Under the pieces are notes generated by a model. That model did not search any database. It saw only the letters and a program-made list of their open reading frames with translations, and was not told the origin of the DNA. From Cyanophora paradoxa CCMP329 (taxonomy: Eukaryota; Plantae; Glaucophyta), in NCBI GenBank assembly GCA_004431415.1, contig QPMI01000400.1:1-64000 (forward strand): a stretch of DNA of 64,000 nucleotides, read 5' to 3'. Each line of letters begins with the position of its first letter. The first letter of the stretch is position 1. The translations under genes and the position numbers were made by a program. Below, piece by piece: positions 1-64,000 of this stretch.

Positions 1-221
1 GATGCATCATTCCGAAATCTCGAAAAATCGATAATCGGCATCTTCAAACGCTTGTATCTCATCACCAGATCCATCAAAACGCAACGTTCTGCATATCGCT
101 GTGAAGCGCTTGAAAAGATCTACAAACAATGTGTATATCATATGCATATATGTATATCATCATACATATATTGGAAAAAACGATTTTCGCCTAGCAAACT
201 AGCTAGTTTTGGTCCTTTCTC

Positions 222-1574
222 TTATGTTCTTTGAGGTTTAGGGGCTGTATATGACTCCTTAGTAGTCTGAAAGTCACTATACCATCTCTGGCTATTCACT
301 TCTGAAAGTTTCTGTGTCCCTGCTATAGTGAGCTTTTTTGAGTTCCCTGTTAACTTTCCCAGCCTTCTCCTTTCTAGCCTCTATCAAAGGCTTATCTGGA
401 CTTCATTAGCAGTTCTATGCCTTCTCTCCTTATAGCAGCATCAACCTTGGCTTCCTCTTTGGCTTGCTCTAATGCATCCACTGTAGGTGTTTTCCAGATA
501 TCAAACTGAATTCACAGGTAACAGCTCATGGAAGCAAACCTGTTTTCTATGATCTCACCAGTGGGACTCCTTAGCTTAACTTAAAGCCTTCCCTACTATC
601 AACAGTGTAAACCATCCTAGACCAATTGTTACCCTGTTTAGCAAAGGCATTTTTCTCAACTTTCACTCTAACAAACATGCCTGGCTGCATGGTATCAAGG
701 TAAGCTATTGATTTCTTGAATCTTTTCATCTTCTAATCCCACTATATACCTATAATGCTCCTCTGTAGTTTCGCCTGGCTTCATCTTAGTAGCTGAGTGA
801 ACTGTATTATTGTAATTATACTCAATATCTCCTAACACATCAAAGAATCTAGCTGTGTTATTGGCTATGCAGTAGTTTGTGATCAATCTCTTAATCTGCT
901 TGTTAAAGGCTTCAATTCGACCTTGGCTTCTATGGTCAGCAGTTCCACTCACTTGGTGTTCTATGAATTTACTAGATAAATACTCCTGGAATATTCGATT
1001 TTGGAACTCACTCCCAGCATCTGATTGAACTTTTACTATGGTCTTGCTACTCTCATCTCAAGCTGTTTAAATGCAGCTAATGTAGTGAGAGCTGATTTAT
1101 CCCTTATAGGTATGATATACCCAGTTCTCAGTGTTGATTCCATTGCAGTCATAAATGTATCATAGCCATTGTTTTGTTTCTTATAAGCTGGGAAAAAGAG
1201 CAAATCAATCACATAGGTATCAAGGGGTTGCCTATTGACCATGGGATCTCTCTTCCTAGATATAGCAGGTGCATGATCTGAACTACCTCTTGCTTTTATA
1301 GAACTCTTGCAACTGCTTATAGGATTCATCTGGTAACTCACCCTCATAGCTTGAAGCCCTTTGTAACCAGTTCTCACATCATAGAATCTCTTGGCAATCT
1401 TACTGGTTTCTTTCACTGCAATAGCAACTGGGATCTCTACTGGGACAAGCTCTTTCATCTCAGACTTTTTAACAATTCGAGATTCCCCTTTTCTTCCTTT
1501 GGAACTGTGATGGGCAGTAGGTTACCTTGCAGTTGCTCAGTGGTTCTCCTAACTATTCTTCCAGTTGCTGGCAT
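222..1574 (-). CDS. Retroviral-like (rve, DDE) integrase, frameshifted in this assembly
   Basis: Joined ORF pieces give YVIDLL...QSDAGSEF...QGRIEAFNKQIK...YNNTVHSATKMKP, the Polinton-type DDE core; start ATG at 1574, 3' end approximate. Confidence 0.85.
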
Positions 1575-1577
1575 CTC

Positions 1578-4526
1578 TTAATTAAAAGGAACAGAATTAA
1601 TACCATCTGGTAAGATGTATCTCTTTGCATCAAAGCAGTTTAGGGCAACCCTTCTACTCACAGTATCTATTATTGTGTGATCTGCCCTTCTCTTCTGCTT
1701 TGCAGTCACAGTCTTGCTGATACCTGCAAATAAACACTCCTTAAAATCATTGAATTGGAGTTCCTCAGTGAAGTCCCAGATAGCTTACTTCTCTCAATCT
1801 CAGCTGTCTGAAACTGTAAACTTTGGCTCTCAGACCCACATACTCCAATATAGCAGAACCTGCATCTCATTTTTGTATTACCTGGGTCATTCTTGAATCA
1901 CTCCAAGTCCAAAGAATAAGCAATATTCTCTATATCTTTTGCAATGGTCTTAATTCATATATAGACAGAAGGAGTCAGTATCATGGAATAGTAACTTGGC
2001 TTTGGACCATTGGGACCTCACAGTATCATAGAAGAACTTGTAGTTATGCAGTTTGGCAGCATCCAAAACATAAGCCCCAATAGCAACTGGCTTATCTAGT
2101 TTCACATGCTTTGTGTAAAACTCAAATGCAACTGCCCTTTCACCTATGGGACTTGTTGATTTCACTAAAGGAGAGGCTGCATATTTCATAAATAGCTTCT
2201 CAGTGTTGGCAATCTTAACCACAGATCTACCTCTACATGATTCAATGCATTTCCCATAGATTGAATTATTCATGAGTTTATAGAAATCAGCCTCGAATTT
2301 ATTCACTGCTTTCCTTCTCATCTCAGTATTCAGCTCAATGTAGGGTTTCATTACAGGAGCCACAGTAAATGAGAGGACCCTGTGGACTTTACTCAATTTC
2401 ACCCCTTTGTCCAACAGATACTGTAGAAGAGGCTCAGAAATCACATAGTTTGTCACAGAACCAAAGGTTGCAGTTAGCTTAGGGTCTTATCAAGCTCTTC
2501 TCCTGAAAGATCCAACAGGCTCTTGATATTGTGATAATTCCGCATATTCTACTATTTTCTTGTTAATAATTAGGGGAAATCACTGTGGTCTAGATATAGC
2601 CTTATTGGGTATTTCCAGATCAACTTCCAGGAAACTGGATCTGTTATCTTGTGGTTGAATTCGGTCTCCCATCTAAAATCACCAACTGGAATGGCTGACT
2701 CAAACAGTAGCCATACAAGTTGTTAGCATCAAACAGCATAATGTGGATTCTCACCATCAGCCTCAGCATACCTACAAGCATTGTGCAAAGCCACCCTGAT
2801 TCCCTCTCACAAATTCGTATTGCTCTACAATCACTTATAAGCTCTATTTTTGCCTCGGTGGTCCTAAGCATAGCATCCAAGATAACCCAGGTGCAGATAC
2901 ATAATGAACTGGGTCAAGTCCATATACTGAGTGTGAAAGCCTTCTGAAGGCTTGGAATTTGTTCATTAACTCATCTACATCAGCAGCTCCAAAATCCATG
3001 AAATTGCTTGCATCAATGAACTTGTAAAGACCCCATTGCAATGAAAGGTATTGATCAAAGTTTTTCGAAAGGATTTCGATTCGCTTTTTATCACCATGCC
3101 TGCTATTTTTCTGAAAATGAATGTCCCACAGTCATCCATTTGGTCAACAACCACTGCTACTTTTGTTTGCTTGAGATTCTCCTATGGAGATTGCAGTTTC
3201 TGCATGCAGGAGCAATATAATGACCTGTGTGGTGATCATGATCCTGCATTTGAAGTTCTCTTTGGTGAACCTCTCACTGCAAAGGTAACAGTGTTTAGTA
3301 GCCTTGTAAATTGCTTTCTGCTCATCTGTGAGTTCATTCATGGAATATTGGTAAACAGGAAGTCAATTAGCTCTCTTGCTTTGGATTCCAAGCATTCAAA
3401 CAGACCTCCCATTGGATCCTGCCCCTCAAATCGAAACTCCTGAACATCTGCCCCAGTGACTATTCTTATGTTGACTGCTGAGACTTCTCTCTTGGATTTT
3501 GATGCATCAATGGGGATGCTTCTATGTTCAATCTTGCAGTATACCACAACAGGAAGCCACACAGTTTTCCTGAGGTTTTTCAGTCCAAACTCTATGGTGG
3601 TCTCAGGTTTAGGTGTGATTCCCTTTGAGAGTCTCCAATCAATGCATCTGTTTGAGTCCACATGAGCAGTGAGTTTAGCCTCAGACCTGAATCGAGATAA
3701 ACATGTATCACAGTAGTGTAACTTTTGATCCTTGGTTTTATCAAGGGCAACTCTGAGAAGTCTTGAAAGGGACATGATTGTAATATAGTGACCATTCCCT
3801 TCATCATCATGAATGAGCATGAGATTAACCTTTTGCTTTCTACCTGGGTTACTGGATTGATGTAGGGGATATATAACATCTCGATCCATTCCAAATATGT
3901 TTATGCTGATGCCTGCATTTTGAGATTCGAATTTATCAATGATAGCAGCCACCAGTTGGAGCATAACTCATAATAGCCACTCTGAGCATTTCGATTCTCT
4001 CAAGTCGATAGCTATCAACAACATTCATCTGTTCCTGACACATTTGGGCTGCTTTATTCAGCTCAGTTCGAATATTTCTCGATTTGGTTAATACAAAATA
4101 ATCACTGTAAATGTATTTCGATATCCAAACCTGTGGATTGCTGACTTTAACGAACTTGCAGATAAAAGATAAGCGAACTTTGATTGCCCTGAATTGATAT
4201 AGACTGTCTCTTAAACGTTTTGGAAGAGAGGTTGCAATTCTATCTAAATATTCAATCACATCTACCACAACTTCCCTTCTGGCTCTGTATGTGAGCCAGC
4301 GATATAATTCATTCATGGCTGTTCCATCTTCTGCCTCTGGTTCTATTTGCCTCAGGCGATCGAGTTCATCAAGAGTCTCAACTTTGTCATAGAGGTTATT
4401 GGCTTTTCTGGTTAATTTTGCTAAAGTGGGTCTGCCCCTTGAAATAAATCCGATTTCCCGGTCATATTCAGCCTCTGTGATTTCATGGCTGCATACAGTG
4501 TTCCCAGTAATCCCATGAGTTCCCAT
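1578..4526 (-). CDS. Protein-primed family B DNA polymerase (pPolB), multiple frameshifts
   Basis: Fragments carry FDANNLYG (motif A), KLMNNSIYGK (motif B), HDTDS (motif C), YGLDPVHYVSAPGLSW, CYLC Zn-finger insert, and C-terminal VALNCFDAKRYILPDGINSVPFN*. Confidence 0.88.
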
Positions 4527-4597
4527 TTCTTCTCTCTAATGAGTCTGTTGCTAATTCGGGCATAGTTCCTAACTTGTTCCTACTCTCAATAAATATT

Positions 4598-4915
4598 TTA
4601 TTCTGAGATGTTCTGAACGCGATTTTCTAGTTTCTTTCGCAATTTGGCTTTGTAATGCATTGGATTATGTGATCCATTTTTTGTCCATATATTTGGGTTT
4701 TTTTGATACTGTTTATATGCCTGAATTAAGTTTTTCTCTGTTTGTAATCGCATACAATCAATTTCCTTGGAAGAAAGCTGTGACATTTGATATCCATCAC
4801 ATTTGCTTTGGCATTTGATGATTTTGTCTATAAGAGCTGGTATATCCTTCAAATCATCTTTTTCGAAATGTTTGTTTTCAATCATTGAACTCATTCTGGT
4901 AGTCCAGTTTGCCAT
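4598..4915 (-). CDS. Hypothetical viral protein
   Basis: 105-aa ATG ORF with AT-rich upstream region; no recognisable motif. Confidence 0.5.
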   Translation of the reverse strand: MANWTTRMSSMIENKHFEKDDLKDIPALIDKIIKCQSKCDGYQMSQLSSKEIDCMRLQTEKNLIQAYKQYQKNPNIWTKNGSHNPMHYKAKLRKKLENRVQNISE

Positions 4916-4956
4916 TTTGTACTGTTTACTATTATAAGAATGTATTTGTTTTAAAT

Positions 4957-5119
4957 CCTCAGGCAGAATTCGATTGTCAGGCAGCTGATTCAGCTAACAT
5001 TAAGAAACTCTGTCACTTTTTGCAAGTCAGTGTTCGCAAAAACAATGAAACCATGAACTTATAAAAGTTAAATAGAAAGGTGCCTGACAGTGCCTGACAG
5101 TGCCTGACAGTGCCTGACA
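4957..5119 (-). repeat. Iteron module copy 1 (4x TGCCTGACA at 10-bp spacing, plus 2 opposed copies)
   Basis: TGCCTGACA at 5081, 5091, 5101, 5111; TGTCAGGCA at 4975 and a degenerate copy at 4957. Confidence 0.85.
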
Positions 5120-5125
5120 AGCTCT

Positions 5126-7519
5126 TTAACAATCATCATCATCCTCATCAATAAACTCTCTTGTATTTTCCGAAATCAGTTTTACACACTTGTAACCTCT
5201 ATCATATACTTTTGAAGTCGCTTTTCTTACTGCATATTTGTCATATTTGGCTCCCAACATCTCCATTACTCTCTTTACCCTGCTTGCAGACATATTTAGT
5301 TTCAAAGCTTTTAACTCCTCATCTACAGTTTTGCTTGACAGAGAATCAGAATGATTTCCTGTAAACTCAAATCTGCTTTTAAGTATTTGAATTTCATCAC
5401 CTGCATCCTCCCTGAAAGCAGCAGTATCATTTGCCACCTTGCCACATATCTGGACTTTGTGGGATTTGTATGCTTGGAATACTGACCATTGGAAAGCATG
5501 AATGATTTCAGGGCGTTTAAGCAGATCACTTTTAATATCTTCAGAAGCCAATCTATAGCATGGGAGCTTCATTTCATCCATTGTTTTCTGATCCACAAAC
5601 TTGTGGGGATGCTGAAAGAAAACAAGAGTCTCAAGTGTATCAGATGGAGAAACAGGGGGCATATCATTCATGATCATCCAGAGTCTACTTTGGAGTCTTA
5701 TATTTTGCTCATTTCCATAGAGAATTCGAATGCATTGAATATCACCACCAGATTCTTTCTTTTTTATCATATTTCCATTTATCTTGATACTTGGATTTGA
5801 TACATCAAACTTCATTTCTTGGGTAAATGTTAAACGGCGAAATTCACATGGTTTCATCCATTTAAGCTTTTTAGCCTCATCAGAATCTGAATGTTTGTCC
5901 ATTAGAAAGGATTCTCCACCAATAGTGTTAACATACCCACTGCCCCAAGTGTTCTCATTAAGATTGACATAAACTCCTTTTCCACAATTGCGCTCCCCTG
6001 ATGATAGTCCCCATTGTTTATCCTCTACTTTGCCTGCCATTGCTCTTGCTGTAAATTCGAGAGCAGTATTAATTGCATCTGCTCCAAACACAGGTTCAAG
6101 TATGTTTTCGTAGAGGATTTTTATATGCTCTTCTGACGGCTTGACTACATATCCTTGATCATCTACAAGTAAATCTCTTTCAATTCGAGTAGTGGAATAT
6201 ACGTTTTGACACTCTGCCCAAGGAGTAAGCTTTTTGGTTTCGAAATCATACACACCATTTTTATAACACAATTTTCCAAGAGATGAAGACCAAAGGACAT
6301 TATTCACAAACTCACTATCATTTGGCAGAAGAGCTTTTGTAGCTTTGATAACTTTTTGAGCGCCTGTTATATTTGCGGTATACTCTGTTAGACCTGTTAG
6401 ACCCTCATGATATATCTTTGCTTGGAGGCATTTTTTTAGGAACACATTTTCCACTTGATTGGCTTCCTCAGTCCAAAGGTTCTCATCTGTTTTGACAAAT
6501 ATACGTCCATTGGATTGCTTGACATCATTTTTGATATCTTCAGCAAACAGAGTAGCAGCCTCATAATCTGTAGAGCAAATTCGAAAATCGTTTGCTTTCA
6601 GAGTAGCAGCATCTGGAAGCTCGAAACCCTGATCCATAGGTTTAACAACTAAGCCTAACTTGTATCCTGTGGACTGCTGGATATAGTTCTCTGCATCTTT
6701 AAGAATATCAGAAAGTTTCTCCAGTGATAGATTAGGTGACTTTTCAATCATGCAGCCATCAAATACAAGAACACCAACAGTGAGCTTAATTGAAGTTAAA
6801 TACTCACACAAAGCCATAAGAGCAATATTCTCAATCTGACAAAGAACCATGTTAACAGTAGAACCTAACACATTGTAGCCCTTCTTTCGCTTGCAAATAG
6901 CAAGGAAGTTAGTATTTTCTTTTAATTCAGCAATAGAAGCATGAATACCACCGATTTCTTGTTTAACCTTTTTAAAAGCCATTTCTTTGTGTAAATCGGG
7001 ACACTCAATGCCTCCTCCTCCGTTTATCACAGATAAGAAGGCACACTTAATTTCTTCACGAGTAAGATCACACTTTTTGCTTAAATCACTAACGATTTTA
7101 TCTCGATTGGCAACAAACTCAGCAAGGAAATCACAATTAATGTCATTTTTTTGGCAATACTGGACAAGTATCGATGGATGAGCATTTTTCATATCAATAT
7201 CATAATACAAATCCCTTGCTAAGGTGTGTCTAAATTCCCGAGGCATACTCTGCATGCTTGCTTTTTTGTTTTTGATGTGTGAGAGAGTAGTGAAATATCT
7301 TCCAGTATGGTGTTTGCATTGATAGTATTTAACTTGAATGGTCCCATTTGAATGCAAGTCCTTCATATATTTCTTGAGGAGAGTCAAAGTAGCAGTAGAA
7401 TCCACATCTGGTCTATAACTCAAACCCTCGAAATTATCGATTAAATACTTAAGAGTAGAGCGAGATACTTTTTCAATAAGAGTGATATCGAGATTGTTGG
7501 GTTTCTTTGAGCTAAACAT
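5126..7519 (-). CDS. TVpol (PolA-related primase-polymerase) fused to D5-like SF3 helicase
   Basis: Intact 797 aa; GRYF, YDIDMKNAHPSIL (motif A), LVFDGCM (motif C); Walker A GERNCGKG, Walker B LTFTQE, motif C MIMN. Confidence 0.85.
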   Translation of the reverse strand: MFSSKKPNNLDITLIEKVSRSTLKYLIDNFEGLSYRPDVDSTATLTLLKKYMKDLHSNGTIQVKYYQCKHHTGRYFTTLSHIKNKKASMQSMPREFRHTLARDLYYDIDMKNAHPSILVQYCQKNDINCDFLAEFVANRDKIVSDLSKKCDLTREEIKCAFLSVINGGGGIECPDLHKEMAFKKVKQEIGGIHASIAELKENTNFLAICKRKKGYNVLGSTVNMVLCQIENIALMALCEYLTSIKLTVGVLVFDGCMIEKSPNLSLEKLSDILKDAENYIQQSTGYKLGLVVKPMDQGFELPDAATLKANDFRICSTDYEAATLFAEDIKNDVKQSNGRIFVKTDENLWTEEANQVENVFLKKCLQAKIYHEGLTGLTEYTANITGAQKVIKATKALLPNDSEFVNNVLWSSSLGKLCYKNGVYDFETKKLTPWAECQNVYSTTRIERDLLVDDQGYVVKPSEEHIKILYENILEPVFGADAINTALEFTARAMAGKVEDKQWGLSSGERNCGKGVYVNLNENTWGSGYVNTIGGESFLMDKHSDSDEAKKLKWMKPCEFRRLTFTQEMKFDVSNPSIKINGNMIKKKESGGDIQCIRILYGNEQNIRLQSRLWMIMNDMPPVSPSDTLETLVFFQHPHKFVDQKTMDEMKLPCYRLASEDIKSDLLKRPEIIHAFQWSVFQAYKSHKVQICGKVANDTAAFREDAGDEIQILKSRFEFTGNHSDSLSSKTVDEELKALKLNMSASRVKRVMEMLGAKYDKYAVRKATSKVYDRGYKCVKLISENTREFIDEDDDDC

Positions 7520-7694
7520 TTTTCTTGAACGTTTCTATATTAAGCAGATAAAATATTTTATCTGAAAATCCTTGTCATTTTTTGTTGTCAAACCTTTAAG
7601 TCCTTTTGGGTTGACTTCGAATTATATCGATAATTGGTAGTAGTGTATCAGTTTTGTTTATGAATTCCCCATAGAAAAATAATGAACCGGCATA

Positions 7695-7925
7695 TCAGTA
7701 TTTCCGAGGACGACCTACAGGTCGACCTTCAGGGAAATTCGGGTCCATTGTGAGTTGCTTTTTATAGTAGTAATAGGCTAATGCCCTGTTGCGGCGAATT
7801 TCACGATATTCCGCATCCTCTTCATATCTTTTATTATAATAAATTTGGTTTGAGATCTTTTTCTTCATTGCAGAAGAGATCTTTTCAAAACTTTTGCTAT
7901 CAGTTACAGTTTGATCAGTATCCAT
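7695..7925 (-). CDS. Small basic protein with C-terminal AT-hook-like motif
   Basis: RYEEDAEYREIRRNRALAYYY...GRPVGRPRKY; paralog of 8691-8936. Confidence 0.65.
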   Translation of the reverse strand: MDTDQTVTDSKSFEKISSAMKKKISNQIYYNKRYEEDAEYREIRRNRALAYYYYKKQLTMDPNFPEGRPVGRPRKY

Positions 7926-8056
7926 TTGGGTATCTCTTAACTATAACCGAGAAAAATGTTTTGTCAGAAAACAATATGCTTGATTTCCTTAAGTAGTTTA
8001 TGAGTTGTCATTTTTTGGTAACAGAGATAATTCCTATACTGTTACCATTAATGGTT

Positions 8057-8240
8057 TGTCAGGCACTTACAATTTATTGTCAGGCACTATTATGGTATAT
8101 CAGGCATTGTCAGGCACCTTTTTAGAAAACTTTTCTATAATACAAATTTCATTGTTGATCCAAGCAATGACATTGAGAATTTTGAAACGTTTGTGAAACT
8201 CGATGTGTTTTCTGCCTGACAAACGTTTTTCTGCCTGACA
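8057..8240 (+). repeat. Iteron module copy 2
   Basis: TGTCAGGCA at 8057, 8078, 8098 (TATCAGGCA), 8108; opposed TGCCTGACA at 8213, 8232. Confidence 0.85.
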
Positions 8241-8313
8241 ACCTTTCGTCAACAAAAAATGATTGTATAAACTGACTTAAAGATTTATCAGATATATTAA
8301 TAAGAGAACAACA

Positions 8314-8613
8314 ATGGCTGCTCAAATTGCCAAAGGAATTCTAGCCGAAAAGATTGAAAAAGATATCCTCTGGAAAGATCATAAAGGATTAGTTGATGCT
8401 ATTGTAGAGAGTGGTCTCCACTCGACAGGAATAAACATTGGTCAGGCTGATAATAAGCGAAACAAGGAATTTCGACAGAAAGTAGAGAGAGATGTATTGG
8501 GCATGATAATTGACCCAAACTACCTCTCCACAATTAACAAAAAAACTCATTCAAACACTGCCACAAGAAAACGACTCTATAACAAATTAATGAGTCGTTC
8601 TACTTCCTCTTAA
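8314..8613 (+). CDS. Hypothetical viral protein
   Basis: 99-aa ATG ORF preceded by ATATATTAATAAGAG. Confidence 0.55.
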   Translation: MAAQIAKGILAEKIEKDILWKDHKGLVDAIVESGLHSTGINIGQADNKRNKEFRQKVERDVLGMIIDPNYLSTINKKTHSNTATRKRLYNKLMSRSTSS

Positions 8614-8690
8614 AGTATAAAGCCAATTCCTTTGTATATATTTTTATAGCTGCCTCAGTGGCATACTGAGACCGCTTTTTCTCAATTATC

Positions 8691-8936
8691 TTATAGACCT
8701 GGGGGTCCATTGCTACTTTCAGTAGGCAAATAATATTTAATCGGTCTCCCTCTTGGTCTCTGCTCCTCTTTTTGGGCTTTTCTGCGATAATAGGATGCCA
8801 GGGCTTGCTGCTTTTTATACTCTCTATATGCTGGGTCCTCTCTATATCGTTTCTGCATTGCTAGAATGTGTCTAATAGAACCCTCAGTAACAGGTTCATC
8901 ACTGGTAAACTCGATTAAACTAATAGTGTCCTCCAT
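8691..8936 (-). CDS. Small basic protein with AT-hook-like motif
   Basis: RYREDPAYREYKKQQALASYYRRK...RPRGRPIKY. Confidence 0.65.
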   Translation of the reverse strand: MEDTISLIEFTSDEPVTEGSIRHILAMQKRYREDPAYREYKKQQALASYYRRKAQKEEQRPRGRPIKYYLPTESSNGPPGL

Positions 8937-9201
8937 TTATATTCCCAGAGAAAACGTTTTCTGCTGGCAGAGAACTTCTCCTTGGATACTCCTGTTGCTC
9001 CTGTTGCTCATATGTATACTCTGTGGGGTCTGCTGGCATTGACTCCACAGATACTGTTGATCTCCTTCTTTCTCTTGCTTCTGAGGCATTATCCTCATTA
9101 TCTGACATCTCAAACTCCACTGTTGTCTCACAACATCCACTGTGGCAATTGCTCACCACATGCAGACTGAACATCTCGAAGAACTTTCGTATTATGTCCA
9201 T
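8920..9201 (-). CDS. Small protein with SNCHSGCC motif
   Basis: 93-aa ORF; amphipathic N-terminus followed by a Cys cluster. Confidence 0.5.
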   Translation of the reverse strand: MDIIRKFFEMFSLHVVSNCHSGCCETTVEFEMSDNEDNASEARERRRSTVSVESMPADPTEYTYEQQEQQEYPRRSSLPAENVFSGNINGGHY

Positions 9202-9223
9202 ATCTCTAATAAAACAGAGATAA

Positions 9224-9520
9224 TTAAAGCCAAACTCGTCTTTTATATACTGCTGGGGCTACTCCCTTTTCTACTTCAGCTTTGGTGGCACCAGGTTCAA
9301 TGGTTCCCTTTTGGGTCTTTGTTTTCATTTCATCTACTGCCTGCTCATCGATTTGGTTCTCTTTCTTAGCAATAAACTGTTTATCTGGGACACCAGTGAT
9401 TCCCATTTTATAAACTTCCTTTCGAAGCATCTCCTTTAGCTTGGCTCTCTCTTTCTTCTCAGTAACATACTGCTCCAAAGCACTGGATTTGGCTTCCAGA
9501 TCTTTGAGTTTAGCAGTCAT
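9224..9520 (-). CDS. Hypothetical Lys/Glu-rich viral protein
   Basis: 98-aa ORF overlapping the upstream stop (ATGA). Confidence 0.55.
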   Translation of the reverse strand: MTAKLKDLEAKSSALEQYVTEKKERAKLKEMLRKEVYKMGITGVPDKQFIAKKENQIDEQAVDEMKTKTQKGTIEPGATKAEVEKGVAPAVYKRRVWL

Positions 9521-9956
9521 CTCATCCCATTGAGCCTTGGGAATTCGATGAATATTTGAGTGGGAGCAGTCTTATATGTGACTTCACCAGCCATAGACTG
9601 GATTACTTTGTCTGATTCCTTACTAAGACCTTCACCTTTGCGAGCCAATGACAGATCTTGCAAGCCTAAACCTTTATCATCAGCAGCACCAATAATTCGC
9701 CTGGCACCCTCAGCAACAGACTTCATCTTTGAGGCTTCTGGTGAGATGTTGAGTTGGTCAGCAGTTGAACTTTGTGGGGCTTTGTCATCGACTGATTCCT
9801 CATAGGCAGCATTTAGGGGTCTTCTTGGGTTGTGAGGGTTTGATTTCGTTCATACCATTGAATTTCATTGGTTCAGTGTTAATAGATCCATTGTTTCCAC
9901 CACCTGAATAGCCAACAGCCCCAGCTGGGATCCCTATTTTTCGTTTGGGAGGCATT
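9517..9956 (-). CDS. Hypothetical (possible core) protein, one frameshift
   Basis: MPPKRKIGIPAGAVGYSGGG... start joins the 9517-9726 frame via a frameshift near 9815. Confidence 0.45.
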
Positions 9957-9983
9957 GTATCTTTATTAGAATGAGAGATAATT

Positions 9984-10765
9984 TTATAAACCGCGTTTAT
10001 ATCGCATCAATTTATTGCTATGGACTTGGCTTTTCACTTCTTTTGGGGCTTCCTCTTTCTCTGGTGGTTTCAGTTCATCTTCTTTCTTTTTTGGCTTTCT
10101 GTGGAAGCGAGGAAATGGGAAGTCTTTGACAAGCTCAGCTTTATCTACAAAGTATTTAACAGAGTAGCCAGCAGAGGACCAAACGATATACTGATAGGAG
10201 TGGACATACTCTTCAAACATTTTGTAAAAGTCCTCCTTGTTTCGCATTATATTGTATTCTTCCTCTATGGCTTCAAGTTCTTTGCGATTAGCAGCACTCA
10301 GGAAAACAGCATAATCAGAATTAACTCGAATAGTCGAAGAGACTTTTCTTAGCTTTTGTGTGATGCAGATAATGGATATTTTCGAGTGTCTGCCCCTACT
10401 GTACAGAGATGACACCACCTTGTCTCTGGTTAAATCAATTATCTCATTATCAATTAAATCATCTAAAACAACACACATGTGGTTCACAGGTTCACCTTTT
10501 TCGATTTTCTCCTGCCTTTCATCCAAAAGCTTTGAAATGTAACCAGCATCCCATTTACCAAGTTCTACTGTTGCAACCTCTCTCCAGAAATGATTAAAGC
10601 TGGTCCCACTCACAACTAGGACAACATCAATAACTTTGGCATCATGTAATTGCTTTAACCAATACTTTACACATTCGCTTTTTCCCGTACAACTTTTGCC
10701 TATAAAATGGCTCTGAAAACACCTTTTATCATTTCAGAAACATTAAACTCTTCTAAATCTTGCAT
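9984..10765 (-). CDS. A32/FtsK-HerA family DNA packaging ATPase
   Basis: Walker A IGKSCTGKS upstream in frame, Walker B VVLDD, SRGRHSKISIICITQ, IRVNSDY; start MQDLEEF needs +1 T near 10705. Confidence 0.9.
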
Positions 10766-10824
10766 TGTTGTAGATCTTCCTAAATAAAGACAGATAAAAA
10801 TAATGCAGGGAGACTGAATATGGT

Positions 10825-12189
10825 CTATAAATTGATTCTACGAACACCTGAACCGTCTATAATGAGGAAACTATGCATTAAGCGCGAACTTGAACATTGA
10901 TTGTCTTATCTGTGGGCATGTAGAGTGTGAGGAATGAAGATGAGGAATTTGTCAGGTCAACAAATCCACTTTGAGCAATATTTCGAATCGCCTTCTCTCC
11001 ATCAATGCAGAAACTTAAACCTGAAAGGACATATTTATCTGCAACCTTATCCATGTTAGAGCATTTGAATGCATCAGCAATTAGCTCAGCACCTTTGAGT
11101 AGGGAAATTGGCTCAGTGGCATAAAGTCGTTGTCCATTAATTTCAACAGTGAAAGTAATATCTTTGGAGTTGGCATAGGTCTTAAGAACACTGTGGGAGC
11201 CATTGGATTTGTCAACAGTCTCATAATCACGAACTGAAACAAGCAGAGCATAGACAAGACCTGAGATTTGAGAGAGGTTAATTCGATTGGGCTGGGCATT
11301 GCCCTTGGCAGGGAAAGCAATGGCATCTACAAATCCAATATCAAGGGAGGGAATAGCCATGCCAGTAGTCTTTACTTTTTCAATTACAGTAGCGAAAAGC
11401 TCATCAGAAACATTAATAGCATGCATGTAAAGGCGAGGAGAAGTAATTGAAATAGCAGGGGTTGTTGCACCAAGACTGAAAGTGGTGATGTTTTGACCAA
11501 CATGGGCAAGTGTAGCATTAGCAGTATCACCAAGACCATCATCTTCTGTCTTATCAGCAGCTGTCCCACCAACAACAGGGAGAGAGCGACCACCATAGGA
11601 AGTTTCAACATAACCCTTTCCAGCATCCTTAAACCAAACAGTAACAACCATTTCACCAGATAAAGCACCAAGGGAAGATAGTGATTTAGCCAAGGCACTG
11701 GGATTTCAACGAAAAATGAGCCACCAAGTCGGTTGGTTCCATGAGCAGGGATTCCATGAACCATGCCCATTGAGCGTTTCTTTTTAGCTAGTTGATCCTC
11801 CGAATAATAGACCAGGGGAAATGAGCAAGGAAATCAGAAGGAATGTGGTAGGTGTAAGATCCATAGGTAATTTCAAGTCGCTGAACTAAAGCACCAACTG
11901 GGCGAGTGTATCCATTGCGAACTAGATCTTCACCAGCAAAAGTGATTTCTGGTAGGTCGAAAGCAAGTTCGAGTTTTCCACAGAAATTGTAGCGAGGTAG
12001 CTTGAAGGAAATGCGATTTCCAACATTATTCTCAAAAGTATTGCTGGGATTCACAACAACTAGAACTGGCTTAGACTTGGATTCGAGTCCAAGCATAAGG
12101 GAGTTATCCAGGAAAAAGGCTTTCGCCTCCTCTGGGGTTGTTAGGGCTTCTTTCAGCGAAAGTCTTTGAAGAGTGGAAGTGATATCCAT
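10825..12189 (-). CDS. Double-jelly-roll major capsid protein (frameshifted), ~455 aa
   Basis: N-terminal GNRISFKLPRYNFCGKLELAFDLP, FFVEIP strand, beta-rich body; size and position between ATPase and penton; repaired C-terminus VRALMHSFLIIDGSGVRRINL*. Confidence 0.75.
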
Positions 12190-12242
12190 GATTATCTCTT
12201 TTATTATACTGCAACATAAAAAATCTACCAATGATCCTTAAT

Positions 12243-13252
12243 TTATGCGAAGCTTGTAATTACTGGATAGGAAGGGTGAAGCTGTGACATTCGCATCTTA
12301 AAGTATTCATAAACTGGGTCTCCTGCTGGCTCATCACCATAGCGAATTTCAAAGGTCAGATGAACAGGTTGACCCTCAAAATCAATTGGTTCATTAATAG
12401 CATTTACAATATCAACCGAGAAAGTGGATAATCCAACCTTCTTATTATAGTATTTGTAAAGTGGATGAGCCTCTGTCGAATTGTAAACTACATGCTCACC
12501 ATAATCTTTGTCAGGGACCACTATTTTATGGAAGTAACCAGTCAGAAGACCATCCCCACATTGCACCAGATCACCCAGCTCCTTTACTCTCACAAACAAA
12601 ACACTGTCCCTGGTCTTCTCAGGCTCAAAAGAAGATATAATGCCATTCACTCGACCACCAGTAAAGATTCCATCAGTGAGAGCATCATAGACCTGTGATT
12701 GGATTGGGGAGTTACCATATCTTCCAGGATCAAGACCCAGCAGTCTAGCTGAACTCAACAGCTTTTGGATTGTTTGTTGGCTTGGGTTCACAGCTACTGA
12801 GAAAGCCAAGTAAAATGGTACTGCTGAGTGGAATATAATTCGTTTCAGTGATTCATCCCATTTGCAGCGAATGGATGGTTGGGGATTTCTGCCTTCGAAT
12901 TTAGAGTTAATTACATTCACCAGTTGTTGGTGGCTTTGGATGGGGTGTTTCGACTTATAATGAATTGTTTCCATTGTTCATAGTCAGCAGCTGGGCGAAC
13001 TGTTGGAATTCCTGAGCTTCCAGCTCCAGGAGTTTGTTCAGAATAATAAATGCTAAATGCATTGTCAACTGTCACATCTCCAACTTTGGTTTCACCACTC
13101 ACCATAGGGATGCTGTTATAAAATTCGGCTGATACCAGTCTCACAGCCCTCACATTCTCATAAGAACTTGGGAGTCTAGCCACAAAGCTTGATGTGGGAC
13201 CATCACCAGAGATTGTATTAAATGAGCTAACCTCGATGTAATCCACAGGCAT
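12243..13252 (-). CDS. Minor capsid protein (penton) 1, one frameshift
   Basis: YIEVSS...FVARLPSSYENVRAVRLVSAEFYN and C-terminal FSVDIVNAINEPIDFEGQPVHLTFEI typical of PLV/NCLDV pentons. Confidence 0.75.
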
Positions 13253-13281
13253 TCTTCTTTTATCTATATTCATATATTAAA

Positions 13282-14213
13282 ATGAACCGGCTTGTTAATA
13301 TTGATAGCAGGGATAGAAGCCAAGGGAATCTGAAAACTCTTACAGGGTCACCCTCACAACTCCAGTAGAGAGACCAAGAGAATGCAGGGTTCTATATGCA
13401 GAGATTCCAAACAGTATCTATAACAGTGTGGGGACTGATCATTTAACAGTTCAGTTTAACTACCAAGATGGTTCATACAATGAAATCATCACACAGAAAG
13501 TGTATCCCCTTCCCAGTGGCTACATTAACCAGGGTCATTTTGGGGTCACACATCCCTATAATTATGGGCTGAACTATTCAAGCTTCAAAACCATTGCAGA
13601 TAAAACTGTGTTTTTTGAGTTCAAGATATTCTACAATCCAACTACCTATAAAGTGGAGTTTTACAGTAACCATGAGTTCCGTTTTATTGCAAGCAACAAG
13701 CGAATAGGGAAGCTTTTGGGTGTGAGTTCTACTGAATACACCAATGGGTATTATAGCACTCCTCCTGTTGGTGGATCACCCTATCGACCTGAGAACCTGT
13801 TAAAGTATGATGGCAAACCTATTACACCTGATCACCCAGCATGGGGAATCACCTTCTCAGGACCCAGACTCTCCTCTAAGCCCTTGCAATATTATTTTGA
13901 CAGCAGGAAGATGTCTGATATGAATGCTGAGCAGTATCTATACATGCACATTAAAGAGCTTGCCCCTTTTGCCAGCAGACACAATATAATTCCGAAATCG
14001 CAACCACATAACCAGGGGGCAATCCTTAGATTGCAATTGAGTAAGGATATAGGTGGCTATGTTTACCATAGTGGTGAGCATGCAGAATTCATTCAGATAA
14101 ATGACAGAAACCTGGTGATAAGGGAACTCACAGTTGAATTTAAAGATTACTTTGGTGAACTGATTGATATGAATGGAATCGATAATTCTTTTCAGTTGGA
14201 GTTTATCGAATAA
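13282..14213 (+). CDS. Minor capsid protein (penton) 2, one frameshift
   Basis: LVNIDSRDR...YRVTLTTPVERPRECRVLYAEIPN and C-terminal LTVEFKDYFGELIDMNGIDNSFQLEF. Confidence 0.78.
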
Positions 14214-15759
14214 AGGCACCTGTGAAATCAACTCTCATTGTGGGAGCATTCACATACACAAGGGGATAAATGCGAATATATTTAATTCTGAGAGAAAAAC
14301 CTATGTAAAAAGCATCCTTGATGCTGAGAGGAAATCCACTCAATAGAGCCACATCACCTGAGTTGTGAGCATTGTTAATGTTCTCACAGACATATATTTT
14401 GTTTTGCCCATCTGATCGAATAAAAGACCAGTTGATCCCATCAGTGGATGTTGCCACATTGAAAGTCTTAATAAAAGCATTGGTGTCCCCTGATCCATAG
14501 GCAATAACAGAGGAGAGTTCAAAAGTATATGGGAAAGCAACTTGAAGGTATTCAGTGGGGGTTTCCCATATCTGCTCAGGAGCATAGGTTCCAGCTTCCC
14601 AGCCAAATGCTGAAGGTCTAGCCATGAAAGGCTCTTTACCAGTCACAGAGGATGAGGCAGTGAAGGCATCATCTGCAAGCTGATACCAATTAGCATCCAA
14701 AGGTGGTGATGTAGTGAGAGTGGATGAAATGTAAGCCTTTGAAGGGTTCTTTAGTTCATAGTTTGCTACTAGTAGGCTGCAAAGCTTATTGATCATATCA
14801 TTGTTTGCTGCAATGTAGGTTTCTGTGAAAGAAAGCATATCTGGGATTTTAGAAGTGTCATCAAGGGAGCTAACTATATGGTTTGGAAGAGGGACCGATA
14901 GCCTATAGTATCTACCATAATCTTGATCATAGTTGTAGGGTAACAACTCCTCCATCTTATCAAGGGCAGAAAGCTCACTTGCAGCCATGAGCATGTTAAT
15001 CAATGGGCTTCCATCTGTTGAGGCAATCCATGAGAGAATTCCCCAGCTGTTCACAGTCTCATAAGCATAACCCACATAATCAGACTCTAAATGTGGGTCC
15101 ACCTCACCACAAGAGATACTTATTACTATTATATCATCATCATCACTGTAAATCTTCTTTGCATGGCTGTAACCACACACACTGGGATTATTGTTTCCCG
15201 AAATGGCACCATCAATGAGACAGACAAATACTCCCCGATTGAAATCAACAATGCTTACAGGAGAGAAATATGTAGGAGCAGCAGAAGTAGCCCTAGCAGC
15301 AATCTTACAAGGCATAAAGTTGTAGTTGTTGTCATTTGTGATAAATATTGGTTTCATATTCTGAGTATCAAAGGATGTAATCACAATGTCCTTTAGGGAA
15401 TCCTGTATTAGTGATTCACCAGTAACTGAATTAATTGCAGTCTCCAAGGGTCCCACATCATATTTTGTATTAAAAAGGGCATTTTCGATGATATTTCGAG
15501 GATTTGCGAAAATCAAGGGCAGTTGAGTTAGGTAAATATTGTGTAAATCGTTTGCTGTCAGTTTAGGTTCACCTGGTTTATCAGGATGCCTGATATTCAA
15601 ACCTATTGCAATGATCCCACCAGTGGAAGTTCCACTTACAAGATCCACAAGATCGATTACTCTTCTGCCAGTTCGATTTTCGATTTCTTTTAGCAGCCTG
15701 GTTATGATAATGCCCCTTGCACCCCCGCCAGAAAGACTTAAAACGACCTTGAGAGGCAT
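14203..15759 (-). CDS. Patatin-like phospholipase fused to C-terminal F5/8 type C (discoidin) domain
   Basis: LSLSGGGARG, GTSTGG nucleophile, ATSAAPTYF, IDGA; C-terminal FTASS...EYLQV...STDGINW...YIRIYP...MRVDF. Confidence 0.88.
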   Translation of the reverse strand: MPLKVVLSLSGGGARGIIITRLLKEIENRTGRRVIDLVDLVSGTSTGGIIAIGLNIRHPDKPGEPKLTANDLHNIYLTQLPLIFANPRNIIENALFNTKYDVGPLETAINSVTGESLIQDSLKDIVITSFDTQNMKPIFITNDNNYNFMPCKIAARATSAAPTYFSPVSIVDFNRGVFVCLIDGAISGNNNPSVCGYSHAKKIYSDDDDIIVISISCGEVDPHLESDYVGYAYETVNSWGILSWIASTDGSPLINMLMAASELSALDKMEELLPYNYDQDYGRYYRLSVPLPNHIVSSLDDTSKIPDMLSFTETYIAANNDMINKLCSLLVANYELKNPSKAYISSTLTTSPPLDANWYQLADDAFTASSSVTGKEPFMARPSAFGWEAGTYAPEQIWETPTEYLQVAFPYTFELSSVIAYGSGDTNAFIKTFNVATSTDGINWSFIRSDGQNKIYVCENINNAHNSGDVALLSGFPLSIKDAFYIGFSLRIKYIRIYPLVYVNAPTMRVDFTGAFIR

Positions 15760-15802
15760 CTTTTACTTATCAGGAATTTTATAAATCCATATAGTAAAAG
15801 CC

Positions 15803-18800
15803 ATGAGCTTCAATTACCCACCAAATCTAGAAACCATTCAAGATGATAATGCAAGCAGCACCAAGCATGTGAACTTTGATAATATTAAAGTAAAGGGTTC
15901 AGTTTCAATTGACCACAGCTCTGATAATTCATCAAAGACTCAATCAAGGGAGCATGCTTTATCTGTGAATCAAACCGATCCAGATAAGGAGGAAGTCAGT
16001 GTAGCTTTTAGCTTGGGTAATGTGAAAGCAAACCAAGTGGCAGAGATCAAAGCAACAAGAAGGAGACCTAGGAAACTAAAAACCAGTGGCACTCATCCAG
16101 ATATACCTTCCAGGTTTGATAGTGGTCGTTTGGTTTTCAATGTTCAAGATGAGCAGGGCAAACAGAACACAGCTTTGCGAATTTACAATGAGGGCAGCAC
16201 TGCAAAAGCTGAGGTCCCCAAGTATTGCAAGTGGGTCCCATTGCCAACACAAATCAGGTCTCCTACACAAATGATGTCTACCCAAAGGATATTACATATG
16301 ACTTTGCAAGGAATGAGCCTTTTGGGTTCTTTACTCCAAAAGATGTCCATCAAAAAAGCCATCAATTACAATCAACAGTAGCCCCAGTCAACCAGTAGCA
16401 ATCCATTTACATCCTGATTTAGTCGAAATGGATAGGCACCTTTTGCCTTTGTATAGCAATGTGAAAGACCTTGGAATTCGAACCAGGCAATGGCGAAATA
16501 TCCATGGCAGTAATGTGTATGCAAATGGTGAGAAGCTTGTAAGTGAGAAGACCATAAGAGAGATCTTTGAGTATTATGGACCTGTCCCAGTTCCCTTCCC
16601 TCTTCCATGGGATCCACCGGATTTAACACCAAAGAAGCAGCCTGGAAGAGAATACACAGCAACTGAAGATGTAGCCTTTGGGCAGCATATTGTTAGTTGG
16701 GAGCAAGTTCGCAATAAACCGATAATTGAACCCAGAAAGCAAATAGATGAGCAGTATTTACCTCCTGAAGTCGATATTTTAGAGCTTGATGAATATCAAT
16801 TCGTTCCAGATGAGGAGGAGTATTTACCAGATGGTTTTGACCCACAAGAATATGAATATGATCAGTATGACCCCAATGAGGAGGAGATACTACCAGATGG
16901 CTTAGATCCTCAAGAGTATGAGTATGAGCAGAACTATGAACCCCATGAGGAGTATTTAGCAGATGGACATGATCCACCAGCTGTTGATTATGAGCAACCT
17001 TATGAACCCCATGAGGAATTATTACCAGATGGATTTCGACCTGAGATCTGGGAGTTCTTTCCTGATTATGAACAAATTAATAATAAACCTGCAAAGTATC
17101 CCCCAGAGGATCACAATCATGATTGGGATGAGATCTTAGGCAAACCTCAAAAGTATCCACCAGAGGATCACAGGCATGATTGGGGTGAAATTGATGGGAT
17201 ACCTACTGAGTTCCCACCAAGCAAACATGAACATATTTGGGATGAGATCAATGACCAACCAGAATTTGCAAAGGTAGAGCCTCTTGATAACTTGGGGGTT
17301 TCTCTTTACCAGACTTGCAATGTCCCTGAAAGAATCTTTTTGAATGAACACTATGTACATGTGAATGGGACACTTGCGAATTCAGCTATGAGAGGACCAC
17401 TTCATATTAGGACATTACCAGGCTCTTATGAAACCCCACCACCACCAGGAGCAACCATACCAAATATCTTTGTGTCAAGCTACATGGAGGCTGACATTCC
17501 CACAGATACATTCAGAGTCCCAACAGACCCAGCAACCTACCAAAATTACAACTCTGCTATACAGGTTCATGTAGCAGATGTAAGCAGCTTAGATGGCTCA
17601 AGACCAATGATAGTATTCAGTCGAGATAAATATTCCTACATTCCCATAGTGGGAACTGCAAATGATAACTATGGGAGGGCAGAGCTTGCATGGATTAAAA
17701 CAAACTATGGTGGGGTTCTGGAAGCCAATCAGAGGATGGCTGCAAAGAATATTCACAATGAGACTATTTCGAGAGTGGTCACAGAGGATTACCTAACGGC
17801 TGTAATTCTCGTTAATTTCGTAACTCTTGCGATGCTTGGAAATTATGTAACAAAACCTGAACTTGCGGTGGAATTATCAAAATATCTCCCGCTTGTTGGT
17901 GGGACAATCACAGGAGATCTTACGGTTAATAGTAATATTTACAGTAGCAACATAGAGACCAGCAACCTAAAAGTGAATGGAATTCTTACGGTTGGTTCAT
18001 GTAATTTTAATACCATAAATCAACTTTACAGAGAATGGTATGATGTCCCAGCAAGCTTTGATCCAGCATTAAATATCTCAAATTGCATTTTTGCTTGGAA
18101 GGCATCAGGACAACCAGGTCAATCAGCAATGTTTACAACTATAATAAGTAGAGTCCCAAATTCAGTTGTTCCAGACATGTTTATCTCCGGAGCCAGTTCC
18201 TATTACACCAATCCCGAAATCAACAACCAAATTAGTGTTTCAAGCCCAACAGGTACTTTTTATGCATATACCTCAGCTACAAGGACTATTGATTTTTCAA
18301 ATGGGCTTACATTTTTCTTTGTGGGAAAATATCATCCAACAACCTCTTCTATGCAAGTTCATTTGAGACTTTACAGAAGCGCCTCTCCATCACGATATTG
18401 TTATTATGGGGCAACATCTTCTACCGCTATTGGAATGAATCAGTTTACTATTAATGGAGTATCCCAAACCCGCCCAGTTATTACGGTTCCTTCTTTAATA
18501 AATACATGGTATTACACTGACCAAACAATTACTCCCAACAGCTACACAGTCGGGTTAAATGGAGTAGATATTCAAACACTTGTAGGAACGAATTATCTAC
18601 CAGATAATACTGTCAATCATTTCGGATTTGGTAATATTGTGAATGGTGGTATTTCCGAGTTGATTGTTTTCAATAGGGCTTTGACAACTTCTGAAAAGAA
18701 TGCTGTGAGGTATTACATTCAACAAAAATATGGATTCACTCATACCCAGACTCTGAATATTTACAGAGGATTAAAAATAACCTCACCTGATACTGTAATA

Positions 18801-21800
18801 GATTACCTTACAGTTACAAGCAATGCAAATTTACCACATCATCCAACCTCTAATGTGGTTCAAGGTTGGATTCAAAATCACACTCACACAAAAGCCCAGA
18901 TTACAGATTTTGCCCATACTCACACAAAAGACCAAATAACAGATTTCGCCCATACTCACACAAAAGACCAAATAACAGATTTCGCCCATACTCACACAAA
19001 GACCAAATAACAGATTTCGCCCATACTCACACAAAAGCGCAAATCACAGATTTTGCCCATACTCACACCAAAGATCAGATCACAGATTTCGCCCATACTC
19101 ATTTATGGGAGCATATCACAAATCCTCCATTAACCTTCCCACCTGATTCACACACTCATGATTACTCAACAATAACCAATAGCAACCACAGACACCCTTG
19201 GAGCGAAATAGACGAAAAACCACGTTTTGCATCGACAGGTGATTTAGTAAATGGTGACGGATTTTATGGGGTCAGTTTCTACCAAAGTGATACCATCGCT
19301 GAAAGATTACAATTAAGTGAATACTATTTACACCGAAAAGGAATTGAAGCAGGCACCACAATGGAAGGAGAATTATACATTAAACAACCAACAAGAACAA
19401 CATTAGTAGCAGCAGGTGGCGATGCATTAATAGACACCAAACCGGGTATTTATCTTACAAGTTACTATAATGCGGATATCCGTTAACAACAGGATTACCA
19501 CCGCTACCATCTGATCCAGTGGGTTATAGTCATAAAGACGCCATTTTACAAGTAAACGTTACAGATGTAAGCGCAACTGATGGTTCACGTCCAAAAATTA
19601 TATTTAGTCGCTCGAAATTCAATTACGTCCCACTTGTGGGACAACCATATGATGATCATGGTAAATGTGAGATGGCGTGGATTAAAACGACAACAGGTGG
19701 CGCCTTAGAAGTTAATCAGAGAATGGCGGCGAAAAACTTACACAATGAGACCCTTTCAGGTGTTGTAACAGATGATTACATGCAAAGCAAAAAATATGTA
19801 GATGATACACATACTCACACCAAAGATCAAATCACAGATTTTGCCCATACTCACACCAAAGATCAGATCACAGATTTCGCCCATTCTCATTTATGGGAGC
19901 ATATCACAAATCCTCCATTAACCTTTCCTCCGGATTCACACACTCACGATTACTTGCCTCTCACAGGAGGAACAATTTCATCAAATCTTACGATTTCATC
20001 CAATTTGAATGTTTTAGGAAAAATTCAAATTGGAGACAAAAATACAAACATTGATGTATACTATGATGCACCCTATTATCCTGTTACTTCTAATACAGAC
20101 CCTGCTTCTACCATACCAAATTGCCTCTTAACAATAAGATTAGATGGTGTCCCTGTTGGAATAAACATCAGTCATGCCTTCATTGCAAATAGAGCAACTT
20201 TGGCGAGTCCCTTTATTTCCGGAGTTACCTTTCCATGGTGTGGATTCAACACAATAACTCAATTGAGATCTGATTACAATAACCGAAACATTGCACAACA
20301 ACCTACTTATTCATATACAAGCCGGGAATTTGGGATGCCGTATCCCGTAACTGTGGATTGGTCAAAAGGTATCACCATCTTCTTTGCAGGTTCTTATAGA
20401 TTTTGGGGACCGTGGGTAGATCTCTTAAATTTTAGTTCACCAGATGGAACTAATAAAGTATCCTTTGGGACAACAGGTAGCAGTATGGGTATACATTCTT
20501 ATACAAGCAATGGTGTGACTTACCCAGCAGCACACTTAAATTATCCCACATCGTATTCTGAGTTGTCGCCGAATCATTGGGACTTTACAGTTTCTTCAAA
20601 TGTCTGCACTTTCGGATTTAACGGACAAGATTTAGGCACAGTCATTACAGAAGTGGATTATCTTCCACCTTCCACTTTTAGTAGGATGGGTGTTGCCTAT
20701 TTCATTACGGCAGTAGGGGAATATATTATATTCAACAGAGCATTGACATTTGATGAAAGGCAAAAAGTGAGATATTATATGCAAGATTATTTTGGCTTTC
20801 CAAAAAAGCAAACAATCGTTATTCCTGATAATCTACGCATTTCTGCTGAAAATGTTCATATTAGAAATTTAATCGTTTCTTCAAATGCAAGCATTCCAAA
20901 CTATACCACATCAAATGTGGTTCAAGGTTGGATACAGAACCACACACCTGCGTGGTCAAATATCACAGACAAACCGTTAACGTTTGCTCCTGATGCTCAT
21001 TCTCATGCATGGACAACCATTACAGGTAAACCATTAACCTTTGCTCCTGATGCTCACACTCACACAAAGTCTCAAATAACAGACTTCGCCCACAATCATT
21101 TATGGGCGGACATCACAGACAAACCGTTAGCGTTCACTCCTACTACTCACACTCACACAAAGTCTCAAATTACTGATTTTGCCCACACTCATTTATGGGC
21201 GGACATCACAGACAAACCATTAACATTTGCACCTGCTGCTCACTCTCATTTATGGGCGGACATCACAGACAAACCATTAACATTTGCACCTGCTGCTCAT
21301 ACTCATGATTGGATAGGTATTACAAATAAACCTTTGCTGTTTCCGCCCGATGCTCATACACACCCTTGGATTAGTATAACAGAAAAACCATTAACATTTC
21401 CGGCAACAGCTCACACTCATTTATGGAATGATATTACAGACAAACCAACATTTGCAACTGTTGCGACAACCGGAAATTATGATGATTTAATTAACAAGCC
21501 AACATACACAGCGCCCACAAATTTTGACGCTACAAGTATTATTTCCACAGATCGCACAGGTGATTGGAGAAATTACAACGGAGGAATATTGACAGGGGAC
21601 ACAAATACTTGGGCGAACACATGGGCTGCTTCTGATGAAGATTGTAGTAGCTGTAAAATGTATTGGAATGTCCCAACAGGAATGAAATCTTGTTATATCT
21701 ATTATGCTTGTCATTACAATTGTAGATACTTTGATGTGGTGGGAATTTATCCTCCAACAACTGTGTATACATATTTACGAGTAAATGCCTATTCTACTGC

Positions 21801-22659
21801 AATCGACCCATCAAAGGAATTCAAACAGTATGTTGGAATAAATTGTGAAGGACTAACCAAAGTTGGTGTTCATGGACAGAAAGGAAGAATTTATTTACCC
21901 GGTCCAATTGCTGTTGGATGGAGCAAAAACCCTGCTGTAACTTCACACAGTGGTTACTGTCATTGGGATAATATCTTCGGAAAACCAACAGCTTCAACAT
22001 CTGTCGGTCCTCACTCACACAGCAAAGCAGATATCACAGATTTTGCACATACTCACACAAAGGCAAATATTACAGATTTTGCCCATACTCACACTAAATC
22101 AGAAATCTCAGATTTGCCTTCTTTTGATCCATTCACAGCCAATACGATCACAGCAAATAATACTATGTATGTAGGATCGGGTTCAATAGTAACTCCTGCA
22201 TCACCCACAAACCAAGAAACATGGTTCTTCCACAATTCCGCAAACTTTTATGATAAAACACTGCTCTGTCGTGGAAATGCTTATGCAAGAGCATTTTATG
22301 CGATGAATGCAGGAACCACAAACACAATCAGCCAAGTTCCATCTTGGTATGATATAGAAAGACGTTTCAAATCAGGAAAATATCAAGCCACAAGTGGTGT
22401 TATAAGCGCGGGTCAAACAACACAGCATGCATATGTTTTATATTGGGACCCACCTTTTTACACTCAGACACCTGTTGTAAATGCCACACTTCAAGGAACT
22501 CCTGCAACAAACCCAGGGGATATAGATTTTAGAATTGGAATCTCAAACTCCACAGCTAACTACACAACAATCTATGTGACATTCATAGCATCCCCTACTC
22601 TATCTGAAAGTCGAAGTATTACTTGCACAATCCATTGGACAGCATATGGAATCCCATAA
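15803..22659 (+). CDS. Giant modular fibre/spike protein (~2,280 aa if ~4 frameshifts are repaired)
   Basis: ORFs 15803, 16428, 18866 and 19519 read through each other after single-base fixes; HTHTKxQITDFA phage-tail repeats; two LamG/ConA-like domains ending E(L/Y)I(V/I)FNRALT. Confidence 0.72.
16780..17075 (+). repeat. Acidic ~20-21-aa coding repeat (EEYLPDGFDPQEYEY-like, 4-5 copies)
   Basis: Visible in both translation and DNA. Confidence 0.75.
18880..19165 (+). repeat. 36-bp tandem repeat encoding HTHTK(A/D)QITDFA
   Basis: About six tandem units; related copies at 19807-19953, 21055-21190 and 22012-22110. Confidence 0.9.
20940..21450 (+). repeat. 57-bp coding repeat HxHxWxxITxKPLTFAPxA
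   Basis: About seven degenerate units interleaved with 36-bp units. Confidence 0.85.
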
Positions 22660-22708
22660 TAAATGCATATTTCGCATTATTTTTCTTTCCTTCTTAGTAA
22701 AAGAAGCA

Positions 22709-23575
22709 ATGGGTGAATATAATCGAGTTCAACTGCCTATATATTCCCTTGGATCCCCTGCAATGCATTTTCGCCAGCATGAAGTAAATGATGAGGTTCG
22801 TGGTTTAGAATCCACAGAGAGACCCAATTCCAATGGTAACTCCTTTGATAAAAATTCGATTATTCGAGTAAAAGAGCTGAGAGCTGATAAGAATTCTGGT
22901 GTGGTTAAAACAACTCGACTTCTTGTCACCAATGCTAACTTCTTCCAGCCTACAAATGGAGGTCCTGATGCTTACAGTGTTGCCCTGAAAGCCCTAGATT
23001 TCGACAAGAATACTGCTGCTGTTACTGTGAGATCAGGAGGAGCATTTATTGGGGGTGGCTGTCGAATTTCAGGTCAGCTTTCATCCTCAATTTCGTATAA
23101 TGATGTCCCAGATACTCTAGAGCAAAATGTAGAAGACCCCCAACGAATTCGATTATATACTCCTGTTGCACAGCAGCCATTAATTCAATTTTACATTGGA
23201 TATACTGTTACTCTTGAAAACTCGGAATTAATTGAAGGAACCAAAAGAGTACTGAGAGGTCTTGCGATTCCATCTGCAATGCTTTCCCTTTGTAGAGCCA
23301 ACAACAATCAAGTAGGTCATAAATACTATTTCAATGTTCAGGGATACAATCATTTCGGTTATGGCTACTGTGTTTATAATAATAATTTCACCTTTGACTT
23401 GTTTGTTACAGATATTGGGTTATATACTATAACTCTTATCGGTTTGAGAACAGATATAGCCGCTGTATCAGCTCTTAGAGGTGTAACTCCTGATACTCTT
23501 TCAGTTACAGGGTTTTACATGGAGCCAGATGTAATTGATGACCCAACCCATAAAAGATATATCCCTTTAATGTAA
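22709..23575 (+). CDS. Fibre-like/virion protein, paralog A
   Basis: Shares ELRxDKNxGxVKTTxLLVTNANF and SGGA(F/Y)IG with the next ORF. Confidence 0.65.
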   Translation: MGEYNRVQLPIYSLGSPAMHFRQHEVNDEVRGLESTERPNSNGNSFDKNSIIRVKELRADKNSGVVKTTRLLVTNANFFQPTNGGPDAYSVALKALDFDKNTAAVTVRSGGAFIGGGCRISGQLSSSISYNDVPDTLEQNVEDPQRIRLYTPVAQQPLIQFYIGYTVTLENSELIEGTKRVLRGLAIPSAMLSLCRANNNQVGHKYYFNVQGYNHFGYGYCVYNNNFTFDLFVTDIGLYTITLIGLRTDIAAVSALRGVTPDTLSVTGFYMEPDVIDDPTHKRYIPLM

Positions 23576-23576
23576 A

Positions 23577-24410
23577 ATGGCTGAGCAACCCCCACTTGAA
23601 CGAATTATTACACCTCAGCTTTCATTAGCTGCACCAGCAAACCATGTTCTGCAGCATGCTACTTTTGATGATGTTGAGGGTCTCCAATCCACAGAGGTCC
23701 AACCTACAATGAATACATTTGGTTCCACCCACAAGCTGAGATTACAGGAACTCAGATGTGATAAAAATAATGGAATAGTTAAGACAACTAAGCTACTTGT
23801 CACAAATGCAAACTTTTCTGCTCATTATGGAGACCCAGATAGCTATGGAGATCCTCTGTCTACTTATTCTTTTGAATCTAGGTCGGGAGCTATTAACTGC
23901 AAATCGGGGGGAGCTTATATTGGTGATGGTCTTAGGGTTGGTGGGGCTGTTGGAGCGCCTTTATTTGTGAATGATCAACCCAATCCCATTGATCCCAACA
24001 CAAGAATTCGAACCTATGTCCCCAGCATGAATGCCCCCTATATAATCAAGATATTCCCCATTGTTGTGAATGAACAAACAGCAGTAGTAGACTCTCTTGT
24101 TGAGATTGGTGATCACTACAAGGTTGTTGTGGATATCCCACCAGATGTTTATGCTGTATGCCAAGTTGAAGGTGGAACTCCCAACTTTGCAGTAGTGATC
24201 ACCCCATATGATAATTTCGGAATTGCTTATCATGGAGTCAATTTCGGTTTGGAAGACTATCAGTTCTTAGTGAGAGCCACCAAGTTTGGTATCTACAAGT
24301 GTGTATTATATGCTGAGAGAACCGATTTTATTGCAAAGCAGAATACCTATGCTGAATACTATGGGACAAATCGATATTTCCCCATTTTTGGGCAGGATAC
24401 TGCTCCATAA
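23577..24410 (+). CDS. Fibre-like/virion protein, paralog B
   Basis: Tandem paralog 1 bp downstream; C-terminal VITPYDNFG...YAERTD. Confidence 0.65.
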   Translation: MAEQPPLERIITPQLSLAAPANHVLQHATFDDVEGLQSTEVQPTMNTFGSTHKLRLQELRCDKNNGIVKTTKLLVTNANFSAHYGDPDSYGDPLSTYSFESRSGAINCKSGGAYIGDGLRVGGAVGAPLFVNDQPNPIDPNTRIRTYVPSMNAPYIIKIFPIVVNEQTAVVDSLVEIGDHYKVVVDIPPDVYAVCQVEGGTPNFAVVITPYDNFGIAYHGVNFGLEDYQFLVRATKFGIYKCVLYAERTDFIAKQNTYAEYYGTNRYFPIFGQDTAP

Positions 24411-24432
24411 GAATATTGGTTATATATAGAGT

Positions 24433-24705
24433 ATGGATAGTAAAACAAAAAAGTTTATTGATGCTGCTATGACAGTTCATGGTAAAGATAAATTCGATTA
24501 CAGTGAGACACATTACATCAAAGCTCAAGAGAAAGTATCTGTTAGATGTTTGCAGTGTAATAAAGTGATCCTTACCTATCCCTTTAATCATGTGAAGGGA
24601 TCAGGTTGCAGGGAATGCAACAAAAAACATTCTCAGGCTTACAGGAAAAGGGCTACTTCATCAATCAAAGTAGAGTACAGGGATATTTGCATTAGGTTCG
24701 ATTAG
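24433..24705 (+). CDS. Small Zn-finger protein (DUF723/homing-endonuclease-associated type repeat)
   Basis: FIDAAMTVHGKDKFDYS...CLQC...NHVKGSGCREC. Confidence 0.7.
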   Translation: MDSKTKKFIDAAMTVHGKDKFDYSETHYIKAQEKVSVRCLQCNKVILTYPFNHVKGSGCRECNKKHSQAYRKRATSSIKVEYRDICIRFD

Positions 24706-24734
24706 GATTAATTAATTTTTCTAAGGTATTCTTA

Positions 24735-25133
24735 ATGGAGACTAAATACAGAGGCTTTCATGTTATGCTTGATTACAAGGCTAAATCAGCTATTGCAACA
24801 GGACATGAGCATGTTAGCTTCCTAGGTAATTGGATTATGGGAACCCTTGAACAAGCAATATTGAGACAAGGTATTAGGATTGTTCATAAACACTGTGAGA
24901 TATTTGATGGCAAACTATCACCTCCTGGTTTTGCTTTGGTTCTGCTATTAGATGAAAGCCATTGTACAGCTCATTGTTATTCCAATGAAGGCATGTTAGC
25001 AATTGATATATTCAGTTGTGGTAAAGAAGCTCAGCATAAAACACAATCAGTAGCAGATGAGATCGATAAAACAATGAATTTCTTAACATTTGAGAAGACT
25101 GAGAGACATAAACATGATAGATTCCCGTTTTGA
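24735..25133 (+). CDS. speD: Prokaryotic-type S-adenosylmethionine decarboxylase proenzyme
   Basis: 132 aa; GFHVMLD, PPGFALVLLLDESHCTAHCY (E|S pyruvoyl cleavage site), AIDIFSCG. Confidence 0.85.
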   Translation: METKYRGFHVMLDYKAKSAIATGHEHVSFLGNWIMGTLEQAILRQGIRIVHKHCEIFDGKLSPPGFALVLLLDESHCTAHCYSNEGMLAIDIFSCGKEAQHKTQSVADEIDKTMNFLTFEKTERHKHDRFPF

Positions 25134-25594
25134 TGGGTTTCTATAATGAATTTCTAAAGGATTCCTTTGTTTTCTAACAATAACATTGATAAGCTACTGT
25201 AACAAAAAGATATAATATATCCTTTCACTACAGTAGCTTTATACAATGATTATTTTCCGGATTCCGGACATTTTTTACGATAGAATTCTATTGTAAGTAA
25301 TTGGAATAATGTTCGATTTCATTACAGTAAAACTCAACATTCCCCTTGATTCCCCCTATTATATAATATTTATATTAAAGTGGACTCAAGGTTGACTCAT
25401 ATTAATCGTAAAAGTAGTAATAGTATATGGATTTTGTTACGAATTCAATGCAAGGGTTGACTAAGTGGGTTGAGTTGACTCAAATTTCACAGGAAATAAC
25501 AATGAATCAGAGTATAAAATGCATTTTTTGAATCAACTACACCAACTAACACTGAGAAAGTAGGTTATAACATATAGTATTACCATATATGGTT

Positions 25595-25777
25595 TGTCAG
25601 GCACTATAATATAGTTGTCAGGCACTAATATAGTATGTCAGGCATTGTCAGGCACCTTTTTAGAAAACTTTTATAAAATTGAAATTTCATTGTTAATCCA
25701 AACAATGACTTAGCCAAAATAAAATACTTTATGAAAATCGATAGATTAAATGCCTGACAAATAAATGCTGCCTGAAA
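25595..25777 (+). repeat. Iteron module copy 3
   Basis: TGTCAGGCA at 25595, 25616, 25636, 25646; opposed copies at 25751 and 25769 (degenerate); spacer homologous to copy 2. Confidence 0.85.
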
Positions 25778-26029
25778 GATTATACATAACATTTCTAAGG
25801 GTCCCCCCTTAGACTCAACAAAACAATGATAATAACATATCAATTTCATGTATAATTACGATTGAATTCAATAAGAGATCGATTTGTTTTATTTAACAAA
25901 TGAATCTTTTATGGATCTTAATCGAGTTTAGCGATATGTTTCCGATTAAATGAATTAAATTTAATTAAATTTAATCGAGAAAGTACATGAATATAATATC
26001 GATTAAATCAATTAACTTTTAGACCAATC

Positions 26030-26312
26030 ACACATAGTAAAATGCGGAGTTTTAACCAGAGGCAAGATCTAATTGAGATTCAGTTATATTATTCGGAAAC
26101 ATATACAGATTATCGATTCACTCAGTAAGACTAATCGGAAAATAAGAGAAATTTACGATAAAATATCGAAAAGAATACAAAATAATCGAAATAATTGAAT
26201 ATTCGATAAGATATACACAGATTATCGATTGATTGAAATAGAATATACGAGATATATCAACAAAATCAATTAAGATAAGCCGAGGGTTAAAACTCCGCAT
26301 TTTACTATGTGT
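26030..26312. repeat. 28-bp perfect inverted repeat at element terminus
   Basis: ACACATAGTAAAATGCGGAGTTTTAACC (26030-26057) is the reverse complement of 26285-26312; imperfect extension inwards. Confidence 0.9.
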
Positions 26313-26781
26313 CGCCACCTCCACCCCGCCCCCCGGTGCCCCCGCCCCGCCCGGCCCCGCCCTGCGGCGCCCCTCGAGCGGGGCGGGGCAGTGGTGTGGC
26401 GGGGCCCGGGCCCGCTTGCGCTGGCGGGGGTGGAGGAGGAGGAGGCGGGGGCGGCGGGGGGCGGCCCCAGCGCCCTCGCCCGCGAGCTCCACCGCAGCAG
26501 CTCCATCGCGTCCGTGCCCCCATCACCTCTCCCACGCCCCGTCTCTCTCCTCTCACCCCGCCCTCAGCACGGGGATGCGGAGCCGGGGGAAGGGGGCGGG
26601 GTGGGGCGGGGGCGGGGGCGGGGCGGGGGTGGAGGGGCGGCTGGGGGCGCTGCAGGCGGCGGTGGAGGGGCTCGCGCGGGGCCAGGAGGCCCTCCACTCC
26701 GCCCTCCGCTCCCTCACGCCCCTCCCCGCCCCCGGGGCCCCGTCCCCGGCCCCGGTCCGCACCCTCCTCCCCCGCAACTGA
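26313..26781 (+). CDS. Probable 3' end of a host gene interrupted by the viral insertion
   Basis: GC-rich coding-like sequence ending ...VEGRLGALQAAVEGLARGQEALHSALRSL...PRN* with no 5' part in the window. Confidence 0.4.
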
Positions 26782-27879
26782 AGGCGCTTCGATTCGAGGC
26801 CTCGCGCTCATCGCGTCTTGATCACGATCGCGCGCAGCGGCAGGGGGCCCCGGATGCCCTCGAACAGAAAGCACACAGCGGCAAGCAGCAGTGAGCGTGT
26901 GCAGAAATTCGCTCCCGGGCGCGCGATCCCCCGGCCCGGAACCGAGCTTTTAGCGCTAGCTTGGAGGACTCGGGGCCTGCGCATGCTCATGATCATGATC
27001 ACCAACTGCCAGACCATCACTGATGATCATGATCATGGCGTCACATTTGCGTAGATTGAACCGATCGCGAAGCAGGGACTCTGAGACTGTAAATTTGAAG
27101 CAGTGTACCATATCGCTCAGAAAGCCGCTGAGCCTTGAAGGCCTAGGTCCTATCACGTGCGACAAGTGTACATGTACGTCTGCCGCCACCGGTACCGCCG
27201 CCGTGGCCGCGCGACCAGGTGCACCGTGGCACAGTGCACTGCGGCACTGCGGCACTTAAAACTTGAAAACTGAATGCTCAAGGCAAGGCTTCAAGGGGGG
27301 GGGGGACCCGGCGGGTGGGCGCCGTTCTTCAACGCTCAGCGGCTAGCCTAGTAGCCTAGTTAGTAGCGCTTCAAAGCTTCTAGCTTCAAGGCTTAGCCTT
27401 CAAGGCTTGGCCCAGTGGAGCGGCACTCCTATCACTTGGAGTCCCATCACTCATTCAAGTCCCATCATTATCTTGGAGTCCCATCACTCACGATCATTCA
27501 AAATGCGGCAGCTCAGCGGCTGCTAAATTCAATGATTTGCGAGCTCAGAATGTCATGATGAACATCCGGTGACCATCGGACTGATTTCTGCAGCCTCTCA
27601 GCTGCTCCGAACCCCCTCTCAGAGTCTAGATCTGCTGTTCAACGGTTGCATCATCACGGCATTTTGTGCCCGCGTGCCACAGTGCCAAGCTGCCAAGCCT
27701 TGAAGCCCATGGCCAAAGGGTTTGACTTTGCAAGCTGCCGCAAAGCCAGGCTGCCATGTCGACGTCGCAACCGTGCGGCCGCATGGGTAATGGGGACGCA
27801 GGGTGTTCGTGGCCATGGGGAGGTCGTGCGCGTGGGAGGCTTGGGGGTGTGGCAGGCCTAGCTATAGGGGTTGGCCAAC

Positions 27880-30800
27880 TACAGGGCGTGGGCGGGGGCG
27901 GCGGGGGCCGGCTGGGGGACGCCCCCGGCCCCGCGCGGGCGAGCAGCTCGAGCTCCCCCGCCGCCGAGAGGGGCCGCCGCCGCCCCGCCCCGCCCCGGCC
28001 CGCCCGCCCCGCCGCCCCGGCGCCGCCCGGCGGAGCGGCGCCGCCCTTGCGCGCCAGGAGCTCCTGCGGTGCGGGGGGCGGGCTGGGTCGGCTGGGGCGC
28101 TGCGGGGCGGGGGGGAGCTGGACGGGGCGGGGCACCTGGTAGGCCTCGAGCATACGGGGGAGGTGGGAGGCGGCGAGCGCCGGCGAGTGCCGCACGAGCC
28201 GCAGCGAGAGCGCCTGCGGACGCGCCGCTCAGGTGGCGGGGGCTCGGGGCGGGCTGGCGGGGCGGGGCGGGGGGCGGGCCATCCAGCGCTCGGCGGCGTC
28301 GAGGCGGGCGGTCTTCTGGGCGAGGGCGCCCTCCTGCCACGCCCCAGCTGCCATCCACTCCACCTGCCCGCACCCGCCCCTCAGCCCGCCCCGGCCCCGG
28401 CCCCCTCGCCGGCCGCGGCGCACCTCCTCGGCCGGCACGCGCCCGCGCTCCGCCTCCGCCAGCGCCCCAGCCTGCCTCGCGACCACGCTCAGCGGCAGGG
28501 GCGGTGCTGCTCGGGAGGGGCGGGGCGGGCCAGGCGGCGGCGGCCTCGAAGGCCGGGATGGCGAGGTCGCGGGGCCGCCCCTCCAGAGCCACCTCCGCCT
28601 GCCGCCGCAGCAGGCCCGCTGCCCCCCGCCCCCTCAGCTCTAAGAGCGGGGCGGGGCAGGGGCGGGGGCGCGGACCGACGCGGGGGAGGTCGGCGGGGCG
28701 CTCGGCCTGGCGCAGCGCGAGGGCGCCCCGCAGCGCCGCCCCTCCACCTCCCGCCCCGCCCCGCCGGCCCCCGCTGCTGCGCCGCCGGGCGCCTGGCGAG
28801 CCCTCGGGGGTTGGAGGAAGCGGAGAGGGGATGGAGGGGGAGCGGACGCGGGCGTGGGCGGCGAGGGAGGCGAAGCGCTCCCAGAGGGCGGCGCGGCGCG
28901 CCTCGGGACGGCGGCGGCGAGGGAGGGGAGGGCGGCGGGGAGGCCCGCGTCCCCGAGCAGCAGCCGCCCCTCGAACTCCGCCGCCTGCACCTCCTCCCAC
29001 GCCTCCGCCCCCGCACCCTCCCCCGCCCCGCCCCCTCCGCCCCGCCCCGCCCGCGGGGTCGGCACGGCGGCGGCGGCGGCGCGGGCGCGGGCGGCGAGGG
29101 CGAGGGCGGCGCGCAGGTCGGCGTCGGCCTGCTTGGGGCGCGCCGCCGCCGCGGGGCCCTCCTTGTCGGGGGCGGCGAGGGCGGCGCGGGCGCAGTCGAG
29201 GAGGGCGCTCGCTGCCAGGAGCGCCGCCCCGCGCGCCGTCTCCACCCACCGGCCCGTCGCCGGCTGCTGCAGCTCCGCCAGCTGCCGCCCCCGCTCAGCC
29301 GCAGGCACCCGCGCGGCGCGGCGAGGCCCGCCTCCAGGACGGCGTTGAAGAGGTCGGCGGCGGGGCGCGTGGCGCCGGCCTCCGCCGCCGCCGCCCCGCG
29401 TGCCACCCCGCCCCGCACAGCCACTCCAGCTCCTCCCTGCGCCCCGGGCCGCAGTCGTACTTGGCCGTGCGGCGGTTTGGGGAGGGGAGGGGCGGGGCGG
29501 GCCCGGGGCTGGCGAGGAGGCGCGCTGGCCCGTCGGCGCGGAGGCGGGCGGCGGCGGCTTGGAGGTAGCGGGCGGCGCGGGCCCACGCCCCCGCCCCTCC
29601 CCCGCCTCCCCAGCGTCGTCTGCGCGCGCGCGCCCTCAGCGGCGCCGGCGCGGGAAGGGAGGCGGGAGGGGCGGGGGCGCCTTGAGGAGGGCGCGGAGGG
29701 CGGCGCCGTAGAGGGGGCCCGCCCCGGGGCCCTCCGCCTGCACGAGGCCCTCCAGCGCCCGCACCGCCGCCCCGCGCCGCCCCGCCTGCGCCCCGCTGAG
29801 AGGGGCGGCGGGACCGGGGCGCGGGGCGGACGGCGTGGGCGTCCTGGGCGGCGACGGCGAGGAAGGGGCCTCGAAGTCGGGGGCGGCGGCGAGGCGCGCC
29901 AGCTGCTCGCACGCCCCCGCCTCGTCCCCCGCCTCCAGCGCCACCCTGCGCGAGGGCGCCGCTGAGGGCGCGCGGGGCGGGGCTGGGAGCGGGGGGCGGG
30001 GGCCTGTAGAGGAGGTAGCGCGTCTTCGCCGACGCCGGCTCCGTCTGCTCCGCCCGCCGCGCCATCCGCCCCGCCTCCTCCGGCTGCTTGATCGCCAGCA
30101 TGCAGTAGCCTGGCCCGGGCCTCGGCGGGGCCGAGGGGGACGGCAGGGGCGGCGGGCGGGCACCGAGGAGGCGCTGGCACTTGCCGAGGGCGCCAGCGTC
30201 CCGCTCCCCCTCCCGCCGCTCCTGCCCGCGCCCCTCGCCGCCCCGCGCCGGCGGGGGGCGGGGGGCGGGGGCGGGCCTGGAGGAGGAGGAGGGCGCGGCG
30301 GAACCAGTCGAGGGCGGGGCGGAAGTCGCGGCGCTGGAAGAGGGCGCAGGCCTGGTTCCACGCCAGCACGTACAGCGAGCCCACCGCCTGCGCAGCCTCA
30401 CCCCGCACCGCGCGCCTGCCCCGGGGCGGGGCGGGGCGGGGGCGGGGGCGCCTCGGGGGCGGGGCGCTCGGGGGCGGGCCGGCGGCGGGCCCCGCGCGGA
30501 GCAGGTCCCGCGTCGCCGCGTCGATCACCTCCCCGGCCTGCGGGCCGGGCCCCGTGGGGCCCGCCCTCGGAGGCGGCGGGGGGCGGGCGGGGCGGGGGCG
30601 CCTTGTGGGGGTCGAAGGCGGCGGGGTCGGGCGAGAGGAGGAGCTCGGCGTAGCGCGCGCGCACGGCCCCCGCCTGCGCCCCCTCCAGCCGGGCCAGCAG
30701 CCGCTCGTAGGCCGCCCCCGCCGCCGCGAACGCCTTCCCCGCCACGAAGAGCTCGATCGCCAGCAGCGCCCTGCGCCGCCCCCGCACGTCGCCCCCGGCA

Positions 30801-32247
30801 ACGCGCGCGGGCGCGGGGCGGGACGGGGCGCGCGAGTTGGCGTCGACGGCGGGGTCGTCCGCCAGCGCCGCCAGGGCCCGCTGCGCGCCGCGTCGGCGAC
30901 GGCGCTCGCCGAGGTCCCGGGGGAGGGCCCAGGGGCGGGCGGCGGGGCGGACCTCGGCCTCCTCGGGCTCGCCGCGGGCGAGGGCGGCCTTGCAGAGGAG
31001 GTAGCGCCCCGCGGCGCTCTCCTCGATGGCCAGCGCCGCCTCGACGGCCGCCTGCGCCTCCGCGAGGCGGCCCTCCTCGAGCAGCGCCGCCGCCAGCAGC
31101 CGCGCGTGCCGCCCTGCTGCGCCGCCTCCGGCCGCCCCGCCGCCTCGTACACCTGCCCCGCCTCGGGCCCCGCCTCGCAGCCGGGGCGGGGGCGGGGGCG
31201 GGGGCGGGCCTCGAAGGCGAGCTTGAGCCAGCGGGCGGCGTCGGCGAACTCGCGGCGCTGGTACCCCTCGAGGCCGAACCCGAAGCAGAGGCGCGCGAGC
31301 TCCTCCGCCTGACCCGGCAGCTCGCCCAGCAGCCCCCGGGCCCGCGCCACCAGCTCCCAGCACGCCCCCCGCTGCGCCGCGCCCCCGGACCACGCCTGCC
31401 CGCGCGCCGCGTGAGCGCCTCCTCGAGGGGCAGGAGCGCCGGCCGGGCACCAGCTCGGCGCGGTCGAGGAGCAGCTCGAATAGGGCGGCCGCCTGCTCGG
31501 GGCGCCCGGCGGCGCCCTCGGGGCCCTCGGAGGGGCGGCCGTCGGCCCGCGCGAGCTGCTCCCACGCCTCCGTCGCGCTCCCGTACGCGCTCTCCGCCAT
31601 CTCCGCGCTCTGGGCGCCCCGCGTCAGCGCGCCCCGCCCGCTGGCCATGGCGCCCCGGGATCGTCACCTGCGCCACGAGCCACGTCCGGCCCGTCCGCGT
31701 CCAGAAGCGGACCACGGTGAGGAGGTCGACTGCGGAGGCCGCCTTCCCGCCAGCCGCGAGGCTCATCAAATCCGAGGCCAAATGCCGAACTGCAGCGTGC
31801 TCAGCGCTACGGAGTGCAAAAGAGCGAAATTGGAAGGAAGCAGCGGAAGCTGGGGAGCGGCGGCAGCGCGGTGCGCGGAGAGACGCGCTTTTGGCGACGG
31901 TCCCGTGCGCCTCGACGTTGTCAGGGTCCTCGCAGTTGCGCATGAGAACGGCTGCAGAATTCCACACGCGGTACGCGGACTGCGAAGGCCGCCAGAATCC
32001 TGAGGCGCGGCAGCACTAGCCCGCTAGCGTACGTACTTTCCGGAGCGCGCCGAAGTCCGAAGCGATCGAACCGCGCGTAAGCAGTGCCCGCATCTCGCTT
32101 ACGGCCTTCGATTCGGCCGCAAGGTCGACGGACACGGAATTTGACTCGATCGCGCGCAGAAGGCCTGCGAATCGCATCAGGTGCACTGAAAAAGCGCGTG
32201 GGGCTCGACAGCGCTGGCGCACGCTCGGCCTCCTCCGACGTGGACAT
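27880..32247 (-). CDS. ZIP4: ZIP4/SPO22/TEX11 meiotic TPR protein (multi-exon; 3' end approximate)
   Basis: WNSAAVL, AVRHLASDLMSLA...RFWTRTGRTW, LAWNQACALFQRRDFRPALDWFRRAL and EELEWLCGAGWHAG match recalled ZIP4/TEX11 blocks. Confidence 0.72.
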
Positions 32248-32306
32248 TTTCAAGGCGAAGTTGTTGGATTGCGTACCCTCCCCCTCACACTAAAGCTCGC
32301 CGAAAC

Positions 32307-35170
32307 ATGCCGGACCCGGAGCGCGAATCTAGCGTGAGTCCGCGCTCGCAGCCCTAGGAGAACGAGAGAAGCTCGCCCCTGTTAGAGCGGCCCTTCGCCT
32401 CGCGTGCCCCTCCGTGCTGACCCGCGCGTTCCCTGGCAGTATGGTGTCATTCACTCCGTCTCCGGACCCGGTGCGTCGAGTCTGGTTCTCGCCTCCGCGC
32501 TCGGGCTCACCGCGCGCGTCTCTGGACAGTCGTGGTCGCGGAGCGGATGTCGGGTGCCGCCATGTACGAGCTGGTGAGCCTTTCGCGTCGTATCCACGAG
32601 AAATGGGGGGCTTGGCACCCCAGTCTTCAATCTCTCTAACGCCGAATCTAGGTTCGCGTCGGGCCGACCGAGCTCGTCGGCGAAATCATTCGTCTGAAGG
32701 GCGACACGGCCACGATCCAAGTTTACGAGGAAACCGGTTAGCTTGGCGAAGGGCCCCATTCGTCGCGCCTCCCGCTCATCTCGCTCCTCCAGCTGGTCTC
32801 ATGGTCGGCGATCCCGTGCTGCGCACGGCGAAGCCTCTCTCTTGCGAGCTCGGCCCCGGTCTTCTCGGGTGCATTTTCGACGGTATTCAGCGCCCGCTGG
32901 AGGTGCGCCACGCAGCCGCCGCGCAGTGGAGCTCCCGCCTGCCGGCTGACCTTCCTCCGTCCTGCTTGCAGACCATCGCGAAGCAGTGCAAGGATGTGTA
33001 CCTGCCTCTCGGTGTGAACGTGCCCGCTCTGGACAAGAAGGCGAACTGGGAGTTCAAGCCCGTCTCGTTCAAGGTCCGCCTCGTCGCTTCGCATCGCGCG
33101 CCCCGTGGGCCCGAGCGCGCCGGGTGCAGGTCGGGGACCTGATCACGGGTGGAGACATTTACGGCACTGTGTTCGAGAGCGCGCTGGTGACGCAGAAGAT
33201 CATGCTGCCGCCCAACGCGATGGGCCGCATCACCTACATCGCCCCCGCCGGCACGTACACCCTCGAGGCACGCCCCCGTTTTCTTCCTTCCTTCCTTCCT
33301 TCCTGCGCCGGCGCGCGGGCTGAGAACGGGGGCGCGCAGGACAAGGTCATGGAGATCGAGTTCCAGGGGAAGAAGCAGTCGTTCACGATGCTGCAGACGT
33401 GGCCCGTCCGCTCGCCGCGGCCTGTCGTCGAGAAGCTCATGGCCGACCACCCGCTCCTCACCGGCCAGCGCGTCCTCGACGCCCTCTTCCCGTCCGCCCC
33501 GCCCCGCCCCGCCCCGCCCCGCGCTGGGCGCCGGCCGACCCGGCGGGGCGGGGCAGGTCGGTGCTGGGCGGGACGTGCGCCATCCCCGGGGCGTTCGGGT
33601 GCGGCAAGACGGTGATTTCGCAGGCGCTCTCCAAGTTCTCGAACTCGGACGCCATCGTGTACGTCGGCTGCGGCGAGCGCGGCAACGAGATGGCGGAAGT
33701 GCTCAAGGACTTCCCCCACGTGCGCCGGCGCCTCCGCCCCGCCCTCGCCCGGGCGGGGTCGGGGCCGAGGCGGGGCGGGGCGGCAGCTGACGATGACGGT
33801 GAACGGGCGGGAGGAGTCGATCATGAAGCGCACGATCGTCGTCGCCAACACCTCCAACATGCCCGTCGCCGCCCGCGAGGCCTCCATCTACTCCGGTCCC
33901 CCCCGCCCCCCGCCCCGGCCCCCGGCCGCCCCGCCCCGCCCCGCCGGCCTGACGCGGCGGGGCGCAGGCATCACCATCGCCGAGTACTTCCGCGACATGG
34001 GCTACAACATTTCTATGATGGCTGACTCCACCTCCCGCTGGGCCGAGGCCCTGCGTGAAATTTCCGGCCGTCTCGCTGAGATGCCCGCCGGTGCGCCCCC
34101 GCTCCGCGCCCCCCCCCCCCCCCCCCCCCCGGCCCCCGCGGGCGCCGGCGAGCGGCGGGGGGCAGACTCCGGGTACCCGGCGTACCTGGGCGCGCGTCTG
34201 GCGTCGTTCTACGAGCGCGCCGGCAAGGTGGCGTGCCTCGGCAGCCCCAAGCGCCTCGGCTCCGTCACCATCGTCGGAGCGTGCGCCCGCCCCGCCCCCC
34301 GCCCCACCCCGTCGGCGCCGGGACCGACGGGCTTGCGCAGCGTGTCGCCGCCGGGCGGTGACTTCTCGGACCCCGTGACGGCGTCGACGCTGTCGATCGT
34401 GCAGGTCTTCTGGGGCCTCGACAAGAAGCTGGCGCAGCGGAAGCACTTCCCCTCGGTGAACTGGCTCCTCTCGTACAGCAAGTACACCAAGGCGCTGGAG
34501 GCGTGGTACGACCAGCACGACAGCGAGTTCCAGAGCCTGCGGACGACCTTCCGCGAGATCCTCCAGACCGAGGAGGACCTCAACGAGATCGTGCAGCTCG
34601 TCGGCAAGGACTCGCTCGCCGAGTCGGACAAGATCACGCTCGAGATCGCCAAGATTATCCGCGAGGACTTCCTCGCCCAGAACGCCTACTCCACGTCCGC
34701 ACGCCCCGCCCCGCCCCCCGCCCCCGCGCCCCCGGCCCCCCGCCGCCGGCTCAACCCCGGGGCGGGCAGGTACGACAAGTTCTGCCCCTTCTACAAGTCG
34801 GCGTGGATGATGCGCAACGTCTGCGAGCTGTACCACCAGAGCCAGAAGGCCGTCGAGAGCAGCAGCGCCGAGAACAAGGCCCGCCCCTTTGCCTGCTGCG
34901 CGGGGCCGGGCCGGGCCGGGGGGCTGACGGGGGTGCGGGGGGCAGGTGACGTGGAACAAGATCAAGGGGGCGCTGGGCCCGCTCATCTTCAAGGTGTCGG
35001 CCCAGAAGTTCGAGGACCCGGCGGAGGGCGAGGCGGCCCTCTCCGCCAAGTACAAGGCCCTCCAGGACGAGATCCAGAACGCCGTGCGCCCGCCCCGCCC
35101 CGGCCCCCAGCCCCCCCCGCCCCCCCGCCTCACCCCGCCCCAGTTCCGCAACCTCGACGAGTCCCTGTGA
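32307..35170 (+). CDS. ATP6V1A: V-type H+-ATPase catalytic subunit A (multi-exon)
   Basis: [82 protein letters not shown]. Confidence 0.97.
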
Positions 35171-35363
35171 GGGGCCTCTGCCCCGCCGCACCCCGCGGCC
35201 CCTCGAGCCCCCACCCGGCCCCCTCCACCCGCGCGCCGCCCCTCCCGCCCCGTCGTCGACGCCCCCCTCGCCCCCGCCCCGCCCGTCTGCCCCCTTCGGT
35301 CGGAGTACCGTCATGTTTTTTAACTAGCGAGAAACGCACAGTGTAGTCGGTTGAGCCTGTGCG

Positions 35364-35471
35364 GTGTCCCAGGCCACGGCATACACGCAAAGACCATTAG
35401 TGTCCCTGGCCACGGCATGCACGCGAAGACCATTAGTGTGCCAGGCGACGGCATGCACGCAAAGACCAGTA
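35364..35471 (+). repeat. 36-bp tandem repeat x3
   Basis: GTGTCCCAGGCCACGGCATACACGCAAAGACCATTA-like units. Confidence 0.85.
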
Positions 35472-35603
35472 ACGTTAACGTGACGATCGATGCTGCCGCT
35501 GACGCCGGCGACGGCCCCGGAGCAGATTGTCGAACACCACGTGCACGTGCACAACCGCGATGAAGGGACTTAGCCGCCGTACCCCGGGCTCAAACCCCCC
35601 TTC

Positions 35604-38600
35604 TTGGCGCGAAGTTCGAAGCCAGCTGCAGCGAGCGAAGACAGCCCAGCGGGTGTAGATCTGGATCGCCGACGGAGAGAGAAGAGGCGGCCGCGGTCGT
35701 CGTCGTCGTGGCGCGGGCGTTACCCACAGCGCGAGAAGCTGGAGAACGAGGACCCCTTTCAGTTAGATCTAGGGTCCGCTGCCTTCAGGCAGGTCTTCGA
35801 GGTCGAACAAAGAACTTCGGAAAACGCCCCGCCGGCACCTCCGCCTCCTTCTCCGCCACCGCCGCCGCTTGCACCCGCGGAAACTGCTCCGCCGCCGCCG
35901 CCGCCTCCGCCTCCTCCGCCACCGCCTGCCGTCGAACCGGAGCCGCCCGCTCCGTCGGAGACGTGGAAAGAGGCCCCGCAGCAGCAGGCCGTGTTCGTTG
36001 AGATGCCGCTGTCCATGGGCACGCGCAAGGAGGGCGCGGTTGTTCCGGTGCAGGACGACGCTCAGCTCTCCGCGCTTGTGTCCGAGGTAAATGCCGACCC
36101 TTCCGGCGGTTTTCCGCGAGCCGCAGCGCTCCCGCGCCGGCCGCGCTGCGCCCCCGGCTGTGCAACGCCGACCGGCCTGCCCGCCACCGCAGGTGACGGA
36201 GCAATTCTTGCGCACGCGGACGAAGATGACACGGTGCGATGTGACGCTGCTGCTGCCGGCGTACCAGCACTTCGGGACGGGCTTCACGCCGAACTTCGGG
36301 AACCCGACGTGGATCCGCGGCCACAAGGGCGGGAACAACCTCTGGTACCCGGCCTCCGTCGTGAAGCTCGCGTACGCGGCGGCCGCCATGCAGTACCTCA
36401 AATCGAAGGGCCGGCCCTTCGACGCCCTCGTGCGCGCCGCGCCGCGCCGCGCCGCGCGGGGTTTGTGTTTGTGCCGAGCGGGGCGGGGCGGGCAGGACTC
36501 GTGCTGCCGACCGATGATCAAGATCAGCTGCAACTTCCAGACGGGCGTCGTGGTGGACGCGATCACGGAGTCCCGCAACGTCGGGAGCGGCTCGACGTCG
36601 GACCCCGCCTACAAACCCTGGCTCGAGAAGCGCAAGTTCACCGAGCGCTTCCTCGCCAACCACAACCTCCTCGGCAACCAGGTGCGCGCTTTTTCGGCGC
36701 GGCGCGCCCCCTCACACGGGCCGCCGCCGACGCGGGGCGCCGGCAGATCATCGTGCACAAGACCTACCCGACGAACAGCGGGGAGACGCCCAAGGCGGGC
36801 GAGTTCGTCCTACTCCGCCAATTCGGCAAGAACCAGGCGCGCGCCGCCATCGCCCGCCATCCCCGCGCCCCGCGCGCCGCCCCTAAGGCCGGCCGCCGCA
36901 GATGTGCACGAACCTCACCGCTCAACTCCTCCTCTCTTGCGTGAAAGGTTCGCTTGCCCCGCCGCCGCCAGCGCGTCGGGGGGTGGGCGGCGCTCACGCC
37001 GAGGCGCGCAGACGTGCTCGTGCCGGGGTCGGCCCCGTACCTGCAGCAGATCCTCTCCCACGACCGCTGGCAGGTGCCTGCCCGCCCCCCCTGCGCCGCG
37101 CGCGGCAGCCTGGCAGCGGCGGGGGCCGACGGGTGGGGCGGGACAGCCGGGGAGCGCGCTGGGGTTCGGGCTGGTGGCGGGGAGCGTGCTGTACAACAAG
37201 GTGGGAATCGCGTACGGCCTGCTGCACGACGTGGCGTACTGCCGCCTCCCCTCGGGCAAGGAGTTCGTCCTCTGCGCCTTCTCCGACGGCTACGAGGCCG
37301 GGCAGCCCGTCCCCTACGACTCGGCCCAGCTCGGCACCCTCCTCGACATGATCGTCGAGCGGGTGCCGCGCCCCCGAGCCCCCCGCCCCCCGCCCTGCTC
37401 ACCCGCCCTCCAGCTCCGCCTCGACGAGGGGAACGGGGCGGCGGTCGTGCGGGTGGACACGGCGACGGGCGGCTCGCGCGTGCAGCGCTCGGGGGCGTGG
37501 GAGGTGGCGAGCGCGGCGCGGGACAAGCGCGGCGCCTCGTACCTCTGCAAGCGCGGCGGCGGCCCCGGCGGCGACGCCTCCGTCACCTTCAACCTCGCCG
37601 TCCCCCGCGTGCGGCCCCCGCCCCGCCTCCCCTCCCTCTCTCCCTCCTGACCCCGGCCGGCAGGCGGGGCGCTACGAGGTGTGCGTGATGTACCCGGCGG
37701 CCTTCGCGGGGGAGGCGGGGGCGCGGGGCAAGGCGACGGCCGTCCCGCACGTGGTGCACCACGCCGGCGGCACGACGAGGGTCGTCGTCAGCCAGGCCTC
37801 CCGCGGCGGCCGCTGGGTCAAGCTCGGCGACTTCTCCTTCGAGCGCGGTCCGCCCGCCCCGCTCTCCCCCCCCGGGCGCGCAAGGGCGCTGAGGGCCGGG
37901 GGCAGGGGGCGGCCGGGTCGTGGTCTCTGACGCCGGCGTGGACGGCGGCTCGCTGGTCGTCGCCAACGCCGTCCGCGCCTCCCTCTGGCCCCCGGGCGGG
38001 CCCGCCCCGCCCCCGCCCCCCTCGGCCCCCGCCAGCCCCATCCCGGCCCCGGCCCCGCGCGTGGAGTCGGCGCTGGCGCGCCCCGAGTCGGCGCCGCCGC
38101 GCACGATGGAGGCGAACGTGACGGCGGGCGGCCGCCACCGCCCCTTCAGCGTCTCCGTCCGCCACGGCCGCGAGCGCGAGCGCGGCGGGGGCCGCCACCG
38201 GCCCCACTCCGCCCCGCACGCCTACGCCGGCCACCGCTCCACGAGCCGCGGCCGCCGCGGCCGCTACGGCCGCTACGAGCCCCGCCACGAGGCCCGCCCC
38301 GCCCCGCCCCCGCCCCCGCCCCCAAGCCCGCCCCCGCCCCGCCCAAGAGCGCCCCGGCCCCGCCCCCGCCGCCCCCAAGCCCGCTGCCGCCGCCGCCCGC
38401 GCCCCGGTCCCCGCCGCGGCCAAGCCCGCTGCAGCACCCAAGCCTGCGGCGGCGCCGGCCCCGCCTGCGCCACGCCCCGCGGCGGCTCCCGCGCCGGCGC
38501 CGGCGGCAGCGAGGCCCCCCGCCCCCTCGCCGCCCCGCCCCGCCTCCGCGCCGGCTGCCGGGGTGCCGGCGGCCGCCCCGCGGCCGGCCCCACCGCCGGC

Positions 38601-39165
38601 TGCTGCTCCGGCGGCGAGGGCCCCGCGGCCGCCGCGCGGGCCCCGGCGGCTGCTGCCAAGCCCGCCGGCGCTCCCGCACCGCCCCGAGAGCCCCGGCCGC
38701 GGCTCCCGCCCCTGCTCCTGCGAAGCCGGCCGCTCAGGCCCCCGCCCGTCCAGCCCCAGCTGCCCCCGCCCCTGCCCGCCCGGCCTCCGCCGCCCCTGCG
38801 CCAGCCCGCCCGGCCGCTGCCGCCCCGGCGCCCTCCCGGCCTGCCACAGCTGCCCCTGCTCCTGCTCGCCCCGCGCCCGCGGCCCCCGCCCCCGCCCGTG
38901 CGCCTGCCACGGCCCCTGCCCCCGCCCCAGCGCGAGCTGCAGCCCCTCCCCGGCTCGCCCGCCGGCTGCTGCCCCCGCCCCTGCCCGGCCGGCATCCGCG
39001 CCTGCACCGCCCAAGGCAGCCGCACCGGCGGCAGCGCCCAAGGCGGCGCCGGCGGCGGCCCCTGCAGCGGCCGCCAAGCCCGCGGGGGCGGTGGCCAAGC
39101 CGGCGGCTCCGGCCGCCCGCCGGAGCGGCGCCTTCGTCAGCACTGCCATCTTCGCGCTCGACTAG
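35604..39165 (+). CDS. Class A beta-lactamase-like serine hydrolase + golvesin/Xly-like domain + Pro/Ala-rich tail (multi-exon; start uncertain)
   Basis: YPASVVK (SxxK), ISCN (SxN), NKVG...HDVAYCRLPSG; then GASY...YEVCVMYP...SQASRGGRWVKLGDFSF...VVANAVR. Confidence 0.72.
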
Positions 39166-39366
39166 CGGGCTCTTCATCTTTTTCTGGCTTTCTGAGCTTT
39201 TTCCAGAGGCGTTTTCGCCCTCGCGGTCTGGGGGTCTTTTTTTCCCCAGGCAGGGGGCTGTTTTTCGGCTTGTTCCCCACCCAAGCCCGGTACCCTGCCA
39301 CTGCGGCGAAAGAGCGACTTGATACATTACAGCTTACGATTATAATTCGGTCCTTGAGCTACTAGG

Positions 39367-40511
39367 CTAGACGTTATGTGCGAACTGAAAAGCAGAGCGA
39401 ATGACGAGAAGTGCAGATAGAAGGGGCAGCAGGCCCAAGCGGGGCCTCGGATATGCAAGTACGGTACGGTATGGGGTGCTTAAGCGGATTCGGAACTCGT
39501 GCGACGGGCGAGGTGCGAGCAGTGGCGGACCGCCGGGCGGCTCAGGCGGCGAGGGCTCCCTGGGTGGCGTTGAAGAAGGCGGGGTGGCGGGCGGCCATTG
39601 CGTCGAGGCGCGTGTAGACGGCGAGGCGGGAGAGGAGGAGGCGGCGGGCCTCGCCGGGGGCCTGGATCTCGAGGAGCTTGGCCTCGACGCCCGGGTGGAT
39701 GCAGTGGAGGCGCCGGCCCTCCAGCGTCCACTCCCCCGCCCCCGTCCCGTATTGCGTCCACAGCCTGCGCCCCGCCCCCGCCTCACTTCCCGTCCCCCGA
39801 CGCGCACTCCGCCGCCCCGTGCCCGCCCCGCGCACCTCACGCTGATCGGGCCGGGCTCGGGCGCCGCCGCGGCGTCGCACGCCTCGCCGGCTGCCTCGCC
39901 GGCCTCGCTCGGCCGGGCGCAGGCCGGGAGCGGCGCCTCTATCTCGATGTACTCGAGGAGCGCATTGGGGAGCCCCAGGTCGACCACCAAACGCGGACTC
40001 GTCTCTGCGCGGCGAGGAGCGACCGCTCGTGAGGTCGAAGACGAGGGGGAGGCGAGGCTAGGGCGCAGGCCGCGGCCGCCGGGAGATCGGGAGCGCACCG
40101 TTCTGCGTCGCTACCATTATCCGCTCGGTCGCGCACCGCTCGACGTCGTCAACGTATACGGCTGAAGACGGTGTGCTTTGAGGGACGAAGTGAGCGTCAC
40201 AAATGCCAACCGCGGACGTGACCATCGCTGAGCTCTGGCGGTCAGGGAACGAGGGGCGGCGAAAGGCGAGGGTTGTCATTCGAGAACGCACCGAACACGC
40301 CGGGGCGGTGGACGAGCTCGAAGAGCTCGCCCTTGTGCCGACCCGAGGCGCAAGCGGCTGGCCCTTTCTCGACAAACGCGCCAGCACCCGGTCTGCCAGG
40401 GACGCGCTGGGGTCCGTACTTTCGCATCCGCATGAGCGGGAGGTTGTACGGCGTCCACGCCTCGCAGACCAGGGCGAGCGTGCAGAGGAGGACCGCAGCG
40501 AGCCGCGCCAT
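39367..40511 (-). CDS. Unknown protein with signal peptide
   Basis: MARLAAVLLCTLALVCEA N-terminus, coding-like exons, hydrophobic C-terminus. Confidence 0.4.
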
Positions 40512-40662
40512 CGCTGCTGCACCCCCCCCCTCGACTGTGCGAAGGCTCGGCTCGGCTCGACGGTCGCCTCTGCCCGACCCCTTGCAAGTGCCTCTACCCC
40601 AACCTTTTTTTCAGGCAGCCGAGTAGCAGTTGTAGGCACTGCTAAGCAGCAAGACTGTCTGC

Positions 40663-42019
40663 ATGCAGTCGCCTGCGTTCGTCGCTGGCGTTCTCCCTGT
40701 CCGCTTGGCCGGCGCGAACTGCGTAGCTACGCAGCTGCCAGCGCTGCAGCTGCGCAGCGCGACACCAGCACCGTCTACGAGGGCGCACAGGCCTATTCGT
40801 CTTGTCGGGCGCGACAGCGCTGAGCTCCAGCCGAGGCGCGCATTCTCCAGCCGAGGCGCTCCGAGGTGCGCTCGGCTCACAACTGCGTGCTCGCACGCCC
40901 TGATCATGACGGGACGCAGCGCCCAAGAGACGGTCATGCTCTTCGGTAAGAACGTGCTGAACGAGGGCGAGGTCGAGGGGGACGCCGCGAGCGCGGGCGG
41001 CGCGTCGGCGCTCTCGGAGGCGCTGCAGCGGCGGACGCTTCAGCTGTACGGCAAGTTCCTGGACGAGGACGGGCGCGGGGTGGACTACGAGGGCATCGCC
41101 CGCAGCGCCGAGTACGCCGACTACCGGGCCGCCGCGCGCGCCCTCCGCCGGCTGGACCTGGCGGAGCTGGCGGGGCTTAGCGAGCCGGCGCGGCGGGCGG
41201 TCTTCATCAACCTGTACAACACGCTGCTCATCGACGGGCTGGTGCAGCGCGGGGCGGCGCCCTCGAGCCTCCTCGCCCGCCTGCTCTTCTACGCGCGCAC
41301 CGCGTACGACGTCGGCGGCCTCTCCTTCTCCCTCAACGACATCGAGCACGGCCTCCTCCGCGGTCCCCGCCCCGCCGCCCCGCCCCCCGCGCCCGCCGCG
41401 CCCGCCCCTCACCGCTGCCCGGCGCACAACGGCGCAGGGAACGCCATTTCGCCCGTGCCGCTGAGCGGGCGGCAGTTCGGGGGGCGGGAGGACCCGCGGC
41501 GGGCGCTGTGCCTGCCGCTGGACGCGCGGATCCACTTCGCGCTGAACTGCGGGGCGCGCTCGTGCCCGCCCATCCGGGTCTTCACGGAGGAGAACGTGGA
41601 GGCGGCCCTGGAGCTCGCCGCCCGCGCCTTCTGCGGCGCCGAGGTCCGCCTCGACGCCCCGCGCCGCGTCGCCACCCTCAGCAAGATCTTCCAGTGGTGC
41701 CGCCCCCCAGGTCCTGGGCCCGCGCCTGGGCCGGGGGGCGCTCAGGGCAGCGCATGCGCAGGTACGCGGAGGACTTTGGCGGGGCGGCCCCCGAGGCGCT
41801 CCTCTCCTTCGTGCGGCCGTACCTGCCCGACGACGCCCGCGCCGCCCTCGACGCCGTCCGCCCTGCCCCGCCGCCGCCCTGCACCCCGCCGCCGCCGGCG
41901 CCTCCGGATCGGTGGCTCACCGAGCTGGAGCCCCGCACGCGCAGGGCGGCGACCTGGCCGGCTGGAGGGTCGAGTTCGCTCCCTACAACTGGGACCTCAA
42001 CGACTCCAAGAGCAGCTAG
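40663..42019 (+). CDS. DUF547-domain protein with probable organellar transit peptide
   Basis: FINLYN, SLNDIEHGLLRG, DARIHFALNCGARSCPP, LSKIFQW, YNWDLN. Confidence 0.88.
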
Positions 42020-42081
42020 CGATAGGATGTCAACAGCGATATCGATGCCAACACTGCAACGCAATGGGGAGGGGAAGGGGC

Positions 42082-42112
<31 letters not shown>

Positions 42113-42157
42113 GAGAGCCGGGGGGGGTGGGGGGGGCCGCACGGCAGCGCGGCGAAT

Positions 42158-43788
42158 ATGGAGCCCGAAGACGCCGTGCGCGCCGCGCGGCACGCCGTCA
42201 ATGCGGGAGACGCGCGGGCGCTGGAGGGCCTGCTGAAGACGAGGCCGGAGCTCGCCAACGCGGAGTACAGCGCCGATGGCAGCTCGCTCCTCCATGCCGC
42301 CGCGCGTGAAGGGCACGCTGAGCTCGTTCAGGTGGCCGAAATCAATACGCGCTCGCCGATCGAGCGTCGCGCCGCTCTGCGTCGTATGCGCAGCGAATGC
42401 AATTGACGCTTTTTCCGTTGCGTGCGTGCGCAGCTGCTTCTCGACGCAGGTGCAGACCCGAGCTGCCGCGCTTCAAGAGCCTCAGTCCCGCTCCACGCGG
42501 CTGCCGCGTCGGCTTCGCGGATGGGCACGGGCATCGTCGAGAAGATTCTCGACCGCGTGTCGAACGTCGATCTGCACAAATCGAATGGCTGGACCGCGCT
42601 CTTCATCGCAGCCGCTCACGGAGGCAAGAACGCGCTCCCTCTGGTCGATCTCCTTCTGAGCAAGGTGGGCGACCTCCTGCGTATGCGAACGCGTGCAGCC
42701 CGTGCTCACTGCTGCTGCGCGCAGGGCGCGTCGGTGGACGTGAAAGACAAGGACGGCCGGACGGGGGTCCACGTGGCCGCCCAGTACTCCACCCCCCAGG
42801 TCGTCGAGCGCCTCGTCCGCGCTGGGGCCCCCGTCGTGCGCCCCCGCGCTCCGCCCGCCTCGCCGCACCCGGCTGTAGGATGCTTGCGCTCACGCCGGGG
42901 CCGGGCAGAGCGCGCGGTCGAACTCGGGGCGCACTCCGCTGCTGACGGCGGCCTTCCACGGGCGGCTGGACAACGTGCGGGCCCTCGTCGACGCAGGGGC
43001 CGCGCTTGACGAGCACGACAACGTATGCCCGACGCCCTCGCTGCGCCGTACCTCCCCGCGCGCCGTGCACTGAATTTCGAACCTGCGCGCGCTGCCCCAC
43101 AGGGCGGGAGCACCGCGCTGCACGAGGCGGCGAGGGGCGGGCACACCGAGGTGATCGATTTCCTCCTGAAGTGCGCCCCGCCATGCTCCGCAACCCTGCC
43201 CCTGCGCCTGGGTGCGACGCCGGGGGCGCGCGCGCAGGCGGGGCGTGGGCGCCTCGGGGCGGGACACGGTGGGGCTGCGGCCGCTGCACCAGGCGGCGAT
43301 GGGGGGCCACGCGGCCGCCCTCGCCCGCCTCCTCACCGCCGGCGCCAGCCCCGACGAGGCCGACGACGACGGGTGCGTCCCGCCCCCACTCCCGCTCCGC
43401 CGGCGCCCCTGACCCCCAACCGAGATGCACTCCACTGTACTGGGCGGCGGCGCGGGGCATGCTGGAGACCGCGCGGGCGCTGCTGGACGCGGGGGCGAAC
43501 CCCAACGCCGCCGGCAAGCACCGCGCGCCCCTCCACTGCGCCAGCGGCTGGTGCTCGCCCCGCCGCCCCACACCGCCGGCCGGGGCCCATGGGCGACTCG
43601 TGACGGGGCGGCAGGGGCCACGCGGCGGTGGCGGGGCTGCTGCTCGAGCGGGGGGCGGACCCCGAGGCGATGGACGACGAGGGCAAGCGGCCGCGCGACG
43701 TCGCCCGCGGGCCCGCAGCCGACCTCCCCGCCCTCCGCGCCTCCTCCGAGCCCCGCGCCACTGGGCCAAGCCCCCCGACGTCGGCTAG
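42158..43788 (+). CDS. Ankyrin-repeat protein (multi-exon)
   Basis: Repeated G.T.LH.AA..GH / TPLYWAA motifs. Confidence 0.88.
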
Positions 43789-44169
43789 CCCGCCATCCGA
43801 TGACCCGTAATCGACTCGACGGATCCCGGAATCGGAGCGTAGGCCAGGTTCATGCCATGGCCAGATCTAGAAGTCTTTCGTCTTGGTAGGACGTAGGTTA
43901 GCTCTGGACTTTCATTTCAAGTAGCTATAGGGTCAAGGGTGTAAAGGGGCGGGCAGAATCGCCGAACTCGGATGTATCGCGATGCGTGCAGCTGCTGAGT
44001 GCGCATGCGCATGGGCTACTGAATGTACACCGCGCGACGGACAAAGCGGACAGGGACGGGAGCGGGAGAAGGGGGCGGGGCGGACGGGTCCGGAGGGCCG
44101 GGGGTTGGTCGGGGGCGGGGGGGCGAAGGGGGGCGGGGGCGGGGTGGCGGGGGCGGGCGGGCGGGGCTG

Positions 44170-47055
44170 CTACTGTATGACGGCGGCGTCCTCGCCCGGG
44201 GCGGGGCCGTCCTCCTCGGCCGAGTTCTGCGCGAAAAGGTACTCCGCCAGGTAGTCCACCGGGTCCTCCGGCCGCACCTTGCACACCTGCCCGCCCCGCC
44301 GGCTCGGGACGGGCCGGCCGAGGGGGCGCGGGGCGGGGGCGCGCCTGGATGAGGCCCTTGGTGAGGGTCGGGATGACGTTCTCCATGAGGTACTTGCGGA
44401 GCGGGTAGGAGCGGACTTCGAGGATCTCGCGCTCTTGCGCCTCGACCTCGGCCATGCGTGCCGCCTCCGTCGCGAGCCGCCGCGCCCGGTCCTCCGCCTC
44501 CAGCCGCTCCCGCTCGTGCAGCTCGAGCCGCGCCTGCTCGTGCTTGCGCGCCTCCTCCGCCTCCCGCTTGCGCGCCTTGGCGTTCACCTCCTCCTCGCTC
44601 GGGCCGTAGTTGTGCGGGGGCCCGACCTTGTCCGCCACCATCTTCAGGATCGCCTCGGGGTCCGTTGTCACCGACGTGTCCGCTGCCGCCCCGCCCCGTC
44701 GGCCGCGAGCGCCGCCGGGGGGCGCCGGGGGGCGCACCGTGGACGATGATCGTCTCGCGGTCCTCGAAGAAGTTGAGGAGGGTGTTGTTGACCTTCTCCG
44801 CGTCGCTGCGCTCCCGGTACTCGCGGAGGCGGCGCGTGAAGCCCTCCTCCGTGTTGTGCGAGCCCTCCACCGCCTCCTGCGGGAGCGCCAGCACCCGCTG
44901 CTTCAGCGTCTCCTCCGGCGCCTCCAGCGCCAGCACGTAGTCCGGGCACAGGTTCGCCTTCTCCTGCTCCCCCGCACCCCCGCCGCCGCGTCAGCTCAGG
45001 TCCCCGCCCCCGCTCTCGCGGCGCGGGCGGGCCGGGGCCGGGACGGGCGGGGCCCGGCGCACCGGCTTCTTCTTCTTCTTGCGGCGCTTGGCGCCCTCCT
45101 CGCCGTCGCCCTCCTCCTCGGGCTCCGGCTCCTGCGCCCGCCCGCCCCGCGTCGGTCCCCGCCGCCGCGCCGCGCCGCCCCGGGCAAAGCGGGGCGGCGC
45201 GCACGGGCTCGGGCTCGGGCTCCTCCTCCTCCTCGGGGGCGTCCCCCTCGGGGGCCTCCTCGCCCTCCGCCGGCTTCTTCTTCTTCTTCTTGGGCTTCTC
45301 GTCGGTGAAGAGCAGGAGGGCGTGCTCGAAGCTCTTCGGGTAGCCGTCGATGACGAAGCCCTGGTTCATGCAGGGCGCGCTCAGCAGCTTCCGCTTCACC
45401 GCCTCGATCACCTTCTCCTCGGGCAGCCGCGCCCGCCCGTCTGGCCCCGCCTTCTCCCGCAGCTGCTTGGCGAGCTCGTCAGAGCCGGCCATCGCCTCCC
45501 GGATGACGTCCGCCACGCGGATGTGGTGGATGCGGTACTCCCGCGCGATCCGCTCCGCGTAGAAGGACTTGCCGGCCGCCGGCGGGCCCTCCACCATCAC
45601 CTTGACCGGCGTCAGGCCGCGCGTCTCGCGGAACTCGCTGATGATCATGGGGAGGCTCTCGATGAGGCCGCCCCTGCAGCGCCAGTCGAGGCCCTCGAGC
45701 TCCTGGATCACCCCCGACTGGATCCGCACGTCGATCTGGAGCACGTCCACCCGCCCCGTCTCCACCACCTGCCCCCCCGCCCCTCAGCCCCCGCCGCGCC
45801 GCCGCGCCGGGCCGGCCGCACCTGCGCGAGGATCTCCTCCTTGCTGAGGTACCGGACCTCGCCCGTGCCCAGCTGCTTGCTGACAGCCTGCCGCCCCCCG
45901 TCCCCTTCAGCGGCGCCGGGGCGGGGCGGGGCGGGGCGGGGCGGGGCGCGCCATGGTGATCTGGCGGAGGGTGTGGTGCGAGTCGTCGACGGCGACGATG
46001 TACTGCTGCTCCTCCGGGGGCGCCGCGATCACCTTCCCCACCACCTGCACCGCCCCCGTCACGCCCCGCCCCGCGCCCCGCCCCGCCCCGCCCCGCCCCG
46101 CCCCGCGTCAGCCGCGCACCGCCGCCAGGTCGTGCACGTAGATCGTGGGCACCACGTTGTCCCCGTCCCCGACGCACGGCAGCGCCCGCGGGTTGCACAG
46201 CCACGCGAGCTGCGCGGAGAGCGCCGGGTCAGCGGCGAGGCGGCAGCCGCCGACCGGAGGCGCGGCGTGCCTTAAACATCTGATGGAACGTCTCCTCGCC
46301 ACCGCCGTACGGGATGCCCGCGCACACGACGTATGTCTTAAGCTTGTTCGCCTTCTTCGCCTTCACGACCAGCTTCTCCACCTGACTCGCACCGCTCAGG
46401 CACGCCGCGACGCAGGCGAATGCGCGCGTCGCAGGCGGCAGCGAGCAGCGAACCTGCACGTGGTTACGGTACAGCGGGTGTGGCCGCCGGTTCTTGAAGT
46501 CATCCTCGGTCAGCAGGCCGTCGTTGTCCTCCTGCGCGGCGGGCGGGTTGGCTTGTTGGAGACGCTCGGGGCGGCGGCAGGGGCAATTGCGCACCTTCTC
46601 CTTTGGCGGTGTCCGCGCCCAGCACATTACGGAAGACAAGCAGATGAAAGTCTTCTCCTGGTCATAGGATGCGGACTGCAGCTCTGCGTCACCACGTTAG
46701 CCGCGAGCACGCGAATCGCCTAGCGCGGGTGCAGTTCCTCACGGCGCACCCTGGATGGCGAAGGTGGCGTGGTCCGTTTGGTTGTTCTCCAAATCGTAGA
46801 TGATGACTTGGGCGGACAACAGGCCCATCTTAAGCTCCTCTCCAGGCATGTTCTAGCGGGGCGGGGACGCTCGTCAGCCCCGCAGCTAGAGCAGGAGCCG
46901 AGAGTGCGGCCGCCGCGCACGGGGTATTCCTGCGCGAGCCATGCCGGCTTCCGCTTGCCCTGAAGCGTGCCCACGACCTCGTGCTTTGCTTCGCTGAGCG
47001 CTTTGCCAATCGCCCCGCCGACATAGCAGTCCGCGTTGTTGACGAAGACCCGCAT
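44170..47055 (-). CDS. AK7: Adenylate kinase 7 (flagellar; NAD-binding-like + AK + Dpy-30)
   Basis: MRVFVNNADCYVG, GPPAAGKS, NQGFVIDGYPK, YLMENVIPTLTKGL...RPEDPVDYLAEYLF. Confidence 0.9.
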
Positions 47056-47586
47056 CCTCTCCGCCGCAGGAACTCACCTACTACGTGCAGTCGATCTGCT
47101 ACGGGTGCTTGCTTGCTGCTGGCTAGTGTTCTTTCGCTCGGCCAATATAGACGACAGAGAATTCACCGTACCCGCAAAACAAAAAAAGTTGGCGCTTCCT
47201 GCGTGCGCGACTCGGCAGCCAACTACTACTTGCCGTGTCGTCCATGGCCAGCAGCAACACGATGAGTGCTTCCTTCATTCCTTCATGTTGGCGCTTCCTT
47301 CATGCAGTGGCGCATGCGCATGCGTGCGCGACTCGGCAGTTAACTTAGTAAATCGTCGTCATGATCAGTACTAGTGCAGCTACTTCTCGCCATCCCCGCG
47401 GACGTCGACATGACCCTTCTCTTGCGAACCGCCGCGGCCGTGCAACTGCGTGCAGCCGGGCACGGATTATGTTTGTTCTACGAGATCAGTCGCTACCTCG
47501 AGCAAAATTGGGGAAAAAGCCGGAGCCGGGATCGGGATCGGGGAGCTCAGAGCCAGGAGCTGAACTTCAAAGAGGGGGTGGGATGG

Positions 47587-49680
47587 CTAGGCGTAGGAAT
47601 TTTCGTGGACGACGGGCTTGAGGCGGATGACGAGGACGGAGACGTTGTCCATGGTGTGCCTGCGGAGGGCCTCGCGCACGAGGGCGTCGGCGACGGCCTG
47701 GAGGGAGGAGGGTTCGGAGGCGAGGGCGCGCTGCGCGGCGCTCAGCGTCGCCACCGGCGGGCCCCCGAGCGCCCGCGCCAGGACGTTCGCCGCCGAGGGC
47801 TCCGACATGCTGTGCGGCAGCCGCCGCGGGCCGCCGCTCGTCGGCGAGGCGGGCGCCGAGGAGGCGTTGCCGGCGCCGGCGGGACGCGCGCCCGGGCTGA
47901 GCGAGGGGGCGGGGGCCTTGGGGGAGGAGAGGGAGAGGCCGGGGCCGATGGCCGGCAACCGCACGGGGGACGGCGGGCTCGTGCTGCTCGGCCCCGGGGC
48001 CCCCGACGAGGGTGCCGGCCCGGGGCTGAAGCGGCCCATCGGCGAACCGCTCCCGCTGCCGGAGCGCGTGCGCGGCAGGCCGCTGACGCGGGCGAGGGTC
48101 GGGGAGGCGGCGATCGCGGGGCCGGTCGAGGGCGAGGCGAGCGGGGCGCTCGGCTTGCCGGCCGCCGGCGGAGAGAGAGGCGGCGCGGCGGGGCCCGTGG
48201 AGAGGTCGGAGACGGTCTTCTTGCGGCGGTCGGCGAGGAGCGAGGCCTGCATGGCGGCCGGGTCCGAGAACTTGCGCGCCCCGCCCCGCGAGCCGGCCGC
48301 CGCCGCCGCCGCCGCCGCCTCGCGGTCGCGGGCGGCGGCCTCCTTGGCGGCCTCCTTGGCGCCGGCCTCGGTCAGCTTGCGGCGCACAAAGTCCACCACG
48401 TCCTGCGCCCCGCCGCCTCGCCGGGGGCCGGGCGGCAGGGCGGGGCGGGGGGGCGGGGCGGGGCGGGCCTGGGAGCTCATGACGTCGTAGAGGCCGTCGC
48501 AGGCGAGGACGATGAACTCGTCCTGGTCCGTCAGCGTGTACGTGTGCACGTCCGGGTCCGCCTGCCCGCACCCCGTCGGCCCCCCGCGCGGCCGCGGTCG
48601 CGGGGCGGAAAGGGGCTCGCACGGTGATCAGGTCCCCTCGGAAGCCTTGCCCGAAGGTCTGCCGGCGCGTGAGGAGGGGCAGGCGCGGGAGCGGGCGGGG
48701 GCGGGGCGGGGGCGGGAAGGGCAGTCGGCTCGCCTCTGTGGCGTTGTCCTTGAACTGTGCGGGGCGGGTGAGGCGGGGCGGGCAGGAAGGGGAGGGCGGG
48801 GCGGGACCGCACGTCGATGTCCCCGAGAGCGCGGGAGACGGCGAGGCAGCCGTTGACGGCGTTGCCGCGCACCCAGCCGCCGGCCGCCTCGATGCGCTGC
48901 CGCTCGAGGGGGAGCGCCGGCTTGTGGTCCGTCGTGAGGTCCATCGCGCGGCCGCGCCGGGACATGATCGCCCGCGAGTCGCCCACGTTCGCAACCACCA
49001 GCGTCTTCCCGTGCAGGATCGCCGTCACCTGCGCCCCCTCCCCGTTCAGGGGAATCCTCCGAGGCGGCAGCGGACCGGAGGCTGCGCCCACCGCCGTTGA
49101 TCCGCACTCGATGCCCTTCTTCCCAAGCGTGTCGAGAAACTGGCGGTCCGTGCGCGTGTACGCCTCCTTGACCGCCTTCGGGATGTCGCCTCGGAAGGAC
49201 CTGCCGAGGAGCAGGTCGACTACAGCGGGAGTTCGCTGGAGCTAAGCAAGGTTGGTGCGATCGGCAGCTATTCGCGGTGCTTGAGACAAGCACACGGCAT
49301 GGCAAGCTCCAACCCTGGCAAGCTCGCGCTCCAGCAACCGCGACTGGGATGCAGCACGCACCCTGATCGAATGATGTTCGCGTGCAGATGCGTTTTCATG
49401 TACTGTGCACACTCCGCCCCGCCGTGGCCGTCGAAGCTGGGCGGGCGGAACGGGGGTGAGGGGCCGTCGAAGCTGCGGGTGAGGGGCGGCACGGACACTG
49501 CGAAGTAACTGCATGGCATGTTAACGTCTGGAAACTTTTGAGCAAGGTCCACGAGCACAACATGCTCATCTGCAGGGCGAATTGGAAGGCGCGGACTGGG
49601 CGGATCTCGGGTGACGCACCCTCCATGCTTGGGCGCATCCCTTGCGCGCACGACGCGCCAACGACGGGAACGATGTCCAT
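47587..49680 (-). CDS. PP2C/PPM protein phosphatase
   Basis: QGMRPSME, FDGHGG, ANVGDSRA, DHKP, LAVSRALGD, LACDGLYDV, DNVSVLVI. Confidence 0.93.
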
Positions 49681-49899
49681 TCTTTGAACTGACCAGGGGG
49701 GCCGGTACTATTCGACGCTCCTCATGCTCGCCTCGCCAATCAGCTGCTTACAGCGAGCTCGCGAAGAGCGATGGATGTAGCAATGGATGTAGTTACAGCG
49801 AGCTCGCGACCCGCGCCTCGCAGGAACTTCTCGTTTCGGGGGGTATACGACAAATCAGGCGCATCCTCCGGCCCGACGAGTTCATCAAAAGCAGCTTCC

Positions 49900-50636
49900 A
49901 TGGCGTTCGTTAGCAGTCTGGTAGTTCGCCCGAGCGCTGGCGTCGTCGGGAGCTCGGCATCGTCCGCAAGCTGCAGCCTCCGGTCTCCGGCGCGCTCCTC
50001 CGCGGCGTCGGTCGCACGCGCGTTGAGCGCTGGAAGCATCGCAAGCTCTTCCTTCCTCGCCAGCCGACGCTTCGTGCCGATCCGTGCCCCGGCGAGCTTC
50101 TCCGCCGGGCGTGCCTTTTTCGTGTCCGCCGCCTCGGTGGCGGACGTTCAGAAGCAGATCGACGGCGATAAGGTAGTAGTTTTCAGCAAGGTGCGGCGCC
50201 ACGCGCAAGGGTGTGCGACTGCACACACTAGGCGCCCCAATGATCAAACCCGCGCGCTCGCAGACTCACTGCCCCTATTGCTCGCGCGTGAAGGGCCTCT
50301 TCGCCGAGCTGAACGTGCCGGCGAAGGTCCGCGCGACGCTGTCAGCCCGCCTCGCGCGTGAGCCTTGGCTTGCCGCGCAGATCGTGGAGCTTGACGAGGT
50401 GGCCGATGGAAGCGCCATTCAGGCCACCTTGTTGGAGATTACCGGTCAGCGGACCGTGCCCAACGTGTAAGCCGCACACTTGCCGCACTCTTCCTTACTC
50501 AGCTGACACGCGCCCGCTTCGGTTCAGGTTCATCGGGGGCAAGCACGTCGGGGGGTGCGACAATACGATGGCGAAGCTGGCGGACGGCAGCCTCAAGACA
50601 ATGCTGGCCGATGTCGGGATCTCCATCTCCATTTGA
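49900..50636 (+). CDS. CPYC glutaredoxin with plastid-type transit peptide
   Basis: MAFVSSLV...Ser/Ala-rich leader; VVFSK/THCPYC, TGQRTVPNV, FIGGKHVGGCD. Confidence 0.92.
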
Positions 50637-50856
50637 GCGCGCGGGGCCACCACACTCGGGTCCCCCCATGTGTGCTGATAACGATTAATTACCTTCTAAT
50701 TTAGACTGGGACCTGACGGGCTTCCTTTGGACTGGGACCTGACGGGCTGAGCTAGCTCTAGAGCTACTGCAGCAAAAAAAAAAACTACACAGCACTAAAT
50801 CGCGTGCTGCTGCAAAATTGAGGTCCGACGGTCGGCCCGAGGGCCCTACATTTGCA

Positions 50857-55073
<4,217 letters not shown>

Positions 55074-55283
55074 CCCCGCGTTGCGCGGCGGCCGCTGTCA
55101 AGACTTGCCGCTAGCCGTGGGTCGGCTAGCTCATCCACGTTAAGCTAGCTGAAGTGTTTGGATGCTCGTTTTCCCTACCAGACAGCCAACCGGCCACGGC
55201 GTCCGCGTCTTCCTTAGCTGCTAGAAACTGTACCCTTCGTGATGCACCTGTACCCCTAGGCAACGGCTTGACTCGCCTCGCGC

Positions 55284-58200
55284 ATGCAGTCGTTCCTGCG
55301 AAGATACCAAGAGCGCTGCGCACTAAAGAAACAGCATACCAAGCTAATAGCAGGTCCGGCCTTCTTCAGCCTGTAGGGTCGTCCTGCGTCTTTCTGGCTT
55401 CGGGAAATCGCCGCTAAGCGTCCCGCTTGCGTGGCAGGTCAAGAGCTTTCCCGCGGCTATATCAAGTTTGCGGGCGCTGGCCTCTCGGACGCCGAAGCTG
55501 TCCCCATCGCCGAGGCGCTTTCCGTGCGTAGTTGGGCCCTAGCGTGGGCCCTGCCATCGATTTCGAGACATTGAGAATGACAATTCAGGGAGATTCGTTC
55601 GTTACGAAGCTCAGTCTCCGTTCCAACCAGCTCGGCGACGGCTTTTGCATCGCGCTTTCAACCGGTCTGCCCACTCCGCTGACGCTGCCTCAAGTGTTCT
55701 CGCACTCGCTTCGCTTAGCTTGCGCAGCGCTCAAAAGCAACCGGCACCTGAAGCACATCGACCTTCGACAGAATCCTATCGGCATCCGAGGCGCACTCGC
55801 GCTTTGCGGGTCTGTTGCGCCGCGACCCTTATTTTGACACACGTATTCTCACACATTCTTAGCTCCGTCAAAGACTCTCCTAGCGTTCAAACTCTGCTTC
55901 TTGAGGGAGCGAACATCAGCGAACAAGTGAGCCGCTTCTCCAACTCACACCTCCAGTCATTCTGGCTGACCCAATGAAAGGTTGCGCACACTCTCGATCT
56001 CATTTTGAGGGAAAGGATGCCGAACGAGAACGTCTTCGACAACGATTCGGAAGGCGAGGACCTCTATGCGCCCGCGGGCGGTGGCCCGCGCGAGGGCCAC
56101 ATGTCCCCTGGGGGCCGCGCGCCCACCCCCTCTGGCGGTCGCCCGCCGACGCCTTCCGGTGGGAGCTACGCCAAGCAGCATGCGGGCAGCAGCAGCGCGC
56201 GCGGGGCTCGCAGCCAACAGGATCTCAACGATCTCTTCGGCGACGAGGACCTCGCTGGGGGCGTGGACCTACCCGACAACTCGGGGGCACCGGCATCGTC
56301 CTACCCCAGCCGCCAGCCATCCGAGTACGGCCGGCACGATCACGGATACAGCGAGCAGGCGTACAGCGAAGCGGCGCAGGCGCACGATGCGGGGTACGAC
56401 GACGGCGAGCACGGCGAGCACTACGACGAGTACGAGCAGCCGCAGCAGGCCATGCCTCCGCCACCGGCCCCGCAGCAGTGGGGCTCCCGCCCTCGAACGC
56501 CGGCTCCCGGGGAGGGCCAGGGGCAGCAGCGGAGCAGCCGGCCGGGGACGCCGACGGGGCGGGGCCAGGTGCCCGTCGTCCGCCTGAACCTCCAGCAGGT
56601 GACAGCCCTCCAGCAGGCCTCCGGCGCCCCGCCACCCCCGCAGCCGCAGCCGCAGCAGCAGCCGCCGCCCCGCGCGCGCTCCGACTCCGGCCCCACCGCG
56701 TACGACCGCTACAGCGCCGCGCGCGCATCGGCCGGCTCCATCCAGTCCCTCCCCTCGACCGCCGCGTACGCCCGGCGCCCCTCGAGCCCGACGCAGTCGG
56801 CGATGGGGGCGCGCCCCGCGAACCCGTTCCGGGCGGATCCCGCGGGGGGCGCGCACGGCGGCTCGGGCCTCTCGGCGGTGCTGCGGGCGCCGGAGGTGGA
56901 CCGGACGGCGGAGGAGGTGGACCTCTCGCGGCACGCCTTCACCCGCGTCCCGACCCTCGACCGCTACGGTGCCATCCGCGTCCTCGACATCTCCCGCAAC
57001 TCCATTAGTGCGCGCCCCGCCGCCTCCCGCCCCGCCCCCCCCTCCCGGTCCGACGCGTTCCGCCCCGCAGGCAAACTCGAGGGCCTGCCGGTTTTCCTGC
57101 AGCACCTCGACGCCTCGCACAACTCGATCGAGATGATCTGCGGCCTCGACGAGCTCCGCAACCTGCAGGTGCCCAGCGCCCGCGCCCCGCCCTGGCGGCC
57201 CTGTGAGGGGCCAACGGGCCCCCCGCAGGTCCTCAACCTCTCCCACAACCGCATCTCGCGCGTCTCGGGACTCGACATGAACGTCGCCCTCCGCCAGGCG
57301 CCGCCCCGCCCGCCCCGCTCCGCCCGCCCCCGCTCACTGACCGCCCCGCAGCTCGACCTCTCCCACAACCGCATCCGCCAGGCCGTCAACCTCGAGCACC
57401 TCAAGAGCCTCGTCTCGTGCGCGAGCGCCCGGCCGCCCTCCGCGCGGCGGCGCGCCCGACTCGTGGCGCACGCAGGTTGGACCTCGGCCACAATCAGATC
57501 GCGACGATCGAGGCGCTGCGCAGCCTCTCCCTCAACGCCCGTCTCGTCTCCCTCGTCCTCTCCGGGAACCCCGTCACCGAGTCCGCCCGCCCCGCTCCGC
57601 CCTTCCTTGCGCCCCCGGCTGAGCGGCGGGCTGCAGGGTGCAGGGCTACCGCCCGACCATCCGCGCCATCATGCCGAACCTCGCCGCCCTCGACCTCCAC
57701 AGTGAGCCGACGCCTTCCGCCCCGCGCCGCCGGGTGGCCCGACCGACGCCGCGCCGCAGAGCTGCCCGCCCCCGTGGACTCGCCGGCGCGCAACGCATCG
57801 CGGGGGACCTCGCCGGTGCCGGGGGCGCGGCCGCAGTCTCCGACGCCCGAGACGGCGATGCAGCAGCGCTCGTCGCTGCGGGCGGCGGCGGCGGCGATGC
57901 CGGGCGCCCAGATGGTGATGAGCCGCTACGGCGAGGAGATCCCCATGGTCTCCCTCGACCTCTTCTCCGGCATGCCCGTGCACCAGCAGCCGGCCCGCGG
58001 CCCCGCCCCGCAGCCGGCCGTGCGCCGCTCCTCCTCGCCGGCGACGCGGCGGCCGCCGAGCCCGCCCCTCCACCCGGGCACGGTCCTCTCTTCGTCGCTG
58101 CGGCAGCCGACGCCGGCGCGGGGCATCCCGAAGGGCCAGCTGCGGCTGGGCGGCCCGGGGGCGTACGACCAGCGCGACGCCGCGTACGCCGCCGGCACCG

Positions 58201-60170
58201 CCTCCGCCTACAACCCGAGCGCCGGCCGCCGCACCCCGGGCTCCTCCCGCGCCGCCTCGCCGGCCCCCGGCGCCCGCCAGGGCCTCGCCCGCGCCCCGAT
58301 GCGCTCCTCGGGGCCGGCGGCGAGCGAGGGGAGCCTGGCGGCGGCGGCGGCGGCGGCGGGGGTGCCGGGGATGGTGGCCGGCGTGGACCCCGCGACGCGT
58401 GAGACGGTGAAGAGCCTGAAGAGCGTTGTGCGGGGCCTCAACGAGAAGATCACGAAGCTCTACAACTGGCACCTCGTCGAGATGGACATCGTCGTGCAGC
58501 AGCAGATGCAGCTCAAGCGCGTCACCGAGGAGCTCCAGACCGCCAAGTCCACCATGAACTCCGTCCTCGAGCACTCCCACGTCTCCGAGGGCGCCTCCCT
58601 CAACCCCAACGTCCGCCCCCTCCCTCCCCCGGCGCCCCGCCGGCAACTCACGCGGCGCGCGCGCGCGCAGGGCGGCGGGGCGAGCCCCGCGGCGATCGAG
58701 GGCGAGCTGCTGCAGACCTACGAGGAGCTGCTCGCGACGCGCGACGCCCTCGGCCGCTGCATGCAGATCGCGGAGGACGTGCGCCGGCTGCCCGCCGCGC
58801 CGCCTGCGGGGCGGGCGCTGACGGGGGCGCAGCTGGCGCCGAACGCGCACGAGCTGCACAACTTCAAGGAGATGCTGCGCCAGTCGGGCCTCTACGAGGA
58901 CGGCCAGCTCCGCTCCGACTCCTACCAGCCGCCGCCCCCGCAGCCGCCCCGCCCCGCCTCCGCGCCCCGCATGCGCCCCGCCCCGGAGCCGCCCCAGGAG
59001 CAGCAGCCCTACTCGGGTCCGAACTGCCCCACCGCCCCGCGCGGCGCTCCGCTGACTCGTGCTTCAGGGCGGCAGACGCCGCCGCCGTCGGCCGGCCACT
59101 CGCGGCAGACGTCGGGAATGTCGGCCGTCGCGAGCGTGCCCGCTGCCAGCGGACGCGCGACCCCGACTCCCAGCGGCCGCGCCCCGCCCCCACAGGCGCC
59201 TCCCCCGCAGCGGCGGCCGTCGAGCCAGGCGAGCAACTTGGATGGGGCGCAGCCGGAGCAGCCGGCCTCCGTCCCGGCGTACCTTGCCCCGCCCCCACCC
59301 CGTCGCAGCCGCCCGCCCGCCCGAGCTCCTACACCGCGCCCCCCGCCCCGGCCCGCTCCCCCTCTCCCGCCCCCGCCCGGCTCCGGCCCCGCGCCCGCCC
59401 CGGCACCCTCCCCCGCCCCGGCACCCTCCCCGCCCCCGCCCCCGCCCCGTCGCCAGCGCCCCCTCCGCGGGCCCCGAGTCCGGCCCCACAGCCCGCCGCG
59501 GCACCTGCAGCGCCGACCCCGGTACCCGTCGCCGCCCCGACGCCCATTCCGGCCGCGCAGCCCGCGCCCTCGCCCGCGCCGCCCGCCTACAGTGAGCCCC
59601 CACCGGCCCGACGGCCGCTTTCCCGGGCTGACCGCGCGGTGCCTGCGCAGCGGCGCCGACGCCACAGCCGCCGCGGGCGTCGCCGTCGCCGTCGCCGCCG
59701 CCGCCGCCGCGGGCGGCGCCGGTGACGATGCCGCCGTCGACGAGCATCGCGCAGTGCCGGCAGGAGCTGGACGAGGAGCTGCAGACGACGAAGCTGGCCC
59801 TCTCGAACCTGATCGAGCTCTCGGAGCTGGAGGACTGCACGCACGAGAAGGTGGAGGAGTACAAGGGCCTCATCGACGACATCAACGTCTTCAAGGAGTA
59901 CAGCCCGCCGGGGGAGCTCCAGGGGCCCCTCCAGCAGCTCGGCGCCCTCCCCACCTCGGACTTCCGCACCCCGCAGCTCCGCGAGCTCGCCGACATGCTC
60001 CGGCAGCTCGAGAGCGCCAAGGCCGCCCTCTCCAAGCTCCTCAACACCATGCTCCACGCGCGTCCCGCCCCGCCCGGCGCCCCGCGCACCTGACGCCCCC
60101 GCAGGAGCCCCCGAACTCGTCCGCAGTCGTCGGCGTGCGGGAGCAGTGCAAGCGCGACTTCGGCGTTTGA
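55284..60170 (+). CDS. Leucine-rich repeat protein with coiled-coil and Pro-rich regions
   Basis: LSLRSNQL, IDLRQNPI, LDASHNSI, LNLSHNRI, LDLGHNQI, LSGNPV. Confidence 0.8.
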
Positions 60171-60288
60171 GGACTTGGCGCCTCGCTAGAGGGCGCAGTG
60201 CTCGCAGTGCTCTCTCAACTCTTCATTTGAAATCCAACAACACCAGTCGAAATTAAAGCGCACGGGGCATAGGAAAAGAATCGGCCGT

Positions 60289-61547
60289 CTAGAAGGGGGC
60301 CGAAGACGCGGAGGCTTTCGATGCCGGCGCCTGCTCCTTCCAAATGCCTTCGAACGGGGGCCGGTCCTTCCTCCTCCACTGTCTCTTCTTCTCGCCCGTC
60401 TTGTAGTGCTCGACCCAGCACTGCACGGCGTAGTTCCTCTTCCACTCGAGGATGAAGCCCGGGTCCCAGAGCTCCGCCGCGATCCCGAGGTCTTTGCACG
60501 TGCGCATCAGAGCGTTCGACTTGGCCGCCTCCACCGCCGTGCCTACGGTCATGCTGTATGGGCGCGCCGCAGTCACTTCCTAAGCTTTGAATGCGATTAC
60601 GCCGACGGGACGCACCTGCTTGGGTAGTACGTCTGCTCCCCTACGGCCTGACTCACAAACCTGCCCATCGCGAACAAGGCGTACTCCCGGTAGAGGACCA
60701 TGGCCTTCCCGTCGTACGACTGAGGGCGCGCTTGTCAGACGCGCGCCTGTCAGAGGCGAGGGCGGATGCCGCACCGGCTCGACACGCGCTTCGTGCCGCG
60801 GGATCAGTGCCCAACCACCGGGCCCGAAGGCTTCCAAGAGCCGAGCGCGGTACTTGATCTCCGGCAAATAGATCAGGCCGTCCGGCTGCGCATGCCGGGG
60901 CCGCGTATGAGGACCCCCCTGAGCTTTCGGCATGCATTTGGCCATGGGGCGAAAGAAGATCCGGTTTCGCGCCGGCCGGGCAGGCCTTATGCCGGGGCCG
61001 CGTATGAGGACCGTGTGGGCCGAGGGCGTACACGGCGAGCGAACCTTGATCTCAACATCTAAATGATTCAAGGGCGCCATGAGGCGTTCTGTTATCTCCG
61101 GACCAAAGCTGCACGCGGCGTGAGCATGAGCAACACACGCGCGAGGTCGGCACGGGCGAACGCGGCACCTTTCCGCGGAAACGCCTGCGTACATGTCGAG
61201 GCCCGTCGGCGAGAAGTCGATGACCGTCGCGTTAGGGGTTGCCGCGTCGTCGAATGCCGCAAACGCAGCTCCGGGGCCGGCGACGAAACCACGGTGAGGC
61301 CGGACGGAGAAGCGCGGCCTCGACTTCGCCGTTACTACGCCGTGGCCGGCGAACTCCTGTCGCATCAAATAAGCCCGGAAGCGACTCGGCGCTGCGCCAG
61401 GCGGCGGCACAGTACCTTCACACCGAGCCGCTCGGCGGGGCACGCTGTGCACAAGCGTTGCGCACCGGCTGCGCGCGACGGCTCCTGCACATTGGATAAC
61501 ACTGGCACGGCTCCTGCTGCGAAGGCGGCCATCGCAGCACCTGTCAT
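60289..61547 (-). CDS. MGM101: MGM101 (Rad52-type ssDNA annealing protein) with N-terminal transit peptide
   Basis: [60 protein letters not shown]. Confidence 0.9.
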
Positions 61548-61651
61548 GATTGTACCCCCCGCCAGTTTGAACTTCGCGAATGGATTTTGAGACGCCGGGC
61601 GGCCCAGCGACTGGGCCACAGGCCCCGGCGACCCCAGCGAATCTAGTCAAT

Positions 61652-64000
61652 ATGACGGAGCGACAGGCGCTGGCTTTCCTGCTGCGTCAGAGTTCGAGCC
61701 AGCCGACAAACCCCGCAGACGCAGCCCACGCCAAGGTTCGCCTTCTCCGCGTTGCTTCCGCCCATTGCGCACATTTACATGCCGACAGAGCGCCGTGCCG
61801 GGCAGTCCTCCACTCCAGCATCGTTCCCGTCAGGTTCGCTGCTGCCGCCTGTTGTTCGGGGGCCTGAGCGGGTCCATCCGATTCAGCAGGCATCGCGGAA
61901 GGCGACGGAAGACAGTGAGAACTGCTGTTCCTTCTGCAGGCAAGACGATCCAACATGCGGAGAACTTATCGGTGAGCCGACCGACTGCGCGATCGCCGCC
62001 GGGGTCGAACCTGCACGATCAGGGCCATTCGACGGGCACATGGCACACGAGATGTGCGCGATGTGGTCGCCGCGCGTGTACGAGGACGTCGACAAACTTC
62101 GAAACGTGGAAAAGGAAATCCGGCGCGGCTCGCGTATCGTGCGCGGCGCTGACGCTCGGCCTTCGTCGACTGCTTAAGCTGATATCGTTGCATACAGACG
62201 TGTGCCAAGTGCAGGAGGGTCGGAGCAACTCTTGGCTGCCACATCAGGTCCCTCCGACCCCTTCGTTATCTCGTGTCTCACTCTGAACGACTCGAATGCA
62301 CAGCGCCTGCCCGCGCTCGTACCATTACGCATGCGCGCGAGAGATCGCGACCTTCGACGAGAGCGCTTTCCTCATTGGCTGCCCCAACCACCCCGTCGGG
62401 AACCCCAAATCGAAGCAGTCCGTTGCCCCCCAGACGCCACCGAATCTTGGTGCTCGTTTCACTGACTGGGCCACTTCGCATAGGTCCGCTTCGGCTGCCG
62501 AGTTGCCGTCGGCATCGCAGTCGGGCGCGGCCTCTAGGGGCAGTCGCAAGCGCAAGCACGGGGCCGGACCGAGCGCGAGCGATTGCTCGGACACGGACGG
62601 GCCGGTTCAGCGGCAGCCCCTCGTTCCAGCAGACCTTAACCTTGGAAGTCGAACCAAACCGTCCGTTCCGCCTCCGCGGAGATCGCTGCAGGTCGTCACC
62701 AGCGAGCCATCGCCCGCCCCAGCCCCGCCAGCAAAGAATCAAGAGGCTGCCAAGCAGACGGCTCCCGCTGCCTCCGCTGGCGGCGGTTCCGAACCGGACG
62801 CTGCTAAGGCCCGCCCCCTCCAGCGTGCACCTGTCCCGCCGCCTCCCCAGACGGCAGCGGCCGCCCCGACGCCGCGTGGCCAGCCCGCGGTGCGAATCTA
62901 CTTGGCCCGGCTCGCTTCCTGCGCTCGCCCGACGCACGCGCGCGCAGGGCGAGTTCGCCGCGGGCACGCCGGCGCAGGCGCGGACGCCGCACGGGGCGCG
63001 GGACGAGGGCTTCATCTCCCCCGAGGCCTCCTCCGCCCGCAAGGGCGACGACGCGGCCGGCGAGAAGATCGCCGCCCCGACCCCCGTGCGGCCCCCGCCC
63101 TCTCGGGCGCGCACCGGTGCCCCCGCCTCTGCGAACGCCGTCCCCGCAGGCGCTGAAGGGCGAGGCGGTGGCGGCCGTGTCGGCGGCGGCGGCGGCGGCG
63201 GGGGGGGGCGAGGAGGCGGAGGTCGCGAAGACCCTCTGGTCGTCGGGCGCCGGCTCCCCGCCCCGCTCGAGCTCCTGCACCTCCCCATCCGACGGCTCCC
63301 CGGCCTCCGGTCCGCCCGCCCTTCCTCCCGTCTGCCCGCCCCCTGCCGATCGATGACGCGGGGGCGGCAGCGGGACCGGGCGGGTCGGGCCAGGCGTCGT
63401 CGCCAGCCCACAGCGCGAGCTCTGTGGAGGACCTCGTGCCTCCCCCTGAGGTCCTCCTTTCCGCCGCCCCGCCACACGCGCGCCCGGGGGCGTGAGGCGG
63501 GGGCGGCAGGTGGCGTCGCCGCTGGAGCGGCTGCTGGGGGAGCAGGAGCGGGAGCGGGCGGCGTGCTCCCGGAGCTTCGCGACCGACGCCTTCCGCCTCG
63601 AGAAGCTCTTCCTCGAGCAGCTCGCGCGCGCCACGCACCCGCGCCACCCCCTCTGCCCCGCCCCCGGCCCCGCCATGGGCCCGCCCCGCGCCCCCGGGGC
63701 CGGGGCCCCCGACGAGGCCGCCGGCAGCACGGAGGCCCTCATCTCCAAGTTCATCCACATGCAGGCCCGCCCCGCCCCGCCCCGGCCCGCCCCGGCCCGC
63801 CGCGTCCCCCGCGAGCGGGCGCGCAGGCGGAGATGCACCGGCGGTTCGTGCAGGAGCGGGGCACCCTGCAGCTCTCGCAGAAGTGGCGCCTCAACGGCGC
63901 CTTCGCCTCCTCCGCCCCCGCCGCCTACGCGCCCGCCGACCTCGCCGAGGCCCGCCGCGCCGCCGCGGAGGCGGCCACCTCGGTCCCCTGCGTCCCCTGC
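61652..64000 (+). CDS. Extended PHD-finger (zf-HC5HC2H-like) protein, runs off the window
   Basis: CSFC...[11 protein letters not shown]...CAKC...GATLGC...CPRSYHYAC...CPNH. Confidence 0.82.

What the first reader, a model, noticed from the sequence alone, without database searches (positions are those of the whole stretch)
1..26312. Endogenous Polinton-like virus in a probable glaucophyte-type alga, carrying two different replicases
Seen: pPolB + rve integrase (the Polinton/Maverick module) and an intact TVpol-SF3 helicase sit beside a PLV capsid module (ATPase, MCP, pentons, lipase); no adenain-like protease is visible in the window. Established: individual PLVs usually rely on one replicase type. 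Inference: a chimeric or nested virus, possibly an undescribed lineage.
Basis: partly seen in the sequence, partly recalled or inferred. Interest (0 to 1): 0.85.

Follow-up and report, generated by a model that had tools for sequence, protein, structure and literature searches.

The report
Algal provirus with swapped-in primase-helicase
This is one copy of an already catalogued family of small DNA viruses integrated in a likely glaucophyte alga; beside its usual protein-primed polymerase it carries a rarer primase-helicase cassette that was likely swapped into a variable gene slot, a kind of double replication kit already reported in related viruses.

Summary
Bases 1-26312 are an AT-rich Polinton-like provirus with rve integrase, pPolB, an intact TVpol-SF3 helicase, A32 ATPase, a double-jelly-roll capsid gene, patatin lipase, fibres and AdoMetDC, and no protease in view. 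The penton call is inconclusive.

The novelty does not hold. The capsid belongs to a Cyanophora paradoxa family tabulated in 2023 (366 capsid genes) and 2025 (156 elements with the same gene inventory, 6 with TVpol). Two-replicase elements are described in two 2026 preprints.

Read-derived contigs give the anatomy. pPolB-rve and capsid genes lie at equal, high depth (ratio 0.8-1.1, 4 of 4 runs). A 4-kb TVpol cassette (about 4595-8600) lies 26-56 times lower. TVpol differences between copies are 19 of 20 synonymous. Repeat boxes flank TVpol and recur near the terminus.

Best reading: pPolB is native, and a functional primase-helicase cassette with a likely origin fills a swappable slot in a minority of copies. 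This is not a nested virus or a new lineage. The scan already noted such helicase-matched boxes and two-replicase mosaics on other DNA of this genome.

The parts
1..26312 (.). Integrated Polinton-like virus, right part; left end outside the window
500..1521 (-). rve integrase in shifted frames; D, D, E motifs near 1215, 1024, 919; 3' end approximate
1580..4526 (-). Protein-primed PolB with EndoVII-like motif, several frame changes, catalytic motifs present; start approximate
4595..8600 (.). Low-depth replication cassette; borders good to about 50 bases, close to gene ends
4598..4915 (-). 105-aa orphan ORF directly downstream of box 1
4959..5120 (-). Repeat box 1: four TGTCAGGCA words one way, one exact word the other way; points away from TVpol; likely origin or regulatory site
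5126..7519 (-). Intact TVpol (PolA-type primase-polymerase) fused to D5-like SF3 helicase, 797 aa
7695..7925 (-). 76-aa ORF with an AT-hook-like end (Pfam E 0.22), paralogue of 8691-8936
8035..8240 (+). Repeat box 2, 81% identical to box 3 over 190 bases, inverted relative to box 1
8314..8613 (+). 99-aa orphan ORF directly downstream of box 2
8691..8936 (-). 81-aa AT-hook-like ORF at the edge of the high-depth backbone, 43% identical to the cassette copy
9984..10757 (-). A32-type packaging ATPase, frame change near the 5' end
10825..12189 (-). Major capsid protein in four frame pieces; double jelly roll shown for its 54-62% identical homologue
12243..13276 (-). Candidate penton 1, one frame change; label from a recalled motif pattern
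   Evidence: inconclusive
13283..14213 (+). Candidate penton 2; label from a recalled motif pattern, no library hit
14203..15759 (-). Patatin-like phospholipase fused to F5/8 (discoidin) domain
16317..19486 (+). Fibre-like gene 1 with phage-tail repeats, frame change near 19000
19471..22659 (+). Fibre-like gene 2 with phage-tail repeats
22709..24410 (+). Two paralogous orphan ORFs (288 and 277 aa, 34% identical)
24433..24705 (+). 90-aa zinc-finger piece like those of HNH endonucleases
24735..25133 (+). S-adenosylmethionine decarboxylase
25573..25790 (+). Repeat box 3 in the non-coding end region; lower depth than its flanks
26030..26312 (.). Terminal 283 bases closed by a perfect 28-base inverted repeat (26030-26057 and 26285-26312)

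Best explanation
This is one integrated copy of a high-copy Polinton-like virus family of a likely Cyanophora-type alga, whose native replication kit is likely pPolB plus rve integrase, and whose variable helicase slot holds, in a minority of copies, a 4-kb TVpol-SF3 cassette that likely works as an origin-binding primase-helicase. Shown: gene content, equal depth of pPolB-rve and capsid modules, much lower depth of the cassette, mostly synonymous divergence of TVpol, three repeat boxes. Inferred: rve integrates the linear genome; pPolB copies it from protein-primed ends; the cassette entered by recombination close to gene ends; its helicase binds the TGTCAGGCA boxes, one of which sits near the terminus, and unwinds or primes there. 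The two-enzyme state is then an accessory helicase-primase or a stage of replicase turnover. The breaks in pPolB, rve and capsid are one-base frame changes absent from many sister copies, so 'broken pPolB, intact TVpol' is not evidence of replacement.
For: Median summed depth pPolB-rve/capsid 0.80-1.09, pPolB-rve/cassette 28-45 and capsid/cassette 26-56 in 4 of 4 runs. Single TVpol contigs lie at 5.2-7.5 times host single-copy depth in 3 of 4 runs, 17 in the fourth. The published table has TVpol-S3H in 6 of 156 Glaucocystophyceae elements, beside PIF1 34, D5_N 40, PriCT_2 15, Prim-Pol 8. 19 of 20 listed TVpol differences are synonymous against 0.21 expected. Low-depth contigs carrying 8-15 differences from the window reach both borders (4565-4911, 8268-8627), so other copies likely share the arrangement. 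The window holds 14 exact copies of the 9-letter word, all in the three boxes. pPolB catalytic motifs are all present. Repeats bracketing one replicase, and inverted repeats as origins for primase-helicases, are proposed in print.
Against: The tool states that summed contig depth is no copy number, and AT-rich DNA may be covered more deeply than the GC-rich host. No listed contig spans from inside pPolB into TVpol, and none joins across the cassette, so what most copies hold in the slot was not seen. Only 40 of 301 substitution rows and 12 of 65 indel rows were shown. The boxes are only 70-81% alike, and the word did not turn up with TVpol in environmental viruses (0 of 18 word loci, none of 149 TVpol loci with two copies). 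No binding or expression data. A pPolB with a primase-helicase was called uncommon and 0 of 149 TVpol loci had PolB.
Confidence: 0.6

Rival explanations
1. The cassette is a selfish, capsid-less mini-replicon: TVpol between two outward-facing boxes copies itself and rides in the virus without serving it.
For: Boxes 1 and 2 bracket TVpol in inverted orientation. Close TVpol relatives lie in unlike settings: a virophage-type genome (L001), a 234-kb viral contig (L015) and tandem pairs (L082, L083). Autonomous mobility of PolA and AEP replicases is proposed in print.
Against: The low-depth region extends 350-400 bases beyond the boxes to gene ends. No integrase lies in it and the boxes are only about 76% alike. 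A third box sits in the virus's own end. Every TVpol piece listed was laid on this stretch, so copies outside viruses were neither seen nor excluded.
Confidence: 0.18
2. TVpol has replaced pPolB in this copy, and the pPolB gene is a decaying relic.
For: TVpol is one open frame while pPolB needs several frame changes. CpG depletion is strongest over rve and pPolB (o/e 0.10-0.21 against 0.39).
Against: Capsid, ATPase, rve and penton candidates are broken in the same way, and contigs of sister copies differ by one base at such places. All pPolB catalytic motifs remain. TVpol normally pairs with tyrosine recombinase, not rve.
Confidence: 0.08
3. Two viruses lie in tandem or nested: a pPolB-rve element on the left and a TVpol capsid virus from about 4960 to 26312, with box 1 as a relic of its left terminal repeat.
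For: Box 1 is inverted relative to box 3. Tandem and nested elements are known and were noted elsewhere in this genome (e1-10595630, unchecked).
Against: Only 70% identity over 163 bases, with no match to the rest of the right end. Capsid genes share depth with pPolB-rve, not with TVpol. There is a single capsid module and TVpol has no integrase of its own.
Confidence: 0.08
4. The arrangement is an assembly chimera of family copies, or the virus-host junction is misassembled.
For: The family is high-copy and only about half of the sampled words of 2500-12400 are held by the best runs. No record spans the stretch. The junction contigs hold only 27 viral letters.
Against: Two runs give the same junction without differences at single-copy depth. 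Contigs from other copies cover both cassette borders.
Confidence: 0.06

Closest known systems
Cyanophora paradoxa endogenous PLVs (Bellas 2023, PMC10120064, dataset rows; Bulzu 2025, PMC12220804, Table S6 and passages)
   Same: The window MCP's only homologue is a C. paradoxa protein that the 2023 table lists as an HHpred-confirmed MCP (98.47%). A second listed MCP shares 69 of the first 82 residues, counted by eye. Inventory of 156 elements: A32 139, rve 85, lipase 89, AdoMetDC 66, PF03175 49, TVpol-S3H 6, protease 0. Patatin-discoidin fusion and phage-tail repeats are named in the text.
   Different: The tables give totals, not per-element pairings, so pPolB and TVpol in one element, the cassette borders and the boxes are not shown in what I read. 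Whether this copy is one of those listed was not determined.
Multi-replicase polisuviruses (Barth, Ha, Aylward, bioRxiv 10.64898/2026.10.13.758929)
   Same: Genomes with replicases of several classes, repeats bracketing one replication set apart from the capsid module, pPolB paired with DDE integrase, PolA or AEP acquired without an integrase; one example, EVE_QPMI01_83, carries the prefix that other papers' tables give to C. paradoxa.
   Different: That example is three elements with an AEP gene. Figures and supplements were not visible, so an exact pPolB plus PolA match can be neither confirmed nor excluded.
Halocafeteria seosinensis virophages and PLVs (bioRxiv 10.64898/2026.07.28.741278)
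   Same: Some elements carry two replication genes, read as transient states of replacement; terminal palindromes.
   Different: There the pairs are pPolB + D5 primase-helicase or D5 + PolA-S3H, in virophage capsids; here pPolB + PolA-S3H with a different capsid and a 28-base stem around a 227-base spacer.
TVpol-S3H of Sputnik V13, OLV25, PgVV (PMC2579912, PMC3671162, PMC4642659)
   Same: PolA-type domain with conserved Arg, two Asp and RxxxK, fused to a D5-like helicase.
   Different: There it is the only replication enzyme; here it accompanies pPolB and rve.
Maverick/Polintons (Polintoviricetes) and Mavirus
   Same: pPolB + rve + ATPase + double-jelly-roll capsid; Mavirus also has an S3H helicase.
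   Different: No protease seen; the family's capsids fall in unnamed clusters, with zero in the Mavpol, Mavirus and virophage columns.

Membership tests
Polinton-like viruses, broad sense (Polisuviricotina) | Double-jelly-roll major capsid protein | tested here: met
   Shown on the 54-62% identical homologue P0029: Foldseek E 5e-19 to PBCV-1 Vp54
Polinton-like viruses, broad sense (Polisuviricotina) | A32 packaging ATPase | tested here: met
   Pfam PF04665 E 1e-9
Polinton-like viruses, broad sense (Polisuviricotina) | Single-jelly-roll penton | tested here: inconclusive
Polinton-like viruses, broad sense (Polisuviricotina) | Terminal inverted repeats and target-site duplication | not testable with these tools
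   Left end is outside the window and no genome is held
Cyanophora paradoxa endogenous PLV family | Capsid of the family's own clusters | tested here: met
   54-62% to P0029, a listed family MCP; 69 of 82 N-terminal residues with another, by eye; which of the two clusters was not determined
Cyanophora paradoxa endogenous PLV family | Gene inventory (ATPase, rve, lipase, AdoMetDC, no protease) and high copy number | tested here: met
   single contigs at 2310-3550 against host 52 in run X4
Maverick/Polintons (Polintoviricetes) | pPolB and rve integrase | tested here: met
Maverick/Polintons (Polintoviricetes) | Adenain-like maturation protease | tested here: not met
   None among 29 ORFs in the window; 0 of 156 in the family table; left end unseen
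Maverick/Polintons (Polintoviricetes) | Mavpol-type capsid | not tested
   No named reference set here; the published row has zero in the Mavpol columns
Aquintoviricetes (PgVV/TVS-type PLV) | PgVV- or TVS-type capsid | not tested
   Published row has zero in the PgVV columns; 2 of 156 hit the MCP-POL models; no tree built
Virophages (Virophaviricetes) | Virophage-type capsid and cysteine protease | tested here: not met
   Sputnik MCP ranks 45th, E 7e-12, TM 0.49, below giant-virus capsids; no protease
TVpol-S3H | Hairpin Arg, two catalytic Asp, RxxxK in the fingers | tested here: met
   GRYF, DIDMKN, REEIK and VFDG in the window protein (definition); RxxxK is not kept in all seven homologues
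TVpol-S3H | C-terminal D5-like SF3 helicase | tested here: met
   PHROG primase E 4e-9 over residues 385-722; Walker A and B, motif C
TVpol-S3H | Primase or polymerase activity | not testable with these tools
   Predicted; shown only for the related CCPol-MP pair

The most novel reading that the evidence does not exclude
The virus is a dual-mode replicon: protein-primed copying from the ends by pPolB, plus origin-dependent copying started by TVpol-S3H at iteron boxes that travel with the cassette and are also written into the virus end. The boxes would be a mapped, testable origin for a eukaryotic TVpol, an enzyme class that a 2020 passage calls biochemically uncharacterised apart from CCPol. 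No listed paper of two searches held 'iteron' with polinton or virophage (10 of 230 listed), but inverted repeats as origins are already proposed.
Probability: 0.25. Interest if true: 0.65.

Novelty: new member of a known kind. Interest (0 to 1): 0.35.

Why it matters
As a lineage it adds little: the family and the two-replicase state are in print. Its use is as a clean test case. A culturable alga likely holds about half a dozen TVpol-bearing copies among a hundred or so sisters, the TVpol evolves under purifying selection, and a candidate binding site lies beside it. That makes two open questions testable: how small eukaryotic DNA viruses exchange replication modules, and what TVpol-S3H does and where it starts. 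The family's capsid is also very isolated (5 other representatives among 1.84 billion, one of them a repeat-driven false hit) and awaits classification.

Tried and rejected
No genome was held, so the left end, terminal repeat and target-site duplication could not be read. Folding the capsid homologue alone failed (pLDDT 34); an 8-row alignment worked. A capsid profile found nothing in PDB by sequence, nor did the TVpol profile. No relatives in viral contigs for the ATPase or two capsid homologues. The box word in viral contigs gave 18 loci, mostly tailed-phage-like, none with TVpol or pPolB. The two orphan ORFs next to boxes 1 and 2 are not detectably related (E 0.32). The two penton candidates are not detectably related; one query was out of frame and is void. 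No Rfam match in 1-27000. No RNA holder listed. All 13 indel places checked touch runs of 2-6 equal bases, but short runs are common, so this is weak support for consensus error; contigs drop rare variants, so error and copy-specific mutation cannot be told apart. The PolB survey used a one-clade profile plus motif patterns on partial loci (84 of 149 at 10 kb or more) and could miss divergent enzymes. One paper opened by a wrong id was irrelevant.
Full report
Observation. The first 26312 bases are 29-43% GC per kb and gene-dense; the rest is 58-88% GC with intron-rich eukaryotic genes such as ZIP4, V-ATPase A, PP2C and Mgm101. From left to right the block holds rve integrase, pPolB, an intact 797-aa TVpol-S3H, A32 ATPase, capsid, two penton candidates, patatin-discoidin, two fibres, two paralogous orphans, a zinc-finger piece and AdoMetDC. 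No protease was found in 29 ORFs. rve, pPolB, ATPase, capsid, penton candidates and one fibre are split by frame changes. The capsid's intact homologue P0029 (54-62%) folds as a double jelly roll. The window's own capsid was not folded whole. The penton label is recalled and unconfirmed.

Host and family. P0029 is a Cyanophora paradoxa protein in EukProt. The 2023 PNAS dataset lists the same protein as an HHpred-confirmed capsid, lists a closer one (69 of 82 N-terminal residues, by eye), and counts 366 capsid genes in two unnamed clusters (272 and 94). The 2025 Microbiome table gives 156 Glaucocystophyceae elements with A32 139, rve 85, lipase 89, AdoMetDC 66, PF03175 49, TVpol-S3H 6 and no protease, and its text names the patatin-discoidin fusion. 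A 2021 passage also mentions adintovirus-like proteins in C. paradoxa contigs. The host call rests on these viral genes; no host gene was placed in a tree. CpG is depleted in the element (o/e 0.10-0.55 over genes, about 1.0 in host DNA), which fits the repressive CpG methylation reported for this alga; that link is inferred.

Anatomy from reads. Contigs of four DNA runs were laid on 1-13300 and 22600-29600. Median summed depth was 9,200-20,100 over rve-pPolB, 8,400-25,000 over the capsid module and 270-565 over TVpol. The first two agree within 0.80-1.09 in 4 of 4 runs. The tool warns that summed depth is no copy number, so single contigs were also compared: in run X4, host 52, TVpol 243-360, backbone 2,310-3,550. 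TVpol contigs lie at 5.2-7.5 times host depth in three runs and 17 in the fourth, in line with 6 of 156 in the table; GC bias may inflate these. Low-depth contigs begin at 4565-4622 and end at 8578-8627, close to gene ends, so the foreign part is a 4-kb cassette. These contigs differ from the window by 2-4%, so other copies likely carry it. No listed contig runs from inside pPolB into TVpol, and none joins across the cassette; tables were cut. Of the 20 listed differences in TVpol, 19 are synonymous (0.21 expected); the neighbouring orphan shows 4 of 12. At several frame changes in pPolB, capsid and penton 1, sister contigs differ by one base (12 of 65 indel rows shown), so many copies likely have open genes. 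Whether this copy is damaged or miscalled cannot be told. The host junction is carried without differences by contigs of 2 of 4 runs, with 27 viral letters, below the tool's 31-letter rule.

Repeats. A box of about 200 bases with clustered TGTCAGGCA words in both orientations occurs three times: either side of TVpol, pointing outward, and near the right end. Copies are 70-81% alike. Boxes 1 and 2 each lie just upstream of a small ORF, so a promoter role is also possible. Box 3 has lower depth than its flanks and shows rearranged joints in some copies. The last 283 bases are closed by a perfect 28-base inverted repeat (z -9.3). An AT-hook-like gene occurs once in the cassette and once in the backbone (43%).

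Mechanism. Most likely the virus integrates with rve and replicates with pPolB, as Polintons are thought to. The slot between pPolB and the capsid module likely takes different helicases, given the mixed inventory (PIF1 34, D5_N 40, PriCT_2 15, Prim-Pol 8, TVpol 6). Here it holds TVpol-S3H with what are likely its binding sites. Origin-binding by the C-terminal part of D5-type helicases is recalled from phage P4 and was not tested. I put this at 0.6, a selfish mini-replicon at 0.18, replacement of a dead pPolB at 0.08, tandem viruses at 0.08 and chimera at 0.06.

Rarity and precedent. Among 149 environmental loci with TVpol relatives (80 best of 359 viral hits, 68 metagenome loci, one), none showed a PolB by profile or motif, and a 2013 passage calls the pairing uncommon. 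But a 2026 preprint describes genomes with several replicase classes and repeats bracketing one of them, another reports two replication genes in Halocafeteria elements, and a 2024 paper proposes inverted repeats as origins for primase-helicases. Earlier notes of this scan report helicase-matched repeat blocks and two-replicase mosaics on other pieces of this genome; I had found the boxes before reading them, and they are not independent support.

What I read. 10.64898/2026.10.13.758929: parts 1-4 of 5 of the text, no figures or supplements. PMC12220804: passages, supplement contents, Table S6 rows. PMC10120064: passages and supplement rows found by search. PMC10675990, PMC8502044, PMC3671162, PMC4642659, PMC12344493, PMC2579912, PMC7581432, PMC11296320, 10.64898/2026.06.19.733378 and 10.64898/2026.07.28.741278: passages only.

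Verdict. A real, correctly described provirus; a member of a catalogued family showing a described kind of module mosaicism. It is a PLV in the broad sense and works like a Polinton, but fails the protease test for Polintons proper. Interest 0.35.

Noticed in passing
window 26030-26312: Perfect 28-base inverted repeat around a 227-base AT-rich spacer with internal direct repeats; the end reads AC...GT rather than the TG...CA recalled for retroviral integrases, and the exact end is uncertain by about 2 bases.
   Followed up: partly
window 25527-25799: Contigs of two runs show joints between about 25781-25799 and 25527-25539, so box 3 is duplicated or inverted in some family copies.
   Followed up: no
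window 26313-26781: The flank looks like the end of an intron followed by two short exons of a + strand host gene, so the virus may sit inside a host gene; read by eye only.
   Followed up: no
window 500-3000 and 12500-17000: CpG almost absent (o/e 0.03-0.3 per kb) and the survivors are mostly TCGA; the non-coding right end has normal CpG.
   Followed up: partly
window 24735-25133: Viral S-adenosylmethionine decarboxylase, listed in 66 of 156 family members; a role in polyamine supply or in lowering methyl donor is untested.
   Followed up: partly
window 22709-24410: Two tandem orphan paralogues (34% identical) at high depth with no library hit.
   Followed up: partly
L082 6148-12316 and L083 2671-8839: Two TVpol-S3H genes in tandem with no capsid gene recognised nearby.
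   Followed up: no
L015 9869-12235: A TVpol-S3H 35% identical to the window's lies in a 234-kb viral contig, likely a giant virus.
   Followed up: no
L001 1619-11613: Virophage-like genome (capsid, penton, protease, ATPase, labels recalled from motifs) with a TVpol-S3H 30% identical to the window's.
   Followed up: partly
window 27800-64000: Host genes hit by Pfam: ZIP4/SPO22, V-ATPase A, DUF547, ankyrin, adenylate kinase with Dpy-30, PP2C, glutaredoxin, LRR, Mgm101 (91 of 348 candidate frames scanned).
   Followed up: no
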